From Pseudomonadota bacterium (GTDB lineage: Archaea > Thermoplasmatota > SW-10-69-26 > JACQPN01 > JAJPHT01), in the NCBI GenBank assembly GCA_021325135.1, contig JAJPHT010000046.1, positions 1 to 64,000 on the forward strand: a DNA stretch of 64,000 nt, in the 5' to 3' direction. A program made the position numbers and the translations under genes. Each line of letters starts with the position of its first letter. The first letter of the stretch is position 1. The notes beneath the pieces were generated by a model. It was not told the origin of the DNA and did not search any database. It saw only the letters and a program-made list of their open reading frames with translations. Positions 1 to 64,000 of this stretch are shown here, piece by piece.

Positions 1-89
1 ACGCTGAGGTTCTTCGTCGCGCAGAAGGCCAGGATGCCGGTCATGTTGGAGAAGCCGGCGAGGGTGGAGGAGGGAACGTCGGGGTGCAT
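1..89 (-). CDS. hypothetical protein, N-terminus only (runs off window)
   Basis: ATG at 89 on minus strand, open to window edge (MHPDVPSSTLAGFSNMTGILAFCATKNLS), GC3-rich codons. Confidence 0.4.
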   Translation of the reverse strand, partial: MHPDVPSSTLAGFSNMTGILAFCATKNLS

Positions 90-329
90 GAGACGGCCCT
101 CCTGGGGCCCCCTAGTTCCTGCTTGTTGAACGCGGGCTCTCAAGTCGGGCAACGCACGTTCTAGGGAGCGGACCCTGGGCCACGCCGGCCAGGCTGGGCG
201 CGCCCGGGCGAGCCTGACCCGAGGTCGGCGGAGGCGGCCCAAGCCGGGCTCACCTTTGCTCACCTGCGCCCACCTCCGCTCAGGTTCGAACAGGTCAAGC
301 CTCTTGGCCGGACCCTCTCCCGGCTGCGC

Positions 330-1724
330 CTACCTCAGCGCAGCCCCGTCGCTGAGCCCTCCGGCGTACACCGTGGCGGAGAGCATCCTCTCGTTGGCGT
401 CGCCGCTCCAGGTGGCGTGGGGCTGCCCGTCGGGGGCGATGGTGACCTCGAAGAAGTCGAGGAGGCTGCGGTCGCGGCCGGTGAGGCTGCACAGCAGGCC
501 GTCGGTGCAGATGGTGCCGATGTGGGTGGGCTGGCTGTTGAGGAGGGCGCCCTTCCAGGTGGGCTTCTCGGCGTCGCCGGTGGCGCTCTCGACGAGGTGG
601 ACGTTCCACAGGTCGGGGGCGACCTCGTTGGGGGCTCCGAGGGTGCCTTCGTACCAGGCGATGGCGATGCGGCCCGGCTTGCCGGCGGCGACCCAGGGGA
701 AGAGGGCGGTGTTGCCTTCGGGGGAGACGACGACGGGCTTGCTCCAGGTGGCGCCCTTGTCCTTGCTCACGAGGAGGTGGACGACGGCGCGGTTGGCGGC
801 CTTGACGGGGACGTTGTCGGGGAGGGTGTCGTCGCTGGCGTAGACGAGGTAGACGGTGCCGGCGCTGTCAACGGCGGCGACGGGGAAGATGCTGGTGGGG
901 AAGCCCAGGAGGAGAGTGCGGCTGATGGGGGCGGCGAGGACCTTGGTCCAGTTGTGGCCGAAGTCGTCGGTGCGGGCGACGACGATGCCCTTGCCGTCGT
1001 CGATGTAGGGGACGTAGATGGAGGACGAGCTGGGGTCGTGGACGATGGGGCCGGCGACGTGGTCGGACTCCCAGTATTGCAGCGAGTCCCAGGTCTTGCC
1101 GCCGTCGACGCTGTGGCGGAAGGCGAGCTTGCCGCCGTCCTTGGTGTCGCGCCAGTCGACGACGACGTGGCCGTTGCCCCAGGCGTCGATCCACTCGCGG
1201 TCGGAGCCGGTCTTGTTGGAGAGGTCCACGGGCTTGGTCCAGGTGACGCCCTTGTCGGTGGAGGCCTGGAAGGGGATGGGGCCGCTGCTGCCGCTCAGGC
1301 CGGCCCAGTAGATGCTGCCGTTGGCGTCGATGGCGATGTCGCCGTCGCCGCCGCCGTCGAGGCCGGGGTCCTTCTTCTCGAAGCCGGGCGGGCAGACGGG
1401 GGGCGTGGGGATGAGGCCCGTGTCGCAGGCGTCGCTGCCCAGGGCCTTCCACGACTTGCCGGAGTCGTCGCTGCGCCAGAGGTAGAGCGGCGTCGTGACG
1501 TAGAGCGTGCCGTCGGGGGCGGCGGCGATGTTGGGCTCGGCGCCGATCTGCGCGACCCCCAGCTTGACGTCGGGGAGGACCTTGAGGTCCTTCAGCTCGG
1601 GGCGCACGTCGGGCGCCGCGCTGGCGGAGGTGGAGGCGGTGCTGGCGGGCGTCTCCTGTTGGACGCAGCCGGGCACGAGGAGCGCGGCGGCGAGCGCCAG
1701 GGCGAAGGCGAGCCTGGGGACCAT
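330..1724 (-). CDS. BNR/Asp-box beta-propeller (sialidase-like) lipoprotein
   Basis: Signal peptide with lipobox LLVPGC; repeated Asp-boxes SDDSGKSW, STDKGVTW, SVDGGKTW, SKDKGATW. Confidence 0.8.
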   Translation of the reverse strand: MVPRLAFALALAAALLVPGCVQQETPASTASTSASAAPDVRPELKDLKVLPDVKLGVAQIGAEPNIAAAPDGTLYVTTPLYLWRSDDSGKSWKALGSDACDTGLIPTPPVCPPGFEKKDPGLDGGGDGDIAIDANGSIYWAGLSGSSGPIPFQASTDKGVTWTKPVDLSNKTGSDREWIDAWGNGHVVVDWRDTKDGGKLAFRHSVDGGKTWDSLQYWESDHVAGPIVHDPSSSSIYVPYIDDGKGIVVARTDDFGHNWTKVLAAPISRTLLLGFPTSIFPVAAVDSAGTVYLVYASDDTLPDNVPVKAANRAVVHLLVSKDKGATWSKPVVVSPEGNTALFPWVAAGKPGRIAIAWYEGTLGAPNEVAPDLWNVHLVESATGDAEKPTWKGALLNSQPTHIGTICTDGLLCSLTGRDRSLLDFFEVTIAPDGQPHATWSGDANERMLSATVYAGGLSDGAALR

Positions 1725-1813
1725 GCGCCCTGGCCAGGCGGAGGTCGTCTTAAGGATTCACGCAGGCCCCGTGCCCAAGCGAGGCTTATGGGCCCCGTTC
1801 GCGATGCGCGGCC

Positions 1814-2980
1814 ATGCCTCGGGGCTTCGCCAGCCGCATGGGTCGCATGAGGGAGTCGGGGACCGTCAAGATCACCGACGCGGTGGGGAGGCTGCGCCGC
1901 GAGGGGCGCGAGATCGTCTCCTTCAGCGTGGGCGAGCCCGACTTCGACACGCCCGAGCCCGCGCGGGAGGCGCTGAAGGCCGCGGTGGACGCGGGGCACA
2001 CGCACTACGTCAGCGCGTGGGGCATTCCCGAGCTTCGCGAGGCCATCGCGCAGAAGTCGCAGAAGGAGAACGGCATCCCCGCCAAGGCGGCGAACGTGCT
2101 GGTGACGCCCGCGAAGCAGGCCATCTTCTACGCCATTCTCGCCACGGTGGAGGAGGGGGACGAGGTGCTGATCCCCGACCCCGCGTGGGTGAGCTACGAG
2201 CCCATCGTGTCGCTGGCGGGCGGCAAGGTCGTGCGCGTGCCGGCCACCCTGGAGACCGACTTCCGCATGACGCCCGAGGCGGTCGCGGAGCGCGTCACCG
2301 GGAAGACGAAGCTCCTCATCGCCAACAGCCCCAGCAACCCCACGGGGGGCGTGGCGACGCCGGAGGACGTGCGCGGCTGGTGCGACCTCGCCAAGGACCA
2401 CGACCTCTGGCTCCTCAGCGACGAATTGTACGAGAAGATCCTCTACGAGGGCTCGCACGTGAGCCCCGCGAGCCTGCCGGGCATGGCGGAGCGCACGCTC
2501 ACGGTGAACGGCTTCAGCAAGGCCTACGCCATGACGGGCTGGCGCATGGGCTGGCTCGTGGGCGACGCGCCCGTGATGAAGGAGATCGTGAAGCTCCAGC
2601 AGCACAGCCTCACGCACCCCGCGTCCTACTCGCAGCACGGCGCGCTGGAGGCCCTGCGCATGGACCAAACGCCGGTGCGGGAGATGGTGGAGGAGTTCCG
2701 CGCCCGCCGCGACCTCATGGTGAAGGGCCTGCGCGAGATCCCCGGCTGGGAGTGCAACGTGCCCAAGGGCGCGTTCTACGTCTTCGCGCGCTACCACCAC
2801 AAGCTCAGCAGCCTGGAGATGGCGGAGCGCCTCCTCTTCGACGGGGGCGTCGCGGTGACGCCCGGCATCGAGTTCGGGCCCCTGGGCGAGGGGCACGTGC
2901 GCATCTCGTACGCCAACTCGCGGGAGAACCTTGAGAAGGGGCTCGCGAGGATGGCCGAGGTGTCGGCCAAACTTCCTTGA
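1814..2980 (+). CDS. PLP-dependent aminotransferase class I/II (aspartate aminotransferase-like)
   Basis: GEPDF, NSPSNPTG, SDELY and FSKAYAMTGWR (PLP lysine) motifs. Confidence 0.92.
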   Translation: MPRGFASRMGRMRESGTVKITDAVGRLRREGREIVSFSVGEPDFDTPEPAREALKAAVDAGHTHYVSAWGIPELREAIAQKSQKENGIPAKAANVLVTPAKQAIFYAILATVEEGDEVLIPDPAWVSYEPIVSLAGGKVVRVPATLETDFRMTPEAVAERVTGKTKLLIANSPSNPTGGVATPEDVRGWCDLAKDHDLWLLSDELYEKILYEGSHVSPASLPGMAERTLTVNGFSKAYAMTGWRMGWLVGDAPVMKEIVKLQQHSLTHPASYSQHGALEALRMDQTPVREMVEEFRARRDLMVKGLREIPGWECNVPKGAFYVFARYHHKLSSLEMAERLLFDGGVAVTPGIEFGPLGEGHVRISYANSRENLEKGLARMAEVSAKLP

Positions 2981-3038
2981 TGATCGCTTCGTCACGCTTC
3001 TCGATGCGACCAGCGAAGAGGGCATCCCTCGGGGGCCG

Positions 3039-4193
3039 CTACTCCAGCTTCTTCCCCGCGGCCAGCTCCTCGAAGGTGGAGTAGATGCGGCGCATGCCTT
3101 CGCGGATGTTGCTCTCGCTGGTGGCGTAGGAGAGGCGGATGTGCCCCGCGCCGAGGTCGCCGAACGCGCTGCCCGGCGTCACGACGACGTTGCGGCGCTT
3201 CAGCAGGTGCAGCGCGAGGTCGCCGCAGTCCACGTCGTGGTCGTAGGAGCAGAAGGCGTAGAACGCGCCCTCGGGCTTCACGATGTCCAGGCCGGGCACC
3301 TCCTTGACGAGCTTGGTGACGAGGTCGCGGCGCTCGCGGAAGGTCTGCACCATGCCGTGCACGAAGTCCTGGGGCCCCTCCAGCGCGGCGAGGCACGCGT
3401 ACTGCGTGGGCGTCGCGGGGCAGGCCACCAGGTGGTAGTTCATGCGCTTGATGGGCTCGGCCAGCGCGGGGTCGGCGACGATGTAGCCGATGCGCCACCC
3501 CGTCATGGCGTAGGCCTTGCTGAAGGTGTTGAGGTAGACGGTGCTCTCGTACTTGCCCAGGAAGCTCGCGTGGGGGCGGTCGTACGTGATGGTGTCGTAC
3601 GCCTCGTCGGTGATGAGGAGGAGGCCGTGCTCGCGGGCGAAGTCCACGATGTAGTCCACGTCCTTCTCGCGCAGGCACGCGCCCGTGGGGTTGCTGGGGG
3701 AGTTGACGATGATGGCCTTCGTCTTCTCGGTCACGAGCTGGCGCAGGTCGTCGACGCGCGGCCGGTAGTGGAACTCCTTGCGCAGCGGGTAGTAGACGGG
3801 CACGCCGCCCACGAGGACCGTGTGCGGGCGGTAGAGCACGAAGCCCGGGTTGGGCATCAGCACCTCGTCGCCCGGGTTGATGAACGACGCGATGGTGGCG
3901 TAGAGGCCGCTGGTGCTGCCCGTGGTGACGATGACGTGCGACGGGTCGATGGTGCGCAGGCGGCTGCGCTCCTTCTCCGCGATGGCGGCGCGAAGCTCGG
4001 GGATGCCGCTGCTGGGGCCGTAGTTGTTCTTCCCTTCGCGCATCGCGCGGGCGAACGCCTCGATGACGAAGTCGGGGGGCTGGAAGTCGGGCTCGCCGAT
4101 GCCGAAGTTGATCGCGTCCTTGCCCGCCATCTCGAACATCTTCCGGATGCCCGAGAGGGGCAGGTCGCGCATGCGTCGAGCCTGCTCCACCAT
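3039..4193 (-). CDS. PLP-dependent aminotransferase class I/II, second paralogue
   Basis: C-terminal part of ORF 3039..6020; start placed at MVEQARRM; GEPDF, NSPSNPTG, TDEAY, FSKAYAMTGWR. Confidence 0.9.
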   Translation of the reverse strand: MVEQARRMRDLPLSGIRKMFEMAGKDAINFGIGEPDFQPPDFVIEAFARAMREGKNNYGPSSGIPELRAAIAEKERSRLRTIDPSHVIVTTGSTSGLYATIASFINPGDEVLMPNPGFVLYRPHTVLVGGVPVYYPLRKEFHYRPRVDDLRQLVTEKTKAIIVNSPSNPTGACLREKDVDYIVDFAREHGLLLITDEAYDTITYDRPHASFLGKYESTVYLNTFSKAYAMTGWRIGYIVADPALAEPIKRMNYHLVACPATPTQYACLAALEGPQDFVHGMVQTFRERRDLVTKLVKEVPGLDIVKPEGAFYAFCSYDHDVDCGDLALHLLKRRNVVVTPGSAFGDLGAGHIRLSYATSESNIREGMRRIYSTFEELAAGKKLE

Positions 4194-4313
4194 GGGGCCC
4201 GCCACCCGTCGGGCCTCACTTCTGCCTTTCGTGCAAGGTCGTGACACGGCGCCGGCAAGGGCCGACAATCTGACGGCGCATGCCTTATCCGAGCCCCGCC
4301 GGTTCGCGCCGCC

Positions 4314-5597
4314 ATGAGCCGCGCCGACCTCCTGGTGAAGGGCCGCGTCCTCGCCGACGGCCGCATCGCGAGGGGGTCCTTCGGCGTGCGGGACGGACGC
4401 GTCGTTCCGGCCACGGAGGACGCGGCGCAGGTCTTGGACTTCGGCGACCTCCTCGTGGTCCCCGGCGCCATCGACCCCCACGTCCACTTCCGCGACCCCG
4501 GCGCTCCCCAGAAGGAGGACTTCGGCAGCGGCACCAGGGCTGCGGCGCTGGGCGGCGTGACGACGGTCATGGACATGCCCAACACGAATCCGCCTGTGTT
4601 CACGCGCGCTGCGCTGGAGGACAAGCTCGCCCGCGCCCGCGCCAAGGCGCACGTCGACTTCGGCCTCTACGCAGGCCTCGACGAGAAGGGCGAGGCGCTC
4701 TCCATCCTCCGCGAAGCCAGCGCGGTCAAGGTCTACCTGGGCGCCACCACCGGGCACCTCCTCGTGCGCGATCCCGACCTCGTGCGCCGCGCGCTGGTGG
4801 CGGCCGCCGCGGCGGGGCGCACGGTGGCGTTCCACGCCGAGAGCCAGGCGTGCCTGGAGCGCCACGCCCACGCGCTGGACGACTCGTACCCCAGCCACGC
4901 CCACGCGCGCCCCGCCGAGTGCGAGGCCGAGGCCATCCGCATGCTGGCGGCCGCCGCGGCGGGCACGGGCGCGCGCGTCCACATCGCGCACCTCTCCACG
5001 GCGAAGGGGCTCGCGGCCATGGGCGGCACGCCCTTCAGCGCCGAGGTCTGCCCTCACCACCTCCTGCTCACGCAGGACGCCCTGCGCGGCGGCGGCGCGT
5101 TCAAGATGAACCCGCCCCTGCGCGAGCAGGATGATATCAACGCCCTGTGGCGCGCGCTCGCGGAGGGCCGCGTCGCGTGCCTCGCCAGCGACCACGCGCC
5201 CCACACCCGGGAGGAGAAGGCGGCCCCGCGGCAGGGCGAATGCCCCGCGGGCGTGCCGGGCGTGCAGACGCTTCTGCCCGTGCTGCTGCCCTTCGCGAAG
5301 ACGGGGCGCATCGGCCTCGCGCGCCTCCTGGACGCCTCCGTCGCGGCGGCGCGCCTTTTCGGCCTCCCCCGCAAGGGCTCCCTGGCGCCGGGCATGGACG
5401 CCGACTTCGCGGTGTACGACCTGGACGAGGAGCGCCCCGTGCGCGGCGCGGAGATGGCGAGCCGCGCGGGGTGGACCCCCTTCGAGGGCATGCCCGCCGT
5501 CTTCCCGCGGCACGTCTTCCTGCGCGGCGCGCCCGTGGTGGAGGAGGGCCGCTTCGTGGGCTCGCCGGGCGCGGGCCGCTTCGTGGCGCCCCCCTAG
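4314..5597 (+). CDS. pyrC: dihydroorotase (amidohydrolase superfamily)
   Basis: DPHVHFRDPG, DMPNT, EVCPHHL, KMNPPLR, SDHAPH motifs. Confidence 0.85.
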   Translation: MSRADLLVKGRVLADGRIARGSFGVRDGRVVPATEDAAQVLDFGDLLVVPGAIDPHVHFRDPGAPQKEDFGSGTRAAALGGVTTVMDMPNTNPPVFTRAALEDKLARARAKAHVDFGLYAGLDEKGEALSILREASAVKVYLGATTGHLLVRDPDLVRRALVAAAAAGRTVAFHAESQACLERHAHALDDSYPSHAHARPAECEAEAIRMLAAAAAGTGARVHIAHLSTAKGLAAMGGTPFSAEVCPHHLLLTQDALRGGGAFKMNPPLREQDDINALWRALAEGRVACLASDHAPHTREEKAAPRQGECPAGVPGVQTLLPVLLPFAKTGRIGLARLLDASVAAARLFGLPRKGSLAPGMDADFAVYDLDEERPVRGAEMASRAGWTPFEGMPAVFPRHVFLRGAPVVEEGRFVGSPGAGRFVAPP

Positions 5598-5980
5598 GGC
5601 CAACCGCTTCGCAGCGGGTCGCCCTCGTCCAGCGTGGGCACGGGCCGCGCGCCGCATCGCCTCGCGTGCTCGCGCCACGCCGGGCCGTGCCCCTCGTCCT
5701 CGTCGAAGAGGAGCGCCGCGGCGTGGGCGATCTCGTGGCGCACGGTCTCCAGGAGGAGATCGCCCCGCACGTGGGCCGAGAGGAGGAAAGGCTCCAGCAC
5801 GCGCCACGGCCCGGCGCCGCGCGTGTTCGTGGCCGCGAAGAGGTCGCGCCGGTCCACCACGTCGACGCCGGGGAAGGGCGGGAGCGCGCCCCCGTAGACC
5901 TCGCGGTTGATGCGCTCGTACTCCTGGCGGAACACCGCGGCCGCGTCCGGCACGGGGCGCCAAGGGCGCTCCTTCGTCAT
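5594..5980 (-). CDS. SprT-like zinc metalloprotease domain protein
   Basis: TVRHEIAH (HExxH) followed by GHGPAW, typical of SprT; start uncertain (5980 or 6013). Confidence 0.7.
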   Translation of the reverse strand: MTKERPWRPVPDAAAVFRQEYERINREVYGGALPPFPGVDVVDRRDLFAATNTRGAGPWRVLEPFLLSAHVRGDLLLETVRHEIAHAAALLFDEDEGHGPAWREHARRCGARPVPTLDEGDPLRSGWP

Positions 5981-6044
5981 GAAGACCGGCCCGATCGATC
6001 TTCGGGCCGTCAAGCTCCATGCTTTCGCGTTGGGACTCGCGGGC

Positions 6045-6254
6045 GTGGAGCGCAGGCGCGTGGACTCCTCGGCGGTCGCGTCGGTGGGCTACGACGCCGC
6101 GCGCCGCGTGCTGGAGGTGGAGTACCGGGGCGGCGGCGCCTACGCCTACGCGGGCGTGCCGCCGCGCACTTACGCCGCGCTCCTGGCCGCCTCCAGCAAG
6201 GGGGCGTTCGTCAACGCGCGCGTCAAGGGGCGATACCCCTTCAGGCGGCGATGA
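6045..6254 (+). CDS. KTSC domain protein
   Basis: VDSSAVASVGYD...LEVEY...YAYAGVP...LLAASSKGAFVN matches the KTSC pattern; GTG start. Confidence 0.85.
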   Translation: MERRRVDSSAVASVGYDAARRVLEVEYRGGGAYAYAGVPPRTYAALLAASSKGAFVNARVKGRYPFRRR

Positions 6255-8556
6255 GGGGCAGCCGCGTCTGGCGCGGGCCCGGCGTCGTCTCCTCGGCGAG
6301 GCGCGCCTCGTCGTAGCCCAAGGGGAGCAGGATGGAGGCGAGGCCGCGCAGCACGAGGGCCTCGTAGGCGGCGCGGTCGTACTCCTCGTCCCCCTTCCAG
6401 AGGCGCTTCTCGCGCACGCGCGCCTCGGGGTCGCGGCTCTCCGCGTCGGTGACGACGACGCGCACCTCGTCGCCGGGCGGCACGCGGATGCCGCGCTTGC
6501 GAAGCTGCCGCAGCGCGGCGTGCGCGTGCCCCATGGCGCGGTACTGCTCCAATTCCTGCCCGACGCGCAGCGCGATCCACAGCTCGTCGCTCGCGCACTG
6601 GCCGGCGCGCACGCGCTCCAGCACGCGCGCCGCCTTCGCGAGGCCGCGCGGGACGGCCTCGCGGACCTCCTGCGCGGTGCGCGCCTCCGCCATGGTCTCC
6701 AGCAGGGCCTTTTGAGCCTCGCAGACGACGCCGGGCGCGCTGCCCTGGCGGAACTCGACGCCTCGCACCTTGAGGCGCCCGCTGGCCAGCACGTCGACGT
6801 CCTGCCCCATCTGGCTGCGGCTGGGCGCGTCGGGCGCCACGTCGAAGACGCCGTAGAAGCGGTTGGGCGCGCCGATCTGCCGCGCGCCCTGCGCCTGGTG
6901 CGCGCGCGTGGGGAGGAAGACGATCCAGTCGAAGCGTCCCACGGGGTCGAAGCGGATGCCCGTCTCGCGCTGCACCGCCGCGGCCAGCGCCTCGGGGGGC
7001 GAGACGACGGAGCGCGCGCGGCGCAGCCACAGGCTGTCCACGATGCCGTGCAGCACGTCCCAGCCGTGCTCCTGCGCGACCTCCGCCGCGGTGAGGAGCA
7101 CCTCGCGCCCCCACGCGCACGTCGCCTCGTGCGCCTCGATGCAGCCGAAGCGCGCGTTGCGGTACCCCTGGTAGCCGAACGAGACGACGTTGAGCCACTT
7201 CAGCGCGTCCACGCGCCCCTGGTACTCCTGGCGGCGGCTGGGGTCCGCCTTGCGCTTGCGCTTGAGGTCCTCGCGCCGCGCCACCAGGCGCTCCAGCACG
7301 CGGGGCACGAGGCCGCGCGTCGCGCACACGTGATAGCCCGTCTGCGGCACGAAGCTCGCGGGGGGCAGCGTCGCGGGGTCGCAGCAGGAGCAGAGGATCG
7401 CCTCGGAGCCCAGGTTGTGCCGCGCGATGAGCGAAGGGTAGAGCGACGCGAAGTCGAGCTCGATCACGTCCTCGTGCAGGCCCACCACGGGGTCGTAGAT
7501 GTAGCCGCCGCGGTCCGCCTTCACGAGGCTGCGCAGCGTCTTGGGCTTCTCGGGGAGGTTCTTCTTCCACGGGATGAGGCGCCCCTCGCGCTTCGCCTGG
7601 CCGATCTGGATGGCCGTGACCGCGGTGCCCGCCTCCAGGCGCGCGATCTCCTGGAGCGGGATGCCCGAGATGCGCGCCATGTCCACGACGCCCGAGAGGT
7701 CCGTCTCGGAGAAGAAGAAGCTCTCGTGGAGGTCCACGTGGATGCGCCCGGGGAGCGGCTGGCTCTGCGCGCGGTACTTGATCTTCCCGTAGGTGAAGAA
7801 GCTCCGCTCGCGCCGCGAGGGGAGGAAGCCCGCGTCGCGCCCCAGGCGCCAGCCCTCAAGGCCCAGCGCCTTCGCGCGCCCCGCCAGGTGGCGCAGCAGC
7901 CAGCGGTCGCCGCCCCGTGTGTAGACGACGTCGGGGTCGAGGCGCGCGACGCGCGCCGCCGCGTCGCGGAGCACGTCCTCCTCGCGGCCCGTGAAGGTGA
8001 TGTCATCCACCGTGACGCTCGCCACGGGGTCGTCGGGCGCGGTGCCGGGGCCCTCGCTGCGCGTCGTGGCGGAGAGGAGCGCCTCGCGGAGGTCGGGGGG
8101 CGGGTAGTCGAGGCTCCAGGCGTCCTCGCCCTCCACGAGGGAGAGGTCGGAGCGCACGCGGGCGAAGGGGAAGACGCCGCGGGCGATGAAGAAGCGCTGG
8201 CTCATGCGCAGGTCCACGTCGTAGAGGTCGAGGTCGCGGTGCTCGCCGCGGGCGTCCACCATCTGCGCGACGGGGAGGAGGCGCCGCGAGTCGAGCATGG
8301 GGACCTTGAGCACGCGGCGCGCGCCCGCCGAGAGGCCCAGCTTGTGCGACTCGAAGGCGGGCTCGCCGACGCCGGGCACGAGGGGGAGGTCGTGGGCGAG
8401 GCGCGACAATTCGCGGCGCGGGCCCGCGACGTAGAACTCGGGAGTGAAGGGCGCGCGCACCGCGCGGGCGGGGCGGCCGCCGCCCCCGATCCACGTCACC
8501 ATCTCGCGCCGCGCGGGGTCGGCGTAGCTGTCGAGGATGACGCCTTCACCGGGCAC
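6241..8556 (-). CDS. polB2: family B DNA polymerase, archaeal PolB2 group
   Basis: Motif A DFASLYPSLI, motif B KWLNVVSFGYQGY, divergent motif C HGIVDSLW; degenerate exonuclease region; PolB2-type gene context. Confidence 0.85.
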   Translation of the reverse strand: MPGEGVILDSYADPARREMVTWIGGGGRPARAVRAPFTPEFYVAGPRRELSRLAHDLPLVPGVGEPAFESHKLGLSAGARRVLKVPMLDSRRLLPVAQMVDARGEHRDLDLYDVDLRMSQRFFIARGVFPFARVRSDLSLVEGEDAWSLDYPPPDLREALLSATTRSEGPGTAPDDPVASVTVDDITFTGREEDVLRDAAARVARLDPDVVYTRGGDRWLLRHLAGRAKALGLEGWRLGRDAGFLPSRRERSFFTYGKIKYRAQSQPLPGRIHVDLHESFFFSETDLSGVVDMARISGIPLQEIARLEAGTAVTAIQIGQAKREGRLIPWKKNLPEKPKTLRSLVKADRGGYIYDPVVGLHEDVIELDFASLYPSLIARHNLGSEAILCSCCDPATLPPASFVPQTGYHVCATRGLVPRVLERLVARREDLKRKRKADPSRRQEYQGRVDALKWLNVVSFGYQGYRNARFGCIEAHEATCAWGREVLLTAAEVAQEHGWDVLHGIVDSLWLRRARSVVSPPEALAAAVQRETGIRFDPVGRFDWIVFLPTRAHQAQGARQIGAPNRFYGVFDVAPDAPSRSQMGQDVDVLASGRLKVRGVEFRQGSAPGVVCEAQKALLETMAEARTAQEVREAVPRGLAKAARVLERVRAGQCASDELWIALRVGQELEQYRAMGHAHAALRQLRKRGIRVPPGDEVRVVVTDAESRDPEARVREKRLWKGDEEYDRAAYEALVLRGLASILLPLGYDEARLAEETTPGPRQTRLPLIAA

Positions 8557-8800
8557 GCGCGGCGGCCTCCCGGCGCAGGGCGGCGATCTCGCGCTCGTGC
8601 TCCAGCAGCACCGCGAGGAGGACCGCCTGCATGGGGTCCAGGGGGGACTGGTTCGCGGTGGCGCTGGCGTGCGAGCGCGCCTTCTGCCAGAGGGCGTCGA
8701 AGAGGCGCTGCTCCTCCTCGGTCAGGCCGCGGCGGAAGTCGCGCCACTCGAACTCCAGCGCGTCCAGGAGGCGGCGCGACGTGGGCAGCGTGCGGCCCAT
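8546..8800 (-). CDS. small helical protein of the PolB2 operon (arCOG07300-like)
   Basis: MGRTLPTSRRLLDALEFEWRDFRRGL...; lies between the RadA-like gene and polB2 and overlaps both. Confidence 0.75.
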   Translation of the reverse strand: MGRTLPTSRRLLDALEFEWRDFRRGLTEEEQRLFDALWQKARSHASATANQSPLDPMQAVLLAVLLEHEREIAALRREAAARAR

Positions 8801-9432
8801 CAGGCCGCCTCCGGAAGCCGCGCCTGCTTCAGGACGGACGCAGGCGTCCGTCCTGAAGCAGGCGCGGCCATCTCGACGCGCTGCGCGCCGCACGCGCGCA
8901 CCTCGGCGAGGAGCGCCTCGGCGCGGGGGCCCGGCGCGGGGGAGAGCGTCGCGACCACGGGGAACGCGCTCTGCGCGGCCCACGCGTCCAGGCGGCGCAG
9001 GCTGCGGCGCAGGAGGACGCGGCTCTCCTGGAGCGCCACGTCCTCGTCGAGGAACATCTCCAGGAGGCCCGTCGCGAGGGCCACGCCCACGGGGCGGCCG
9101 CGCGCCATGGCGGGGAGCGTCTCCTCCAGGAGCGCCACCAGCTGGTGCACGGTGAAGGCGCGGGCGAGCCAGACGCCGTCGGCCATCTCCGATTCCAGCC
9201 CGCGGGCGCGCGCCTGGGCGAGGAGCCCGTAGGCGTCGAGGCGGTTGTCGCCGCAGACGAGCACGCCGTCGCGCCCCGAGGCCACGGCCTCCAGGAGGAG
9301 GCGCGCCACGAGGCCGTCGAGCCACGCGGGGGGCGCCAGAACGAGGCGCAGGCGGCCGGGCTCGGGCGCGCCGGGGAGGTCCAGGCCGGGCACGCCGAAG
9401 GCGGGCGCGGCGGGCGCTGCGATGCCGGACAT
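8800..9432 (-). CDS. inactivated RecA/RadA-like protein (ImuA-like) of the PolB2 operon
   Basis: CGDNRLDAY and LARAFTVHQL resemble the RadA/Rad51 core; no Walker A; TGATG coupling to the next gene. Confidence 0.7.
   Translation of the reverse strand: MSGIAAPAAPAFGVPGLDLPGAPEPGRLRLVLAPPAWLDGLVARLLLEAVASGRDGVLVCGDNRLDAYGLLAQARARGLESEMADGVWLARAFTVHQLVALLEETLPAMARGRPVGVALATGLLEMFLDEDVALQESRVLLRRSLRRLDAWAAQSAFPVVATLSPAPGPRAEALLAEVRACGAQRVEMAAPASGRTPASVLKQARLPEAA
8817..8868. repeat. perfect 25-bp inverted repeat (2-nt loop) inside the 3' end of the RadA-like gene
   Basis: GCCGCGCCTGCTTCAGGACGGACGC-AG-GCGTCCGTCCTGAAGCAGGCGCGGC. Confidence 0.95.
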
Positions 9433-9517
9433 GCGACCCCCAGGCGTGCGGCCTGCCGAAGAGGGGTTGGAGGTGGGTGCGCCGAAAGCGCTGGGCTCTT
9501 CCGTCAAGCTCCCCGAT

Positions 9518-9611
9518 GCAACCCGAACCCACGAACCACCGAACCGAGTAGGGCCGTGGTTCGTCGGTTCGGTGGTTCGGGTTGCGGCGGGGGAAAGGGG
9601 GCGCAGCCCCC
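9518..9611. repeat. palindromic REP/MITE-like element, family 1, copy 1
   Basis: (GAACC)x3 at 8-nt period facing (GGTTC)x3, plus terminal GGGGGCGCAGCCCCC hairpin; inverted near-copy at 47724-47838. Confidence 0.85.
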
Positions 9612-9683
9612 AGCAAGGGAGACGCCCACGGAACGGCCGCGCCCCGCAAACGCTCATGCCCAAGCCGCGGCGTGGGGAAGGGC

Positions 9684-11567
9684 GTGCTCAAGGTCGACCT
9701 CGCCACGGTCCCCGAGGAGCCCGGCGTCTACCTGTTCAAGGACGACGCGGGGACCATCCTCTACGTGGGGAAGGCGGGGAGCCTCAAGGCGCGCCTCGCG
9801 AGCTACCGCGCCGGCAACCTCGACCCGCGCAAGGAGGCCATGCTGGAGAAGGCCACCAGGGTGGACCTCATCCTCACCACCTCCGAGAAGGAGGCGCTCC
9901 TCCTCGAAAGCTCGCTCATCAAGGCCAACCACCCGCGCTACAACGTCACGCTCACCGACGACAAGCGCTACCCGTTCATCCTGCTCACCGACCACCAGTA
10001 CCCGCGGGCGAGGATCGTGCGCGACACGCGCGCCAAGGGGCGCCTCTTCGGGCCCTTCCCCAACGCGGGCGCCGCGTGGCGGACGCTGAAGACCATGCAG
10101 GAGGTCTTCCGCATCCGCGACTGCAAGGAGCTGATCCCCGGCGGGTGCCTCAGCTACCAGATGCGCATGTGCTGGGGGCCGTGCATCAAGGACCCCGAGG
10201 AGCGGCGGCGCAAGACCGTGGACCGCGGCCTCTCCGACGTGGACCCCGAGGAACGATATCACGAGGCCGCGCAGCAGGCGGAGGCGTTCCTCAAGGGCGA
10301 CGCCGACCGCCTCGCCCGCGAATTGCAGCGCCAGATGGAGGAGGCCGCGAAGGGCGAGCAGTACGAGCGCGCCGCGCAGCTTCGCGACCGCCTCACCGCC
10401 ATCACGACCACGCTCCAGCACCAGGCCATCTTCGCGGGCGGCAAGGAGGACCGCGACGTCTTCACCGTCCACCGCGAAGGCCCCGCGTGGGTGGGCGTCG
10501 TCGTCCTCATGCGCCACGGCCAGGTGGCGGGCCAGGAGACGTTCTTCTTCCGCCAGGCGCAGGCCCACGAGGTGGGAGAGGTCCTGGCCGAGTTCATCCA
10601 GCGCTACTACGAGAACCTCCCCAGCGTGCCCCGCGAGGTGCTCGTCCCCGAGATGCCCCTGGGCCACGAGGGGCTCGCCGCGTGGCTCGCCGAGAAGCGC
10701 CAGGGCCCCGTGGACGTGCGCGTGCCGCAGAAGGGCGACCTCAGGCACGTCCTGGAGCACGCGCAGCGCAACGCCGAGTTCCGCCTGGGCCAGGAGCGCC
10801 TCAAGCGCGGCGAGGACGAGCACCGGAAGGAGCTTGTCGCGCTCCAGGCCGCGCTGAAGCTCCCCACGCTGCCGCGCCGGATCGAGTGCTTTGATATCTC
10901 GCACCTGGGCGGCACGGGCGTCGTCGCCAGCATGAGCGTGCTCCTGGACGGCCGCGCCGCGCCCTCCGAGTACCGCCGCTTCAAGGTGAGCACCGAGCGC
11001 AACGACGACTTCGCGGCCATGGAGGAGGTCGTCCGCCGCCGCTACTCGCGCCTTCAGAAGGAGGGGGGCGCCTTCCCGGACCTCGTCCTCATCGACGGCG
11101 GCATGGGGCAGCTCAACGCCGCGCGCGCCGCCCTCTCCGCGCTGGGCCTCGACGCGCAGCCCCTCGCCTCGCTGGCCAAGAAGGAGGAGGAGGTCTACCT
11201 TCCCAACCTGCTGCGGCCCCTCGCGCTGGGGCGCGCCAGCGACGCGCTGCTGCCCCTCATGCGCGTGCGCGACGAGGCCCACCGCTTCGCCGTGAGCTAT
11301 CAAAGGGCCAGCCGCAGGAAGCAGCTCCGCGAGAGCGCGCTGGACAGCGTGCCCGGCCTGGGCCCCGCCAAGAAGCGCGCCCTCCTCGCGCACTTCGGCA
11401 GCGTGGAGGACGTGCTGCGCGCCCGGGAGGAGGACCTCGCCCGCGTCCCCGGCATCGGGCCCAAGCTCGCCAAGGCCATCCTGGAGCCCGCCGCGGCCAG
11501 CAAGGCCGCCGAGTCCATCGCGCCCGCCGAGGAGGCCTCCTGGAAGCGCAAGCGCGACGCCGCGTGA
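9684..11567 (+). CDS. uvrC: excinuclease ABC subunit C
   Basis: GIY-YIG (PGVYLFKD..ILYVGKA), 4-Cys cluster, RIECFDISH, DLVLIDGG, RDEAHRFA, C-terminal HhH; GTG start inferred. Confidence 0.95.
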   Translation: MLKVDLATVPEEPGVYLFKDDAGTILYVGKAGSLKARLASYRAGNLDPRKEAMLEKATRVDLILTTSEKEALLLESSLIKANHPRYNVTLTDDKRYPFILLTDHQYPRARIVRDTRAKGRLFGPFPNAGAAWRTLKTMQEVFRIRDCKELIPGGCLSYQMRMCWGPCIKDPEERRRKTVDRGLSDVDPEERYHEAAQQAEAFLKGDADRLARELQRQMEEAAKGEQYERAAQLRDRLTAITTTLQHQAIFAGGKEDRDVFTVHREGPAWVGVVVLMRHGQVAGQETFFFRQAQAHEVGEVLAEFIQRYYENLPSVPREVLVPEMPLGHEGLAAWLAEKRQGPVDVRVPQKGDLRHVLEHAQRNAEFRLGQERLKRGEDEHRKELVALQAALKLPTLPRRIECFDISHLGGTGVVASMSVLLDGRAAPSEYRRFKVSTERNDDFAAMEEVVRRRYSRLQKEGGAFPDLVLIDGGMGQLNAARAALSALGLDAQPLASLAKKEEEVYLPNLLRPLALGRASDALLPLMRVRDEAHRFAVSYQRASRRKQLRESALDSVPGLGPAKKRALLAHFGSVEDVLRAREEDLARVPGIGPKLAKAILEPAAASKAAESIAPAEEASWKRKRDAA

Positions 11568-11572
11568 GCCGG

Positions 11573-13162
11573 TCAGCGCAGGAAGCGGAAGGTCGACCCG
11601 ATGAGGAGCGCGTGCAGGGCGCCCAGCGCCAGGACGGCCACGGTGAGCCAGGCGTGGAATTCCCGCGCCTCCTTCCAGCGCAGGGGCGCCCACTTCGCCA
11701 TGACGAGCCCGGAGGCGCCCAGGACGCCCAGCATCGCGAGCGCGAGATAGCCCGTCCAGACGCCGGCCGAGGCGTTGCCCGCGTAGGCCCCCGCCATGAG
11801 GACGGCGCCGTGGGTGAGCGCGACGAGGCTCGCGCCGACGGCGGGCAGGGCGTGGAGGTCGAGCCAGGCGGGCCAGCGCAGGCGCGGCGGGAGGCCCAGC
11901 AGCCGCCGGCGCCGCGCCTCCCAGCCCAGGTAGGCGGGCAGGAGCGTCAGCGGCACCGCGAGCCAGCCCAGCGCGCGGCCCCAGGTCGTGCCCAGCCCGC
12001 TCGTCTGCGAGCCCGCGAGGTCGAGCCTCCCCGCCGCGTGGCGCGCGGACGCGTTGACGATCCCCGCGCTGTGGTAGGGAAGGTCGTCGGGGGCGCCCCC
12101 GCCGTGGGCGAAGTGCGCCGTGGCGTCCAGCGAAAGGGGGAGCGCGCCGCCCGAGGGCACGAGAAAGCCCACCGTCGCGGTCTGGCCCGGGCGCAGCGTC
12201 GGGACGGGCCGCGTCTCGTTGCCCAGCTTCACCGTGGTCCCCGTCACGTCGTGATGCCACGGGTCGGCCACCGTGACGTTGACCCACGCCGTGCCGTCGG
12301 GGTTGGGCGCCACGTCCGTCGTCGCCTGGAAGGAGACGAAGCCCGCGTGGTGCGACTGGCAGTCGGCCTGCTCGGCCTTGCCCACGAGGTCCAGCGTGCT
12401 GCTGCCCGCCTCCACCTTGTCGACGTGGACCCGGACGCGCACGGTCTCCCCCGCCAGGGGCGGATTGAAGTCGACGCGCACCAAGGCGTCGTCCACCACC
12501 GTCACGCGCCCGTCCGAGGCCTGCCCGTCGTCCTCGACGTGCACGGGCGCGCCCACCGCGGGCTCGTGGCGGACGGTCACGGTCGCGTTGGTGAGGTTGA
12601 CCACCACCGAGGGCCAGTAGGGGTAGCGATGCACGGTCGCGTCAAGCGCGGGGTCCGCGCGGATCGTGACGGCGCGCGGGCCCACGGAGAGCACCGTCGC
12701 GGGCCACGCGGGCAGGTCGACCACGTCGCCGGGCGACGCGTCGTGGCCCAGGTAGCGCGCAAGCTGCTGGCGCGAGACCTGGCTCACGCGCTGGAGCGTC
12801 TCCACGCGGGAGACGTTCACGACGTCGCCCCACGACCAGCTGCCGAACGCGCCCGCGGGGCCCAGGGTCGCGTTGAGCGTCTCCCCCGCCGAGGCGTTGA
12901 CGAGCGCGTCCGCGAGGCCGGGCAGCACGTCGCCGGGCACGCCCGCCGTGAACCTCTCGGGCTGCGGCGTCGAGTAGACGAGCGTGCCATTCGCAGTGTC
13001 GAAGGCGTCGACGCTCGCCAGAACGATATCGCCGGGCTGCGCGACGTCCACGGTGACGCTCTGCGCGGGCGGCGCGAACGCGCCGAAGGGCACGCTCAGC
13101 GCGAGGGGCGCCAGGATGGCGAGCGCGGAGGCGGCGACCACGAGAAGGAGGCGCCAGCGCAC
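11573..13162 (-). CDS. exported FKBP/SlyD-type PPIase-like domain fused to an Ig-like domain and a His-containing 4-TM (cytochrome b/ferric reductase-like) domain
   Basis: Signal peptide; VLPGLADAL, LGPAGAFG, VDFNPPLAGETV (FKBP/SlyD); TM histidines WLDLH, LTHG, REFHAW, LHAL; start uncertain. Confidence 0.6.
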   Translation of the reverse strand: MRWRLLLVVAASALAILAPLALSVPFGAFAPPAQSVTVDVAQPGDIVLASVDAFDTANGTLVYSTPQPERFTAGVPGDVLPGLADALVNASAGETLNATLGPAGAFGSWSWGDVVNVSRVETLQRVSQVSRQQLARYLGHDASPGDVVDLPAWPATVLSVGPRAVTIRADPALDATVHRYPYWPSVVVNLTNATVTVRHEPAVGAPVHVEDDGQASDGRVTVVDDALVRVDFNPPLAGETVRVRVHVDKVEAGSSTLDLVGKAEQADCQSHHAGFVSFQATTDVAPNPDGTAWVNVTVADPWHHDVTGTTVKLGNETRPVPTLRPGQTATVGFLVPSGGALPLSLDATAHFAHGGGAPDDLPYHSAGIVNASARHAAGRLDLAGSQTSGLGTTWGRALGWLAVPLTLLPAYLGWEARRRRLLGLPPRLRWPAWLDLHALPAVGASLVALTHGAVLMAGAYAGNASAGVWTGYLALAMLGVLGASGLVMAKWAPLRWKEAREFHAWLTVAVLALGALHALLIGSTFRFLR

Positions 13163-13256
13163 GGGAGCGCGACTCCGCCCGCGCGGCCAAGGCGTTTCCG
13201 GCACGAACCTTGCGTCCGCGCGAAAGGATGATCGCCTCCGGGCGGCATGGCGCCGC

Positions 13257-13547
13257 GTGGCCGAGCCCTACGAGTACGTCGCCCCGCTCATCACGGCGCT
13301 CCTGGCGCTGATCCCCCTGGTCGCGCTGGCGAGGGCGTGGCGCCGCACGCGCTCGACGCGCCTCCTGCTCGCGGCCGCGGCGTTCGCCACGTTCTTCGCC
13401 AGCGGCGTCGCCCTCTTCACCCTCGCGATCCTCGACCCCGCGACCTCGGACGCCGTGGAGTGGATCGAGTTCGCGAGCGACGTCGCCATCGTCGGCCTCT
13501 TCGCGCTCTCCTTCCTCTGGCCGCGGAATGAGCCGAATGCCGCCTGA
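13257..13547 (+). CDS. small 3-TM membrane protein
   Basis: Hydrophobic C-terminal part of ORF 12984..13547; overlaps the downstream HTH gene. Confidence 0.6.
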   Translation: MAEPYEYVAPLITALLALIPLVALARAWRRTRSTRLLLAAAAFATFFASGVALFTLAILDPATSDAVEWIEFASDVAIVGLFALSFLWPRNEPNAA

Positions 13548-14049
13548 CCCCGTCGAGATCGGGCCGCGGCGCGACCTCTTGGCCCTGGTCCGCGCGCATC
13601 CGGGCATGCACCTGCGCGAGCTGGAGCGCGCGAGCGGGCTCGCCCTGGGCGCGCTGCGCCACCACCTGGACTACCTCCTGGCGGCGGGCCTGGTCAAGGA
13701 CGAGGAGGACGGGCGCCTGCGCCGCGTCTACCCGGCGGGCCTCGACCCCCCGCTGCGGAAGGCCCTCGCCGCGCTGCGCCCCCGCGCCCACCGCGCCGTC
13801 GTCCTGCACCTGCTCAACCATCCCGGCGGGACGACGCGGGACGTGGCCGCGGCGCTGGCGTTCCCCGAGACGACGGCGGGCCACTACCTGCGCGCGCTCG
13901 CGTCCGCGGGCATCGTCGTGCGCGAGCGCGCGGGGCACCGCCTCGCGGACCCGGAGGCCGTGGTGCGCGCGCTGGTCGCGTACCGGCCCAGCTTCGCGGA
14001 TCGGCTCGTGGACGCGGCCCTGGAGATCTGGTTCGAGACGGGGGACTAG
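13537..14049 (+). CDS. tandem winged-helix transcriptional regulator
   Basis: Two HTH repeats: HPGMHLREL..LRHHLDYL and HPGGTTRDV..GHYLRAL. Confidence 0.8.
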   Translation: MPPDPVEIGPRRDLLALVRAHPGMHLRELERASGLALGALRHHLDYLLAAGLVKDEEDGRLRRVYPAGLDPPLRKALAALRPRAHRAVVLHLLNHPGGTTRDVAAALAFPETTAGHYLRALASAGIVVRERAGHRLADPEAVVRALVAYRPSFADRLVDAALEIWFETGD

Positions 14050-14111
14050 CGCCGGCAGGAAAGGTTCTTGACAGCCACCCGCTTTCCCGGCCCAATCAAG
14101 GGGACTTACCC

Positions 14112-15241
14112 ATGGCGAACGGCACGTGGAAGGCCGGCCTCGAGGGCGTGGTCGCCGGCAAGACGGCGCTGAGCATGGTGGACGGCCAGCAGGGCCGCCT
14201 CACGTACCGCGGCTTCGACATCGGCGACCTCGCGCGCAGCTCGTCGTTCGAGGAGGTCGCGCACCTCCTCTGGCACGGCAAGCTCCCCACCAAGGCCGAG
14301 CTGGCCGACACGCGGGAGCGCCTCGCCAAGGAGCGCGCGCTCCCCAACGACGTCGTCGCGCTGCTGAAGGTCCTCGCCGGCCGCAGCCCCCCATGGACGC
14401 GCTGCGCACCAGCGTCAGCGCCCTCTCCCCCTTCGACCCCGACGTGGAGAAGAACGACCCCGCTGGAAATCTGCGCAAGGCGCACCGCATCACGGCCAAG
14501 ACCGCCACCATCATCGCGTCCTACCACCGCCTCCGCGAGGGGCAGGACCCCATCGCGCCCCGCACGGACCTCAGCCACGCCGCGAACTTCCTCTACATGC
14601 TCTCGGGCAAGGAGCCCGACGCCGAGATCGCCCGCGACTTCGACGTGGCGCTGGTGCTGCACGCGGACCACGGGTTCAACGCCAGCACGTTCAGCGCGCG
14701 CGTCACCGCCAGCACGCTCAGCGACATGCACAGCGCCATCACCAGCGCCGTGGGCACGCTCAAGGGCCCCCTGCACGGCGGCGCCAACGAGGCCGTCATG
14801 CACATGCTGGAGGACATCGGCAGCGCGGACAAGGCCGAGAAGTACATCGTCGAGAAGCTGGGCGCCAAGGAGAAGATCCCCGGCTTCGGCCACCGCATCT
14901 ACAAGGTCCTCGACCCCCGCGCGCCCTACCTCAAGGACATGAGCCACCGCCTCGGCCAGCGCGGCGGCAACCTCCAGTGGTACGAGATGAGCACCAAGAT
15001 CCAGGCCAAGGTCAAGGCCATGAAGGGGCTCGACGCCAACGTGGACTTCTACAGCGCCTCCACGTACCACAGCATGAACATCCCCACGGACCTGTTCACG
15101 CCCATCTTCGCCCTCTCCCGGGTGGCCGGCTGGAGCGCCCACGTCATGGAGCAGCTCTCCGACAACCGCCTCTACCGACCCGACGCCGAGTACGTCGGGC
15201 CCGACCGGCAGGAGTACGTCCCCCTGGAGAAGCGGGGGTAG
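14112..15241 (+). pseudogene. citrate (or 2-methylcitrate) synthase with a single frameshift at the C6 run 14387-14392 (possibly a sequencing error)
   Basis: Frame 1 gives GLEGVVAG..GRLTYRG; frame 2 continues PMDALRT..HADHGFNAST..GPLHGGAN..GFGHRIY..NVDFYS. Confidence 0.85.
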
Positions 15242-15348
15242 ACATCTCCCCACCCTTGACACGAGGATGGGGGCCCGTTGCCTCCTGTGAACCTCCGGGA
15301 AGCGCCCGCCGAAAGGGTCATGGCAAGTAGGCGCAGAGCACGTCGGGC

Positions 15349-15594
15349 TTGTGTGGCCCCGAGGTCCCCTGGGACTGGCTGATGATGGACATCAGCTTCG
15401 TCATGGTGCTGGTGGGTGGCGGGATGACGCTGCGCGTGCGGGGAGTGAGCCCGTTCACGTGGCTCGCCTTCGGCCTCCTGTCGACGTGCGTCGGCGGGTT
15501 CCTCTTCGCGGCCACGGCGGAAGCCAACGCCGCGCTGGTGGCGGGAGCGCAAACCGCTTCCAACGTGGCGATGCTCGCCGGCTGCTCCCCATGA
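15349..15594 (+). CDS. small membrane protein
   Basis: 81-aa hydrophobic ORF whose stop overlaps the next start (ATGA); start uncertain. Confidence 0.35.
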   Translation: MCGPEVPWDWLMMDISFVMVLVGGGMTLRVRGVSPFTWLAFGLLSTCVGGFLFAATAEANAALVAGAQTASNVAMLAGCSP

Positions 15595-16064
15595 CGTGGC
15601 AGGATCGCCTCCGGCGGGAAGGCGCGCTCCAGCGCTACCCGCACCACGACCTCGTGTACCACGTCGGGCTCGCCCCGCCCGTGCCTCCGGAGTACGCGGT
15701 GCCGGGCCTCGTCGGGCTGACGTTCCGCCTGGGGCGGCGCCCCGGCGGAGGGCCCCTCTACGCGACGCTCCTGGACGCCGCCGCGGCGGTGCGCCTGGGC
15801 CAGCGGCTCGGCCTCGGGGAGGCCGAGTCGGTGGCCATGGTGGACAGCCACGAGCGCGTGCACGTCGCGCTCCAGCTCGACTACGAGCGCCTGGACGAGG
15901 TGCCCCCCGAGACGGAGGAGCGCCACTCGCACGTCGCGGACGCCGCGTGGCTCTCCCTGCGCCACCCGCGCGCGGAGCGCCTCGTGGAGGAGTCCGGCGG
16001 CCGCATCCTCGACGTCATGGGGCGCGGCTTCTGGAGCCTCCTCGTGGACGAGGCGCAGGAATAG
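15591..16064 (+). CDS. hypothetical protein
   Basis: MTWQDRLRREG..., typical high-GC3 codon usage. Confidence 0.6.
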   Translation: MTWQDRLRREGALQRYPHHDLVYHVGLAPPVPPEYAVPGLVGLTFRLGRRPGGGPLYATLLDAAAAVRLGQRLGLGEAESVAMVDSHERVHVALQLDYERLDEVPPETEERHSHVADAAWLSLRHPRAERLVEESGGRILDVMGRGFWSLLVDEAQE

Positions 16065-16168
16065 GGCACCCACCGGTGGTGGAACTGACGGCCGAGTGCC
16101 CCGGCCTGTGATGGGCCTTCCCGGCATGGACTCCCCGGCCAGCGCCGGTGCGCCCCAGCGGCGGGGCG

Positions 16169-16873
16169 CTAGGCCTGCTGGCGCCCCAGGTAGAAGCGCC
16201 GGTAGAGGCGCCCCCAGAAGGGGTTGGGGAAGAACGTGAGGAGGGGCACGGCGACGCAGATCACGAACCCCGCCACGGGGTTGACCAGGGCGACGACCAG
16301 CGCGACGGCGAAGAGGACGGGCCCCACGGCAATGGCGACGCGCGTGCCGCGGAAGATGCGCCGGTCGAACACCGGGTTGAGCATGAGCGGGTCCTTGGTC
16401 GCGTAGAGGAGCATCTGCTGGAGCGCGAGGCCGCAGAGGATGAGGTTCACGCAGTAGAGCAGGATGGCGAGGCGGTCGAAGGGGAAGCTGCCCAGGTAGT
16501 GCGTGGAGAAGGGGACGAGGCTCACGAAGAGGAGGTAGAGCACGGTGGAGACCATGAGCGGCCGGTCGGAGCGGATGATGTAGTGGAACGCGATGGCGTG
16601 GGCCACCCAGTACGTGCCCAGCAGGATGAACGACATCGCGTAGACCAGCAGCGGGATGTGGAAATCGGCCCAGAACTCGGCCGGCGTGAGGGCCGGGCGG
16701 TTGAAGTCCGCGATCATGGTGAACGCCAGGAGCGTCATGGCGATGCTGAACACGCCGTCGCTGAGGCTCTTGATGCGGGAGGTGTCGCTGTAGTGCGACT
16801 CGTGGTCCAGGTCGTGGACCTTCTCCGGGATGTGGGGGCGCAGGCGCTCGGCGCGCGACTCTTGGCGGGCCAT
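16169..16873 (-). CDS. TMEM175-family (DUF1211) potassium channel
   Basis: RIKSLSDGVFSIAMTLL signature, YWVAH, LVPFST; multiple TM segments. Confidence 0.85.
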   Translation of the reverse strand: MARQESRAERLRPHIPEKVHDLDHESHYSDTSRIKSLSDGVFSIAMTLLAFTMIADFNRPALTPAEFWADFHIPLLVYAMSFILLGTYWVAHAIAFHYIIRSDRPLMVSTVLYLLFVSLVPFSTHYLGSFPFDRLAILLYCVNLILCGLALQQMLLYATKDPLMLNPVFDRRIFRGTRVAIAVGPVLFAVALVVALVNPVAGFVICVAVPLLTFFPNPFWGRLYRRFYLGRQQA

Positions 16874-16922
16874 GCTGCCGCAGCACGCCACGCCCGCGGA
16901 TGAGGGCTTCCAAGGCGCGCGC

Positions 16923-17387
16923 TCAGCGCGGCAGGCCCAGGACCTCGACGTGGAGGCGCACGGAGCCGCTCCGCTGGGAGACGAGGAGCGCCTGGTGGCC
17001 CGCCGCCGCGGGGGAGCACTCGAACGAAAGGGTCTGCCCCTGGGCGGTGAGGTCGCCGAAGGAGTGGCCGCAGCCCAGGCCGTCGGCGCGCAGGCCCACG
17101 GTGGCGCCCTGGAGCAGCGTGACCGAGACGCGGACGCCGCTGAGGTTCGCGGGGACGTCCACGGGGACGGACACGCTGTCGTTCACCGGGCCCACGTCGG
17201 GGAGCGTCGCGTTGGCCAGGGGGAAGGGCGCGCGGGGGGAGGGCGCCAGGGCGGCCGGGGCGAGGGGCGCGCCCGTGGAGGCGAGGGCCGCCGGCTGGGG
17301 CGCGTCCGCGAAGAGGGCGATTGCGGCGAACGCGAGGAGGCTGCCCAGGGCGAACGCCGCCAGGAGCCCGAGTCCGAGCCTCCGCAT
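16923..17387 (-). CDS. secreted or membrane-anchored hypothetical protein
   Basis: N-terminal hydrophobic MRRLGLGLLAAFALG, beta-rich C-terminus. Confidence 0.55.
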   Translation of the reverse strand: MRRLGLGLLAAFALGSLLAFAAIALFADAPQPAALASTGAPLAPAALAPSPRAPFPLANATLPDVGPVNDSVSVPVDVPANLSGVRVSVTLLQGATVGLRADGLGCGHSFGDLTAQGQTLSFECSPAAAGHQALLVSQRSGSVRLHVEVLGLPR

Positions 17388-17505
17388 GGCCCGGCCCAGG
17401 GGTGGGGGGAGCTTGACCGTTGTGGCGGCAGCGTCGTCCGGTGGCCGCGCAAGGCCGCGGCAGGAAAGCACTTGACCCGGCTCGGGCCTCGCCGGCCGAT
17501 CCGCG

Positions 17506-19032
17506 ATGCCCCGCGCCCTGCTCCTTGCCGCGCTGCTCCTCCTGCCCGCCCTGGCGGGGTGCCTGGGCGCCCAGCCCTCGGCCACCCCCGCGTCGGGCTC
17601 CGCCGCCTGCGTGGCGGGCTCCGCCGCGTGCGCCATCGTGGACGGCGCGTCCACCGTGGCGCCCAAGGAGCGGCAGGCCAACGAGCTCTCCATCGCGGTG
17701 AACCCGACGAACCCGCTCAACGTCATCGCGACGGGCAAGGACTACACGCCCGACGAGGCGGGCGACTGCACGTGGGCGGGCGTGTACGCGACGACGGACG
17801 GCGGCAAGACGTGGAAGGACCAGAACGTGCCGGGCTCCCCGTGGAAGATGCGCAGCGACCCCACGGCCGCGCAGGACCGCACTCCCTTCAGCACCTTCTG
17901 GTGCGCCACCGACCCCGTCGTGCGCTTCGGCCCCGACGGCACGGCGTACTGGGCCGTCATGCCCTACCAGTGCGACCCGGCCTCCGGCAGCAAGACCGGC
18001 GAGGGCACGCTCCCCCAGGGCGGGCTCAACGACTTCGCGTTCACGTGCAGCGCGATGTACATCCTCGTCTCCACCGACGGGGGCCTCACGTGGCCCTTGG
18101 ACAAGGCGCGGCAGATCAGCACGGGCGGCTACCTGGTCCACGACAAGGAGTGGATCGCCGTCTCGCAGGACGGCAACCGCCTCGTCTACTGCTGGGACTA
18201 CCAGGGGCTTGGCGCCACGACGCCCGACATGATGGTCCACGCGCCCGACCCCAACGAGAGCGGCGTCGTGTGCAGCGTCTCCAAGGACAAGGCCAACACG
18301 TGGAGCGACTTCGCCTTCGCGACCGCCGTGGGCGGCAGCCCCGAGGTGGACTTCGACGCCAAGGGCAAGGCGTGGATGGTCGTCACCGGCGCGGATGGCC
18401 ACTACGTGCTCTCCAGCGACGACGGCCTGAAGTGGAGCCAGCCCGTGAAGGCGGCCACGTTCAAGGACCCCAGCGCGCAGAACGCCCACGGCCGCAACGT
18501 GCTCAACGGCAGCGAGTTCCGCGTCTCCTCCTACGGCACCATCGCCGTGGACCGCGGCAACGGCACGCACGCCGGGCGCGTCTACGTGGCGTACTTCGAC
18601 TACAGCGCGGGCAACGGCGAGACGATGCTCGTCTGGAGCGACGACGGCAAGACGTGGAGCCAGCCCGTCCGCGTGAACGACGACGCGGGCAGCGCCGACC
18701 AGTTCCTCCCCGCCTTGAGCGTGGGCCCCGACGGCACGGTGGACGTCTCGTGGCAGGACCGCCGCGACGACCCCGCCAACCACCTCTTCGCGACGTACTA
18801 CGCGTACAGCCTCGACGGGGGCGCCACCTTCTCGCGCAACCAGCGCGTCAGCAGCGCGCTCTCGGACGAGCAGTACTCGCACCACCAGAACGGCGACGTC
18901 TTCCTGGGCGACTACCGCGACATGGGCTCCTCGCGCGGCTCCGCCACCATGGTGTGGGTCGACACGAGGAACCACAAGGCCGATGCCTTCGTGGCGACGG
19001 TGCCGCGGCCCTCGGCGGACGCCGCGCGGTGA
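17506..19032 (+). CDS. BNR/Asp-box (sialidase-like) lipoprotein
   Basis: Lipobox ALAGC; Asp-boxes TTDGGKTW, STDGGLTW, SDDGKTW, SLDGGATF; close paralogue at 51326. Confidence 0.8.
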   Translation: MPRALLLAALLLLPALAGCLGAQPSATPASGSAACVAGSAACAIVDGASTVAPKERQANELSIAVNPTNPLNVIATGKDYTPDEAGDCTWAGVYATTDGGKTWKDQNVPGSPWKMRSDPTAAQDRTPFSTFWCATDPVVRFGPDGTAYWAVMPYQCDPASGSKTGEGTLPQGGLNDFAFTCSAMYILVSTDGGLTWPLDKARQISTGGYLVHDKEWIAVSQDGNRLVYCWDYQGLGATTPDMMVHAPDPNESGVVCSVSKDKANTWSDFAFATAVGGSPEVDFDAKGKAWMVVTGADGHYVLSSDDGLKWSQPVKAATFKDPSAQNAHGRNVLNGSEFRVSSYGTIAVDRGNGTHAGRVYVAYFDYSAGNGETMLVWSDDGKTWSQPVRVNDDAGSADQFLPALSVGPDGTVDVSWQDRRDDPANHLFATYYAYSLDGGATFSRNQRVSSALSDEQYSHHQNGDVFLGDYRDMGSSRGSATMVWVDTRNHKADAFVATVPRPSADAAR

Positions 19033-19383
19033 GGGCCTCGCTCCGGATCGCCGCTGCCGGCTCGCGTGTGGTGAAGGACGAGCGCTCCACGGTCTCGCAT
19101 CCGCGGCCCCCTGAAACCCCGTTGCAGTCGGGTACCGTCCAACTGAATCAAGCGCATTGCGGGTTCTGTGTCCAAATCAGGTCGGACCGACCAGTCAAAT
19201 TCCCGCTCGGCACCCACTCAGGATACGCTTTGCGAGCAAGACGCGTTCCGTGGAGACGAAGAATCTCACCGAGTAGTTCCAGTGGAAGTTGAAGTTCTCC
19301 CTGCGCGCGAGAATTCTCTGCAAGAGTGGCCGACGATACCGGCAGAGCTTAAGGCGGAGGGCAAACCTTGGCTTAGAGTCCTG

Positions 19384-20472
19384 ATGCCCGAGACTTTCAA
19401 CTCAGCGCTGCCTGGCGAGCAACAGTCGATTCGCCGCGGAGCTTGGGTGGACGCATTGCCGGAGCCTGGGTCCGTAGTAGTGCGCGTCGGCGACTCTGCT
19501 TCACTGCTTCGCGACCTCGCGCCGGAATCGGTCGATTGCGTGATTACCAGCCCCCCATATTGGGGTCATCGCGACTATTCGGCAGGTGGCATTGGACAGG
19601 AGCCGACCGTCCAGGGCTATGTGGAGGCATTGCTCTCAGTTTTCGAGCCGCTTCAGAAGGCGCTCAAACCGACGGGATCATTCTGGCTCAACCTCGGTGA
19701 CACATATCGAAGCAAGCGGCTGCAGGGGATACCTTGGCGAGTGGCCATAGCGATGGTGGATGAACAAGACTGGATTCTTCGCAACGATGTTATTTGGAAC
19801 AAGGTGAAAGGATCGCCAGACAACGCGAAGGACAAGCTTCGCAATCTGCACGAGCACATCTTTCATTTTGTGAAGGACCCAAAGAAAGCATACTACGACG
19901 TTGACGCAATTCGCAGGCCGCCTCGGGCGGCTACGGAGCGAAACGGCAAGGTTCAGTCCGCAACCGGCGTTAGTGGAACAAGATACCGTCGCCAAATCGA
20001 GCTCTCCACCGTCCTTTCGGAAACGGAGAAGGTGGCCGCGATGAGCGCTCTAGATGAGATGATGCAAAGCGTCAAAGCGGGGGAGATATCCGACTTTCGA
20101 ATGGTCATTCGTGGAGTCCATCGAGTCACTCACTCGGACTCGGTTCGGCTCTCAGGGCGCGCCAAGGAACTCGCCGACCGAGGTTTCTACTTCCTCAAGT
20201 ATCATCCAAAAGGAGCGAAACCATCGGACATCTGGGAGATTATTCCCGAAGACACACACGGAAGGGAAGCCCACTATGCTGCCTACCCCGAAGCGCTCTG
20301 CGAGATTCCAATTCAGGCAACGTGCCCTCCGGATGGCCTCGTGCTTGATCCCTTCCTCGGTACGGGTACAACACTTGTCGTAGCAAAGCGGTTGGGTCGC
20401 CGTGCGCTCGGTATTGACATCTCCAAAGAGTATGCAGCAATTGCAGAAGCCCGCATCAAAGAGGTTGCATGA
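19384..20472 (+). CDS. DNA methyltransferase, beta class (probably N4-cytosine)
   Basis: ITSPPY catalytic motif precedes the VLDPFLGTGTT SAM motif; start uncertain (19384 or 19447). Confidence 0.88.
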   Translation: MPETFNSALPGEQQSIRRGAWVDALPEPGSVVVRVGDSASLLRDLAPESVDCVITSPPYWGHRDYSAGGIGQEPTVQGYVEALLSVFEPLQKALKPTGSFWLNLGDTYRSKRLQGIPWRVAIAMVDEQDWILRNDVIWNKVKGSPDNAKDKLRNLHEHIFHFVKDPKKAYYDVDAIRRPPRAATERNGKVQSATGVSGTRYRRQIELSTVLSETEKVAAMSALDEMMQSVKAGEISDFRMVIRGVHRVTHSDSVRLSGRAKELADRGFYFLKYHPKGAKPSDIWEIIPEDTHGREAHYAAYPEALCEIPIQATCPPDGLVLDPFLGTGTTLVVAKRLGRRALGIDISKEYAAIAEARIKEVA

Positions 20473-21317
20473 GTCGCGTCCTCGAGCTCTTTGGTGAGCC
20501 TACGTCAAGGAGCGGCCCTCATTGGGCAGCCCTCACAACGGGGCAAATTTGCCCGTTCACGAGGACGAAGTGCTTTAAGGTCCGCAAGAGCGATCCGACA
20601 ATATCCATCGGTTCGTGCACAGTCGGCTACGGAGTGGATGAAAATCCCGGGATCGTTTGCCCCAACCGATTTCTTGAGAGAGATAGGATATTCCTGGACT
20701 CAATCCATCTGTTGACTTCGCATGAGCCAGGCAACGACTTGCACGTTATTCCTGAGACCGCTGTGCCCGGTGGGAGCATCGATTATTTCCTAGTTTCTGC
20801 TCGCCGCGGCAAAGTCCAGGATTTTGTCGGAATCGAAGTCCAAGGCCTCGACACAACCGGAACTGTCTGGCCCGAAAGAGAACGTTTCCTTCGGGACCTT
20901 GAACTACCGCATGACAAAGTCGCAGCCAAGAGCGACAAGCCGTTCGGTATCAATTGGAAGATGTCAGCGAAAACGATTCTAGTCCAGCTGCATCACAAAA
21001 TCGAAACTTTCGAACACATTGGCAAGAAGCTCGTCCTCGCCGATCAGGACATCCTTTATGATTACATGCGTCGAGAGTTCTCGTTTGACCATGTAGCCAA
21101 CGAGGCTCGTCTCGGTGACTCGATGCACTTCCACAATTATGCGCTCACAGTGCACCAAGGCGAATTCCGGCTAGAGTTGGCTTCTCGCAAGAGCACCGAC
21201 GCGGCGGGTGTAGCCAGGTGCCTTGGCCTTCAGAGTGAAGCTCGCGTTGAGCTTTCGTATTTCGTGGAAAAGCTCGAAGCGGCCTTAACTCCCCAGAACC
21301 GGTTATCGTTGCGATGA
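20469..21317 (+). CDS. NotI-family restriction endonuclease
   Basis: Cys cluster CPFT..KC..GSC..VCPNRF, then IDYFL..GIEVQGLDTTG (PD-(D/E)xK-like); ATGA overlap with the MTase. Confidence 0.75.
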   Translation: MSRVLELFGEPTSRSGPHWAALTTGQICPFTRTKCFKVRKSDPTISIGSCTVGYGVDENPGIVCPNRFLERDRIFLDSIHLLTSHEPGNDLHVIPETAVPGGSIDYFLVSARRGKVQDFVGIEVQGLDTTGTVWPERERFLRDLELPHDKVAAKSDKPFGINWKMSAKTILVQLHHKIETFEHIGKKLVLADQDILYDYMRREFSFDHVANEARLGDSMHFHNYALTVHQGEFRLELASRKSTDAAGVARCLGLQSEARVELSYFVEKLEAALTPQNRLSLR

Positions 21318-21587
21318 ATGATGGGCCATAATAACGCAAAATAGCTTGTCCATTCATGACTCCACAAAAATACGTCTCCGCAGGATTATTGGGCGGCGGT
21401 GTTTCACGGCAGTACGCGCAACTGGTCGCTGCTGCCCCTTCCTCCCTTTCTCCGTGCCAAACCACCAGATCCTCGGACCTCGGCACAACCGCCGGGGATT
21501 CGGCATGGACGGGGGGCCTCGGGCGAGGGGGATTCTGCAACACCGTCAAGCCCTGCGATCGCGCCAGGCCGGTCGCGCGCGGTCCCC

Positions 21588-22664
21588 TCACGACGCGCGC
21601 CGCGGGCTGGCGAAGAGGCGCACCTCGCGCCCCACGCGCTCGCGCTGCACCTGCCCCTCGCGGGCGAGGCGCGCGACGTGGTAGTGCACCAGCGTGGGGC
21701 GCTTCGCCAAGGCGTCCGCGATGGCGGCGTTGGTCATGCCGGGGTGCTCCTCGACGTACTGGAGCACCTGCGCGACCAGCGGGGGCTGCCCCGAGCGGGG
21801 GCGCGCGTCGGAGGCCCAGAAGCGGCGCAGGCGGCCGTCCGTCGTGGAGCGCACGTAGCCGTGCCGCTGGAGGACCGCCAGGTGGTGGAGGAGCGCGCCG
21901 TTGCGCAGGCCGGTGGCGCGCTTGAGGCCGGCGAGGTTCGCGCCGGGCTCGCGCTGCACCTCGCGGAACACGCGCAGCCGGCGCGCGTTGTCCAGCGCGT
22001 CGCCCGCCGCGAGGCGCGTGTAGAGCGGCGCGAGCAGCGCGGCGAGCCACCGGCGCAGGCGGGGCCACGCGTGGATCGCGGTGTGCGCGCCCGCGCCCAG
22101 GACCACCGTCGCGGCGAGGGCCGTCGTGACGGCGACCGCCTCGGGGCCGGGCCCAACGGGGGGAGGCGGCGCGACGGCCGACGGGGGCGCCGCCGCGGCG
22201 GGCGCGGAGACCTCGGGAGGGAGCGCCTCGGGCGGAGGGCGCGGCGTCCACGCCAGCGCGACGCCCGCAGCGCCGGGCGGGGGCGCAGGCTCGGAGGGGG
22301 ACGAGTCCGGCGGAGCGGCGAAGGGCGTCTCGGCCGGGAGCGCCTGCACAGGGGGCGCCTCGGTGGGGGGCCCCTCGACGGGGGGCTCGCCGGTGGTGGG
22401 GGCCGCGTCCACGAGGGCCTCCGGCTGCGCGACGGGGGCCGGAGCGGAGGGAACGGGAGCGGCGGGCGGAGGGGGCTCAGGGGGAAGCTGCGGGGGCGGG
22501 GCCTTGGAAGGAGGGGGGATCGGCGGCGGCGCGGGGTCGCCGTCGTGGAGGCGATGCCAGCCCCAGGCGTTTCCCTGGGGCTCCTTGGCCGGGGGCTGGT
22601 CCGCGAGGGCGAAGCCCGCCAGGGAGAGGCACGTCACGAGGATAAGGAGGGCCTGGGGACCCAC
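21588..22664 (-). CDS. membrane-anchored tandem winged-helix regulator with Pro-rich extracellular stalk
   Basis: Signal peptide, long Pro/Ala-rich linker, TM segment, then LYTRL..ALDNARR..EPGANL..HHLAVL and HPGMTNAAIA..YHVARL; start inferred. Confidence 0.7.
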   Translation of the reverse strand: MGPQALLILVTCLSLAGFALADQPPAKEPQGNAWGWHRLHDGDPAPPPIPPPSKAPPPQLPPEPPPPAAPVPSAPAPVAQPEALVDAAPTTGEPPVEGPPTEAPPVQALPAETPFAAPPDSSPSEPAPPPGAAGVALAWTPRPPPEALPPEVSAPAAAAPPSAVAPPPPVGPGPEAVAVTTALAATVVLGAGAHTAIHAWPRLRRWLAALLAPLYTRLAAGDALDNARRLRVFREVQREPGANLAGLKRATGLRNGALLHHLAVLQRHGYVRSTTDGRLRRFWASDARPRSGQPPLVAQVLQYVEEHPGMTNAAIADALAKRPTLVHYHVARLAREGQVQRERVGREVRLFASPRRAS

Positions 22665-22791
22665 GGGGCCCCCGATGCCACGCCCGGAGCATGACCGGCG
22701 CCGGTTTTCCGGAAGCGCACGCGGCGCCAGAAGGACCCCACGATCCAAGTCGCTCCAGCGAGGGTATGCCCCTCCGCGGCGAGGACCGCCC

Positions 22792-22983
22792 ATGCGCTCG
22801 ATCGTGGAGACCCTGCTCGTGGACGAGACCTTGAAGCACATGCCCCCCGAGGGCGGCAGCGGCGCCTACACCAACGCGCACCTGGAGCGCGTCGCGATCC
22901 GTCACCTGTTCGGGCAACGGGGGGCCGACTTCGCGGACGCGCTGATGCGCGCGGCGGAGGAGCGGCGGATCAGGCGATCTTGA
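22792..22983 (+). CDS. small hypothetical protein
   Basis: MRSIVETLLVDETLKH..., coding-like codon usage; slight convergent overlap with carA. Confidence 0.45.
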   Translation: MRSIVETLLVDETLKHMPPEGGSGAYTNAHLERVAIRHLFGQRGADFADALMRAAEERRIRRS

Positions 22984-24112
22984 CGGCCCGGAACCCCGCG
23001 TCCGCGGATTCGGTGGGCGTGCCCTTGCCGCCGCGCTCCAGCCACATCTTGTAGCGGTCGAAGAGGAACTCGGTGTCCTTGGGGCCCGGGCACGCCTCGG
23101 GGTGATATTGGGAGGATAGCACCGGCAGCTTGCGGTGGCGCAGGCCCTCCACGGTGCCGTCGTTGGCGTTGACCTCGGTGATGAGCACGTCCGCGGGGCA
23201 GGAGGCGGGGTCCACCGCGAAGCCGTGGTTCTGCGAGGTGATGTAGACGCGGCCCGTCTCCAGGTTCTTCACGGGCTGGTTCGCGCCGCGGTGGCCGAAC
23301 TTCAGCTTGTACGTCTTGAGTCCGTAGGCCAGCGCGAGGAGCTGGTGGCCCAGGCAGATGCCCTGGGTGGGGTACTTCTCCATGAGGTCGCGCAGCGTGG
23401 GCAGCGTGTGGCGCACGATGTCCGGGTGCGCGGGGTCGCCGGGGCCGTTGGACATGAAGATGCCGTCGATGCGCAGCGCCTCGATCTCGCTGGCGGTCGC
23501 GTCCCACGGCACCTGGTAGACGGTGCCGAAGCGCGCCGCGAGGTTGCGCACGATGTTCTGCTTGACGCCGGTGTCCACCAGCGCGACCTTGCCTTCGCCG
23601 CGCCCCTTGACGGGCGTGATCTCCTTGACGCTCACGAGGTCGACGAGGTTCTCCTTGTCGGGGAACGGCATCGTCTGGACCTTGCGCAGGATCTCGCCGG
23701 TGCTGAGGGTGTCCTCGGTGGTGATGCAGGCGCGCAGGACGCCGCGGCTGCGCGTCTTGATGGTGAGCGCGCGCGTGTCGACGCCCTCGATGCCGGGGAT
23801 GCCGTGCTGCACGAGGAAGTCGTGGAGCGTCGTCCGGGACTGGCGGTGGCTGGGGTGGCGCGACCACTCGCGCACGACGCAGCCCCACGCCCACACCTTG
23901 TCCGACTCGTTGGCTTCGGCGCTGACGCCGTAGTTGCCGATGAGCGGGTAGGTGAACATGAGGATCTGGCCGGCGTAGGAGGGGTCCGTGAGGGCCTCCT
24001 GGTAGCCGGTCATCCCCGTGGTGAACACCAATTCTCCGAAGCGGGTGCCTCGGGCGCCGAACGCCTGGCCTTCGATCACGGTGCCGTCTTCGAGGATGAG
24101 GCGCGCCGTCAT
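22970..24112 (-). CDS. carA: carbamoyl-phosphate synthase small subunit
   Basis: GELVFTTGMTGYQE, SNGPGDP, GICLGHQ, SQNHGF, QYHPEA. Confidence 0.97.
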   Translation of the reverse strand: MTARLILEDGTVIEGQAFGARGTRFGELVFTTGMTGYQEALTDPSYAGQILMFTYPLIGNYGVSAEANESDKVWAWGCVVREWSRHPSHRQSRTTLHDFLVQHGIPGIEGVDTRALTIKTRSRGVLRACITTEDTLSTGEILRKVQTMPFPDKENLVDLVSVKEITPVKGRGEGKVALVDTGVKQNIVRNLAARFGTVYQVPWDATASEIEALRIDGIFMSNGPGDPAHPDIVRHTLPTLRDLMEKYPTQGICLGHQLLALAYGLKTYKLKFGHRGANQPVKNLETGRVYITSQNHGFAVDPASCPADVLITEVNANDGTVEGLRHRKLPVLSSQYHPEACPGPKDTEFLFDRYKMWLERGGKGTPTESADAGFRAVKIA

Positions 24113-24120
24113 GTCCGGGG

Positions 24121-24164
24121 GACCCTGCGCCCATGAGGGGCACCCCTACTTGAGCGTATCCCGC
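24121..24164 (-). promoter_or_regulatory. carA promoter/operator motif shared with carB
   Basis: Sense GCGGGATACGCTCAAGTAGGGGTGCCCCTCATGGGCGCAGGGTC closely matches 51134-51178 at the same distance from the start codon. Confidence 0.75.
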
Positions 24165-24240
24165 GCGCTTCGTCTTCCTTCCACTGGAGGATCGACGGTT
24201 GGAGTCGCGCGTGTCCGGTTTTGGACACAGGCTCGTCGCG

Positions 24241-24373
24241 CGCGCCGCAGCGCGCGCACTCATGGGGGTTTCAGGGGGCGAAGCCCCCTGACGTGAAGTC
24301 GTCTGACCAGAGAAACGAGACGTCAGGGGGCTTCGCCCCCTGAAACCCCCTAGGGTCGCCGCGCTGCGGCGCG
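24241..24373. repeat. palindromic REP/MITE-like element, family 2, copy A
   Basis: Perfect 31-bp arms 24264-24294 and 24320-24350, each with a GGGGGCGAAGCCCCC hairpin; outer arms CGCGCCGCAGCGCG; near-copy at 54305-54458. Confidence 0.9.
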
Positions 24374-24399
24374 GCGGAGACGACTCTCCATGGATCAGA

Positions 24400-24900
24400 T
24401 CACGAGATTACGACGCTCTTGATCCCGTGCCCTTCGCGGATCTCCGAGATGGCGTCCATGGGGACCTGCGCTTCGGTGATGACGTAGAGGCGGGGCTCCT
24501 CGACGAGGTCGGGGTCGTCGACGATGGCCTGGCGGATGCTGATGCCGCGCTTGGAGATGACGGTGGCGACGTGGGCGAGGATGCCCGGCTCGCGGGCGTC
24601 GCTGGGGACGATCTCGATGACGCCCCATTTCAGCGTGGGCGCGACGTCCTTGAGGAGGCCGGTGGGCTGGAGGCGGGAGTAGACCTTCTGCAGGTCGGGC
24701 TCGCGGCGGATGGTGTCCACCGTGGCGGCGATGATGCGGCGGTCCACGCCGCACGCGCGCGCGAGGGCCGTGTCGCTGATGGCGACGTTGCCGCTGTAGA
24801 CGCCGTCCTGCCGGACCGAGAGGCCTTGGGCGAGGAGCGTCTGCGCGACGCGGCTCTGGGCGGGGAAGCGTTGGAAATACCGCGTGAGAAGGTCCCACAT
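24400..24900 (-). CDS. archaeal regulator of amino acid metabolism with ACT domain (COG2150-like)
   Basis: HTH-like DTALARACGVDRRII plus ACT-like PGILAHVATVISKRGISIRQ; divergent from the aro cluster. Confidence 0.8.
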   Translation of the reverse strand: MWDLLTRYFQRFPAQSRVAQTLLAQGLSVRQDGVYSGNVAISDTALARACGVDRRIIAATVDTIRREPDLQKVYSRLQPTGLLKDVAPTLKWGVIEIVPSDAREPGILAHVATVISKRGISIRQAIVDDPDLVEEPRLYVITEAQVPMDAISEIREGHGIKSVVIS

Positions 24901-25028
24901 GGCGCTGCCTGATTCTGCGCATCAGGGCATCAACCTTTTCCCAATTCCGCGTTTCTGTGGAATGCTGATGCCCAAGGTTGGGGAGCAATGCCTTGATATG
25001 GTGGAACACATACCGATCTCGACATTCC

Positions 25029-25829
25029 ATGACAGACCTTGGCAAGCGCCTGCGGCTGCGCCGTCTGCTGGGCCCCGACGGCAAGGGCGTCATCGTCCCC
25101 ATGGACCACGGCGTGAGCGACGGCCCCCTCCCCGGCCTGGAGCGCCCTTCGGACACCGCGGCCGCGGTGGCGCGCGGCGGGGCCGACAGCGTCGTTGTTC
25201 ACAAGGGGCTCGTGCGCGGCATCGCGGGCAGCCTCGCGGGCCTGGGCGTGTGGCTCCACGTGAGCGCGAGCACCGGCCTCAACCCGGACCCCAACGACAA
25301 GCGCGTCGTAGCCACGGTGGAGGAGGCGCTGCGCCTGGGCGCGGACGGCCTCTCCGTCCACGTCAACGTGGGGAGCCCGCAGGAGAGCCGCATGATCGAG
25401 GACATGGGGCGCCTCTCGGGCGAGTGCGACCGCCTCGGCCTCCCCCTTCTCGCCATGATGTACCCGCGCGGCCACGAGATCCGCGACCCCCACGACCTCA
25501 AGCTCGTGAAGAAGGTCGCGCGCCTGGGCTACGAGCTGGGCGCCGACGTGCTGAAGGTCCCCTACACGGGGAGCCCCGACACGTTCCGCGAGGTCGTCGC
25601 GTGCGTCGACGTGCCCGTGGTCATCAGCGGCGGCGCCAAGGCCGACACGGACCGCGCGTTCCTCCAGATGGTCGCGGGCTCGCTCGCGGCAGGGGGCTCG
25701 GGCGTCTCGGTGGGCCGGAACCTGTGGCAGCACCACGACCCCTCGGCCATGACCCGCGCGGTGACGAGCCTCGTGCACGGCAAGTCGACCCTGGACGACG
25801 CCCTCGCCGACTTGGGGAAGCCCCGTTGA
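25029..25829 (+). CDS. aroA': 2-amino-3,7-dideoxy-D-threo-hept-6-ulosonate synthase (DhnA-type aldolase)
   Basis: VPMDHG, SVHVNVGS, AMMYPRG, LGADVLKVPY, GRN; directly upstream of aroB'. Confidence 0.88.
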   Translation: MTDLGKRLRLRRLLGPDGKGVIVPMDHGVSDGPLPGLERPSDTAAAVARGGADSVVVHKGLVRGIAGSLAGLGVWLHVSASTGLNPDPNDKRVVATVEEALRLGADGLSVHVNVGSPQESRMIEDMGRLSGECDRLGLPLLAMMYPRGHEIRDPHDLKLVKKVARLGYELGADVLKVPYTGSPDTFREVVACVDVPVVISGGAKADTDRAFLQMVAGSLAAGGSGVSVGRNLWQHHDPSAMTRAVTSLVHGKSTLDDALADLGKPR

Positions 25830-26827
25830 TAGAGCGCGTCTGGGTCCTCCTGCCCGCCAAGGGCGCCAAGCCCGCCATGACCGCGGCGCTGGAGGCGGGC
25901 TTCGCCACCTTCGTCGCGGAGGGCGAGGCGCCCGAAGGGCTCGCGCGCGTCCGCGTGCTGCGCCTCGACGGGTCGGGCCTCCACGAGGGCGATCGCCTGG
26001 TGGCGCCGCGCGTGGAGATCCGGACTCCCGAAGACCAGGCGAAGGCGCTCCAGATGGCCGGCCGCCACGAGGCGGTCTACGTCGATGCGCGCGACTGGCG
26101 CGTCATCCCCCACGAGAACCTCATCGCCGCGTACCGTCGCAAGGGCACGCGCCTCATCGCCCGCGCGGCCGACGCGCAGGACGCGAAGCTCCTCCTGGAG
26201 ACCTTGGAGTCGGGCGTCGACGCCGCGCTCCTCCCCGCCGAGCACGCCCGCGCCGCGGCCGACCTCCTCAGGGGCGCCAGCCAGGAGACGCTCGTGGAGG
26301 CGCGCGTCACCGCCGTCCGCCCCGTGGGCGTCGGCGACCGCGCGTGCCTCGACACCGCGAGCCTCCTGGCCGAGGACGAAGGGGTCCTCTGCGGCAACGC
26401 CAGCGGCGGCCTCTTCCTCGTCGCGTCCGAGGCGCGCGAGAGCGGCTACGTCGCGGCGCGCCCCTTCCGCGTGAACGCCGGCGCCGTCCACGCCTACGTG
26501 CTGTCACCCGGGGGCCGCACGCGATATCTTTCCGAATTGAAGGCCGGCGACGAGGTGCTTGCCGTGGGCCGCTCCGGCCACGCGCGCCGGGTCATCCTGG
26601 GCCGCGTCAAGATCGAGCGCCGCCCCCTCCTCCTGGTGGAGGCCGAGACGCCCGAGGGGCGCCGCGTCGCGACCCTGGTGCAGAACGCCGAGACCATCCG
26701 CCTCGTGGGGCCCCAGGGGACGAAGAGCGTCGTGGAGATCGCTCCGGGGGACGTCGTCCTGGTGCGGCTCGACACGGGCGGGCGCCACTTCGGCATGAGC
26801 GTGGACGAGACCGTCGTGGAGCGATAG
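25826..26827 (+). CDS. aroB': 3-dehydroquinate synthase II
   Basis: DWRVIPHENLIA, GDRACLDT, RPFRVNAGAVHAY, GRVKIERRPL, QNAETIRL, GRHFG; TTG start overlapping the upstream stop. Confidence 0.93.
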   Translation: MIERVWVLLPAKGAKPAMTAALEAGFATFVAEGEAPEGLARVRVLRLDGSGLHEGDRLVAPRVEIRTPEDQAKALQMAGRHEAVYVDARDWRVIPHENLIAAYRRKGTRLIARAADAQDAKLLLETLESGVDAALLPAEHARAAADLLRGASQETLVEARVTAVRPVGVGDRACLDTASLLAEDEGVLCGNASGGLFLVASEARESGYVAARPFRVNAGAVHAYVLSPGGRTRYLSELKAGDEVLAVGRSGHARRVILGRVKIERRPLLLVEAETPEGRRVATLVQNAETIRLVGPQGTKSVVEIAPGDVVLVRLDTGGRHFGMSVDETVVER

Positions 26828-26828
26828 C

Positions 26829-28307
26829 ATGACCCTCCTCGTGGCCACCGCGCTGGGCGACACGCCCGACGAGCTGTACGCGCGCGCCCGCGCCGCGGAG
26901 CCCCATGCGGACTGGATCGAGGTCCGTCTCGACGGCCCCAGCGGGCTGCCTTGGGACCTGCGCGCGTTCTTCCAGTTCGCCAAGCCGTGCATCGCGACGG
27001 TGCGCCACGAGGACGACGGGGGCCGCAGCGGCGCGGACGACGCCACCCGGAATGGCATCCTGCGGCGCGCGCTGCTGGCGGGCGCCCGCGCCATCGACAT
27101 CGAGCTCTGGAACGCGGAGGCCAAGGCGCTCGTCCGCGAGGCGCACGCGGCGGGGGCGAAGGCCGTCGTCTCGCTCCACGACCTGTCGGGCACGCCGCGC
27201 GCGGAGGCGATCCTCGCGACGCTGCACGAGATGCGCGCGCTGGGCGCGGACTGGTGCAAGGTCGCGGCCACCGTGCAGGGCCCCGCCGACGCGGCCGCGC
27301 TGGTGGAGGCCGCCCGCGCCGCGAGCGAGGAGGGCCTCCCCTTCGCGCTCATGGCGGTGAACGATCCTTTCCTGCGCCTGCTCGCGGAGGACCTGGGCAT
27401 GGCGCTGGCGTATGGCTCGGTCCCGGGCGCGCCGGCCGCCGCGCCGGGGCAGGTCCCCCTCGACGCGCTGCGCCGCGCCCACTCTGGAAAGGCCCCTTCG
27501 GCGGTCTCGGCCGCGACGCGCGTCGCCTACGTGGTCGGGCACCCGGTCGCGCACTCCCTGAGCCCCGCGATGCAGAACGCGGCGTTCCGGGCCGCGGGCG
27601 TGGACGCCTGCTATCTCGCGCTGGACGTGGCGCCGCAGAACCTCGACGCCGCGCTGGCGGGCTTCCGGGCCTCCCCTCCCCTGGGCGTCAACCTCACCGT
27701 GCCCCACAAGGTGGCCGTGCTGGACCTGGTGGACTCCGTCGCGGGCTCGGCCAAGGCGTCGGGCGCCGCCAACACGCTGGTCTTCCGCGATGGGCGCGTC
27801 GAGGCGCACAACACCGACGGCGCGGGCGCGCTGGATGCGCTGGCCGAGGCCGGTGCGAAGGTCGCGGGCGGGCAGGCCCTCGTGCTGGGCGCGGGCGGCG
27901 CGGCGCGCGGCGTCGCGCACGCGCTCCACGAGGCGGGCGCCAAGGTGGTGCTCTCCAACCGCACGCTGGAGAAGGGGCAGGCCGTCGCGCGCGAGCTTGG
28001 CGTCCTCTGGCTCCCGTGGGCGGACCTCGGGAAGTCCCTCAAGGCCTTTGACCTCGTGGCGAACTGCACCACCATGGGCCTCCACTCCGACGAGACGCCG
28101 ATCGACGCCGCCCTCCTGGGCCCCAAGGCCGTCGTGCTCGACGCCGTGTACCGGCAGGGGGGCACGCGGCTCGTGCGCGAGGCGAAGGCGCGCGGCCACG
28201 TCGCGCTGGGGGGCGAGGCGATGCTCCTCCACCAGGGCGCCCGCGCGTTCTCCCTCTGGACGGGCCGGCCCGCGCCCCTGGAAGCCATGCGGAGGGTGCT
28301 ATCATGA
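26829..28307 (+). CDS. aroDE: bifunctional type I 3-dehydroquinate dehydratase / shikimate dehydrogenase
   Basis: N-terminal EVRLD, IDIEL, SLHD, KVA, APGQ; C-terminal HSLSP, NLTVPHK, NTD, GAGGAARG. Confidence 0.9.
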   Translation: MTLLVATALGDTPDELYARARAAEPHADWIEVRLDGPSGLPWDLRAFFQFAKPCIATVRHEDDGGRSGADDATRNGILRRALLAGARAIDIELWNAEAKALVREAHAAGAKAVVSLHDLSGTPRAEAILATLHEMRALGADWCKVAATVQGPADAAALVEAARAASEEGLPFALMAVNDPFLRLLAEDLGMALAYGSVPGAPAAAPGQVPLDALRRAHSGKAPSAVSAATRVAYVVGHPVAHSLSPAMQNAAFRAAGVDACYLALDVAPQNLDAALAGFRASPPLGVNLTVPHKVAVLDLVDSVAGSAKASGAANTLVFRDGRVEAHNTDGAGALDALAEAGAKVAGGQALVLGAGGAARGVAHALHEAGAKVVLSNRTLEKGQAVARELGVLWLPWADLGKSLKAFDLVANCTTMGLHSDETPIDAALLGPKAVVLDAVYRQGGTRLVREAKARGHVALGGEAMLLHQGARAFSLWTGRPAPLEAMRRVLS

Positions 28308-29194
28308 GCGTCGGCCGCGCGTTCGCCCACGGGGCCATCAGCGTCGTCAACGCCATCGTGACGGGCCACGCGGGCGCGAGCCTCGCCATCGACCTGCGCG
28401 CCGAGGCCAAGGTCGCGCTGCTGGAGGACGTGCCCGAGGTGGAGGTCGTCATCAACGGGGAGGACGCGGAGGACCCCATGCTCGCGCGCCTCGTGGTGAA
28501 GGCCGTCGTCGCGCGCCTGGGCGAGCCCGACTGGGGCGGCCGCGTGGAGACGACCAGCGCGATCCCCGCCACCCGCGGATTGAAGAGCAGCAGCGCGGCG
28601 GCCAACGCCATCGCCCTGGCGACGAACCGCGCCTTCCAGCTCTACGAGGGGCGCGCGCTGGACCGCGCGACGCTCCTGGAGGCCGCCATCGAGGCCGCGC
28701 TGGACGCGGGCGTCACCATCACGGGCGCCTTCGACGACGCGACGGCCTCCCTGGCGGGCGGCCTCAGCGTCACCGACAACCGCGAGCGCAAGGTGCTCCA
28801 CCGCGAGAGCGTCGACGAGTCGCTGCGCGTCGTCCTCCTCGTGCCTCCGGGGAAGACGCCCACGCTCTCGGTGAAGGATTTGCCCTACGCGCCCTTCGCG
28901 CCCCTCTCGCTCACCGCGCACGCCCTCGCGCGCAACGGCCGCTGGGCCGAGGCCATGACCATGAACGGCCTCGTCTGCGGAGCCCTCTACGGCGTCGACC
29001 CCGCGTGGACGCGCGCCAGCCTCGCCGCGGGCGCCTTGGCCGCGGGCGTCTCCGGCAAGGGGCCCGCCTTCGCCGCGGTGGCCCGGGAGGCCGACGCCAA
29101 GGCCGTGGAGAGCGCGCTGCGCAGCCTCGCCCCCTCCGGCGCGAAGGTCCTCCTCGCGCGCCCCACCAACGCCCGCGCCGAGGTGCTATCATGA
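28304..29194 (+). CDS. aroK: archaeal (GHMP-family) shikimate kinase
   Basis: ISVVNAI, GLKSSSAAANA, TGAFDDA, SGKGPA. Confidence 0.92.
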   Translation: MSVGRAFAHGAISVVNAIVTGHAGASLAIDLRAEAKVALLEDVPEVEVVINGEDAEDPMLARLVVKAVVARLGEPDWGGRVETTSAIPATRGLKSSSAAANAIALATNRAFQLYEGRALDRATLLEAAIEAALDAGVTITGAFDDATASLAGGLSVTDNRERKVLHRESVDESLRVVLLVPPGKTPTLSVKDLPYAPFAPLSLTAHALARNGRWAEAMTMNGLVCGALYGVDPAWTRASLAAGALAAGVSGKGPAFAAVAREADAKAVESALRSLAPSGAKVLLARPTNARAEVLS

Positions 29195-30441
29195 GCCTGC
29201 GCGTCCACCCCGGGAGCGTCCGCGGCTCGGCCAAGGCCCCGCCCTCCAAGTCCTACACGCACCGCGCGCTCCTCCTGGGGCTCCTCGCCGAGGGGACCAC
29301 CACCGTCCGCGACGCGCTGGCCTCGGAGGACCCCCGAGCCACGCTCCTCGCCGTGGAGGCCCTGGGCGCGCGCGTCCGGAAGGGCGACGTCATCGCCATC
29401 GAGAGCGACGGCATGGTCCGCGCGCCCGCGGGCGTCATCGACTGCCTCAACAGCGGCACGACGCTGCGCCTCCTCTCCGCCATCGCGGCGCTCTCGCCTG
29501 GCGAGGTGCGCCTCACCGGAGACGCGAGCCTGCGCAAGCGCCCCATGGGGCCCCTCCTCGCGGCGCTGGAGTCGCTGGGCGCCAAGACCGCCAGCGCCGA
29601 AGGGAAGGCGCCCGTCGCGATCCGCGGCCCGCTCCAGGGGGGCCGCGCGCGCCTGCCCGGCGACGTGAGCAGCCAGTTCGTGAGCGCGCTCCTGCTGGCG
29701 GGCGCGCGCACGCCCCAAGGCGTGGAGGTCGAGATCGAGGGTGCGCTCAAGAGCGAGCCCTACGTGGACATCACGCGCGAGATGATGGGGGACTTCGGCG
29801 TCCGCGTCGAGGGGCTCTCCGTCGCGGGGGGCCAGCGATATCAGGCGCGCGACTACCGCGTGCCCGGCGACTTCAGCACCGCCGCGTTCCCCCTGGCCGC
29901 GGGCGCGCTGGCGGGCGACGTCACGGTGGAGAACCTCCCCGAGCGCACGGCGCAGGGGGACAAGGCCATCGTGGACCTGCTGCGCCGCTTCGGCGCGCGC
30001 GTCGACGCCGAGGCGCGCCGCGTGCGCGTCCGCGAGGCGCCGCTGCGCGGCATCCACGCCGACCTCTCGGACACGCCCGACCTCTTCCCCGTCCTCTGCG
30101 CCGTCGCGGCGCACGCGCAGGGCGAGACGGTGCTATCAGGCGCGGCGCACCTGCGCTACAAGGAGAGCGACCGCATCGCCGCCATGGTGGCCAACCTGCG
30201 CCGCCTGGGCGTCGACGCGCAGGAGCGTCCCGACGGCGCGCGCATCGTGGGCGGCCCCGTGCGCGGCGCGGAAGGGCTCGTCACCGAAGGCGACCACCGC
30301 GTCCTCATGGCCCTCGCCGTCTGCGGCCTGCGCGCGGAGGGCCCGCTCGTCCTGGACGACCACGAGGCGCACGCCGTGAGCTACCCCTCCTTCCTGCACG
30401 ACTTCGCCGCCCTGGGCGCGCGCTTCGAGGTGGCGCCATGA
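29191..30441 (+). CDS. aroA: 3-phosphoshikimate 1-carboxyvinyltransferase (EPSP synthase)
   Basis: PPSKSYTHR, NSGTTLR, RPM, SSQFVS, KESDR, DHR. Confidence 0.95.
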   Translation: MSLRVHPGSVRGSAKAPPSKSYTHRALLLGLLAEGTTTVRDALASEDPRATLLAVEALGARVRKGDVIAIESDGMVRAPAGVIDCLNSGTTLRLLSAIAALSPGEVRLTGDASLRKRPMGPLLAALESLGAKTASAEGKAPVAIRGPLQGGRARLPGDVSSQFVSALLLAGARTPQGVEVEIEGALKSEPYVDITREMMGDFGVRVEGLSVAGGQRYQARDYRVPGDFSTAAFPLAAGALAGDVTVENLPERTAQGDKAIVDLLRRFGARVDAEARRVRVREAPLRGIHADLSDTPDLFPVLCAVAAHAQGETVLSGAAHLRYKESDRIAAMVANLRRLGVDAQERPDGARIVGGPVRGAEGLVTEGDHRVLMALAVCGLRAEGPLVLDDHEAHAVSYPSFLHDFAALGARFEVAP

Positions 30442-31526
30442 ACTCCTTCGGCCGCCGCTTCCGGCTCACCCTCGTGGGCGAGAGCCACGGGGAGATGGTG
30501 GGCGTCGTCGTGGACGGCGTCCCCCCCGGCATCCCCTTCGGGCCCGAGGACGCGCAGCCCGCCCTCGACCGGCGCCGCCCCGGGCAGAGCCTCCTCGCCA
30601 CGCAGCGCCAGGAGGCGGACCTCGTGAAGATCCGCAGCGGCGTCTTCGAGGGGCGCACCACCGGCGCGCCCATCCTCATGGAGATCGCCAACTCCGACGC
30701 GCGCTCGCAGGACTACGCGGAACTGCGCGACAAGCCGCGCCCCGGGCACGCGGACCACACGGCGCGAGTCCATTATTCAGGACACAACGATCCGCGCGGC
30801 AGCGGCATGTTCAGCGGCCGCATGACGGCGTGCTGGGTCATGGCGGGCGCGCTCGCGCAGAAGGCCCTCGCCGCGCGGAGCGTCCAGATCGCCGCGCACG
30901 CCGTCCGCATCGGCCACGTCTGGACCGACGCCTCGCTCTCGGTGGCGGAAATCCGCAAGGGCGTCGAGGCGACGCCCGCCCGCTGCGCCGTCTACGGCGT
31001 CGCGCAGGACATGGTGGACGCCGTGGAGGCCGCGCGCAAGGCCGGCGACTCCGTCGGAGGGGTCGTCGAGTGCGTCGCCGAAGGGCTGCCCGCCGGCCTC
31101 GGGGACCCCCTCATGGACAGCGTGGAATCGCTCGTGGCGCACGCCCTCTTCGCGGTCCCGGCGGTGAAGGGCGTCGAGTTCGGCGACGGCTTCGCCATCA
31201 GCGCGAAGCGCGGCAGCGAGGTCCGGGACGAGTACGTCGTGGAGAACGGCGCGCTGCGCACGAAGGCCAACCACAACGGCGGCGCGCTGGGCGGGCTCAC
31301 CACGGGCATGCCGCTGCGCTTCCGCGCCGCGTTCAAGCCCACGAGCAGCATCCCCCTCACGCAGCAGACCGTCGACCTGCGCACGGGCGAGCCGGCCGAG
31401 CTTCGCGTGAAGGGGCGCCACGACCCGTGCATCGTGCCCCGCGCCGTGCCCGTCGTCGAGGCCGTCGCCGCGTGCGTCCTCCTGGACCTGCTCCTGGAGC
31501 GCGTCGGCATGGAGGGGTTCCGCTGA
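30438..31526 (+). CDS. aroC: chorismate synthase
   Basis: GESHG, RPGHAD, GDSVGG, FKPTSSI, GRHDPCIVPRA. Confidence 0.96.
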   Translation: MNSFGRRFRLTLVGESHGEMVGVVVDGVPPGIPFGPEDAQPALDRRRPGQSLLATQRQEADLVKIRSGVFEGRTTGAPILMEIANSDARSQDYAELRDKPRPGHADHTARVHYSGHNDPRGSGMFSGRMTACWVMAGALAQKALAARSVQIAAHAVRIGHVWTDASLSVAEIRKGVEATPARCAVYGVAQDMVDAVEAARKAGDSVGGVVECVAEGLPAGLGDPLMDSVESLVAHALFAVPAVKGVEFGDGFAISAKRGSEVRDEYVVENGALRTKANHNGGALGGLTTGMPLRFRAAFKPTSSIPLTQQTVDLRTGEPAELRVKGRHDPCIVPRAVPVVEAVAACVLLDLLLERVGMEGFR

Positions 31527-32611
31527 GCGAGATCGACAAGCTCCGCGAGGAGATCCGCGCCATCGACCGGCAGCTCGTGGAGTTGACCGCGCGCCGCCTG
31601 GACCTCGCGCGGCGCGTGGGCGACATCAAGCGCGAGGCGCACCAGCCCATCCGCAACTACGTCGTCGAGGCCGAGGCCATCGCCCTGGTGCGCGACGCCG
31701 CGGCGCGGCTGCGCGTCGACCCCGACGTGGCGGAGGAGCTTCTCAAGCTGGAGATCCGCGAGAGCCTCCGCGTCCAAGAGAAGGACCGCGCGGGGCGCGT
31801 GAAGGCGGACGGCCACGCGGGCAAGGCGCTCGTGGTGGGCGGCGCGGGCAACATGGGGCGCTGGTTCGTCGAGTTCCTGGAGAGCATGGGGCACGACGTG
31901 GCGGTGTCCGATCCGCGCGGCGCGCCGCCGGGACGGCCCCGCGTAGAGGACGTTGCCGCGGCCGCCGGCTCGTTCGATCTCATCCTGCTGGCGACGCCGC
32001 CCAGCGCGACCGGCGACGTGCTGCGCTCGCTCCACGGGAAGACGCGCGGGCTCGTCGTGGACATCGCGTCGCTGAAGTCGCCCCACGCGGCGGAGCTTCG
32101 CGCGCTGGCGGCCTCGGGCGTGCGCGTGGCGAGCCTGCACCCCATGTGGGGCCCTTCGGCGGACCTGCTGGCGGGGCGCAACCTCGTGGTGTGCGACTGC
32201 GGGAGCGCGGAGGCGGCGCGCGCGGCGAAGGCGCTCTTCGCCCACACGGCGGCGAACGTCGTGGAGATGCCACTGGAGCAGCATGACGTCTACATGGGCC
32301 TCGTGCTGGGGCTGCCGCACGCGGTGAACCTCGCCTTCGGACACGCGCTGGCGTCGCAGCCCATCCCCTTCTCGCAGGTGCGCAGCCTGGGCGGGCCGAC
32401 GTTCCAGAAGCAGGTGGCGGTGAGCCGCGAGGTGGCGGGCGAGAACAAGGACCTCTACCACGAGATCCAGCGCCTCAACCCGCACACGGCCGAGGTCCTC
32501 GCCCGCCTGCGGCGAAGCCTTGATGAGCTGGAAGCGGCGGTGGCGGACCGCGCCGCCTTCCGCGCCTACATGGCGCGGGCCCAGGCGTTCTACGAAGGGG
32601 GCTCCCCATGA
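31523..32611 (+). CDS. tyrA: bifunctional chorismate mutase / prephenate dehydrogenase (probable CTG start)
   Basis: AroQ helix LREEIRAIDRQLVEL..R..VGDIK; Rossmann GGAGNMG; DIASLK; HPMWGP. Confidence 0.88.
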   Translation: MSEIDKLREEIRAIDRQLVELTARRLDLARRVGDIKREAHQPIRNYVVEAEAIALVRDAAARLRVDPDVAEELLKLEIRESLRVQEKDRAGRVKADGHAGKALVVGGAGNMGRWFVEFLESMGHDVAVSDPRGAPPGRPRVEDVAAAAGSFDLILLATPPSATGDVLRSLHGKTRGLVVDIASLKSPHAAELRALAASGVRVASLHPMWGPSADLLAGRNLVVCDCGSAEAARAAKALFAHTAANVVEMPLEQHDVYMGLVLGLPHAVNLAFGHALASQPIPFSQVRSLGGPTFQKQVAVSREVAGENKDLYHEIQRLNPHTAEVLARLRRSLDELEAAVADRAAFRAYMARAQAFYEGGSP

Positions 32612-34020
32612 TCGTCATGAAGTTCGGCGGCACGAGCGTCGGGTCGGGCCCCATGCTGGTGCGCGTCTCCGACATCGTCTCCCGCGCGCCCGCGGAGCGC
32701 GTCGTCGTCATCAGCGCCATGGCGGGCGTGACCGACGCCATCCTCAACGTCCTGCCCCGCGTGCAGCGCGACGAGGGCGCCATCGAGCCCTTCCTGCGCG
32801 AGCTTCTCAACAAGCACCTCGCGGCGCTCCACGACGCGGGCGCCTCGGACGCGGAGGTCGTCAAGGTCACGCAGGAGATCGACGCGCTGCTCCAGCGCTT
32901 CGAGCGGCTGCTCTACGGCATCGCGTACACCGAGGAGCTGACCGCCAAGACGAAGGACCTCGCCGTCTCCTTCGGCGAGCGCCTCAGCGTGCGGCTCCTG
33001 GCGGGCGTCCTGCGCACGCGCGGCGTCCCCGCCGAGGCCGTGGACGCCGACGACGCGGGCATGCTCACCGACGGCTCCTTCGGCAACGCCACGCCCATCA
33101 TGAGCGCCATCGAGCGCAACCTGGAGCGCAGCCTCGTGGGCCGCCTCCGGAACGGCGTCACGCCCGTGCTCACCGGCTTCTTCGGCTGCGACGCCATGGG
33201 CCGCGTCACCACCTTCGGGCGCGGCGGCAGCGACTACGCGGCGGCCATCGTCGCGGCCGCGCTGCGCGCCAACCGCCTTGAGGTGTGGAAGGACGTGGAC
33301 GGCTTCCTCACGGCGGACCCGCGCATCCTCAAGGACGCGCAGCCCATTGCCGAGATGACCTACGACGAGGCCGCGGAATTGGCCGGCGTGGGCGCCAAGG
33401 TGCTGCACCCGCGCACCGTGGAGCCGCTCAAGGACCTCCACGTCCCCATCCTGGTGCGCAACACTCAGCAGCCCGAGGTGCAGGGCACGCTCATCACGGG
33501 CGTCGCCAGCGTGTCGCGCAACGCGCTGCGCAGCGCCGCCACCAAGGACGGCCTCGCGATCCTGAAGATCTACGGCCCCGGCATGGCGTACACGCCCGGC
33601 ATCGGCCAGAAGGTGTTCGACGCGCTGGCCAAGGCCAAGGTCAACGTCTACAACATGGCCGCCTCGCAGGCGAGCTTCGCGCTCCTCATCGAGGAGAGCG
33701 ACCTGGACCGCGGCCTCAAGGCGCTGGAGTCCATCCGCGAGGGCACCATCCAGAGCGTGGAAGGCATAACCGACATGACGCTCATCTGCGTCGTGGGCCG
33801 CGGCATCGGCAGCACCTTCGGCACCAGCGGCAAGATCTTCACCGCGGTGGGCAAGGCGGGCGTCAACATCGAGATGATCTCGGTGGGCGCCTCCGACATC
33901 GCGCTCAACTTCGTCGTGAAAAGGAAGGATCGCGATGCCTGCGTGCGGGCGATCCACCACGAGTTCCTCTTCGAGCGGCCCGCGCCGGGGCCCACCGAGC
34001 CGGCGCACTCCCCCCGGTGA
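32608..34020 (+). CDS. lysC: aspartate kinase with two ACT domains
   Basis: VMKFGGTSV, SFGERLS, GRGGSDY, DVDG..TADPR, GAKVLHP. Confidence 0.95.
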   Translation: MIVMKFGGTSVGSGPMLVRVSDIVSRAPAERVVVISAMAGVTDAILNVLPRVQRDEGAIEPFLRELLNKHLAALHDAGASDAEVVKVTQEIDALLQRFERLLYGIAYTEELTAKTKDLAVSFGERLSVRLLAGVLRTRGVPAEAVDADDAGMLTDGSFGNATPIMSAIERNLERSLVGRLRNGVTPVLTGFFGCDAMGRVTTFGRGGSDYAAAIVAAALRANRLEVWKDVDGFLTADPRILKDAQPIAEMTYDEAAELAGVGAKVLHPRTVEPLKDLHVPILVRNTQQPEVQGTLITGVASVSRNALRSAATKDGLAILKIYGPGMAYTPGIGQKVFDALAKAKVNVYNMAASQASFALLIEESDLDRGLKALESIREGTIQSVEGITDMTLICVVGRGIGSTFGTSGKIFTAVGKAGVNIEMISVGASDIALNFVVKRKDRDACVRAIHHEFLFERPAPGPTEPAHSPR

Positions 34021-34035
34021 AGCCATGATCGACAA

Positions 34036-34135
34036 GGGTCCAAAGAACGCGACGAGCGCAAAGAGCGCGAAGGACGCGACGAAAGGAAACATCGCGACCT
34101 TGGCGCTCTTTGCGCTCGTCGCGTTCTTTGGACCC
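34036..34135. repeat. 100-bp palindrome with internal 9-nt periodicity (family 3) between lysC and asd
   Basis: 44-nt arms with 2 mismatches and a 12-nt loop; arm built of AAGAACGCG/ACGAGCGCA/AAGAGCGCG/AAGGACGCG units. Confidence 0.9.
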
Positions 34136-34155
34136 GAGCCAGCAGGTGACCCATC

Positions 34156-35193
34156 ATGACCCAGACCGTGAAGGTAGGAATCCTCGGCGCCACCGGCATG
34201 GTGGGCCAGCGCTTCGCGACGCTCCTGGACAACCACCCCTACTTCCGCGTGACCGAGGTCGTGGCCTCGGAGCGCAGCGCGGGGAAGCTCTACCGCGACG
34301 CCGCGACGTGGGTCGTGGACGACCCCATGCCCGCGTGGATCCGCGACATGCGCGTGAAGACGCCCGCGGACGACCTGGACGTGGACCTCGTCTTCAGCGC
34401 CATCCCCGGCGGCAAGGCGGGCCCGTTGGAGACCTCTCTGGCAGAGCGCGGCATCCACGTCTTCAGCAACGCCCGCGACCACCGCTGGGACGCCGACGTG
34501 CCGCTCCTCCTCCCCGAGGTCAACCCCGAGCACCTCTCGCTGGTGGAGCGCCAGAAGACGCCCGGCAAGATCGTCACCAACGGCAACTGCTCCACCATCA
34601 CCGCCGTCATGTCGCTGAAGCCCCTGCACGACGTGTTCGGGCTGCGGCGCGTCTTCTTCGCGACGTACCAGGCCGTGAGCGGCGCTGGCTACCCTGGCGT
34701 GCCCTCGCTGGCGATCATGAACAACGTGATCCCCTACATCGGGGGCGAGGAGGAGAAGATGGAGAAGGAGACGCGCCGGTTCCTGGGCTCCATCTCCCCC
34801 GAGGGCGTGGCGCTGGCGGACGTGGGCGTCTCCGCGACGTGCGTCCGCGTGCCCGTGCAGGAGGGGCACACCGTCGCCGTCACCGCGGAGTTCCGCAGCA
34901 AGCCCACGCCCGAGGAGGCCGCCGAGGCGCTCCGCACGTGGCAGGGCGTCCCGCAGAAGCTCAAGCTCCCCAGCGCGCCGCAGCGCCCCGTCATCGTGCG
35001 CGCCGAGGCCGACCGCCCCCAGCCTCGCAAGGACGTGTACGCCGAGAAGGGCATGGCCGTGAGCGTGGGCCGCCTGCGCGCGGACGCGCTGCTGGACCTC
35101 AAGTGGATCGCCAGCGGCAGCAACACCATCCGCGGCGCGGCGGGCTCCAACGTGCTTGGCGCGGAGCTCTTCGTCGCGGAGAAGCGGCTCTGA
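34156..35193 (+). CDS. asd: aspartate-semialdehyde dehydrogenase (archaeal-type)
   Basis: GATGMVGQRF, PEVNPEH, NGNCST, QAVSGAG, RVPVQEGH, NTIRGAAG. Confidence 0.95.
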   Translation: MTQTVKVGILGATGMVGQRFATLLDNHPYFRVTEVVASERSAGKLYRDAATWVVDDPMPAWIRDMRVKTPADDLDVDLVFSAIPGGKAGPLETSLAERGIHVFSNARDHRWDADVPLLLPEVNPEHLSLVERQKTPGKIVTNGNCSTITAVMSLKPLHDVFGLRRVFFATYQAVSGAGYPGVPSLAIMNNVIPYIGGEEEKMEKETRRFLGSISPEGVALADVGVSATCVRVPVQEGHTVAVTAEFRSKPTPEEAAEALRTWQGVPQKLKLPSAPQRPVIVRAEADRPQPRKDVYAEKGMAVSVGRLRADALLDLKWIASGSNTIRGAAGSNVLGAELFVAEKRL

Positions 35194-35199
35194 GGCGCC

Positions 35200-35688
35200 C
35201 TACGCGCCCTGGGCGCACGGGGAGGCGAGGACCTCGACCAGGCTGTTGACGCTGGCGATGCCGTAGTCGGCCGCGTTGTTCACGATGACGAAGGCGCCGG
35301 AGACGACGCCGCTGGTGTCGGTCACGACGGCGCTGGCGTCCGCCTGCGTCGCGGCCACCTCGTCGACGAAGAGCTGGTCCGTCGCCGCGAAGGGGCCCTC
35401 CTGCGCGACGTTCCCCGGGTAGGCCGCGACGTTCTGGCCGGTCGCGTCGCCCCACGCCGCCTGCTGGCTGACGTCGTACGTGGCGTGGCCCGCGACGTAC
35501 TCGGGGAGGGGGAGGAGGGACTGCGTGGTGGTGAGGATGCCGTTGGCCGTGGTGACGGCCCACTCGTCAAGGGCCAGGATGGTCCCCACCGTGCACGGGT
35601 TCACGACGGTGGGCGAGGCGCTGGCGGCGGGGACCGCGACGAAGGTGGCGGCGGCAAGCAGGATGAGCGCAGCAAGTGAAGCCTTCAT
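35200..35688 (-). CDS. secreted hypothetical protein
   Basis: Signal peptide MKASLAALILLAAATFVAVPAASA; one Cys near each end of the mature chain. Confidence 0.65.
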   Translation of the reverse strand: MKASLAALILLAAATFVAVPAASASPTVVNPCTVGTILALDEWAVTTANGILTTTQSLLPLPEYVAGHATYDVSQQAAWGDATGQNVAAYPGNVAQEGPFAATDQLFVDEVAATQADASAVVTDTSGVVSGAFVIVNNAADYGIASVNSLVEVLASPCAQGA

Positions 35689-35834
35689 GGGTAGCACAAC
35701 CCGGCCCCGCCAGCGACCTGCGCGAGGATAGCCCTTTCGCGGGAGCGTCCCGGATGGAGGATTCCTGTGAATCCGGCCGGTCGATGCGGCCAGCCACAAC
35801 AACGGCTTTCTGGGGGTGGCGGCGGTGCGGAGGC

Positions 35835-37361
35835 ATGGCCCCCGTCCGCTTCGCCCTCGCCCTGGTCGCCCTTCTTCTCGCCGGGTGCGCCGCGCCCGCG
35901 GCCACTCCCGAGAAGACGGCCTCGGTGGCGTCGGGCTCGGCGCCCTCCACGCTGGGCGTCGTCCACGCGCTGGGCAACGCGACGCTCCCGCCCGACGCGG
36001 CCGCCAAGGCCATCCCCGCACGGGGGCTCCAGCTCTCCACGGGCGTGGGTGGCGGCGAGCCCACCATGGGCGTGGACAGCAAGGGGCGCCTCTTCGCGGA
36101 GGCGTTCAAGGACGGCGAGCCCACCATCATGCTCTCCCAGGACCACGGCTTCACGTGGAAGGACGTGGGCCCCACGCTCCCCACGGGCCAGCACCTCCCG
36201 CCCCAGACGTTCGATCCGTACATGTACCTCGACCCCACCACCGGCCGCGTCTACAAGAACGAGAACGACCTCCAGTGCGCGGTCCTCTCGTGGAGCGACG
36301 ACGCGGGCGCGTCGTGGACCACGAGCCCCGTGGGGTGCGGCGTCGGCGCGGGCGTCCCCATCGCGGACCACCAGAGCATGGTCGCCGCCAAGCCGCGGAT
36401 GCTCCCCGTGAGCCCGCTCTACCCCAACGTCGTCTATTCCTGCACCAACACGGGCGCCACCACCGAGTGCGCGACCTCGCTCAACGGCGGGTACACGTTC
36501 GGGCCCGTGGTGACGGTCTTCCCCCAGACGACCGACCCCAACGACTGCGCCGGCGACACGCTGGGCCACCCCGTCACCGACAAGGACGGGCGCGTCTTCG
36601 TGGCCCACGGCGGCTGCAACCGCTGGCCCACCATCGGCGTGACCGAGGACGACGGCCTCACCTGGACCTCCCACGTCATCACCAAGGACTCCGCGGTCAT
36701 CGACAGCCCCGTGGTCCACGACGTGAACCTCGCCGTGGACGACAACGGCACCGTCTACGCGGGCTGGATCAGCGACAAGGGCCTGCCCACCTACTCGTGG
36801 AGCGCGGACCACGGCGTCAAGTGGTCCCCCGCCACCGTCGTCTCGCCCCCCGACGTCACCGCCGCCGCGTTCCCCGCCCTCGCCGCGGGGGCCGACGGCC
36901 GCCTCGTCTTCGCCTACATCGCCACCACCATCCCCGGCGGGTACGAAGGCAAGGAGACCGGCCCCGCGGGCACCGTCACCGACATCGCCTCCCCCTCCCA
37001 GGACCCGCCCGAGTGGGCCAACGCCTCTTGGAACGCCTACCTCACCGTGCTCCCCAGCGCCAAGGACGCGAGCCCCGTGGCCACCACCGTCATCGCCAAC
37101 GACCCCAAGGACCCCCTCGCCCGCGGCGTCTGCGGCAAGACGCGCTGCGGCGGCATGGACGACTTCATCGACGCCGTCATCGACCCTGAGGGCCGCCCCT
37201 ACGCGGTCTTCGTCGACGCGTGCAACGAGAAGTGCTCCACCGACCCCACCGTCCACAAGATGGGCAACGTCCTCACCGTGGGCACCCTGGCGGAAGGGCC
37301 CGCGCTGCGCGGCGAGCTGAAGGCGCTTCTCCCCCTGGCGAAGCCTTCAACCCCCTCGTAA
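35835..37361 (+). CDS. BNR/Asp-box (sialidase-like) lipoprotein
   Basis: Lipobox LLAGC; SQDHGFTW, SDDAGASW, SLNGGYTF, TEDDGLTW, SADHGVKW. Confidence 0.8.
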   Translation: MAPVRFALALVALLLAGCAAPAATPEKTASVASGSAPSTLGVVHALGNATLPPDAAAKAIPARGLQLSTGVGGGEPTMGVDSKGRLFAEAFKDGEPTIMLSQDHGFTWKDVGPTLPTGQHLPPQTFDPYMYLDPTTGRVYKNENDLQCAVLSWSDDAGASWTTSPVGCGVGAGVPIADHQSMVAAKPRMLPVSPLYPNVVYSCTNTGATTECATSLNGGYTFGPVVTVFPQTTDPNDCAGDTLGHPVTDKDGRVFVAHGGCNRWPTIGVTEDDGLTWTSHVITKDSAVIDSPVVHDVNLAVDDNGTVYAGWISDKGLPTYSWSADHGVKWSPATVVSPPDVTAAAFPALAAGADGRLVFAYIATTIPGGYEGKETGPAGTVTDIASPSQDPPEWANASWNAYLTVLPSAKDASPVATTVIANDPKDPLARGVCGKTRCGGMDDFIDAVIDPEGRPYAVFVDACNEKCSTDPTVHKMGNVLTVGTLAEGPALRGELKALLPLAKPSTPS

Positions 37362-37418
37362 CGAGGCCCCCGGGGCGCCGCGTAACACCCAAGTAGGGGC
37401 CCTGGAAGAAGGCATGGG

Positions 37419-38204
37419 GTGCGCGCGCTCCGCGTCGTCAGCTACAACGTCGGCGGCTCCTCCCGCTGGAAGGACCAGGGCGCGTGGACCCAGGCCATCT
37501 GCTCCGCCGTCGCGGAGGCCCGGCCCGACCTCCTGGCGATGCAGGAGATCCGCGCCCGCGTGGCTCCTGGCCTTGTGGCGGGCCTCGCGAGGATCGGCCT
37601 GGTCCCTGGCGATGGCGGCGCGCGCGAGCGCGTCTTCTATCGCCCCGGCTCCCTCAGGCCCCAGGGCCACCGGAGGGAGCGCGTCGACGCCCAGAGCGAG
37701 GACGGAGGAGAACGCTTCCTCAACTGGAGCCGCTGGGCCTCTTCGGAGGGGTTCTCGTTCTCCCTCTGCAACGTCCACCTCGTCGGGGCCGCGAACAAGG
37801 CCGCCGCTGCGAGGCAGATCGCGGACTCGGAGCCCTCCGAGGCGGCCATCATCGCGGGCGACTTCAACCTGCTCAGCTCGCACTACGTGCACGGCCACCT
37901 GAGCGCCGCGGGCTGGCAGGACGCTGCGCTCTCTGCCCTGGTGGGGGATGCGGGACCCACCATCCACCGCCACGGCGCCGCGAAGAGGAGGCGGGTGGAC
38001 TGGATTCTCGCCCCCTTCCCGTGGGCTCCGCGGGCGTATGGAGTCCGGCGCCTTGCCGACGTGGCCCTGGAGCCAAGCGACCATCACCCCATCTGGGCCG
38101 ACCTCGCCTGGGATCCTCTGGGGACGTGGAGCGCCCAAGGGCTCTCCTCTCCAGGAAACCCTGCGTTCTCTCCTAGGGGAAGGCCACCCGCAACCCCCAA
38201 GTAG
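37419..38204 (+). CDS. endonuclease/exonuclease/phosphatase (EEP) family protein
   Basis: SYNV, MQE, NVHL, AGDFN, RVDWI, SDHHPI motifs in canonical order. Confidence 0.8.
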   Translation: MRALRVVSYNVGGSSRWKDQGAWTQAICSAVAEARPDLLAMQEIRARVAPGLVAGLARIGLVPGDGGARERVFYRPGSLRPQGHRRERVDAQSEDGGERFLNWSRWASSEGFSFSLCNVHLVGAANKAAAARQIADSEPSEAAIIAGDFNLLSSHYVHGHLSAAGWQDAALSALVGDAGPTIHRHGAAKRRRVDWILAPFPWAPRAYGVRRLADVALEPSDHHPIWADLAWDPLGTWSAQGLSSPGNPAFSPRGRPPATPK

Positions 38205-38225
38205 CCAAGCCGGCTCTGCCCGCGC

Positions 38226-39548
38226 GTGCCGAAGGACCTGCGCGTGGCCACGGGCCCCGCCGCGCTCCGCGGGAAGCCCATCACGCTGCGCCTCGACGGT
38301 CGCGCCATCAGGGCCTTCGAAGGGGAGACCGTGGGCGCGGCGCTCCACGCCGCGGGCGAGCGCGTCCTCATGCGCTCCATCAAGTACCACCGCCCGCGGG
38401 GCCTCTTCTGCTGCACCGGCAAGTGCGCGGGTTGCCTCATGCGCGTGGACGGCACGCCCAACGTGCGCGCCTGCGTGACGCCCGCCCACGACGGCATGGT
38501 CGTCGAGACGCAGAACGCCTTCCCCAGCGCGCGGCGCGACCTCTTCGCCGTCGTGGACAAGGCGTACCCGCGCGTGCTGGACGTCCACGAGCAGCTCGCC
38601 CGCGCGCCGCTGCTGCGCCCGATCCACCACGCCATCGTGCGCCGCATGGCCGGCTTCGGCAAGCTCCCCGACCTCAAGCCCGTTCCCCCCCGGAGGCCCG
38701 CCATCCGCCCGCTGGAGGCCGACGTGCTCGTGGCCGGCGGCGGGCCCAGCGGCCTCGCCGCCGCGCTCGCCGCCGCAGAGGCGGGCGCCCGCGTCGCGCT
38801 GGTGGACGAGGGCGACCGCGTGGGCGGCTCGCTCCTCCTCACCTCCGACGACGAGGGGCGCCACGGCGCCGCCCGCGCCGAAGAGACGCTCCAGCGCCTC
38901 CGCGCCGCGGGCGCCACCGTGCTCCCGCGCTCCGTCGTCTTCGGCCTCTACGGCACCGACGGCCACGGCGACGCGCTCCCCGCCCCCGGCCTCGCCGCCA
39001 TCCTCACCCCCGAGCGCATCCTGGAATGCAGCCCCCGCACGGTCATCGTCGCGTCCGGCGCCCACGAGACGCCGCCCCTCTTCCCCGGCAACGATCTCCC
39101 AGGCGTGATGGGCGCCCGCGCGGCGCTGATCCTCCTCCACCGCCACGGCGTCCTCGCGGGGGAGCGCATCCTCGTCTCGGGCGAGAGCGCCTGGAGGCGC
39201 GCCGCCGCCGACGACCTTGCCAAGGCCGGCGCCGAGATCGTCTCCGCCCCCGGCGCGCGCGTCGCCGAGGCCCGCGGAGGCCGCCGCGTCGAGTCCGTCG
39301 CGCTATCAAAAGGGGAGGAGACGTGGAGCGAGGAGGTGGACTGCGTCCTGGCCGCCGGCAACGAGACGCCGCGCGTGGAGCTCGTGCAGCAGGCCGGAGG
39401 CCGCCTCGTCGCGCAGGGGTGGGCCTTGGCGCCCGAGGGCGAGCGCGCGGCGCCGCGCGTCTTCGCGTGCGGCAGCGTGCTCGGGCCCGCCACGCTGGCC
39501 GAGCGCCTCGCGCAGGGCGCGCGCGTGGGCCGGGAGGCGGCCCGATGA
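38226..39548 (+). CDS. 2Fe-2S/FAD oxidoreductase, sarcosine oxidase alpha / proline dehydrogenase alpha-like
   Basis: RSIKYHRPRG..CCTGKCAGC..VRAC; GGGPSG; FPGNDLPGV. Confidence 0.85.
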   Translation: MPKDLRVATGPAALRGKPITLRLDGRAIRAFEGETVGAALHAAGERVLMRSIKYHRPRGLFCCTGKCAGCLMRVDGTPNVRACVTPAHDGMVVETQNAFPSARRDLFAVVDKAYPRVLDVHEQLARAPLLRPIHHAIVRRMAGFGKLPDLKPVPPRRPAIRPLEADVLVAGGGPSGLAAALAAAEAGARVALVDEGDRVGGSLLLTSDDEGRHGAARAEETLQRLRAAGATVLPRSVVFGLYGTDGHGDALPAPGLAAILTPERILECSPRTVIVASGAHETPPLFPGNDLPGVMGARAALILLHRHGVLAGERILVSGESAWRRAAADDLAKAGAEIVSAPGARVAEARGGRRVESVALSKGEETWSEEVDCVLAAGNETPRVELVQQAGGRLVAQGWALAPEGERAAPRVFACGSVLGPATLAERLAQGARVGREAAR

Positions 39549-39826
39549 CCACGCCCAAGCGCATCGTCTGCGCCTGCGAGGACGTGAACGACGTCGAGCT
39601 TCGCGAGGCCATCGAGGCGGGCTGCGCGGACCTGGAGAGCCTCAAGCGCCTGACCGGCTTCGCCACCGGCCCCTGCCAGGGGAAGACGTGCCTGACGCTC
39701 GCGCGCCAGATGCTCGCCGAGGCCACCGGCGCCACGCCCGAGGCCGTGGGCGCCATCACCTTTCGCCCGCCCGTCCAGCCCATCCCCCTGCGCTACCTCG
39801 CGGGCCAGGAGGGGGACGAGGCGTGA
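39545..39826 (+). CDS. BFD-like (2Fe-2S)-binding subunit
   Basis: IVCACEDV..LKRLTG..GPCQGKTC..RPP. Confidence 0.85.
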   Translation: MTTPKRIVCACEDVNDVELREAIEAGCADLESLKRLTGFATGPCQGKTCLTLARQMLAEATGATPEAVGAITFRPPVQPIPLRYLAGQEGDEA

Positions 39827-41046
39827 CGGGCCGCTTCAGCACCGAGGGGCCCCTCAAGGAACGATATCAGGTCGTCGTCGTGGGCGGCGGCGTCAACGGC
39901 TTGGGCGTCGCGCGGCACCTGGCCCTGGCGGGCGTCACCGACGTGCTGGTGCTGGAGAAGAGCTACCTCCTGCATGGCGCCAGCGGAAGGAACGGCGGCG
40001 GCGTGCGCGCCCAGTGGGGCACGATGGACAACCTCGTCCTGGCCCGCGACAGCATCCCCATGTTCCGCCACATGAGCGCGGAATTGGGGTTCAACGTCTG
40101 GTTCCGCCAAGGGGGCTATCTTTTCCTCGCGCACGACGAGGAGAAGGCCAAGGCCCTCGCGGACGTGGTGCGCTTCCACAACGCCAACGGCGTCAACAGC
40201 CGCCTCGTCGACCCCACCGAGGCGCACGTCCTCGTGCCCGACCTCAACGCCCAGGGCGTCGTCGCCGCGAGCTATCACCCTGGCGACGGCATCATCTTCC
40301 CGTGGGCCGTCGTGCAGGGGCTCGCGAAGCGCTGCGTCGAGCTTGGCGTGGACGTGCGCACCTTCACCGGCGCCACGGGCTTCGCCATGAAGGGGGGCCG
40401 CATCGTGGGCGTCGAGACGACGCGCGGCCGCGTCCACGGCGACAGCCGGGGACAGGACGGATCGGGGTCCGTCCGTGTCGAGTGCGAGACCGTCGTCAAC
40501 GCCGCGGGCTGCTGGAGCCGCGAGGTGGCCGCCCTCGCCGGCGTCGCGCTCCCCAACACGCCCGTGCGCCACGAGATCCTCGTCACCGAGGCGCTGAAGC
40601 CCTTCCTCGACCCCATGCTGGTGGACCTGCGCAACGGGCTCTACTGCAGCCAGGACATGCGGGGAGAGCTTGTCTGCGGCATCGGCATGCCCGGCGAGAA
40701 GCCCGGCGTCAGCTTCGCCAGCAGCTTCGCCTTCACGAAGCGCGTCGCCTCCGCGCTCCTGGACGTGCTCCCCTCGGTGGGCGACGTGAAGGTCATGCGC
40801 CAATGGGCGGGCGCCTACGACGTGACGCCCGACAACAAGCCCATCCTTGGCCCCTCGCCCGGCGTCGAGAACCTCGTGCAGCTCAACGGCGCGTCGGGCC
40901 ACGGCTTCATGATCTCGCCCATGACGACGCGCATCGTTGCGGACGTCATCCTGGGGCGCAAGCCGCCCGTGGACCTGGCGCCCTACCGCCTGGACCGCTT
41001 CGGCCCGGGGTGGCAGCCGGAGCCCGAGACCCTGGTCATCGGGTGA
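39823..41046 (+). CDS. FAD-dependent oxidoreductase (DAO family; sarcosine oxidase beta / dye-linked proline dehydrogenase-like)
   Basis: GGGVNG, GASGRNGG, RQWAGAYDVTPD, SGHGFM; carries an apparent 15-aa insert. Confidence 0.88.
   Translation: MTGRFSTEGPLKERYQVVVVGGGVNGLGVARHLALAGVTDVLVLEKSYLLHGASGRNGGGVRAQWGTMDNLVLARDSIPMFRHMSAELGFNVWFRQGGYLFLAHDEEKAKALADVVRFHNANGVNSRLVDPTEAHVLVPDLNAQGVVAASYHPGDGIIFPWAVVQGLAKRCVELGVDVRTFTGATGFAMKGGRIVGVETTRGRVHGDSRGQDGSGSVRVECETVVNAAGCWSREVAALAGVALPNTPVRHEILVTEALKPFLDPMLVDLRNGLYCSQDMRGELVCGIGMPGEKPGVSFASSFAFTKRVASALLDVLPSVGDVKVMRQWAGAYDVTPDNKPILGPSPGVENLVQLNGASGHGFMISPMTTRIVADVILGRKPPVDLAPYRLDRFGPGWQPEPETLVIG
40435..40479. repeat. 45-nt in-frame hairpin insert in the FAD oxidoreductase gene
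   Basis: GGACGGA-TCGGGG-TCCGTCC hairpin; CCGCGTC (40428-34) and CCGTGTC (40473-79) near-direct repeats; interrupts TTRGRV|ECETVVNAAG. Confidence 0.6.
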
Positions 41047-41191
41047 GCCGCCGCGAGTGGATCATCTCCCCCACGGAGAGGGCGATGCCGCCGGCGGCGA
41101 GGCACGCGGCGGTGAAGGGGACGACGAACGCCGCGGCGAGGGCCACGGCGCCGGCCGCGAAGGCGGCTGCTTCGGTGCGCACCATGTCCAT
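41036..41191 (-). CDS. small 2-TM membrane protein
   Basis: Hydrophobic 51-aa ORF in a gap. Confidence 0.35.
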   Translation of the reverse strand: MDMVRTEAAAFAAGAVALAAAFVVPFTAACLAAGGIALSVGEMIHSRRLTR

Positions 41192-41261
41192 GCCAAGGCC
41201 TCGCATGCGGCACCCGCGAAGGGGCGCATAACGGTTGGGGCGCACTTGTCGACGGGCGCCG

Positions 41262-41726
41262 TCAATCGGGGCCCCGGGGCGCCACCCGGGCGAAGAGGTC
41301 CACGTCGACAGGTCCGGCGTCCCGCCACGCGGCGGCGAGCCGCCCCTCCTTCCGGAAGCCCAGCGCCTCCAGCGCGTCCGCCGTCGCGCGGTCGTCCGCC
41401 CGCACGCGCGCCTCCAGCCGGTCCAGCGCAAGCTCCTCCCCTGCGTAGCGGACGACGAGAGCGAGCGCCTCGCGGGCCCTGGCGGCGTCGGCCCCCGGGG
41501 CGAGGGCGCCCACCAGCGCGGCGCGGCGCGCGATCCAGTCCACGTCCTTCAGGGCGAGGCTCCCCTCGGTGGCGCCCCCGTGCGCGGCGGCCCACACGAC
41601 GCCGATCTCCCCCTCCAGGTCCGCGCCCGCGGGGAGGAGCCACGCGCGGCGCGACGTCTCGAAGCCGGGGTCCGCCGCGTCGGGGGCCAGCACGTCGACG
41701 CGCGGCCCGCGCAGGAAGACGCTCAC
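41262..41726 (-). CDS. GNAT-family protein (RimJ/RimL-like)
   Basis: LALDRLEARV..LEALGFRKEGRL; GTGA overlap with the upstream GNAT. Confidence 0.65.
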   Translation of the reverse strand: MSVFLRGPRVDVLAPDAADPGFETSRRAWLLPAGADLEGEIGVVWAAAHGGATEGSLALKDVDWIARRAALVGALAPGADAARAREALALVVRYAGEELALDRLEARVRADDRATADALEALGFRKEGRLAAAWRDAGPVDVDLFARVAPRGPD

Positions 41727-42250
41727 CCGCGCCACTCCTCCCGCAGCAGGCCCATGATGATGCCGTCGCGCCACGCGCCGCGCTTGTGGTAGTGCCGCCT
41801 CAGGCGCCCCTCCTCGCGGAAGCCCAGGCGCGCGTAGAGTCGGCGCGCGGGGTTGTCCTCCACGACGTGGAGCCACACGCGCTGGAGGTTCAGGTCGACG
41901 AAGGCGTGGCGCAGCGCGAGGCGGACGGCCTCCTCGCCCACGCCGCGGCCGCGGTCGGCGGGGCTGAGGATGCCCAGCCCAAGCTCCGCGTGGCGCGCGA
42001 CGCGGTCCCACTCGGAGAGACCGAGGGTCCCCATGGCGCGGCCGTCCGCAGGGTCCGTCATGAGCCAGACGCGCTCGCGCTCCCCGTCGAGGCCGCGCAG
42101 CCAGCGCGACTCCATCTCCTCGGTGGTGGGGAACGCGAAGCGCAGCCAGCCGCGCAGGTCGGGGTCGTTGGCGAAGGCGAGCAGGAAGGGCACGTCGTCC
42201 TGGGTGGGCGCGCGCAGGACGACGCGCTGGCCGCGCAGGACGGGGAGCAT
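41723..42250 (-). CDS. GNAT N-acetyltransferase (RimJ/RimL/SpeG-like)
   Basis: RGRGVG acetyl-CoA motif, LNLQRVWL, NPARRLYARLGFREEGRLR. Confidence 0.85.
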   Translation of the reverse strand: MLPVLRGQRVVLRAPTQDDVPFLLAFANDPDLRGWLRFAFPTTEEMESRWLRGLDGERERVWLMTDPADGRAMGTLGLSEWDRVARHAELGLGILSPADRGRGVGEEAVRLALRHAFVDLNLQRVWLHVVEDNPARRLYARLGFREEGRLRRHYHKRGAWRDGIIMGLLREEWRG

Positions 42251-42251
42251 G

Positions 42252-43847
42252 CTACGGCGCGCTCCCGGCGGCCGCGGCGATGGCGCCCTCGTGGACCAGC
42301 GCGGTGAGCGCCGCCACGTCAGGAGCGAGCACGCGGTCCCTCTCCAGGAACGCGACGGCCTCGCGCACGCGGGCCAGCGCGCGTCGCGTGCCGGCGCCGG
42401 GCGTGAGCGGCCTGCGGAGGTCCAGCGCCTGGGCGGCGCAGAGAAGCTCGATGGCGACGACGCGCTCGGCGTTCTGGAGGATCTGCCGCGCGAGGAGCGC
42501 GCCCACGGCGCCGTTGCTCACGACGTCCTCCTGGTTCGCGCTGGTGGGGAGGCTGCCCACCACCGCCGGGTGCGCGAGCACCTGGTTCTCCAGCACCATG
42601 GCCGCGGCCACGTACTGCGGGATCATGAGGCCCGAGTTGAGGCCGCTCCTCTCCACGAGGAACGCGGGGAGCCCCTCCGAGAGGCGCGGGTCCACGAGGC
42701 GCGCGACGCGGCGCTCCGCCAGCGCGGCGACCTCCGCCAGGGCCGGCGCGAGGTACGCGCAGAGCAGGCCCAGGTTCTCGCCGTGGAAGTTGCCCCCCGA
42801 GACGGCGCCCTCCTCCAGGATGAGCGGGTTGTCGGTGGCGCTCCCCATCTCCACCTCCAGGCGCTCCTGCGCGTGGCGCAGCGCGTCGCGCACGGGGCCG
42901 AGGATCTGCGGCGCGCAGCGCAGCGAGTAGGCGTCCTGCACGCGGTCGCAGCCGGCGTGGCTCGCGACGACGCCCGAGTCCGCCAGGAGCGTGCGCAGGT
43001 GGGCCGCCGTCTCGGCCTGGCCCGGATGCGGGCGCGCGGCGTGGAGGCGCGGGTCGAAGGGCGCGACGCTGCCCAGGAGCGCCTCGATGCTCATGGCGGC
43101 GGCGACCTCGGCGGTGCGCACGAGGTTCCAGCCGTCGTGGACGAGGAGCGCCATCACGGCGCCCATCATCTGCGTGCCGTTGATGAGGGCGAGGCCCTCC
43201 TTGGGCTGCAGGACGAGGGGCGCGACGCCCGCGGCGCGCATGGCCTCGCGGCCGGGCACGACCTTGCCGTGGACGCGCGCCTCGCCCTCGCCGATGAGCA
43301 CCAGCGAGGCGTGGGCGAGGGGGACGAGGTCGCCCGAGGCGCCGAGGCTGCCGCGGCTGGGCACGACGGGCGTGATATCATGGTTGAGGAGGGCGAGGAT
43401 GGCCTCCACCGTCTCGACGCGCACGCCCGAGAGGCCCACGGCGAGGCTCGCGGCGCGAAGGAGCAGGAGGGCGCGGACGACCTCATCGGGAAGCGGCTCG
43501 CCGACGCCGCAGGCGTGGGAGAGGAGGAGATTGCGCTGGAGCGTCTCCAGGTCGCCCCGCGGGATGCGGACGCGCGCCAGCTCGCCGAAGCCGGTGGTGA
43601 CGCCGTAGGCGACGCGGCTCTCCTCGTCGTAGCGCTCCACCTGCATGCGCGAGACGGGGAGGCGCGCGTCGCTGGTCACGCCGAACTCGGGGGCGTGGCC
43701 CTCGCCCAGCATGGCGTCGACGCGGGCGCGGGAGAGGCCGATGCGCTCGCGGGCGGCGGGGGTGAGCGCGACGCGGCGGCCCCGGCGCGCGACGTCGACG
43801 ACGTCCTGCACGCGGAGCTTCTCCTCGCCCAGGCGGAAGGGCTGCAC
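42252..43847 (-). CDS. hutH: histidine ammonia-lyase
   Basis: YGVTTGFG, LSHACG (HAL-type SH), ASGDL (MIO), INGT, QDAYSLRC, GNFHG, NQED. Confidence 0.9.
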   Translation of the reverse strand: MQPFRLGEEKLRVQDVVDVARRGRRVALTPAARERIGLSRARVDAMLGEGHAPEFGVTSDARLPVSRMQVERYDEESRVAYGVTTGFGELARVRIPRGDLETLQRNLLLSHACGVGEPLPDEVVRALLLLRAASLAVGLSGVRVETVEAILALLNHDITPVVPSRGSLGASGDLVPLAHASLVLIGEGEARVHGKVVPGREAMRAAGVAPLVLQPKEGLALINGTQMMGAVMALLVHDGWNLVRTAEVAAAMSIEALLGSVAPFDPRLHAARPHPGQAETAAHLRTLLADSGVVASHAGCDRVQDAYSLRCAPQILGPVRDALRHAQERLEVEMGSATDNPLILEEGAVSGGNFHGENLGLLCAYLAPALAEVAALAERRVARLVDPRLSEGLPAFLVERSGLNSGLMIPQYVAAAMVLENQVLAHPAVVGSLPTSANQEDVVSNGAVGALLARQILQNAERVVAIELLCAAQALDLRRPLTPGAGTRRALARVREAVAFLERDRVLAPDVAALTALVHEGAIAAAAGSAP

Positions 43848-43883
43848 GGCGGCGCGAGGCGCGGCGCCCCGGATAAGCGCTTC

Positions 43884-45596
43884 TCAGGCGGGGGCGGGCG
43901 AGGCCGCGGGGGCCGCCTTGGCCGCGGGCGGCGGCGTCTCGGGAAGCTCCACGAGGAACGTCGCGCCCTTGCCGGGCCCGTCGCTCTCGCACCAGAGCCG
44001 GCCGCCGTGGCGCTCGACGATGGCGCGGCTGATGGAGAGGCCCAGCCCCGAGCCCTTGCTGCGCATCTCCGGATCGGGATGCACCTGCGAGAAGGGCTGG
44101 AAGAGCTTCGCCTGCTGCTCGGCGTCGAGCCCGGGCCCCTCGTCGCGGACGCGGAGCAGCGCGCGGCCGCCCGCGGACTCCAGCGAGACGTGGACGGCGC
44201 TTCCCTCGGGGGAGAACTTCACGGCGTTGGAGAGGAGGTTCGTGAGCACCTGCGTGAGGCGCCCCGCGTCGGCCTTCACCGGGTGGATGCCCGGGACGTC
44301 GGCCGCGAGGCAGATGCGGCGGCTCGCGGCGGGCTCGCGGAACGAGCGCACCGCGTCGAGCACCAGGGAGGAAAGCTCCGCGTCGCGCACGTCGAGGCGA
44401 AGCTGGCCCGCCTGGATGCGCGCGATGTCGCGGATGTCGTTGAGGAGGCGCTGCACCTGGTCGAGGCTGCGCAGGGCGGCGTGGCGCCTCGCCGGCGCCT
44501 CCTCGGGGTCCTCCGAGGCGACGATGCTCATGCCCACGATGGTGAGGGGGGTCATGAGGTCGTGGACGACGGCGTTGAGGTAGTGCGTGCGCGAGTCCTC
44601 CAGCTCCTTCTGGCGCGCGAGGGAGGCCTTCAGGTCGCGCGTGAGGCGGAGGTTGTCCAGGATCGTCGCCGACTGGCGCAGGCCCGAGAGGATCACGACG
44701 GCCGCGGAGCCCGCGCGCAGGAAGGGGTCCACGCGGCCGTCGCGGGCGATGGCGAAGGCGTCCACGGCAAGCAGGGCGGCCAGCGCGACGGAGGGGAGGA
44801 GCGCCGCGCGCCACGTGGGCTCGGGGGGCCGCTCGGGCGCGGCCAGCGCGCGGTCGGGGTGCGAGGCGGCCAGGGCCAGGAGCACGAAGGCCGCGAGCCA
44901 GCCCGCGTCGACGACGTTGCCCACCTCGTAGGTCCCGTCCAGGGTGAGGTAGGCGTAGCCCACGTCCGCGGCGGCGAGGCACGCGAAGGCCAGCGCGGCG
45001 AGGCGCAGCGGGGGCGACCGCCTATGGCGCGTCGCGACCATGACGCCCACGATGGTGGCCAGGAGCGCCACGTCGAAGACGGGGTAGGCGAGGCCGATGG
45101 CGCGGGCAAGCCAGCCCTGCGTGGAGTCGGCCGCCAGCGGCGCCAGGACGAAGACCCACGCGCCCAGGAGGAGCGAGACGCCCAGGAGGAGCCCGTCGAG
45201 GATCATGGAGACGCGCGCCCAGCGGGGCCACTGCCTGGGCGTGAAGAGGAGAAACCCCGCGGCGGCGAGGGGGTAGGTGGCGAGATAGCCCACGTCCGCG
45301 AGGGAGGGGAAGGGCACGTCGATGCCCAGGCCGAACTCGTACCACGTCCAGACGGCCTCGCCCGCCCCATAGGCGAGGGCCGCGAGGCCGATCATCGTCC
45401 ACGCGCGCCGCGCGGCGCCGCGGGAGAGCCACGCGGCGCGCAGGCACGCGGCGCCCGCGAAGAGCGCGGCCGCGATGGTGCCCCCGTCGCTGAGCGCGCG
45501 CGTCGCCGCGTCGCCCCACCAGTCGAAGCGCATCCAGAGGGCGAAGAGGGGCACGGCCACGGCGCCGACGGCCAGCGACGCGCGGAAGACCCTCAT
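43884..45596 (-). CDS. multi-TM sensor histidine kinase
   Basis: About 9 TM segments; H-box HDLMTPLT, N-box NLLSNAVKF, DEGPG, GSGLGL. Confidence 0.9.
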   Translation of the reverse strand: MRVFRASLAVGAVAVPLFALWMRFDWWGDAATRALSDGGTIAAALFAGAACLRAAWLSRGAARRAWTMIGLAALAYGAGEAVWTWYEFGLGIDVPFPSLADVGYLATYPLAAAGFLLFTPRQWPRWARVSMILDGLLLGVSLLLGAWVFVLAPLAADSTQGWLARAIGLAYPVFDVALLATIVGVMVATRHRRSPPLRLAALAFACLAAADVGYAYLTLDGTYEVGNVVDAGWLAAFVLLALAASHPDRALAAPERPPEPTWRAALLPSVALAALLAVDAFAIARDGRVDPFLRAGSAAVVILSGLRQSATILDNLRLTRDLKASLARQKELEDSRTHYLNAVVHDLMTPLTIVGMSIVASEDPEEAPARRHAALRSLDQVQRLLNDIRDIARIQAGQLRLDVRDAELSSLVLDAVRSFREPAASRRICLAADVPGIHPVKADAGRLTQVLTNLLSNAVKFSPEGSAVHVSLESAGGRALLRVRDEGPGLDAEQQAKLFQPFSQVHPDPEMRSKGSGLGLSISRAIVERHGGRLWCESDGPGKGATFLVELPETPPPAAKAAPAASPAPA

Positions 45597-45725
45597 CGCC
45601 CCTGGCTGGGCGACCCGGCCTCTTCAAGGGGCGTCCGTCCCGGGAGGGCGGACTCGGCGCGTCCGCTGGGGGAAAAAAGGAGAAAAAAGGAGGGCCGCCC
45701 CCGGAGGGGCGGCGGAGCGCCGCGC

Positions 45726-47564
45726 TCAGGCGCAGCCGTGGGCGGGGTCCGACGCCGCGGCGACGCTGCGGCCGCCGACGTCCTGGCCCGTGGGGTTCAG
45801 GCTCGAGCCCGCGCCCACGAGCGTGGTGTCGTAGCAGTCCGTGTCGCGGAGGTTGTACGAGCCGCCCACGAGGCCGAGGAACCGCTCGTTCAGCTTCGCG
45901 CCGGTGGTGGGGTCGAGGTTCCAGTTGGCGGGGTCGCAGTTCCAGCCGTACACGTCGTGCGCGTTGCGGCCGATGCCCTGCGTGCACCACTCGGCGCCGT
46001 AGGTGCCCACGCCGCCGGGCGTGCGCAGGCCGGAGGCGGTGACGGTCGCGTAGAACGTGTAGTAGTCCGCGCGGAACGTGTCGGGCGCGACGCTGAGGCT
46101 GTCCTTCGTCTCCGCGTTGGGGGCGCCGACGCTGGGCTGCGTGCCCAGGTAGGTGACGCCGTTCCACCACTCGTCGGAGGTCAGCAGCAGGATGCCCACC
46201 GCGTGCACGGGCTGGCCGCCGTTGCTGGGCCGGCCGCACGTCAGGCCGCCGGAGCCGGGGACCGTGACGACGGGCAGCTCGGGCAGGGGGTCGCCGTTGG
46301 GGTCGATGGAGACGTCGTCGCAGGTGCTGCGGCCCATGACGCCCTGGAAGCCGAAGCTCATGTCGGCCTGGGTCTTGTCCGACGCGTAGGTGGCGCCGGA
46401 GTCGCTGGCCTCGAAGTTGCCGTAGAAGTCGCCGCCGCTGTCGTTGCTGGTGTCGCAGTCGCCCAGGAGCTCCTCGTTGGTCTCGTTGACCGTGGCGGGG
46501 ATCGTGCCCTGCGCGTTGGGCTGGAGGGTGCCGGGCGGGCGGACGGTCTGGATGTCGCCGGGGTCCGCGACGCCGCCCTCGGCGGGCGTGCCGGTGGCGG
46601 GGTCCGAGACGGTGATGGGGTCCGCGCTGCAGTCCTGCTCGCCCCAGACGATGCTGTTGCTGCCGCCGTGGCAGTCCTTCTCGGACACGTCCTGGCCGTC
46701 CTTGCAGCTCTGCTCGGTGCCGAAGGTGGGCTGGTCCAGGGGGCCGCCGGGCTGGTAGAGCGAGCGGGGGTCGGGGAGCGTCTGGACGATGCCGGTGGGG
46801 TCGTCCGCGACGCCCGTGTTGTAGAGGTCGTGCGGGGTGGGCGCGCGGGTGGACTCCACGCACACGAGGTGCTGGATGATGCCGCCCGTGTGGGACACGT
46901 CGCCGTGGCCGAAGGGGGGCACGATGCTCACCTGGCGGCAGTGGTCGCTGGGGACCAGGGGGCCGCCGGGGGTCACGGGCGCCGTGTGCAGGTCGCCCCA
47001 GACCTTGATGCCGGCGTCCGGGATGAGGCGGTAGTTGTTGGCGTTGGCCATGAGCTCGGTGGTGTCCGTGCCGCCGATGCTCGCGGGCGCGATGGGGATC
47101 AGCTCGGTGATCCAGCCGCCGTCGTTGTGGATGGTGCCCGCGTGCGCGGCGTCGTCAGGGGTGACGGGGCAGATGTCCGTGTTGACCGGGAAGCCGGCCG
47201 CGGCGCTGGCCTCGGCGCGGTACTCGATGAGCGCGCCGCCGGCGAAGCCGACGTAGCCGTCCTGGTTGCAGTCCGCCCAGACGCCCAGGACGGAGCGCCA
47301 GGCGCCCTCGCCCACGGTGCTGACGCGGCTCTGGAGGATCGCCGAGTTGGGGGCGACGCCGCCGTTGGTGCCTTCCGCGTTGTACACGTTGAAGTAGACC
47401 TGGGCGGTGGCGGTGCCCGGGGCGTCCGACCACATGAAGCCGTGGCCGACGTCGTAGCCCGAGTCGGGCTCGGCGCCGCCGACTGAGCCCCAGCCCGCCA
47501 GGGCCGAGGGGACAAGCATGGCCGTCGCCAGCGCGACAGCCGAAAGGGTGACGATGCGATTCAT
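45726..47564 (-). CDS. large secreted acidic, Cys-containing protein (surface/extracellular)
   Basis: Signal peptide MNRIVTLSAVALATAMLVPSALA; D/T/G-rich; DCNQDGYV Ca-binding-like loop. Confidence 0.75.
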   Translation of the reverse strand: MNRIVTLSAVALATAMLVPSALAGWGSVGGAEPDSGYDVGHGFMWSDAPGTATAQVYFNVYNAEGTNGGVAPNSAILQSRVSTVGEGAWRSVLGVWADCNQDGYVGFAGGALIEYRAEASAAAGFPVNTDICPVTPDDAAHAGTIHNDGGWITELIPIAPASIGGTDTTELMANANNYRLIPDAGIKVWGDLHTAPVTPGGPLVPSDHCRQVSIVPPFGHGDVSHTGGIIQHLVCVESTRAPTPHDLYNTGVADDPTGIVQTLPDPRSLYQPGGPLDQPTFGTEQSCKDGQDVSEKDCHGGSNSIVWGEQDCSADPITVSDPATGTPAEGGVADPGDIQTVRPPGTLQPNAQGTIPATVNETNEELLGDCDTSNDSGGDFYGNFEASDSGATYASDKTQADMSFGFQGVMGRSTCDDVSIDPNGDPLPELPVVTVPGSGGLTCGRPSNGGQPVHAVGILLLTSDEWWNGVTYLGTQPSVGAPNAETKDSLSVAPDTFRADYYTFYATVTASGLRTPGGVGTYGAEWCTQGIGRNAHDVYGWNCDPANWNLDPTTGAKLNERFLGLVGGSYNLRDTDCYDTTLVGAGSSLNPTGQDVGGRSVAAASDPAHGCA

Positions 47565-47723
47565 TGCTCCAACACTCCACGGGCTGGGATAGCCTCCTCC
47601 AAGCTCCGTGGGCCTCGCTATCGCTTGTCATGAGAAAAGAGTTGCCTGGCGGCAAGGCCGGGACAGCGCCGTTGTCACCCTGGGGGGCAACGCGAAGGGG
47701 CTGTCCTCCATGGGCGCTCGCTA

Positions 47724-47838
47724 GGGGCTGCGCCCCCTTTCCCCCGCACAACCCGAACCACCGAACCCACGAACCACGGTTCCTACTGTGGTTCGTGGGT
47801 TCGGGTTGCCAGAGGGTCTGGGGGACGAAGTCTCCCAG
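47724..47838. repeat. palindromic REP/MITE-like element, family 1, copy 2 (inverted relative to copy 1)
   Basis: GGGGCTGCGCCCCCTTTCCCCCGC..AACCCGAACCACCGAACC..GTGGTTCGTGGGTTCGGGTTGC matches the reverse complement of 9518-9611; ends in GGGGGACGAAGTCTCCC. Confidence 0.85.
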
Positions 47839-47876
47839 GAAGAGCGCCAGCGATCAGGCGGGCCCCGGCTTGCCCT

Positions 47877-51125
<3,249 letters not shown>

Positions 51126-51133
51126 GGGGCTCG

Positions 51134-51178
51134 GACCTTGCGCCCATAGAGGGGGCCCGTATTTAGCCGTATCCCCGC
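51134..51178 (-). promoter_or_regulatory. carB promoter/operator motif shared with carA
   Basis: Sense GCGGGGATACGGCTAAATACGGGCCCCCTCTATGGGCGCAAGGTC; matches 24121-24164. Confidence 0.75.
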
Positions 51179-51325
51179 AGCGGAACCTGCGTTTCTCCTG
51201 GGGAAACGGACGGAAGGACAGACGTGTCCGGAACGGGTCACGGATGTCGTCCGGTGTCGGGAGCGGGACGGCGGGGCGCCCCAACGTTCATGGACCTTAG
51301 CAGGGCTCGCCGGAGCGATCCGCGA

Positions 51326-52858
51326 ATGAAGGCCCCGCTCCTCGCGCTGCTCCTGGCCATCCCCGCGCTGACGGGCTGCATTCAGCCCTCCACGCCGACG
51401 CCCGCGCCCGGCTCGTTCGGCGACTCGGCCGCGAAGCTGGCGTGCATCGATGGCGCGTGCAACTTCCAGGCGACGGCGTCGCCCTCGGGCCGCCAGGGGA
51501 ACGAGGTCTCCGTCGCGGTGAACCCCGCCGACCCCAAGGTCATCATCGCCACCGCCAAGGACTACACGCCCGACGAGGCGGGGGACTGCGTGTGGGCGGG
51601 CCTCTACAGCACGCAGGACGGCGGCAAGACGTGGCTGGACCAGAACGTGCCCGGCTCGCCGTGGAAGCACGAGAGCGATCCCACCACGCCCGTCACGGCG
51701 TTCACGAAGTTCTGGTGCGCCACCGATCCCGTGGTCGCGTGGAGCCCCGACGGCAAGACCGGCTACTGGGCCGTGATGCCCTACCAGTGCGATCCCGTCT
51801 CGGGGAGCAAGACGGGGCGCGGCACGGAGTCCAGGGGCGGGTTCAACGACTGGCTCTACACCTGCAGCAGCATGTTCGTCCTCGTCTCGCACGACGGGGG
51901 GAAGACGTGGCCCGCGGACGAGGCGCAGCAGGTGAGCCTCGGGCCTTTCATCGCCAACGACAAGGAGTGGATCAGCGTCTCGCCCGACGGCAAGAAGGTC
52001 CTCCTCTGCTGGGACTACGCGGGCGACACCGGCGGCGGGCCTGGCCTCCCCGGCGAGATCCCCGGGCTCCCCTTCGGGACGCCCAGCCCCAACGCGGCCG
52101 TCGTGTGCTCCGTCTCCGCGGACCAGGCCAAGACGTGGAGCAAGCCCGCGCCCGCCACCGACGCGGGCGGCTTCCCGTGGCTGGACTTCGACTCCACCGG
52201 CAAGGCGTGGATGGCCGTCGTCAACGACAGCGCGGTGCTGGTGCTCAGCAGCGCGGACGGCGTCTCGTGGAGCAAGCCCGTCGTGGCCGCCAGCTACGGC
52301 ATGCCCAGCGGCACCAACGAGTACGGCTGGCCCGTGCTCAACGGCAGCGCGTTCCGCATCGTGCCCTACGGCGCCCTCGCGGTGGACCGCACCTCGGGCC
52401 CGCACCACGGGCGCCTCTACGTCGCGTACTTCGACTTCGAGAACGGCACGGGCCACGCGATGCTCACGTGGAGCGACGACGGCAAGGCGTGGAGCGCGCC
52501 CGTGGACCTCTCCGACGCGCCGCAGTTCGACCAGTTCCTGCCCGCCGTGAGCGTGGGCCCCGACGGCACCGTGGACGCCTCGTGGCTCGACCGCCGCGAC
52601 GATCCCAGGCACCACCTCTACGACCTCTATTATTCGTACAGCCTGGACGGCGGCCTCTCGTGGGCGAAGAACCTGCGCGTGACCAACGTGAGCAGCGACG
52701 AGCAGTACTCGCACCACCAGAACGGCATGGTCTTCCTGGGCGACTACCGCGACATGCGCAGCGCGCGCGGGCAGGCCACCATGATCTGGGTCGACACGCG
52801 CAACCACAAGGCGGACGCCTTCGTCGCCACCGTGGATCGCCCCTCCGCGTCGTCGTAA
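51326..52858 (+). CDS. BNR/Asp-box (sialidase-like) lipoprotein, paralogue of 17506..19032
   Basis: Lipobox ALTGC; shares KDYTPDEAGDC, WCATDPVV, SDEQYSHHQNG, WVDTRNHKADAFVATV. Confidence 0.8.
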   Translation: MKAPLLALLLAIPALTGCIQPSTPTPAPGSFGDSAAKLACIDGACNFQATASPSGRQGNEVSVAVNPADPKVIIATAKDYTPDEAGDCVWAGLYSTQDGGKTWLDQNVPGSPWKHESDPTTPVTAFTKFWCATDPVVAWSPDGKTGYWAVMPYQCDPVSGSKTGRGTESRGGFNDWLYTCSSMFVLVSHDGGKTWPADEAQQVSLGPFIANDKEWISVSPDGKKVLLCWDYAGDTGGGPGLPGEIPGLPFGTPSPNAAVVCSVSADQAKTWSKPAPATDAGGFPWLDFDSTGKAWMAVVNDSAVLVLSSADGVSWSKPVVAASYGMPSGTNEYGWPVLNGSAFRIVPYGALAVDRTSGPHHGRLYVAYFDFENGTGHAMLTWSDDGKAWSAPVDLSDAPQFDQFLPAVSVGPDGTVDASWLDRRDDPRHHLYDLYYSYSLDGGLSWAKNLRVTNVSSDEQYSHHQNGMVFLGDYRDMRSARGQATMIWVDTRNHKADAFVATVDRPSASS

Positions 52859-52867
52859 GGGGGCGCC

Positions 52868-53713
52868 ATGGGCCAGCTTGCCGACCGGTTCGCGGAGCTT
52901 TGCCGCGAGTACGGCAGCGACCCTTCGGCGCGCGCCTCGGACGTGCATGCGCTCGCCGCCCTGGAGGAGCGCGATCCCAAGGAGGCGCACGAGCGCTTCG
53001 TCGCGCTGCGCAAGGAGTTGGCCGTCACGCGGCGCGCCGAGCTTCTCCACGCGCTGAAGGGCTTCGCGTTCGTGCGCGACGTGCCCCCGCCCGACGTGCG
53101 CGGCATGGGACAGAAGGAGATCGACCGCGAGATCCGCTGGGCCGCCGCGTCGCTGCGCCGCGCGCGGGCCATCGTGGAGGCGTTGGCCGAGGAGGCCGCG
53201 CACCGCGCCGCGCTGGGGCTTCCCCAGGGGCCGCCCCTGGCGCCCGCGCCGTGGGACGACCTCGCGGCGCCGGAGGCCGAGGCGGAGGCGCGCCGAAGGA
53301 CCGCGGCGCGGGACGCGCGCCTCGCGCAGCGCGCCGCCGACGTGCGCCGCCGCGGCGCGAGGCACGGCCTCGACGTGCCTGCGGGCGCGGACCACGACGC
53401 GCTGGACGCCTTGGAGGCGCGCCTTGCCGAGGCGGAGGCGCTCTCGGAGGCGTTCGACGCCGTGTCGCGCGCCCTGCGCTCCCCCGACGTGGGCGAGTGG
53501 CGCCGCGAGTCGCGCCGCGCGCTGGAGCGCGAGGCCGACGCCCTGCGCGCCGCGGGCGACGCGGCGGGCCTGCGCGCGCTGGCGCCGCGGGCCGAGGCGC
53601 TGCGCGCAGAAGCGGCGCGCCTGGCCTCCGAGGCCGCGCGGGCCCGCCGCAGCGGCCGCGCCGCGCCCGCCCGCGAACGCCGCGCCGGCGACCCCCTCGA
53701 CCCCTACGGGTGA
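52868..53713 (+). CDS. hypothetical helical/coiled-coil protein
   Basis: Ala/Arg/Glu-rich 281-aa ORF, 9 nt after the lipoprotein gene. Confidence 0.6.
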   Translation: MGQLADRFAELCREYGSDPSARASDVHALAALEERDPKEAHERFVALRKELAVTRRAELLHALKGFAFVRDVPPPDVRGMGQKEIDREIRWAAASLRRARAIVEALAEEAAHRAALGLPQGPPLAPAPWDDLAAPEAEAEARRRTAARDARLAQRAADVRRRGARHGLDVPAGADHDALDALEARLAEAEALSEAFDAVSRALRSPDVGEWRRESRRALEREADALRAAGDAAGLRALAPRAEALRAEAARLASEAARARRSGRAAPARERRAGDPLDPYG

Positions 53714-53959
53714 GCGGCGCGCGCCGCCGGCCTGCGCGGGCAGTCAGCCGGACGGCGGCGACGCCTTGTAACTTCCAGCAGCATTCCCATTCACACAATC
53801 CGTTGGTCCGTACTTTGATCCGATGAGGATCGGCTTGGATTTTCCCATGCTAGAATTGTGAATCACCTTGCAGCTTCGTGCAGGACGTCCCCAAGCTTGT
53901 TATCAATCGACAACACGATTATGCATCATGGAGGCTGTTAGCGGCATGGTGGAAACACC

Positions 53960-54280
53960 ATGAAGACACTCGGAATCGTCATCAGCGCAACCCTCGTCGC
54001 CATGCTCGCCGTCGGCTTCACGCCCGCCGCCAGCGCCGCCTCCTCCTGCACCGTCTTCGGCACCGGCACGTGCACGTTCACCTGCAGCCCCGGCGAGCAG
54101 GTGTTCGTCGGCGCCGCGGGCCCCGAGGCCGTCGTCGGCTCCTGCGGCGAGGGCACCACCGCCTGCGTCGCGCCCACCGGCTCCAGCCTCTGCCAGGGCA
54201 CCACGCTCCCCCTCCTCACGGGCGGCACGGGCACCTGCGTCGCCGTCGGCACCAACGTCGCGACCTGCGAAGCGCACTAA
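53960..54280 (+). CDS. small secreted Cys-rich protein (8 Cys)
   Basis: Signal peptide ending ASA; mature part of about 79 aa is G/T/C-rich. Confidence 0.75.
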   Translation: MKTLGIVISATLVAMLAVGFTPAASAASSCTVFGTGTCTFTCSPGEQVFVGAAGPEAVVGSCGEGTTACVAPTGSSLCQGTTLPLLTGGTGTCVAVGTNVATCEAH

Positions 54281-54304
54281 GACGCGGGTTCACCCACGAC
54301 GCAA

Positions 54305-54493
54305 GTCGTCCGGCCGCGCCGCAGCGCGGCTACCCGAGGGGGTTCGGGGGGCGAAGTCCCCTGACGTTTGGATCGTCTGCTGGAACGGGACTTCACGTCA
54401 GGGGGCTTCGCCCCCTGAAACCCCCTCGGGTCGCCGCGCTGCGGCGCGGCCGGACGACGATTGCTCCGGGGGGCTGCGCCCCCCGAACCCCCC
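54305..54493. repeat. palindromic REP/MITE-like element, family 2, copy B, plus an extra family-1-type hairpin
   Basis: About 63-nt arms 54305-54367 and 54395-54458, matching copy A; followed by GGGGGGCTGCGCCCCCCGAACCCC. Confidence 0.9.
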
Positions 54494-54536
54494 TTTTGGC
54501 GCAAGCCTGAACCGGGGCGAGCCTCCTCGCCGCCGC

Positions 54537-55337
54537 GTGACCCGCGGCGCGTGGCTCGCCCTCCCTCTCCTTCTCCTCGCCGTCCTCCCGCAGCCGGCGC
54601 GCGCCGCGGACGCGATCCGCGTGGACCTCGTCGCCACGGAGGTCGATGGCGTGCCCACGTTCACCGACGCCTCGGGCGTGGCGAACCCCACGCTGCACGC
54701 GACGCCCGGCGCGCATCTCACGATCCATCTTGTGAATCGCGGCGCGCTGCGGCACAACCTCGTCCTTGACGCGCCGGTGCGCGCTGCCACCGCGTGCTGC
54801 CTTGCGCCGGGCCAGGAGGCGAACCTCACCGTGGACCTCCCCGCGGGCTTCACGGGGCAGATCGTCTACGAGTGCGCGATCCACGGCGGGGGCGGCATGC
54901 GCGGCGCGCTCCTGGTGGGCGCGCCGCCGCCCAGCGTGCGCCTCGTCTCGCCCGTCAACGGCACCACCCTCCACGGGCCCCCCGTTGCGCAGGTGGAGGT
55001 GGGCAACGCCACCCTGGGCCAGGGCTACGCGCTGCGCTACGTCGTGGACGGCGCGCTCCTCCCCAACGCGACGGGCGCGACCCAGCCCCTGGGCGACCTC
55101 CCGCGGGGGAGCCACATCGTGCAGGTCGAGCTGGTGAACGCCACCGGCGAGAGCCTCACGCCCCCCGTGAAGACGGAGGCCATCTTCTTCGAGGAGCCGA
55201 CACCCATCCCCACGCCGACGCCCGAGCCCACGACGGCGACGCCACCAGCCTCGTCGACGCCCGCGAAGACGCCGCTCCCGGCAGGGCTGGTCTTCGCCGC
55301 GGTCGCGATCGCGCTTCTCGTCAGGCGGTCGCGCTAG
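54537..55337 (+). CDS. cupredoxin (type 1 copper) surface protein with C-terminal anchor
   Basis: RHN and YECAIHGGGGM (C-x2-H-x4-M) ligands; Pro/Thr linker; KTP-hydrophobic-RRSR tail. Confidence 0.75.
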   Translation: MTRGAWLALPLLLLAVLPQPARAADAIRVDLVATEVDGVPTFTDASGVANPTLHATPGAHLTIHLVNRGALRHNLVLDAPVRAATACCLAPGQEANLTVDLPAGFTGQIVYECAIHGGGGMRGALLVGAPPPSVRLVSPVNGTTLHGPPVAQVEVGNATLGQGYALRYVVDGALLPNATGATQPLGDLPRGSHIVQVELVNATGESLTPPVKTEAIFFEEPTPIPTPTPEPTTATPPASSTPAKTPLPAGLVFAAVAIALLVRRSR

Positions 55338-55941
55338 CCGGGCCGCGCTGGAGGCACGCGGGGCAGACGCCGCAGGGGCCCTCGCCGTCCTCGTAGCAGC
55401 TCCACGTCGCGTCGATGGGCGCCTTCAGCTCCGCGCCCAGGGCGAGGACGCCCGCGCGGTCGAGGCCGAGGAGCGGCATCTCCAGGCGCGGCGCGGGGAC
55501 GCCGGGCGCGGTCCAGAGGCCGCGGTGCAGGAGCGACTCCAGGTCCGCGAAGAAGCGCCGGCTCGCGTCGGGGAAGCGCGCCGCGTCCTCCGCGTTGTGG
55601 CCGCCCACGACGGCCTCGCACCCCAGGACGTTGGCGTGATAGCACGCCGCCGCGTAGAAGAGGGCGTTGCGCGCGGGGATGTAGCCGGGCGGCGCGCCGC
55701 GGAAGCGCGACTGCCTGCGCGCCGCGTCGGCGTCGGACGCCTCGTGGAGGAAGGGCAGCTCCGCCTCGATGGCCTCCAGGCCCGCCAGCGCGACGATCTC
55801 CCGCGTCGCGCGCTTCTCCCCGCGGGGCCGGCCGGGGTAGTGGAAGGTCAGGGGCGCGACGTCGTACCCCTCCCGGCGCGCCCACCAGAGGGCCACCGTA
55901 GAGTCGAGGCCGCCCGAGGTGAGGACCAAGGCCCGCCGCAT
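55321..55941 (-). CDS. queC: 7-cyano-7-deazaguanine synthase
   Basis: SGGLDS PP-loop, YIPARN, TWSCY..CGVCPAC. Confidence 0.88.
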   Translation of the reverse strand: MRRALVLTSGGLDSTVALWWARREGYDVAPLTFHYPGRPRGEKRATREIVALAGLEAIEAELPFLHEASDADAARRQSRFRGAPPGYIPARNALFYAAACYHANVLGCEAVVGGHNAEDAARFPDASRRFFADLESLLHRGLWTAPGVPAPRLEMPLLGLDRAGVLALGAELKAPIDATWSCYEDGEGPCGVCPACLQRGPASATA

Positions 55942-56051
55942 CAGAAGCGGACCTGCCGGGGGGTGGTATGAGTTTGCCGGCACCCGCAGGTGAGCGGATC
56001 ACCCGCGGCGGGGCAACTACATGAGACGGCCGCGCGGTGGCGCGGCTGCCC

Positions 56052-56507
56052 ATGGGCGAGATCCGGTGCGGGACCGCGCGCGTCGACGAGGCCCTTGCCC
56101 GCCGGCTCGCCGCGCTGGACCGCGAGGCCTTCCCCGCGCGCCTGGGCTACGACGCCGAGGAATACCTCCGGCGCGGACGCGCGGAAGGCGCGTGGCTTGC
56201 GCTTGCCGAGGACGAAGGCCGGCTCGTCGGCCTCTGCCTCGCGGCGCGGGACCTGGAGGAGCCGCGCGCGCTGTTCCTCGACGTGCTCGCGACCCTTCCC
56301 GGGTGGCGCCGTCGCGGCGTCGCGGCGCGGCTCGTGGAGATGTGCGTCGCCCACGCGCGACGCGAAGGGCATCGCATGGTGAGGCTCACCTGCGAGCCGC
56401 GCACCGAGGAGGGCGTCGACCTCGTGGAGGTCTACCGGCGCCTGGGCTTCCGCGTCGCGGCCGTGGAGCCCGACCACGTGGTCATGGCCCTCGACCTCAC
56501 GCCTTGA
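56052..56507 (+). CDS. GNAT N-acetyltransferase
   Basis: WRRRGVA motif, YRRLGF. Confidence 0.75.
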   Translation: MGEIRCGTARVDEALARRLAALDREAFPARLGYDAEEYLRRGRAEGAWLALAEDEGRLVGLCLAARDLEEPRALFLDVLATLPGWRRRGVAARLVEMCVAHARREGHRMVRLTCEPRTEEGVDLVEVYRRLGFRVAAVEPDHVVMALDLTP

Positions 56508-57489
56508 GGCGCGAGATGGCGCTGGCCAGGATGGCGTCGATCACGTCCTGGAAGGTGCCGCCCCGCGCCTCGGCCAGGAGGCTGAACTCGCCGCGGATGC
56601 GCTGGAGCTGCGGGATCGGGTTCGCCTCCAGGAGGTAGGGCGTGCCGGCGCGGTCGATGCGGAAGTCGCAGCGGCAGAAGTCGCGCGCGCCCAGCGCCCG
56701 GCTGACGCGCTCGGCCGCGGCGCGCATCGTGGCCTCCACCTCCGCGGGAAGCCCCGAGGGGACGAGGCCGCGCGTGCGCTCGACGTGCCCCTTGAGCGCG
56801 CCCGTGAGGAAGCGCTCGCCAAGCTCCGCGTGCCCGTCGATGCCGACGCCCACGACGCCGAACGCGCGCAGCGGGTCCCCCAGGAGGCACACCGTGGCCT
56901 CGGAGCCCGCGATGAAACGCTCCACGAGAACGGGCTGCCGGTAGACCGACAGCACCTCGCGCACGCGCTCCGCGAGGGCGTCGCGGCTGCGCACGACGGA
57001 GCGCTCCGTGAGGCCGATGCTGCTCCCCTCGAAGTTGGGCTTCACGATGCAGGGGAAGGGCGGGAACGGGAGCGCGTCGAGGTCCGCCTCGTCCAGGACG
57101 AGCGCGGACTCCGCGGTGGAGACGCCCAGCCTCGCGGCCAGCGCCTTGGTCGCGTGCTTGTCGCTGGCCACGCCCAGGCAGAGGGCGTCGCCGCCCACGT
57201 AGGGCACGCCCGCCACGTCGAGGATCGCGGGGATCCACGTCTCTCGCGCGCGGCCGCCGTAGCCCACGCTGTAGTTGAAGACGAGGTCCACCTCCTTGCG
57301 CAGCGAGGCGCCCAGGGAGAGAAGCCGCGGCGCGGAGCCCAGCATGACGACCTCGTGGCCCGCGTTCCGGATGGCCTCCGCAAGCTCGTCGATGGTGTAG
57401 TCGGCCTCCATCTCGGCGTGCGCGTCGGGCGGCGCGCCGGGGGGCGGCGTGAAGTCGGACTTGCGCTCGAAGGTGAGGCCGATCCTCAA
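56497..57489 (-). CDS. D-alanine--D-alanine ligase-like ATP-grasp protein
   Basis: VFNYS, VPYVG, DKHATK, VKPNFEGSSIG, VERFIAG, RCDFR, LEANPIP; TTG start overlapping the upstream stop. Confidence 0.8.
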   Translation of the reverse strand: MRIGLTFERKSDFTPPPGAPPDAHAEMEADYTIDELAEAIRNAGHEVVMLGSAPRLLSLGASLRKEVDLVFNYSVGYGGRARETWIPAILDVAGVPYVGGDALCLGVASDKHATKALAARLGVSTAESALVLDEADLDALPFPPFPCIVKPNFEGSSIGLTERSVVRSRDALAERVREVLSVYRQPVLVERFIAGSEATVCLLGDPLRAFGVVGVGIDGHAELGERFLTGALKGHVERTRGLVPSGLPAEVEATMRAAAERVSRALGARDFCRCDFRIDRAGTPYLLEANPIPQLQRIRGEFSLLAEARGGTFQDVIDAILASAISRLKA

Positions 57490-59024
57490 GGCGACCGCTC
57501 CGCGGGCTGGAACTCCGCCGTCTCCCCCGCGCGCAGGCTCGCCTCGCGCAGGGCGTCGTGATAGCTTCCCGGCTCGCCGCGCAGAAGCCCCTCCACGGCG
57601 GGGGCGACGCTGGCGGCGACGTCGCGCTCGGTCTGGCTGAAGCGCCACTCGTGCCCCTTGAGGCCGCCCAGCGCCTGGAGGAAGGCGAGGCAGACGCCCT
57701 TCTGGCGGCCGGCGGAGGCGCGCTCCAGGGCGGCGCGCACGGCGGCCTCGTGCCCCTCCGCGCGGAAGGCGCGGGCCAGGGCGTCGGCGGCCGCGGCGGC
57801 GGGCGGCAGGTTTTGATAGCTCGGCAGGCTGGCGAGGCCCGCGCGGGAGGCGCCTTCGCGGCCGGCGCGGCGGACCAGCTCGGCGGCCTCGTCGGGGCCC
57901 GCGTTGGCCTTGTGCAGGTCGCGGGCGACCTCGGCGCTCTGCGCGGCGGCCTCCAGCATGGCGAGCCCGTGCTGGGGCCAAAGCTCCGCCAGGGCGCGCG
58001 CCACGGTGGGCTTGTCCAGCACGACGGGGCCCTCGTGCGCGGCCAGCGCGGCGCGCAGCGCGCGGGCCTCAGCGGGCGTGGGCGAGAGCGCCGCGAGGAG
58101 CGCGTCGGCGTCCTCGCCGAAGCTGCGCGGGCCCGCGACGTAGAGGCGGCGCGGGAGCGCCTTGAGCGCCGCGACTCGGGCGGCGCGCGCGGCCTCCAGC
58201 AGGGCGGCGTCGTGCATGGCGCCGGTGAGGTACGCCTTGCTGGACTCCTCGGGGACGTCCGCCGCGGCCTCCACCGGCGCGCCCTCCAGGGGCCTCAGGC
58301 GCGCGGAGACCTCGAAGCCCGCGAGGAGCTTCGGCCCCGCCATGTGGCGCAGCAGGCGCTCCAGCGTGGACTCGTCGCCCGCGCACGCCTCGCAGCGCGC
58401 GGCCTCGACGCCCGCGTCGCGCCAGCGCAGCACCAGCGCGTCCGCCTCGTCGTGGCCGCACGACCAGGCGCCCTGGCCGCGCTCCGCGAGGCCCAGCTCG
58501 TCCATCTCCTCCTCGACGAAGTCCTGGGGCGGCGCGGCGCGGCGGCCCGTGCAGACGAGGCCGCGGTCCGCGCTGAAGACGTGCAGGCCGCGCTTCTTCA
58601 CCCACGGCATGAGGGCCAGGAGGCGGAGCGCGCGGTCGTGATGGTTCTGGAGCCCCGCGAGGAAGAACGGCTTCGCCTTGCCCCGCACGACGTAGGGCGC
58701 GCTGCCGGTGGGCACGCGAAGCTCCGCGACGTAGGGGATCTTCTCCCCCTTGGCGACGAGGAGCGTGGCGGCGTAGGCGCGGGCCAGGTCGTTGCCGCGC
58801 TTCGCGAAGGCAAGGAGCTTGGCCTCGTCGTCGCGCGCCGCGTGGATGCGCGGGATCGCGCGCTGCGCGGCCTTGACGGGAGAGAAGAGGACGCAGGGCC
58901 CCTCGCAGATGGGGGTGGCCAGCGACGGGTCCTCGGCGAGGGCTCGTGCCCTCTCCAGGAGGTCCCCCTCGCGCACCTTGCCGGCGCTGCGCAGCGCCGC
59001 CTTCCGCCGGGCCTTGCGGGCCAT
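57486..59024 (-). CDS. hypothetical protein downstream of rpl37e
   Basis: 512-aa ORF with host codon usage and several Cys/His clusters; 6 nt after rpl37e. Confidence 0.75.
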   Translation of the reverse strand: MARKARRKAALRSAGKVREGDLLERARALAEDPSLATPICEGPCVLFSPVKAAQRAIPRIHAARDDEAKLLAFAKRGNDLARAYAATLLVAKGEKIPYVAELRVPTGSAPYVVRGKAKPFFLAGLQNHHDRALRLLALMPWVKKRGLHVFSADRGLVCTGRRAAPPQDFVEEEMDELGLAERGQGAWSCGHDEADALVLRWRDAGVEAARCEACAGDESTLERLLRHMAGPKLLAGFEVSARLRPLEGAPVEAAADVPEESSKAYLTGAMHDAALLEAARAARVAALKALPRRLYVAGPRSFGEDADALLAALSPTPAEARALRAALAAHEGPVVLDKPTVARALAELWPQHGLAMLEAAAQSAEVARDLHKANAGPDEAAELVRRAGREGASRAGLASLPSYQNLPPAAAAADALARAFRAEGHEAAVRAALERASAGRQKGVCLAFLQALGGLKGHEWRFSQTERDVAASVAPAVEGLLRGEPGSYHDALREASLRAGETAEFQPAERSP

Positions 59025-59030
59025 GGGGCC

Positions 59031-59198
59031 CTACTTCTTGAGCTTCGCCCAGGAGTACGAGCGCAGCTTGGCGGTGGCGCCGAAGCCGCACGAGGCGCAG
59101 CGGTGCTTCTGGACGTGGTAGGCGTGGCGGCCGCAGCGGCGGCAGCGCACGTGGTTCGGCGTGTGGAACTTACCCTTCGAGGAGGTTCCCTTGGACAT
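59031..59198 (-). CDS. rpl37e: 50S ribosomal protein L37e (not in the ORF track)
   Basis: MSKGTSSKGKFHTPNHVRCRRCGRHAYHVQKHRCASCGFGATAKLRSYSWAKLKK; zinc finger; upstream GGTGA and TTAAATA. Confidence 0.95.
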   Translation of the reverse strand: MSKGTSSKGKFHTPNHVRCRRCGRHAYHVQKHRCASCGFGATAKLRSYSWAKLKK

Positions 59199-59270
59199 GG
59201 AATTCACCCGGGCGGATGGCGCGGCGAAGGGGAGCCTCCTATTTAACCATTGGGTGGGGCGGAGCCGACA

Positions 59271-59786
59271 TCAGAAGTCGAACACGGACCAGCAGAGCTC
59301 GTTGCGGACCCGCTGGTCGTCGAGCACGAGCGCCCGGATCTCCGGCGGGAGGCGCGCCCGCTGCCATCGGCACTCCTGCCAGCCGGCCTCGTCGGCCTCG
59401 CGGTCCGGGGCCGCCGCGCGGACAGCCTTGATGGCGTAGGCCGCCGCGCCGAGGTAGTGCGCCGCGACGTGGGGGACGGCCGCGGCCTGCCCCGCGGAGT
59501 GCGCGGCATGCCGCGGGGCGCCGGAAAGCTCCCTCGCGGCGTCGTTCGCCTCCCCCGCGGCCTCCCGCGCCTGGGTCATCTTGACCTCGCCGCGGGTCCA
59601 GGCGCGCGCGAGCGCGATCGCCCGGCGCGGCCGGGGGTCGTCAGGGCGAGCCTGCTCGAACAGGGGAAGGACGTGCTCCGTGCACTCGGCGGCCCAGAGC
59701 GCCAGCAGGCGATGATGCTCGTCGCTCAACGTCCCGCCTCGGCGCACCGTGGTGAGCCGGGGGTCGCGTTCGTAGGGGAGGATCAT
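59271..59786 (-). CDS. putative immunity protein (Imm5-like)
   Basis: RLLALWAAECTEHVLPLFE...DPRPRRAI...AGQA..HVAAH..AA.YA pattern. Confidence 0.65.
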   Translation of the reverse strand: MILPYERDPRLTTVRRGGTLSDEHHRLLALWAAECTEHVLPLFEQARPDDPRPRRAIALARAWTRGEVKMTQAREAAGEANDAARELSGAPRHAAHSAGQAAAVPHVAAHYLGAAAYAIKAVRAAAPDREADEAGWQECRWQRARLPPEIRALVLDDQRVRNELCWSVFDF

Positions 59787-60138
59787 GCGGCGGCCCATGG
59801 GATGCTCGGCCTGCTCGTCGTCCCGCGGGGACTCCCCGCGCCTTCGATAAGCGTTTTTCACGGGCCCGCTGAGGTCTGGATGAGGGAGCCCGCCTCCAGG
59901 TCCAGCGGGGAGCCGCGCTCCTGGAGGCGGGCCTTCACGCTCGTGCGGTGGGCGACCGAGCGGTTCCCTCCGAACTTGGCCTTCGCGCGGACGCGCTTGA
60001 CGCGCTCCCAGGGCGGTCGTCCTGGGTGAGGTGCGCGAGGATCCAGTCCTTCCCAGAGAGGACGAAGTGGCTCGGCACGATGGGCGGCATCGCGGCTCCG
60101 TCGCCCGGCACGCCCCTCTTTCCTGCAATCCCCTGGCG

Positions 60139-60915
60139 TCACGCCTGCACGTGGAACAGCAGCCCCACGCCGTAGGTGATGAGGGCGGCGACCGCACCCA
60201 GGGCCAGCATCTCGAGGCCGCCGCGCCACCAGCGCAGGCCGGCGGTGACGTTCTTGATGGAGCCCGCGGTGAAGAGGCCCGCCAGCGCGAAGGCGGTGGA
60301 GACGGCGAGACCCGTCGTGCGCTCCGTGACGAAGAAGTAGGCCACCAGGGGCAGGAGGGCGCCCACGACGAAGGCGAGCATGACGAGGCCCATGGCGACG
60401 AAGGGGCTGCGGTCGCTCTCCTCGCCCACGCCGAACTCCTCGCGCATCATGAAGTCCACGAAGCGGTCCTCGTCCGCGACGACGTGGTCCGCGATGCGGG
60501 GGACGAGGTCCGCGGGGTAGTCCTTCTTGGCGAGCATGTCGTGGACCTCCTCCTTCTCCAGCTTGGGGTACTTGCGGATGTGCTCGCGCTCGCGCTGCGC
60601 CTCGCTGGCGTAGTACTCGCTCTGGCTCTTGGTGGAGAGGTACTCGCCCAGGCCCATGGAGAGGGCGCCCGCCACCGCCGCCGCCGTGCCCGCGATGGCG
60701 ATCTCGCGCGTGCCCAGCGCGGCGCCCGCGACGCCCGCCGTGATGGCGTACACCGAGACGAGGCCGTCGTTGAAGCCCAGGATCAGGTCGCGCACGTAGT
60801 TGCGCACGGCCGAGTGCTCGTCCGCCTCGCCGTGGGGCGCGTTGAGCCGGCTGCGCGGCACCGTCTTGTGCGTCGCCTGCAGCTCGGGCAGCGTGCGGGG
60901 CTCCTTCTTGGGCAC
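60139..60915 (-). CDS. VIT1/CCC1 family iron/manganese transporter
   Basis: ILGFNDGLVS, AGALSMGLGEYLS, multiple TM segments. Confidence 0.9.
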   Translation of the reverse strand: MPKKEPRTLPELQATHKTVPRSRLNAPHGEADEHSAVRNYVRDLILGFNDGLVSVYAITAGVAGAALGTREIAIAGTAAAVAGALSMGLGEYLSTKSQSEYYASEAQREREHIRKYPKLEKEEVHDMLAKKDYPADLVPRIADHVVADEDRFVDFMMREEFGVGEESDRSPFVAMGLVMLAFVVGALLPLVAYFFVTERTTGLAVSTAFALAGLFTAGSIKNVTAGLRWWRGGLEMLALGAVAALITYGVGLLFHVQA

Positions 60916-61031
60916 GCCGCCGCGATGGCGGGGCGGGGGTAAGACGCTTGGGTCCCGAGGGGCCCCCGGTCCCCAGGGGCCCAGGTCCGAAACCGGCCAA
61001 CAGGAAGCCTGGGAGCGCGGTCAAGCCCTCG

Positions 61032-61223
61032 ATGGACGACCTCACCCCCGAGGCCCGGGCGCGCAGGCTGCTGCGCGAGGCGCAGGCGGACTACGACCAT
61101 GCGCGCCATTCCGCCCGAGAGATGGGCCTTCCGCCCGACGAGAGCGAGGCCCGCGTGCGCGACGCGGCGACGCGGCTGCACGAGGCGGCGCGGGCGCTGC
61201 GCGAGGCCCGGCGGCGCTCGTAG
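61032..61223 (+). CDS. small helical hypothetical protein
   Basis: MDDLTPEARARRLL..., fills the gap between VIT1 and gyrA. Confidence 0.45.
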   Translation: MDDLTPEARARRLLREAQADYDHARHSAREMGLPPDESEARVRDAATRLHEAARALREARRRS

Positions 61224-61228
61224 GCCGC

Positions 61229-63829
61229 CTACTCGTCCTCGGGCTCGTCGCTGCGCCGCGGCGCGTCGCCTTCCTGGGGGAGCGTGTCGATGGGCACGTG
61301 CCGCAGCGCCTCCTCGGTCGCGCGGACCTCCTCGCGCTCGACCTCGGCGGGGATGTCGTCCTTGGCGAGGCGCGCGAGGGCCATGACCTTGTCGCCCTCG
61401 TCGAGGCGCATGATGCGGTTGCCCTGCACGTTGCGGCCCAGCACGCTCACGGTGCTCACGGGGAGGCGGATCACCATGCCGCGCGTCGAGGTGACGATGA
61501 CCTCGTCGTCGTCCTTGACCTCGCGCACCGCGACGACCTTGCCGTTGCGGGTGGTGGTCTGGATGGTGATGATGCCGCTGCCGCCGCGCCCCTGGAGGCG
61601 GTACTCCGGGATGGGCGTGCGCTTGCCGTAGCCGTTCTCGGTGACGGTGAGCAATTGGCCGTTCTTGTCGTGGACGATGGCCAGCGAGACGACCTCGTCG
61701 TCCCCTTCGAGGCTGACGCCTCGCACGCCGGTCGCGGGGCGGCCCATGGGGCGCACGTCGGCCTCGTGGAAGCGGATGCTGGTGCCGTGGCTCTTGGCGA
61801 GGATGATCTCGTCGTCGCCTCCGGTGACGCCCACGCCGATCAGCTCGTCGCCCTCGTCCATGCCCACGGCGATGATGCCGGTGACGCGGGGGCGCGAGTA
61901 TTCCGCGAGGGCGGTCTTCTTGACGGTGCCCTTCCGGGTGGCGAAGAAGAGGAACTTGTCCTCCGCGAACGCCTTCACGGGCAGCGCGGCCTGGATCTTC
62001 TCGCCGGGCGCCAGCCCTTCGAGGAGGTTCACGATGGCCTTGCCTTTGCTTTGCCGGTTGCCTTCGGGGATGTCGTAGCCCTTCAGCCAGTAGACGCGGC
62101 CCGTGTTGGTGAAGAAGAGGACGTACTGGTGCGTCGTCGTGGGGAAGAGGTCCACGACGAAGTCCGTCTCCTTGGTCTCCATGCCCACGAGCCCCTTGCC
62201 GCCGCGGCGCTGCGTGCGGTACGCGTCCACGGGGATGCGCTTGATGTAGCCGTCGTTGGTGATGAGGATGACGACGTGCTCGTCGGGGACGAGGTCCTCC
62301 ATGCTGATCTCGCCCGCGGCCTCGACGATCTGCGTGCGGCGCTCGTCGCCGAACGTCTCGGCAAGCTCGTCCAGCTCGCGCACGATGATCTTGAGCACCT
62401 CGTCGCGGCTGGCGAGGATCTCCTCATAGCGGCGGATCTTGCCCGAAAGCTCGACGATCTCGTCCTTGAGCGCCTGCGTCTCCAGGCCCGTGAGCTTGCT
62501 GAGGCGCAGCTCCAGGATGGCCTTGGCCTGCACCTCGTCGAGGCGCCCCGCCTCGATGGGCGGGAACCCGGGCACCTGGATGGCGGCGAAGTCCATCTGC
62601 ATGAGGGAGGCGCGCGCCTCCTCGGAGTCGCGGCTCTGCCGGATGCGGTGGATGACCTCGTCGACGTTGCTCACGGCGCGCAGCAGGCCGCCCACGACGT
62701 GGGCGCGCTCCTGGGCCTTGCGCAGGTCGAAGGCGGTGCGGCGGCGCACGACCTCCTCGCGATGCTTGAGGTAGTTCTCGAAGAAGCCTGGGAGCGTGAG
62801 CACGCGGGGCTGGTTGTCCACCAGCGCCAGGTTGAGGACGCCGAAGGAGGTCTCCATCTGCGTCGTCTTGTAGAGGTTGTTGAGCACGACGTCGGGGATG
62901 GCGTCGCGCTTCAGCTCGATGACGATGCGCATGCCGTCGCGGTCGCTCTCGTCGCGCAGGTCGCTGATGCCATCGATCTTCTTCTCCTTCACGAGGTCCG
63001 CGATGCTGGAGAGAAGATTGCTCTTGTTGACCATGTAGGGGATCTCGGTGACGATGATCCGGTGGCGGTCCTTCTTCTCCTCCATCTCGGCCTTCGCGCG
63101 GACCTTGATCACGCCGCGGCCCGTGGAGTACGCGTCCACGATGCCCTGGCGCCCGTAGATGCTTCCGCCGGTGGGGAAGTCGGGGCCCGGCATGACCTTG
63201 AGGAACTCCGCGATGGGCGTGTTGGGGTCGGCGACGTAGAGCTTCAGCGCGGTCGCGACCTCGCGCAGGTTGTGGGGCGGGATGTTGGTCGCCATGCCCA
63301 CCGCGATGCCGCTGCTGCCATTGACCAGGAGGTTGGGGAGCTTCGCCGGCATGACGCTGGGCTCCTTGCGGGAGGCGTCGTAGTTGTCGACGAAGTCGAC
63401 CGTCTCGCGGTCGATGTCCTCCAGCATCTCCATGGCGATCTTGCTGAGGCGGCACTCGGTGTAGCGCATGGCCGCCGCGCCGTCGCCGTCCACGCTTCCG
63501 AAGTTGCCCTGGCCGTCGATGAGCTCGTAGCGCAGCGAGAAGTCCTGCGCCATGCGCACCAGCGAGTCGTAGACCGCGGTGTCGCCGTGGGGGTGGTACT
63601 TGCCCAGCACCTCGCCCACCACCAGCGCGCTCTTGCGGTAGGCCTTGTCGGGCGAGAGGCCCAATTCCCCCATGGCGTAGAGGATGCGGCGGTGGACGGG
63701 CTTCAGCCCATCCCGCACGTCGGGCAGCGCGCGCCCGACGATGACGCTCATGGCGTAGTCGATGTAGCTCGTGCGCATCTCATCGCTGAGGGGGCGCTCG
63801 ACGACGGTTCCGTGGTTCTCCATGCCCAT
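61229..63829 (-). CDS. gyrA: DNA gyrase subunit A
   Basis: [28 protein letters not shown], GyrA-box QRRGGKG. Confidence 0.98.
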
Positions 63830-63835
63830 TCCCCC

Positions 63836-64000
63836 TTACACGTCGATGTTCTTGGCGTTGCGCGCCTGCTCCATGATGAAGTCCCTGCGCGGCTCGACCG
63901 CGTCCCCCATGAGGACGTCGAAGAGCGCGGAAGCCCCCGCGGCGTCGTCCACGCTGACGCGCGCCAGCGTGCGGGTCTCGGGGTCCATGGTGGTTTCCCA
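63836..64000 (-). CDS. gyrB: DNA gyrase subunit B, C-terminus (partial)
   Basis: [35 protein letters not shown]-stop immediately upstream of gyrA. Confidence 0.95.

Follow-up and report, generated by a model that had tools for sequence, protein, structure and literature searches.

What is understood of REP and REPIN repeats so far comes from bacteria and from a single family of enzymes, the RAYTs; the mosaic BIMEs are tied to this same REP/RAYT system. A second kind of repeat, the CGTC repeats, is reported by PMC3733652 from five phyla, all of them bacterial. For archaea, RepRanger (PMC12306157) gives 1,000–2,000 “REPs in archaea” per genome, but we judge that this is not a prior description of dispersed families, because such counts suggest generic intergenic stem-loops. 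The function of the protein family PF13366 (GxxExxY) is listed as unknown (PMC3424549). Literature searches returned no published description of foldback elements in the kind of archaeon studied here, in agreement with a preliminary description of this locus, nor of an association between PF13366 genes and hairpin arms. Hairpin repeats as such are known in bacteria; those described here, some linked to a PF13366 nuclease and others of REPIN type, are from an archaeon in which no HUH gene was found.

Foldback repeat families in the window

The window, the whole 64,000-nucleotide stretch that was analysed, belongs to a Thermoplasmatota metagenome-assembled genome (MAG) of 3.77 Mb and 71.6% GC. 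The host is archaeal, its ClpB being 81–86% identical to those of Thermoplasmata/Thermoplasmatota MAGs. At least three families of non-autonomous elements with a foldback (palindromic) structure are represented in the window; they occupy intergenic DNA in this archaeal genus (Table 1). Two families with two copies each had been proposed in the preliminary description, and all four copies are present: a repeat search of the window recovered the family-1 pair (9554–9600 against 47733–47779, 47 nt, 87% complementary) and family 2 as both an inverted pair (24241–24300 against 54389–54448, 60 nt, 90%) and a direct pair (24320–24375 against 54395–54450, 98%). The opposite orientation ascribed to the copies could not be kept for family 2, where it is ill defined, as copies A and B differ in the subtype of their core. 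A third family (family C), absent from that description, was also found.

In family 2 a short G5 hairpin module occurs as an inverted pair on either side of a 25–28 nt core, and solo modules are dispersed in the genome as well. In family-2 copy A an outer GC hairpin, a linker, the G5 module, TGACGT and a 25-nt core are followed by the mirror image, and the REP/REPIN-like layout suggested earlier, two small inverted hairpins around a variable core, holds. The G5 hairpin consists of five G, C, a three-base loop, G and five C. As had been noticed, it is shared between families: it ends family-1 copy A, starts copy B and trails family-2 copy B, and elsewhere in the genome further repeat families carry the terminal module too. 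The degenerate module reported at the end of the second family-1 copy was located as well. Folded as single-stranded DNA, the window elements reach −38.6 to −82.7 kcal/mol, with z-scores of −5.7 to −13.6 against shuffled sequences.

Table 1. Repeat elements of the window and nuclease-bearing units elsewhere in the same genome (G000)
Feature	Position	Strand	Structure	Fold (kcal/mol; z)	Gene context
Family 1 (family B) copy A	9505..9585		Outer flank 9505–9517, long palindrome 9518–9585; arms are arrays of a CGAACC-type unit, period 8 nt	−42.3; −6.95	Between divergent genes, 8800–9432 (minus) and uvrC 9672–11567 (plus)
G5 terminal module of copy A	9589..9611	+	G5, AAA, then G5 hairpin 9597–9611
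Family 2 (family A) copy A	24241..24375		Layout as given in the text	−73.9; −12.5	Between two minus-strand genes
Family C	34024..34147		100-bp core palindrome 34036–34135, arms of 9-nt period	−60.2; −12.9
G5 terminal module of copy B, inverse orientation	47724..47745	−	Attached to family 1 copy B; hairpin 47724–47737
Family 1 (B) copy B	47749..47808		60-bp palindrome		Between two minus-strand genes, 45726–47564 and 47877–51125
Degenerate G5-type hairpin after family 1 copy B	47812..47838
Family 2 (A) copy B	54305..54458		CGTC-type tag (GTCGTC) outside each outer hairpin	−82.7; −13.6	Starts 25 bp past the stop of small gene 53960–54280
Solo G5 module trailing family 2 copy B	54468..54493	−	REP-singlet equivalent
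PF13366 unit	C30:27015–27632		57-bp arms, 100% matched, family-1 type
PF13366 unit	C29:59230–59811		Family-C arms, 57 bp at 98%; full-length relative of window copy 34024–34147
PF13366 unit	C6:66956–67515		28-bp arms, GATTCGG-type family
PF13366 unit	C3:46124–46673		21-bp arms

The two copies per family hold for the window only. Genome-wide there are about 77 complete copies of family 2 (71–77 doublets by count) and about 23 complete family-1 palindromes (52 loci under looser clustering), together with 30 copies of family C and 20 of a fourth repeat family. Repeats of these families occur in 258 of the 2,263 intergenic regions, and 288 G5 hairpins, 253 of them intergenic, compare with 35 for a mirrored C5..G5 control. 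This census excludes a chance origin, and the count, which the preliminary description had named as a check, gives several hundred elements rather than a few fixed copies. The elements are dispersed, mostly intergenic, modular hairpins devoid of coding capacity, consistent with the non-autonomous hairpin elements first proposed for this archaeon. As a pattern of age, median nearest-neighbour identity between copies falls from 95.5% in family C to 92% in family 2, 90% in family 1 and 81% in family D, the last of which has no clear intact partner in this genome. With the repeat elements as queries, Rfam 15 yielded no match at the gathering score, the sub-threshold ones being confined to a plant microRNA hairpin model (45–53 bits against a cut-off of 124).

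Insertion and genomic position

Empty alleles were found at four orthologous sites in sister species, and the elements are therefore insertional. The family-C copy at 34036 is missing in G001, G002 and G003, the family-2 copies at C30:24470 and C30:35510 in G002, and the family-1 copy at C23:137149 in G001 and G003, which supplies the empty-site alleles that the preliminary description had listed among its checks. The family-C copy of the window is inserted between a pair of genes which in three sister species overlap (ATGA). At family-2 copy A, synteny with each of the four congeners ends precisely, and the G002 site orthologous to copy B lacks both the element and the adjacent small gene (53960–54280). 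Some orthologous sites in sister species are occupied by a different repeat family.

Small size, intergenic location and terminal inverted repeats are also features of ordinary MITEs that descend from a DDE insertion sequence, and the genome does contain one DDE element (C13:3648–7060, 55-bp ends). However, no target-site duplication was detected in the four families, the best direct repeats of the flanks equalling those of shuffled-pair controls. The ends of the DDE element are unrelated to the repeats. No transposase-bearing copy with the same arms was found, and every gene-bearing unit that has them codes for a PF13366 protein (see below). An origin as MITEs is hence extremely improbable.

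Regarding position, family 2 is enriched at gene 3′ ends: 37 of its 73 intergenic copies lie between convergent genes, an arrangement that makes up 14% of intergenic regions, and four between divergent genes. Where the flanking genes are in tandem, the upstream stop is closer than the downstream start in all families, and family C lies 8–31 bp past the stop in 18 of 20 cases. The excess of family 2 between convergent genes and the proximity of family C to stop codons would be expected if the repeats served the host as structural signals in DNA or RNA (hairpins at 3′ ends, terminator-like hairpins, or sites bound by proteins as in bacterial REP/BIME), maintained by selection and multiplied by recombination without a dedicated enzyme. 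The same bias is equally explained, however, by the loss of insertions that hit promoters, and since orthologous sister sites are empty or hold another family, no site requires an element. Moreover, the core of family 2 is oriented independently of transcription (15 co-oriented, 10 opposite; no strand bias), and the repeats lack U-tracts of the kind used in archaeal transcription termination. We regard a function as host signals as distinctly unlikely.

Search for an HUH mobiliser

The preliminary description had attributed the elements to an HUH/Y1 enzyme encoded outside the window. Family 2 would suit such an origin, with its REPIN layout of inverted hairpin pairs and solo hairpins, its lack of target duplication and its restriction to one genus, if a RAYT-type Y1 transposase were encoded elsewhere or had escaped assembly. 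Mobile genes present in multiple copies are often missing from assemblies, and this MAG is 94% complete. Nevertheless, PF01797 (Y1/HUH) gave no match in this MAG or in eight further members of its taxonomic family, three of these nine genomes being 97–100% complete (including 99% and 100%), against matches in six of 14 control genomes. RAYT genes, in addition, are single-copy and would normally be assembled, according to PMC5581495. The GTAG tag is absent from the listed outer-hairpin flanks of family 2, and a CGTC/CGTT-type tag stands just outside the outer-hairpin stem in 59 of 77 elements. Mobilisation by a RAYT is accordingly very unlikely, and the HUH assignment is unsupported. A derivation of the palindromic elements from IS200/IS605 is unsupported too, as neither TnpA (PF01797) nor TnpB (zinc-ribbon domain PF07282) had a match in this genome.

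Family 2, the largest family, yielded no gene-bearing copy or partner gene in this assembly. Its arms are always 40–59 bp apart, and the genome search returned no longer versions. In a REPtron-style search, the genes bracketed by family-2 copies or G5 hairpins were ordinary ones (molybdopterin oxidoreductase, secretion ATPase, response regulator). Among public genomes, the exact 21-nt family-2 arm was found only in a sister MAG, a Myxococcales MAG (three copies) and an Acidimicrobiaceae MAG (one copy), with no large family and no informative neighbours.

Nuclease-bearing units

For family 1, family C and a small family of GATTCGG type, the gene-less copies correspond to longer units of 560–620 bp located outside the window, which carry a single PDDEXK_3 (GxxExxY, PF13366) nuclease gene in the hairpin loop and whose arms are inverted arrays of an 8–9 nt unit (Table 1). 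A partner gene of family 1 thus does lie outside the window, as anticipated, and it encodes a PF13366 nuclease. All four PF13366 genes of this genome are located between inverted repeats. At a threshold of at least 30 bits, inverted repeats flank 22 of 30 PF13366 loci in Thermoplasmatota relatives (spans of about 440–670 bp) and six of nine in one Nitrospirota genome, compared with four of 250 control genes, one of the four being itself PF13366. The family was present in one of five unrelated bacterial genomes sampled, and G5 hairpins were not found alongside PF13366 loci in the relatives. A genome-wide search for inverted repeats 250–3500 bp apart recovered the PF13366 units, the DDE element and an EarA-like small gene; the last two were rejected as partners, both being unrelated to the repeats.

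The proteins are 110–150 aa long, and the four from this genome are mutually diverged. In an alignment of 11 sequences, with 25–51% identity to the first, D60, E70 and K72 are invariant and the D..ExK residues are intact. A structure model (pLDDT 91.7) produced weak matches to the generic PD-(D/E)XK fold (lambda exonuclease, McrC, Hjc and Cas4, all with E above 0.03), and these matches give no information on the substrate of the nuclease. Arm and protein similarity are weakly correlated (Spearman 0.15, permutation p 0.006), and one archaeal and one bacterial gene, 44% identical, have the same arm unit; for both reasons a strict cognate pairing of arm and protein is not established. Arms match no better within a copy than between copies in an ungapped test, which thus gave no signal of arm-to-arm homogenisation; for families A and D indels make this test unreliable.

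These data might also be read the other way round, with PF13366 cassettes as secondary invaders that home into the loops of pre-existing palindromes, themselves spread otherwise or by host recombination. Gene-less copies do outnumber gene-bearing ones by 20–30 to 1, and family 2 occurs without any PF13366 gene, which together with the weak link between arm unit and protein similarity would fit an invasion. On the other hand, no two of the four diverged proteins share an arm family, the arms that are longest and match best (57 bp, 98–100%) belong to gene-bearing copies, and the four units have no visible common cassette ends. The association spans two domains of life and many arm sequences, and invaders would need a loop-specific homing system of their own. 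Secondary invasion is a possibility that we consider unlikely.

Discussion

We favour, as on balance probable, a reading in which the nuclease units of families 1 and C move foldback DNA and serve the gene-less copies in trans, with family 2 using a similar hairpin route, in all cases without target duplication. The PF13366 nuclease would bind the arrays that form the arms of its family and would cut the extruded hairpin or cruciform at its base or close to it; the foldback DNA would thereby be freed or copied and inserted elsewhere. Having kept the arms, gene-less copies would be served in trans, and family 2 probably spreads by a similar hairpin-dependent route. Selection would then leave copies right after stop codons and outside promoters. 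We infer that the PF13366 nuclease moves the elements, and its activity, its recognition of the arms and the route of movement are put forward in that sense. To our knowledge, no small PD-(D/E)XK nuclease performs transposition alone. A broader proposal, that PF13366 proteins are the mobilisers of a foldback class lacking target duplication in both bacteria and archaea, and that the REPIN-type G5 family spreads without HUH, is offered tentatively, its probability being low. Under this proposal, the mobility of hairpin repeats would have evolved on one or more enzyme folds besides that of the RAYTs.

An archaeal genus shows here a REP/REPIN-like genomic habit, with hundreds of nested hairpins in doublets and singlets at gene ends and no HUH gene, and some of these repeats are linked to a different, very widespread family of orphan proteins. 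Should the nuclease act on its own arms, this large uncharacterised family would gain a role, and a new kind of mobile DNA would be added to those of archaea. The elements mark gene-order differences between sister species and may therefore shape genome rearrangement in uncultured soil archaea.

Compared with bacterial REPIN-RAYT systems, as presented in PMC3116915 and PMC2817692, the resemblance extends to hundreds of short GC-rich hairpins in inverted doublets and solo units, a doublet that folds as one long hairpin or two small ones, the absence of target duplication, lineage restriction and a location mostly 3′ of genes. The differences are the archaeal host, the absence of a Y1/HUH gene in nine related genomes and of the GTAG tag, and the addition of an outer hairpin and a conserved asymmetric core to the family-2 doublet. 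CGTC-tagged REPs (Di Nocera et al. 2013, PMC3733652) are palindromes of 20–40 bp that bear a CGTC tag on one side and for which no dedicated transposase has been identified; judged by the tag, the outer hairpins of family 2 may resemble them, but here the tagged hairpin forms the outer edge of a nested and larger element. The modular mosaics of E. coli BIMEs (PMC2817692) similarly join one small hairpin module to different neighbours, in unrelated sequences. Ssn nucleases and their NTS repeats (PMC11893778) also associate a small nuclease gene with a dispersed repeat of hundreds of copies, but Ssn has a GIY-YIG fold, is reported in bacteria and is described as a modulator of transformation rather than as belonging to a mobile unit. 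As in MITEs, including archaeal ones (PMC11602168, PMC10969869), short gene-less intergenic copies share their inverted termini with a longer unit that carries a gene; unlike MITEs, the elements show no target-site duplication, are palindromic almost throughout with arms made of arrays of 8–9 nt units, and are associated with a PD-(D/E)XK nuclease of 110–150 aa instead of a known transposase. Family 2 falls outside the GxxExxY (PF13366) foldback unit, a gene between inverted arrays of short units accompanied by gene-less arm copies, and families 1 and C both have this organisation.

Element architecture and genome-wide census

The window corresponds to the first 64 kb of C40, a contig of the host genome (3.77 Mb in 51 contigs, 71.6% GC; completeness 94%, contamination 5.6%). 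The ClpB of this genome shares 81–86% identity with its counterparts in Thermoplasmata/Thermoplasmatota MAGs, so the host is an archaeon, in agreement with the preliminary description. The four copies of families 1 and 2 lie where that description had placed them, and a repeat search recovered their relationships along with a third family (C) that had been overlooked. The arms of family 1 are arrays of an 8-nt CGAACC-type unit. Family 2 contains, from the outside inwards, a GTCGTC tag, an outer GC hairpin, a linker, a G5-type module, TGACGT and an asymmetric core of 25–28 nt, followed by the mirror image. The G5 module, which includes a small hairpin of five G, C, a three-base loop, G and five C, is of the same kind in both families and also stands alone behind the second family-2 copy; the proposed sharing of terminal modules is thus real. 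The folding energies of the elements as single-stranded DNA are −38.6 to −82.7 kcal/mol (z −5.7 to −13.6).

Coordinates of elements, nuclease units and gene-order changes (plain coordinates, window; C + number, contigs of the host genome)
Feature	Position	Description
Family 1, copy A	9518-9585	68-bp palindrome
Family 1, copy B	47749-47808	60-bp palindrome
Family 1, terminal module, one end per copy	9589-9611 and 47724-47745	G5 run, three bases, G5 hairpin
Family 2	24241-24375 and 54305-54458	nested palindrome
Solo G5 module	54468-54493	trails family-2 copy B
Family C	34024-34147	repeat search, pair I9
PF13366 unit	C30:27015-27632	family-1 arms, 57 bp, 100% matched
PF13366 unit	C29:59230-59811	family-C arms, 57 bp, 98% matched
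PF13366 unit	C6:66956-67515	28-bp arms, GATTCGG-type family
PF13366 unit	C3:46124-46673	21-bp arms
Gene-order changes at elements	window 24241-24375; C49:59472, 64163, 65682; C30:31711	

Used as BLAST queries against their own genome, the copies of the three window families matched 40, 87 and 32 loci. An all-against-all comparison of the 2263 intergenic regions, defined by our own codon-usage prediction of 3769 genes, found 258 that share repeated sequence with five or more others (~27 kb altogether), in clusters of 81, 52, 26, 21 and 10 loci and smaller ones. By strict arm-pair search there are 77 family-2 doublets, 23 complete family-1 palindromes, 30 copies of family C and 20 of a fourth family (D), with median nearest-neighbour identities of 92%, 90%, 95.5% and 81%, respectively. 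G5 hairpins number 288 (253 intergenic), against 35 for a mirrored control pattern.

Convergent gene pairs enclose 37 of the 73 intergenic copies of family 2, compared with a background of 14%, and divergent pairs only four. In tandem contexts every family is closer to the upstream stop codon than to the next start codon, and core orientation bears no relation to the direction of transcription. It is to these positions that a rival explanation, in which the elements serve the host at gene 3′ ends, would appeal.

The window also holds a paralogous gene pair (17653-18995 and 51473-52827; 73–80% identity across ~1.3 kb) with repeated SxDxGxTW-like (BNR-type) motifs. An inverted pair, 2155-2566 and 3471-3873 (76–84% similar), belongs to the convergent neighbours 1847-2980 (+) and 3039-4205 (−), which are therefore paralogues. 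The stretch 19033-21587 (~2.5 kb) has no called gene, and may be a composition anomaly or contain genes missed by the codon-usage map.

Empty sites in sister species

Comparison with three congeneric sister-species genomes (G001, G002 and G003), a check suggested in the preliminary description, revealed empty orthologous sites for families 1, 2 and C. The genes flanking the window copy of family C overlap by ATGA in all three, versus ~140 bp between them in the host. Two family-2 copies on C30 are missing from G002, with 27 and 81 bp separating the flanking genes there, and a family-1 copy on C23 is missing in G001 and G003. At three places (upstream of uvrC, C23:129207 and C23:137149) the orthologous site carries a different palindrome family; upstream of uvrC, the site of family-1 copy A, contig C21 of G002 has two other palindromes, with 8-nt units of GAGCCC type and CCCGAGAA type. 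The elements read as non-autonomous foldback elements. Target-site duplications were found in no family, a result to be weighed against the rival view that the elements are DDE MITEs.

Terminal inverted repeats of 55 bp border a 3.4-kb element at host C13:3648-7060 that has a DDE/rve-type transposase gene; its ends are unrelated to the hairpin families. Several elements coincide exactly with points where gene order between the host and G002, its closest relative, switches contig or neighbourhood (see table), and some of these points are inside G002 contigs; such elements may be hot spots of rearrangement, or else mark assembly breaks at repeats. Window 53714-54536 spans ~820 bp, against 33 bp at the same place in G002, and comprises an A+T-richer stretch, a family-2 copy and a gene (53960-54280) for a small secreted cysteine-rich protein of 106 aa.

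Palindromes enclosing PF13366 nuclease genes

One family-1 arm pair is spaced 560 bp apart, versus the usual ~67 bp, and encloses an ORF of 147 aa with matches to PF13366 (PDDEXK_3, E 3e-29) and TIGR04256 (GxxExxY). All four PF13366 genes of the host are flanked by inverted repeats; their proteins are mutually diverged but keep the D..ExK catalytic residues. In Thermoplasmatota relatives, 22 of 30 such loci are likewise flanked by inverted repeats, in units of ~440–670 bp with arms built of arrays of, for example, CACGGAG, CACAGAG or CGCGAAG, and in a Nitrospirota bacterium six of nine are. Of 250 similarly sized control genes, just four reached an equal score, one of them being itself a PF13366 gene. 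The structure model (pLDDT 91.7) has a generic PD-(D/E)XK fold and nothing more specific.

The parent units of families 1 and C read as carrying a PF13366 nuclease, which most likely would cut as directed by the hairpin or cruciform and serve the gene-less copies in trans. Alternatively, but less probably, the gene could be a secondary invader of existing palindromes, a view that the weak correlation between arm and protein similarity favours and the occurrence of flanked loci in both archaea and a bacterium speaks against. For family D, an intact partner may have been lost from the host, because the C3 gene's nearest counterpart in G002 (61% identity) carries family-D-like arms; the low identity among D copies fits such a loss. 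A hairpin loop at host C18:15942-16417, framed by a 26-bp inverted repeat, likewise holds a small gene, whose EarA-like product (109 aa) is of a different protein family.

Family 2 and comparison with known systems

Family-2 arms are spaced 40–59 bp apart in all cases, and the host assembly has no gene-bearing version. The genes that family-2 copies bracket are ordinary ones, with no partner among them, and G5 hairpins do not accompany the PF13366 loci of relatives. Among 41 relatives searched, family 2 is restricted to the genus (at least 24 matches in G002, seven in G003). A Myxococcales MAG of 8 Mb (CAZFIV01) contains three stretches of about 31 nt near-identical to the family-2 right arm (91–97%), with the 21-nt arm core exact and arrays of a GACCAAAA-type unit preceding each; chance, shared mobile DNA or misbinning may account for them.

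Copies of family 2 in G002 have conserved arms around a different core, as REP doublets do. Of 77 outer hairpins in the host, 59 bear a CGTC/CGTT-type tag. The preliminary description had proposed REP/REPIN-like elements mobilised by an HUH enzyme: the REPIN-like behaviour stands for family 2, but searches of nine genomes from the taxonomic family yielded no Y1/HUH domain (PF01797), and a search of the host no TnpB domain. An HUH enzyme that exists but was left unassembled is an unlikely rival explanation here. Lacking both the RAYT and the GTAG tag, family 2 failed as a member of the REPIN-RAYT system.

PF13366 has been listed with function unknown (PMC3424549), and no description of PF13366 hairpin units was found in the literature searched. 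The closest printed analogue of the nuclease-linked units is Ssn/NTS (PMC11893778); the novel points are the occurrence in an archaeon, the sites found empty when congeners are compared, the lack of target duplication and the coexistence of a REPIN-like family without any HUH gene.
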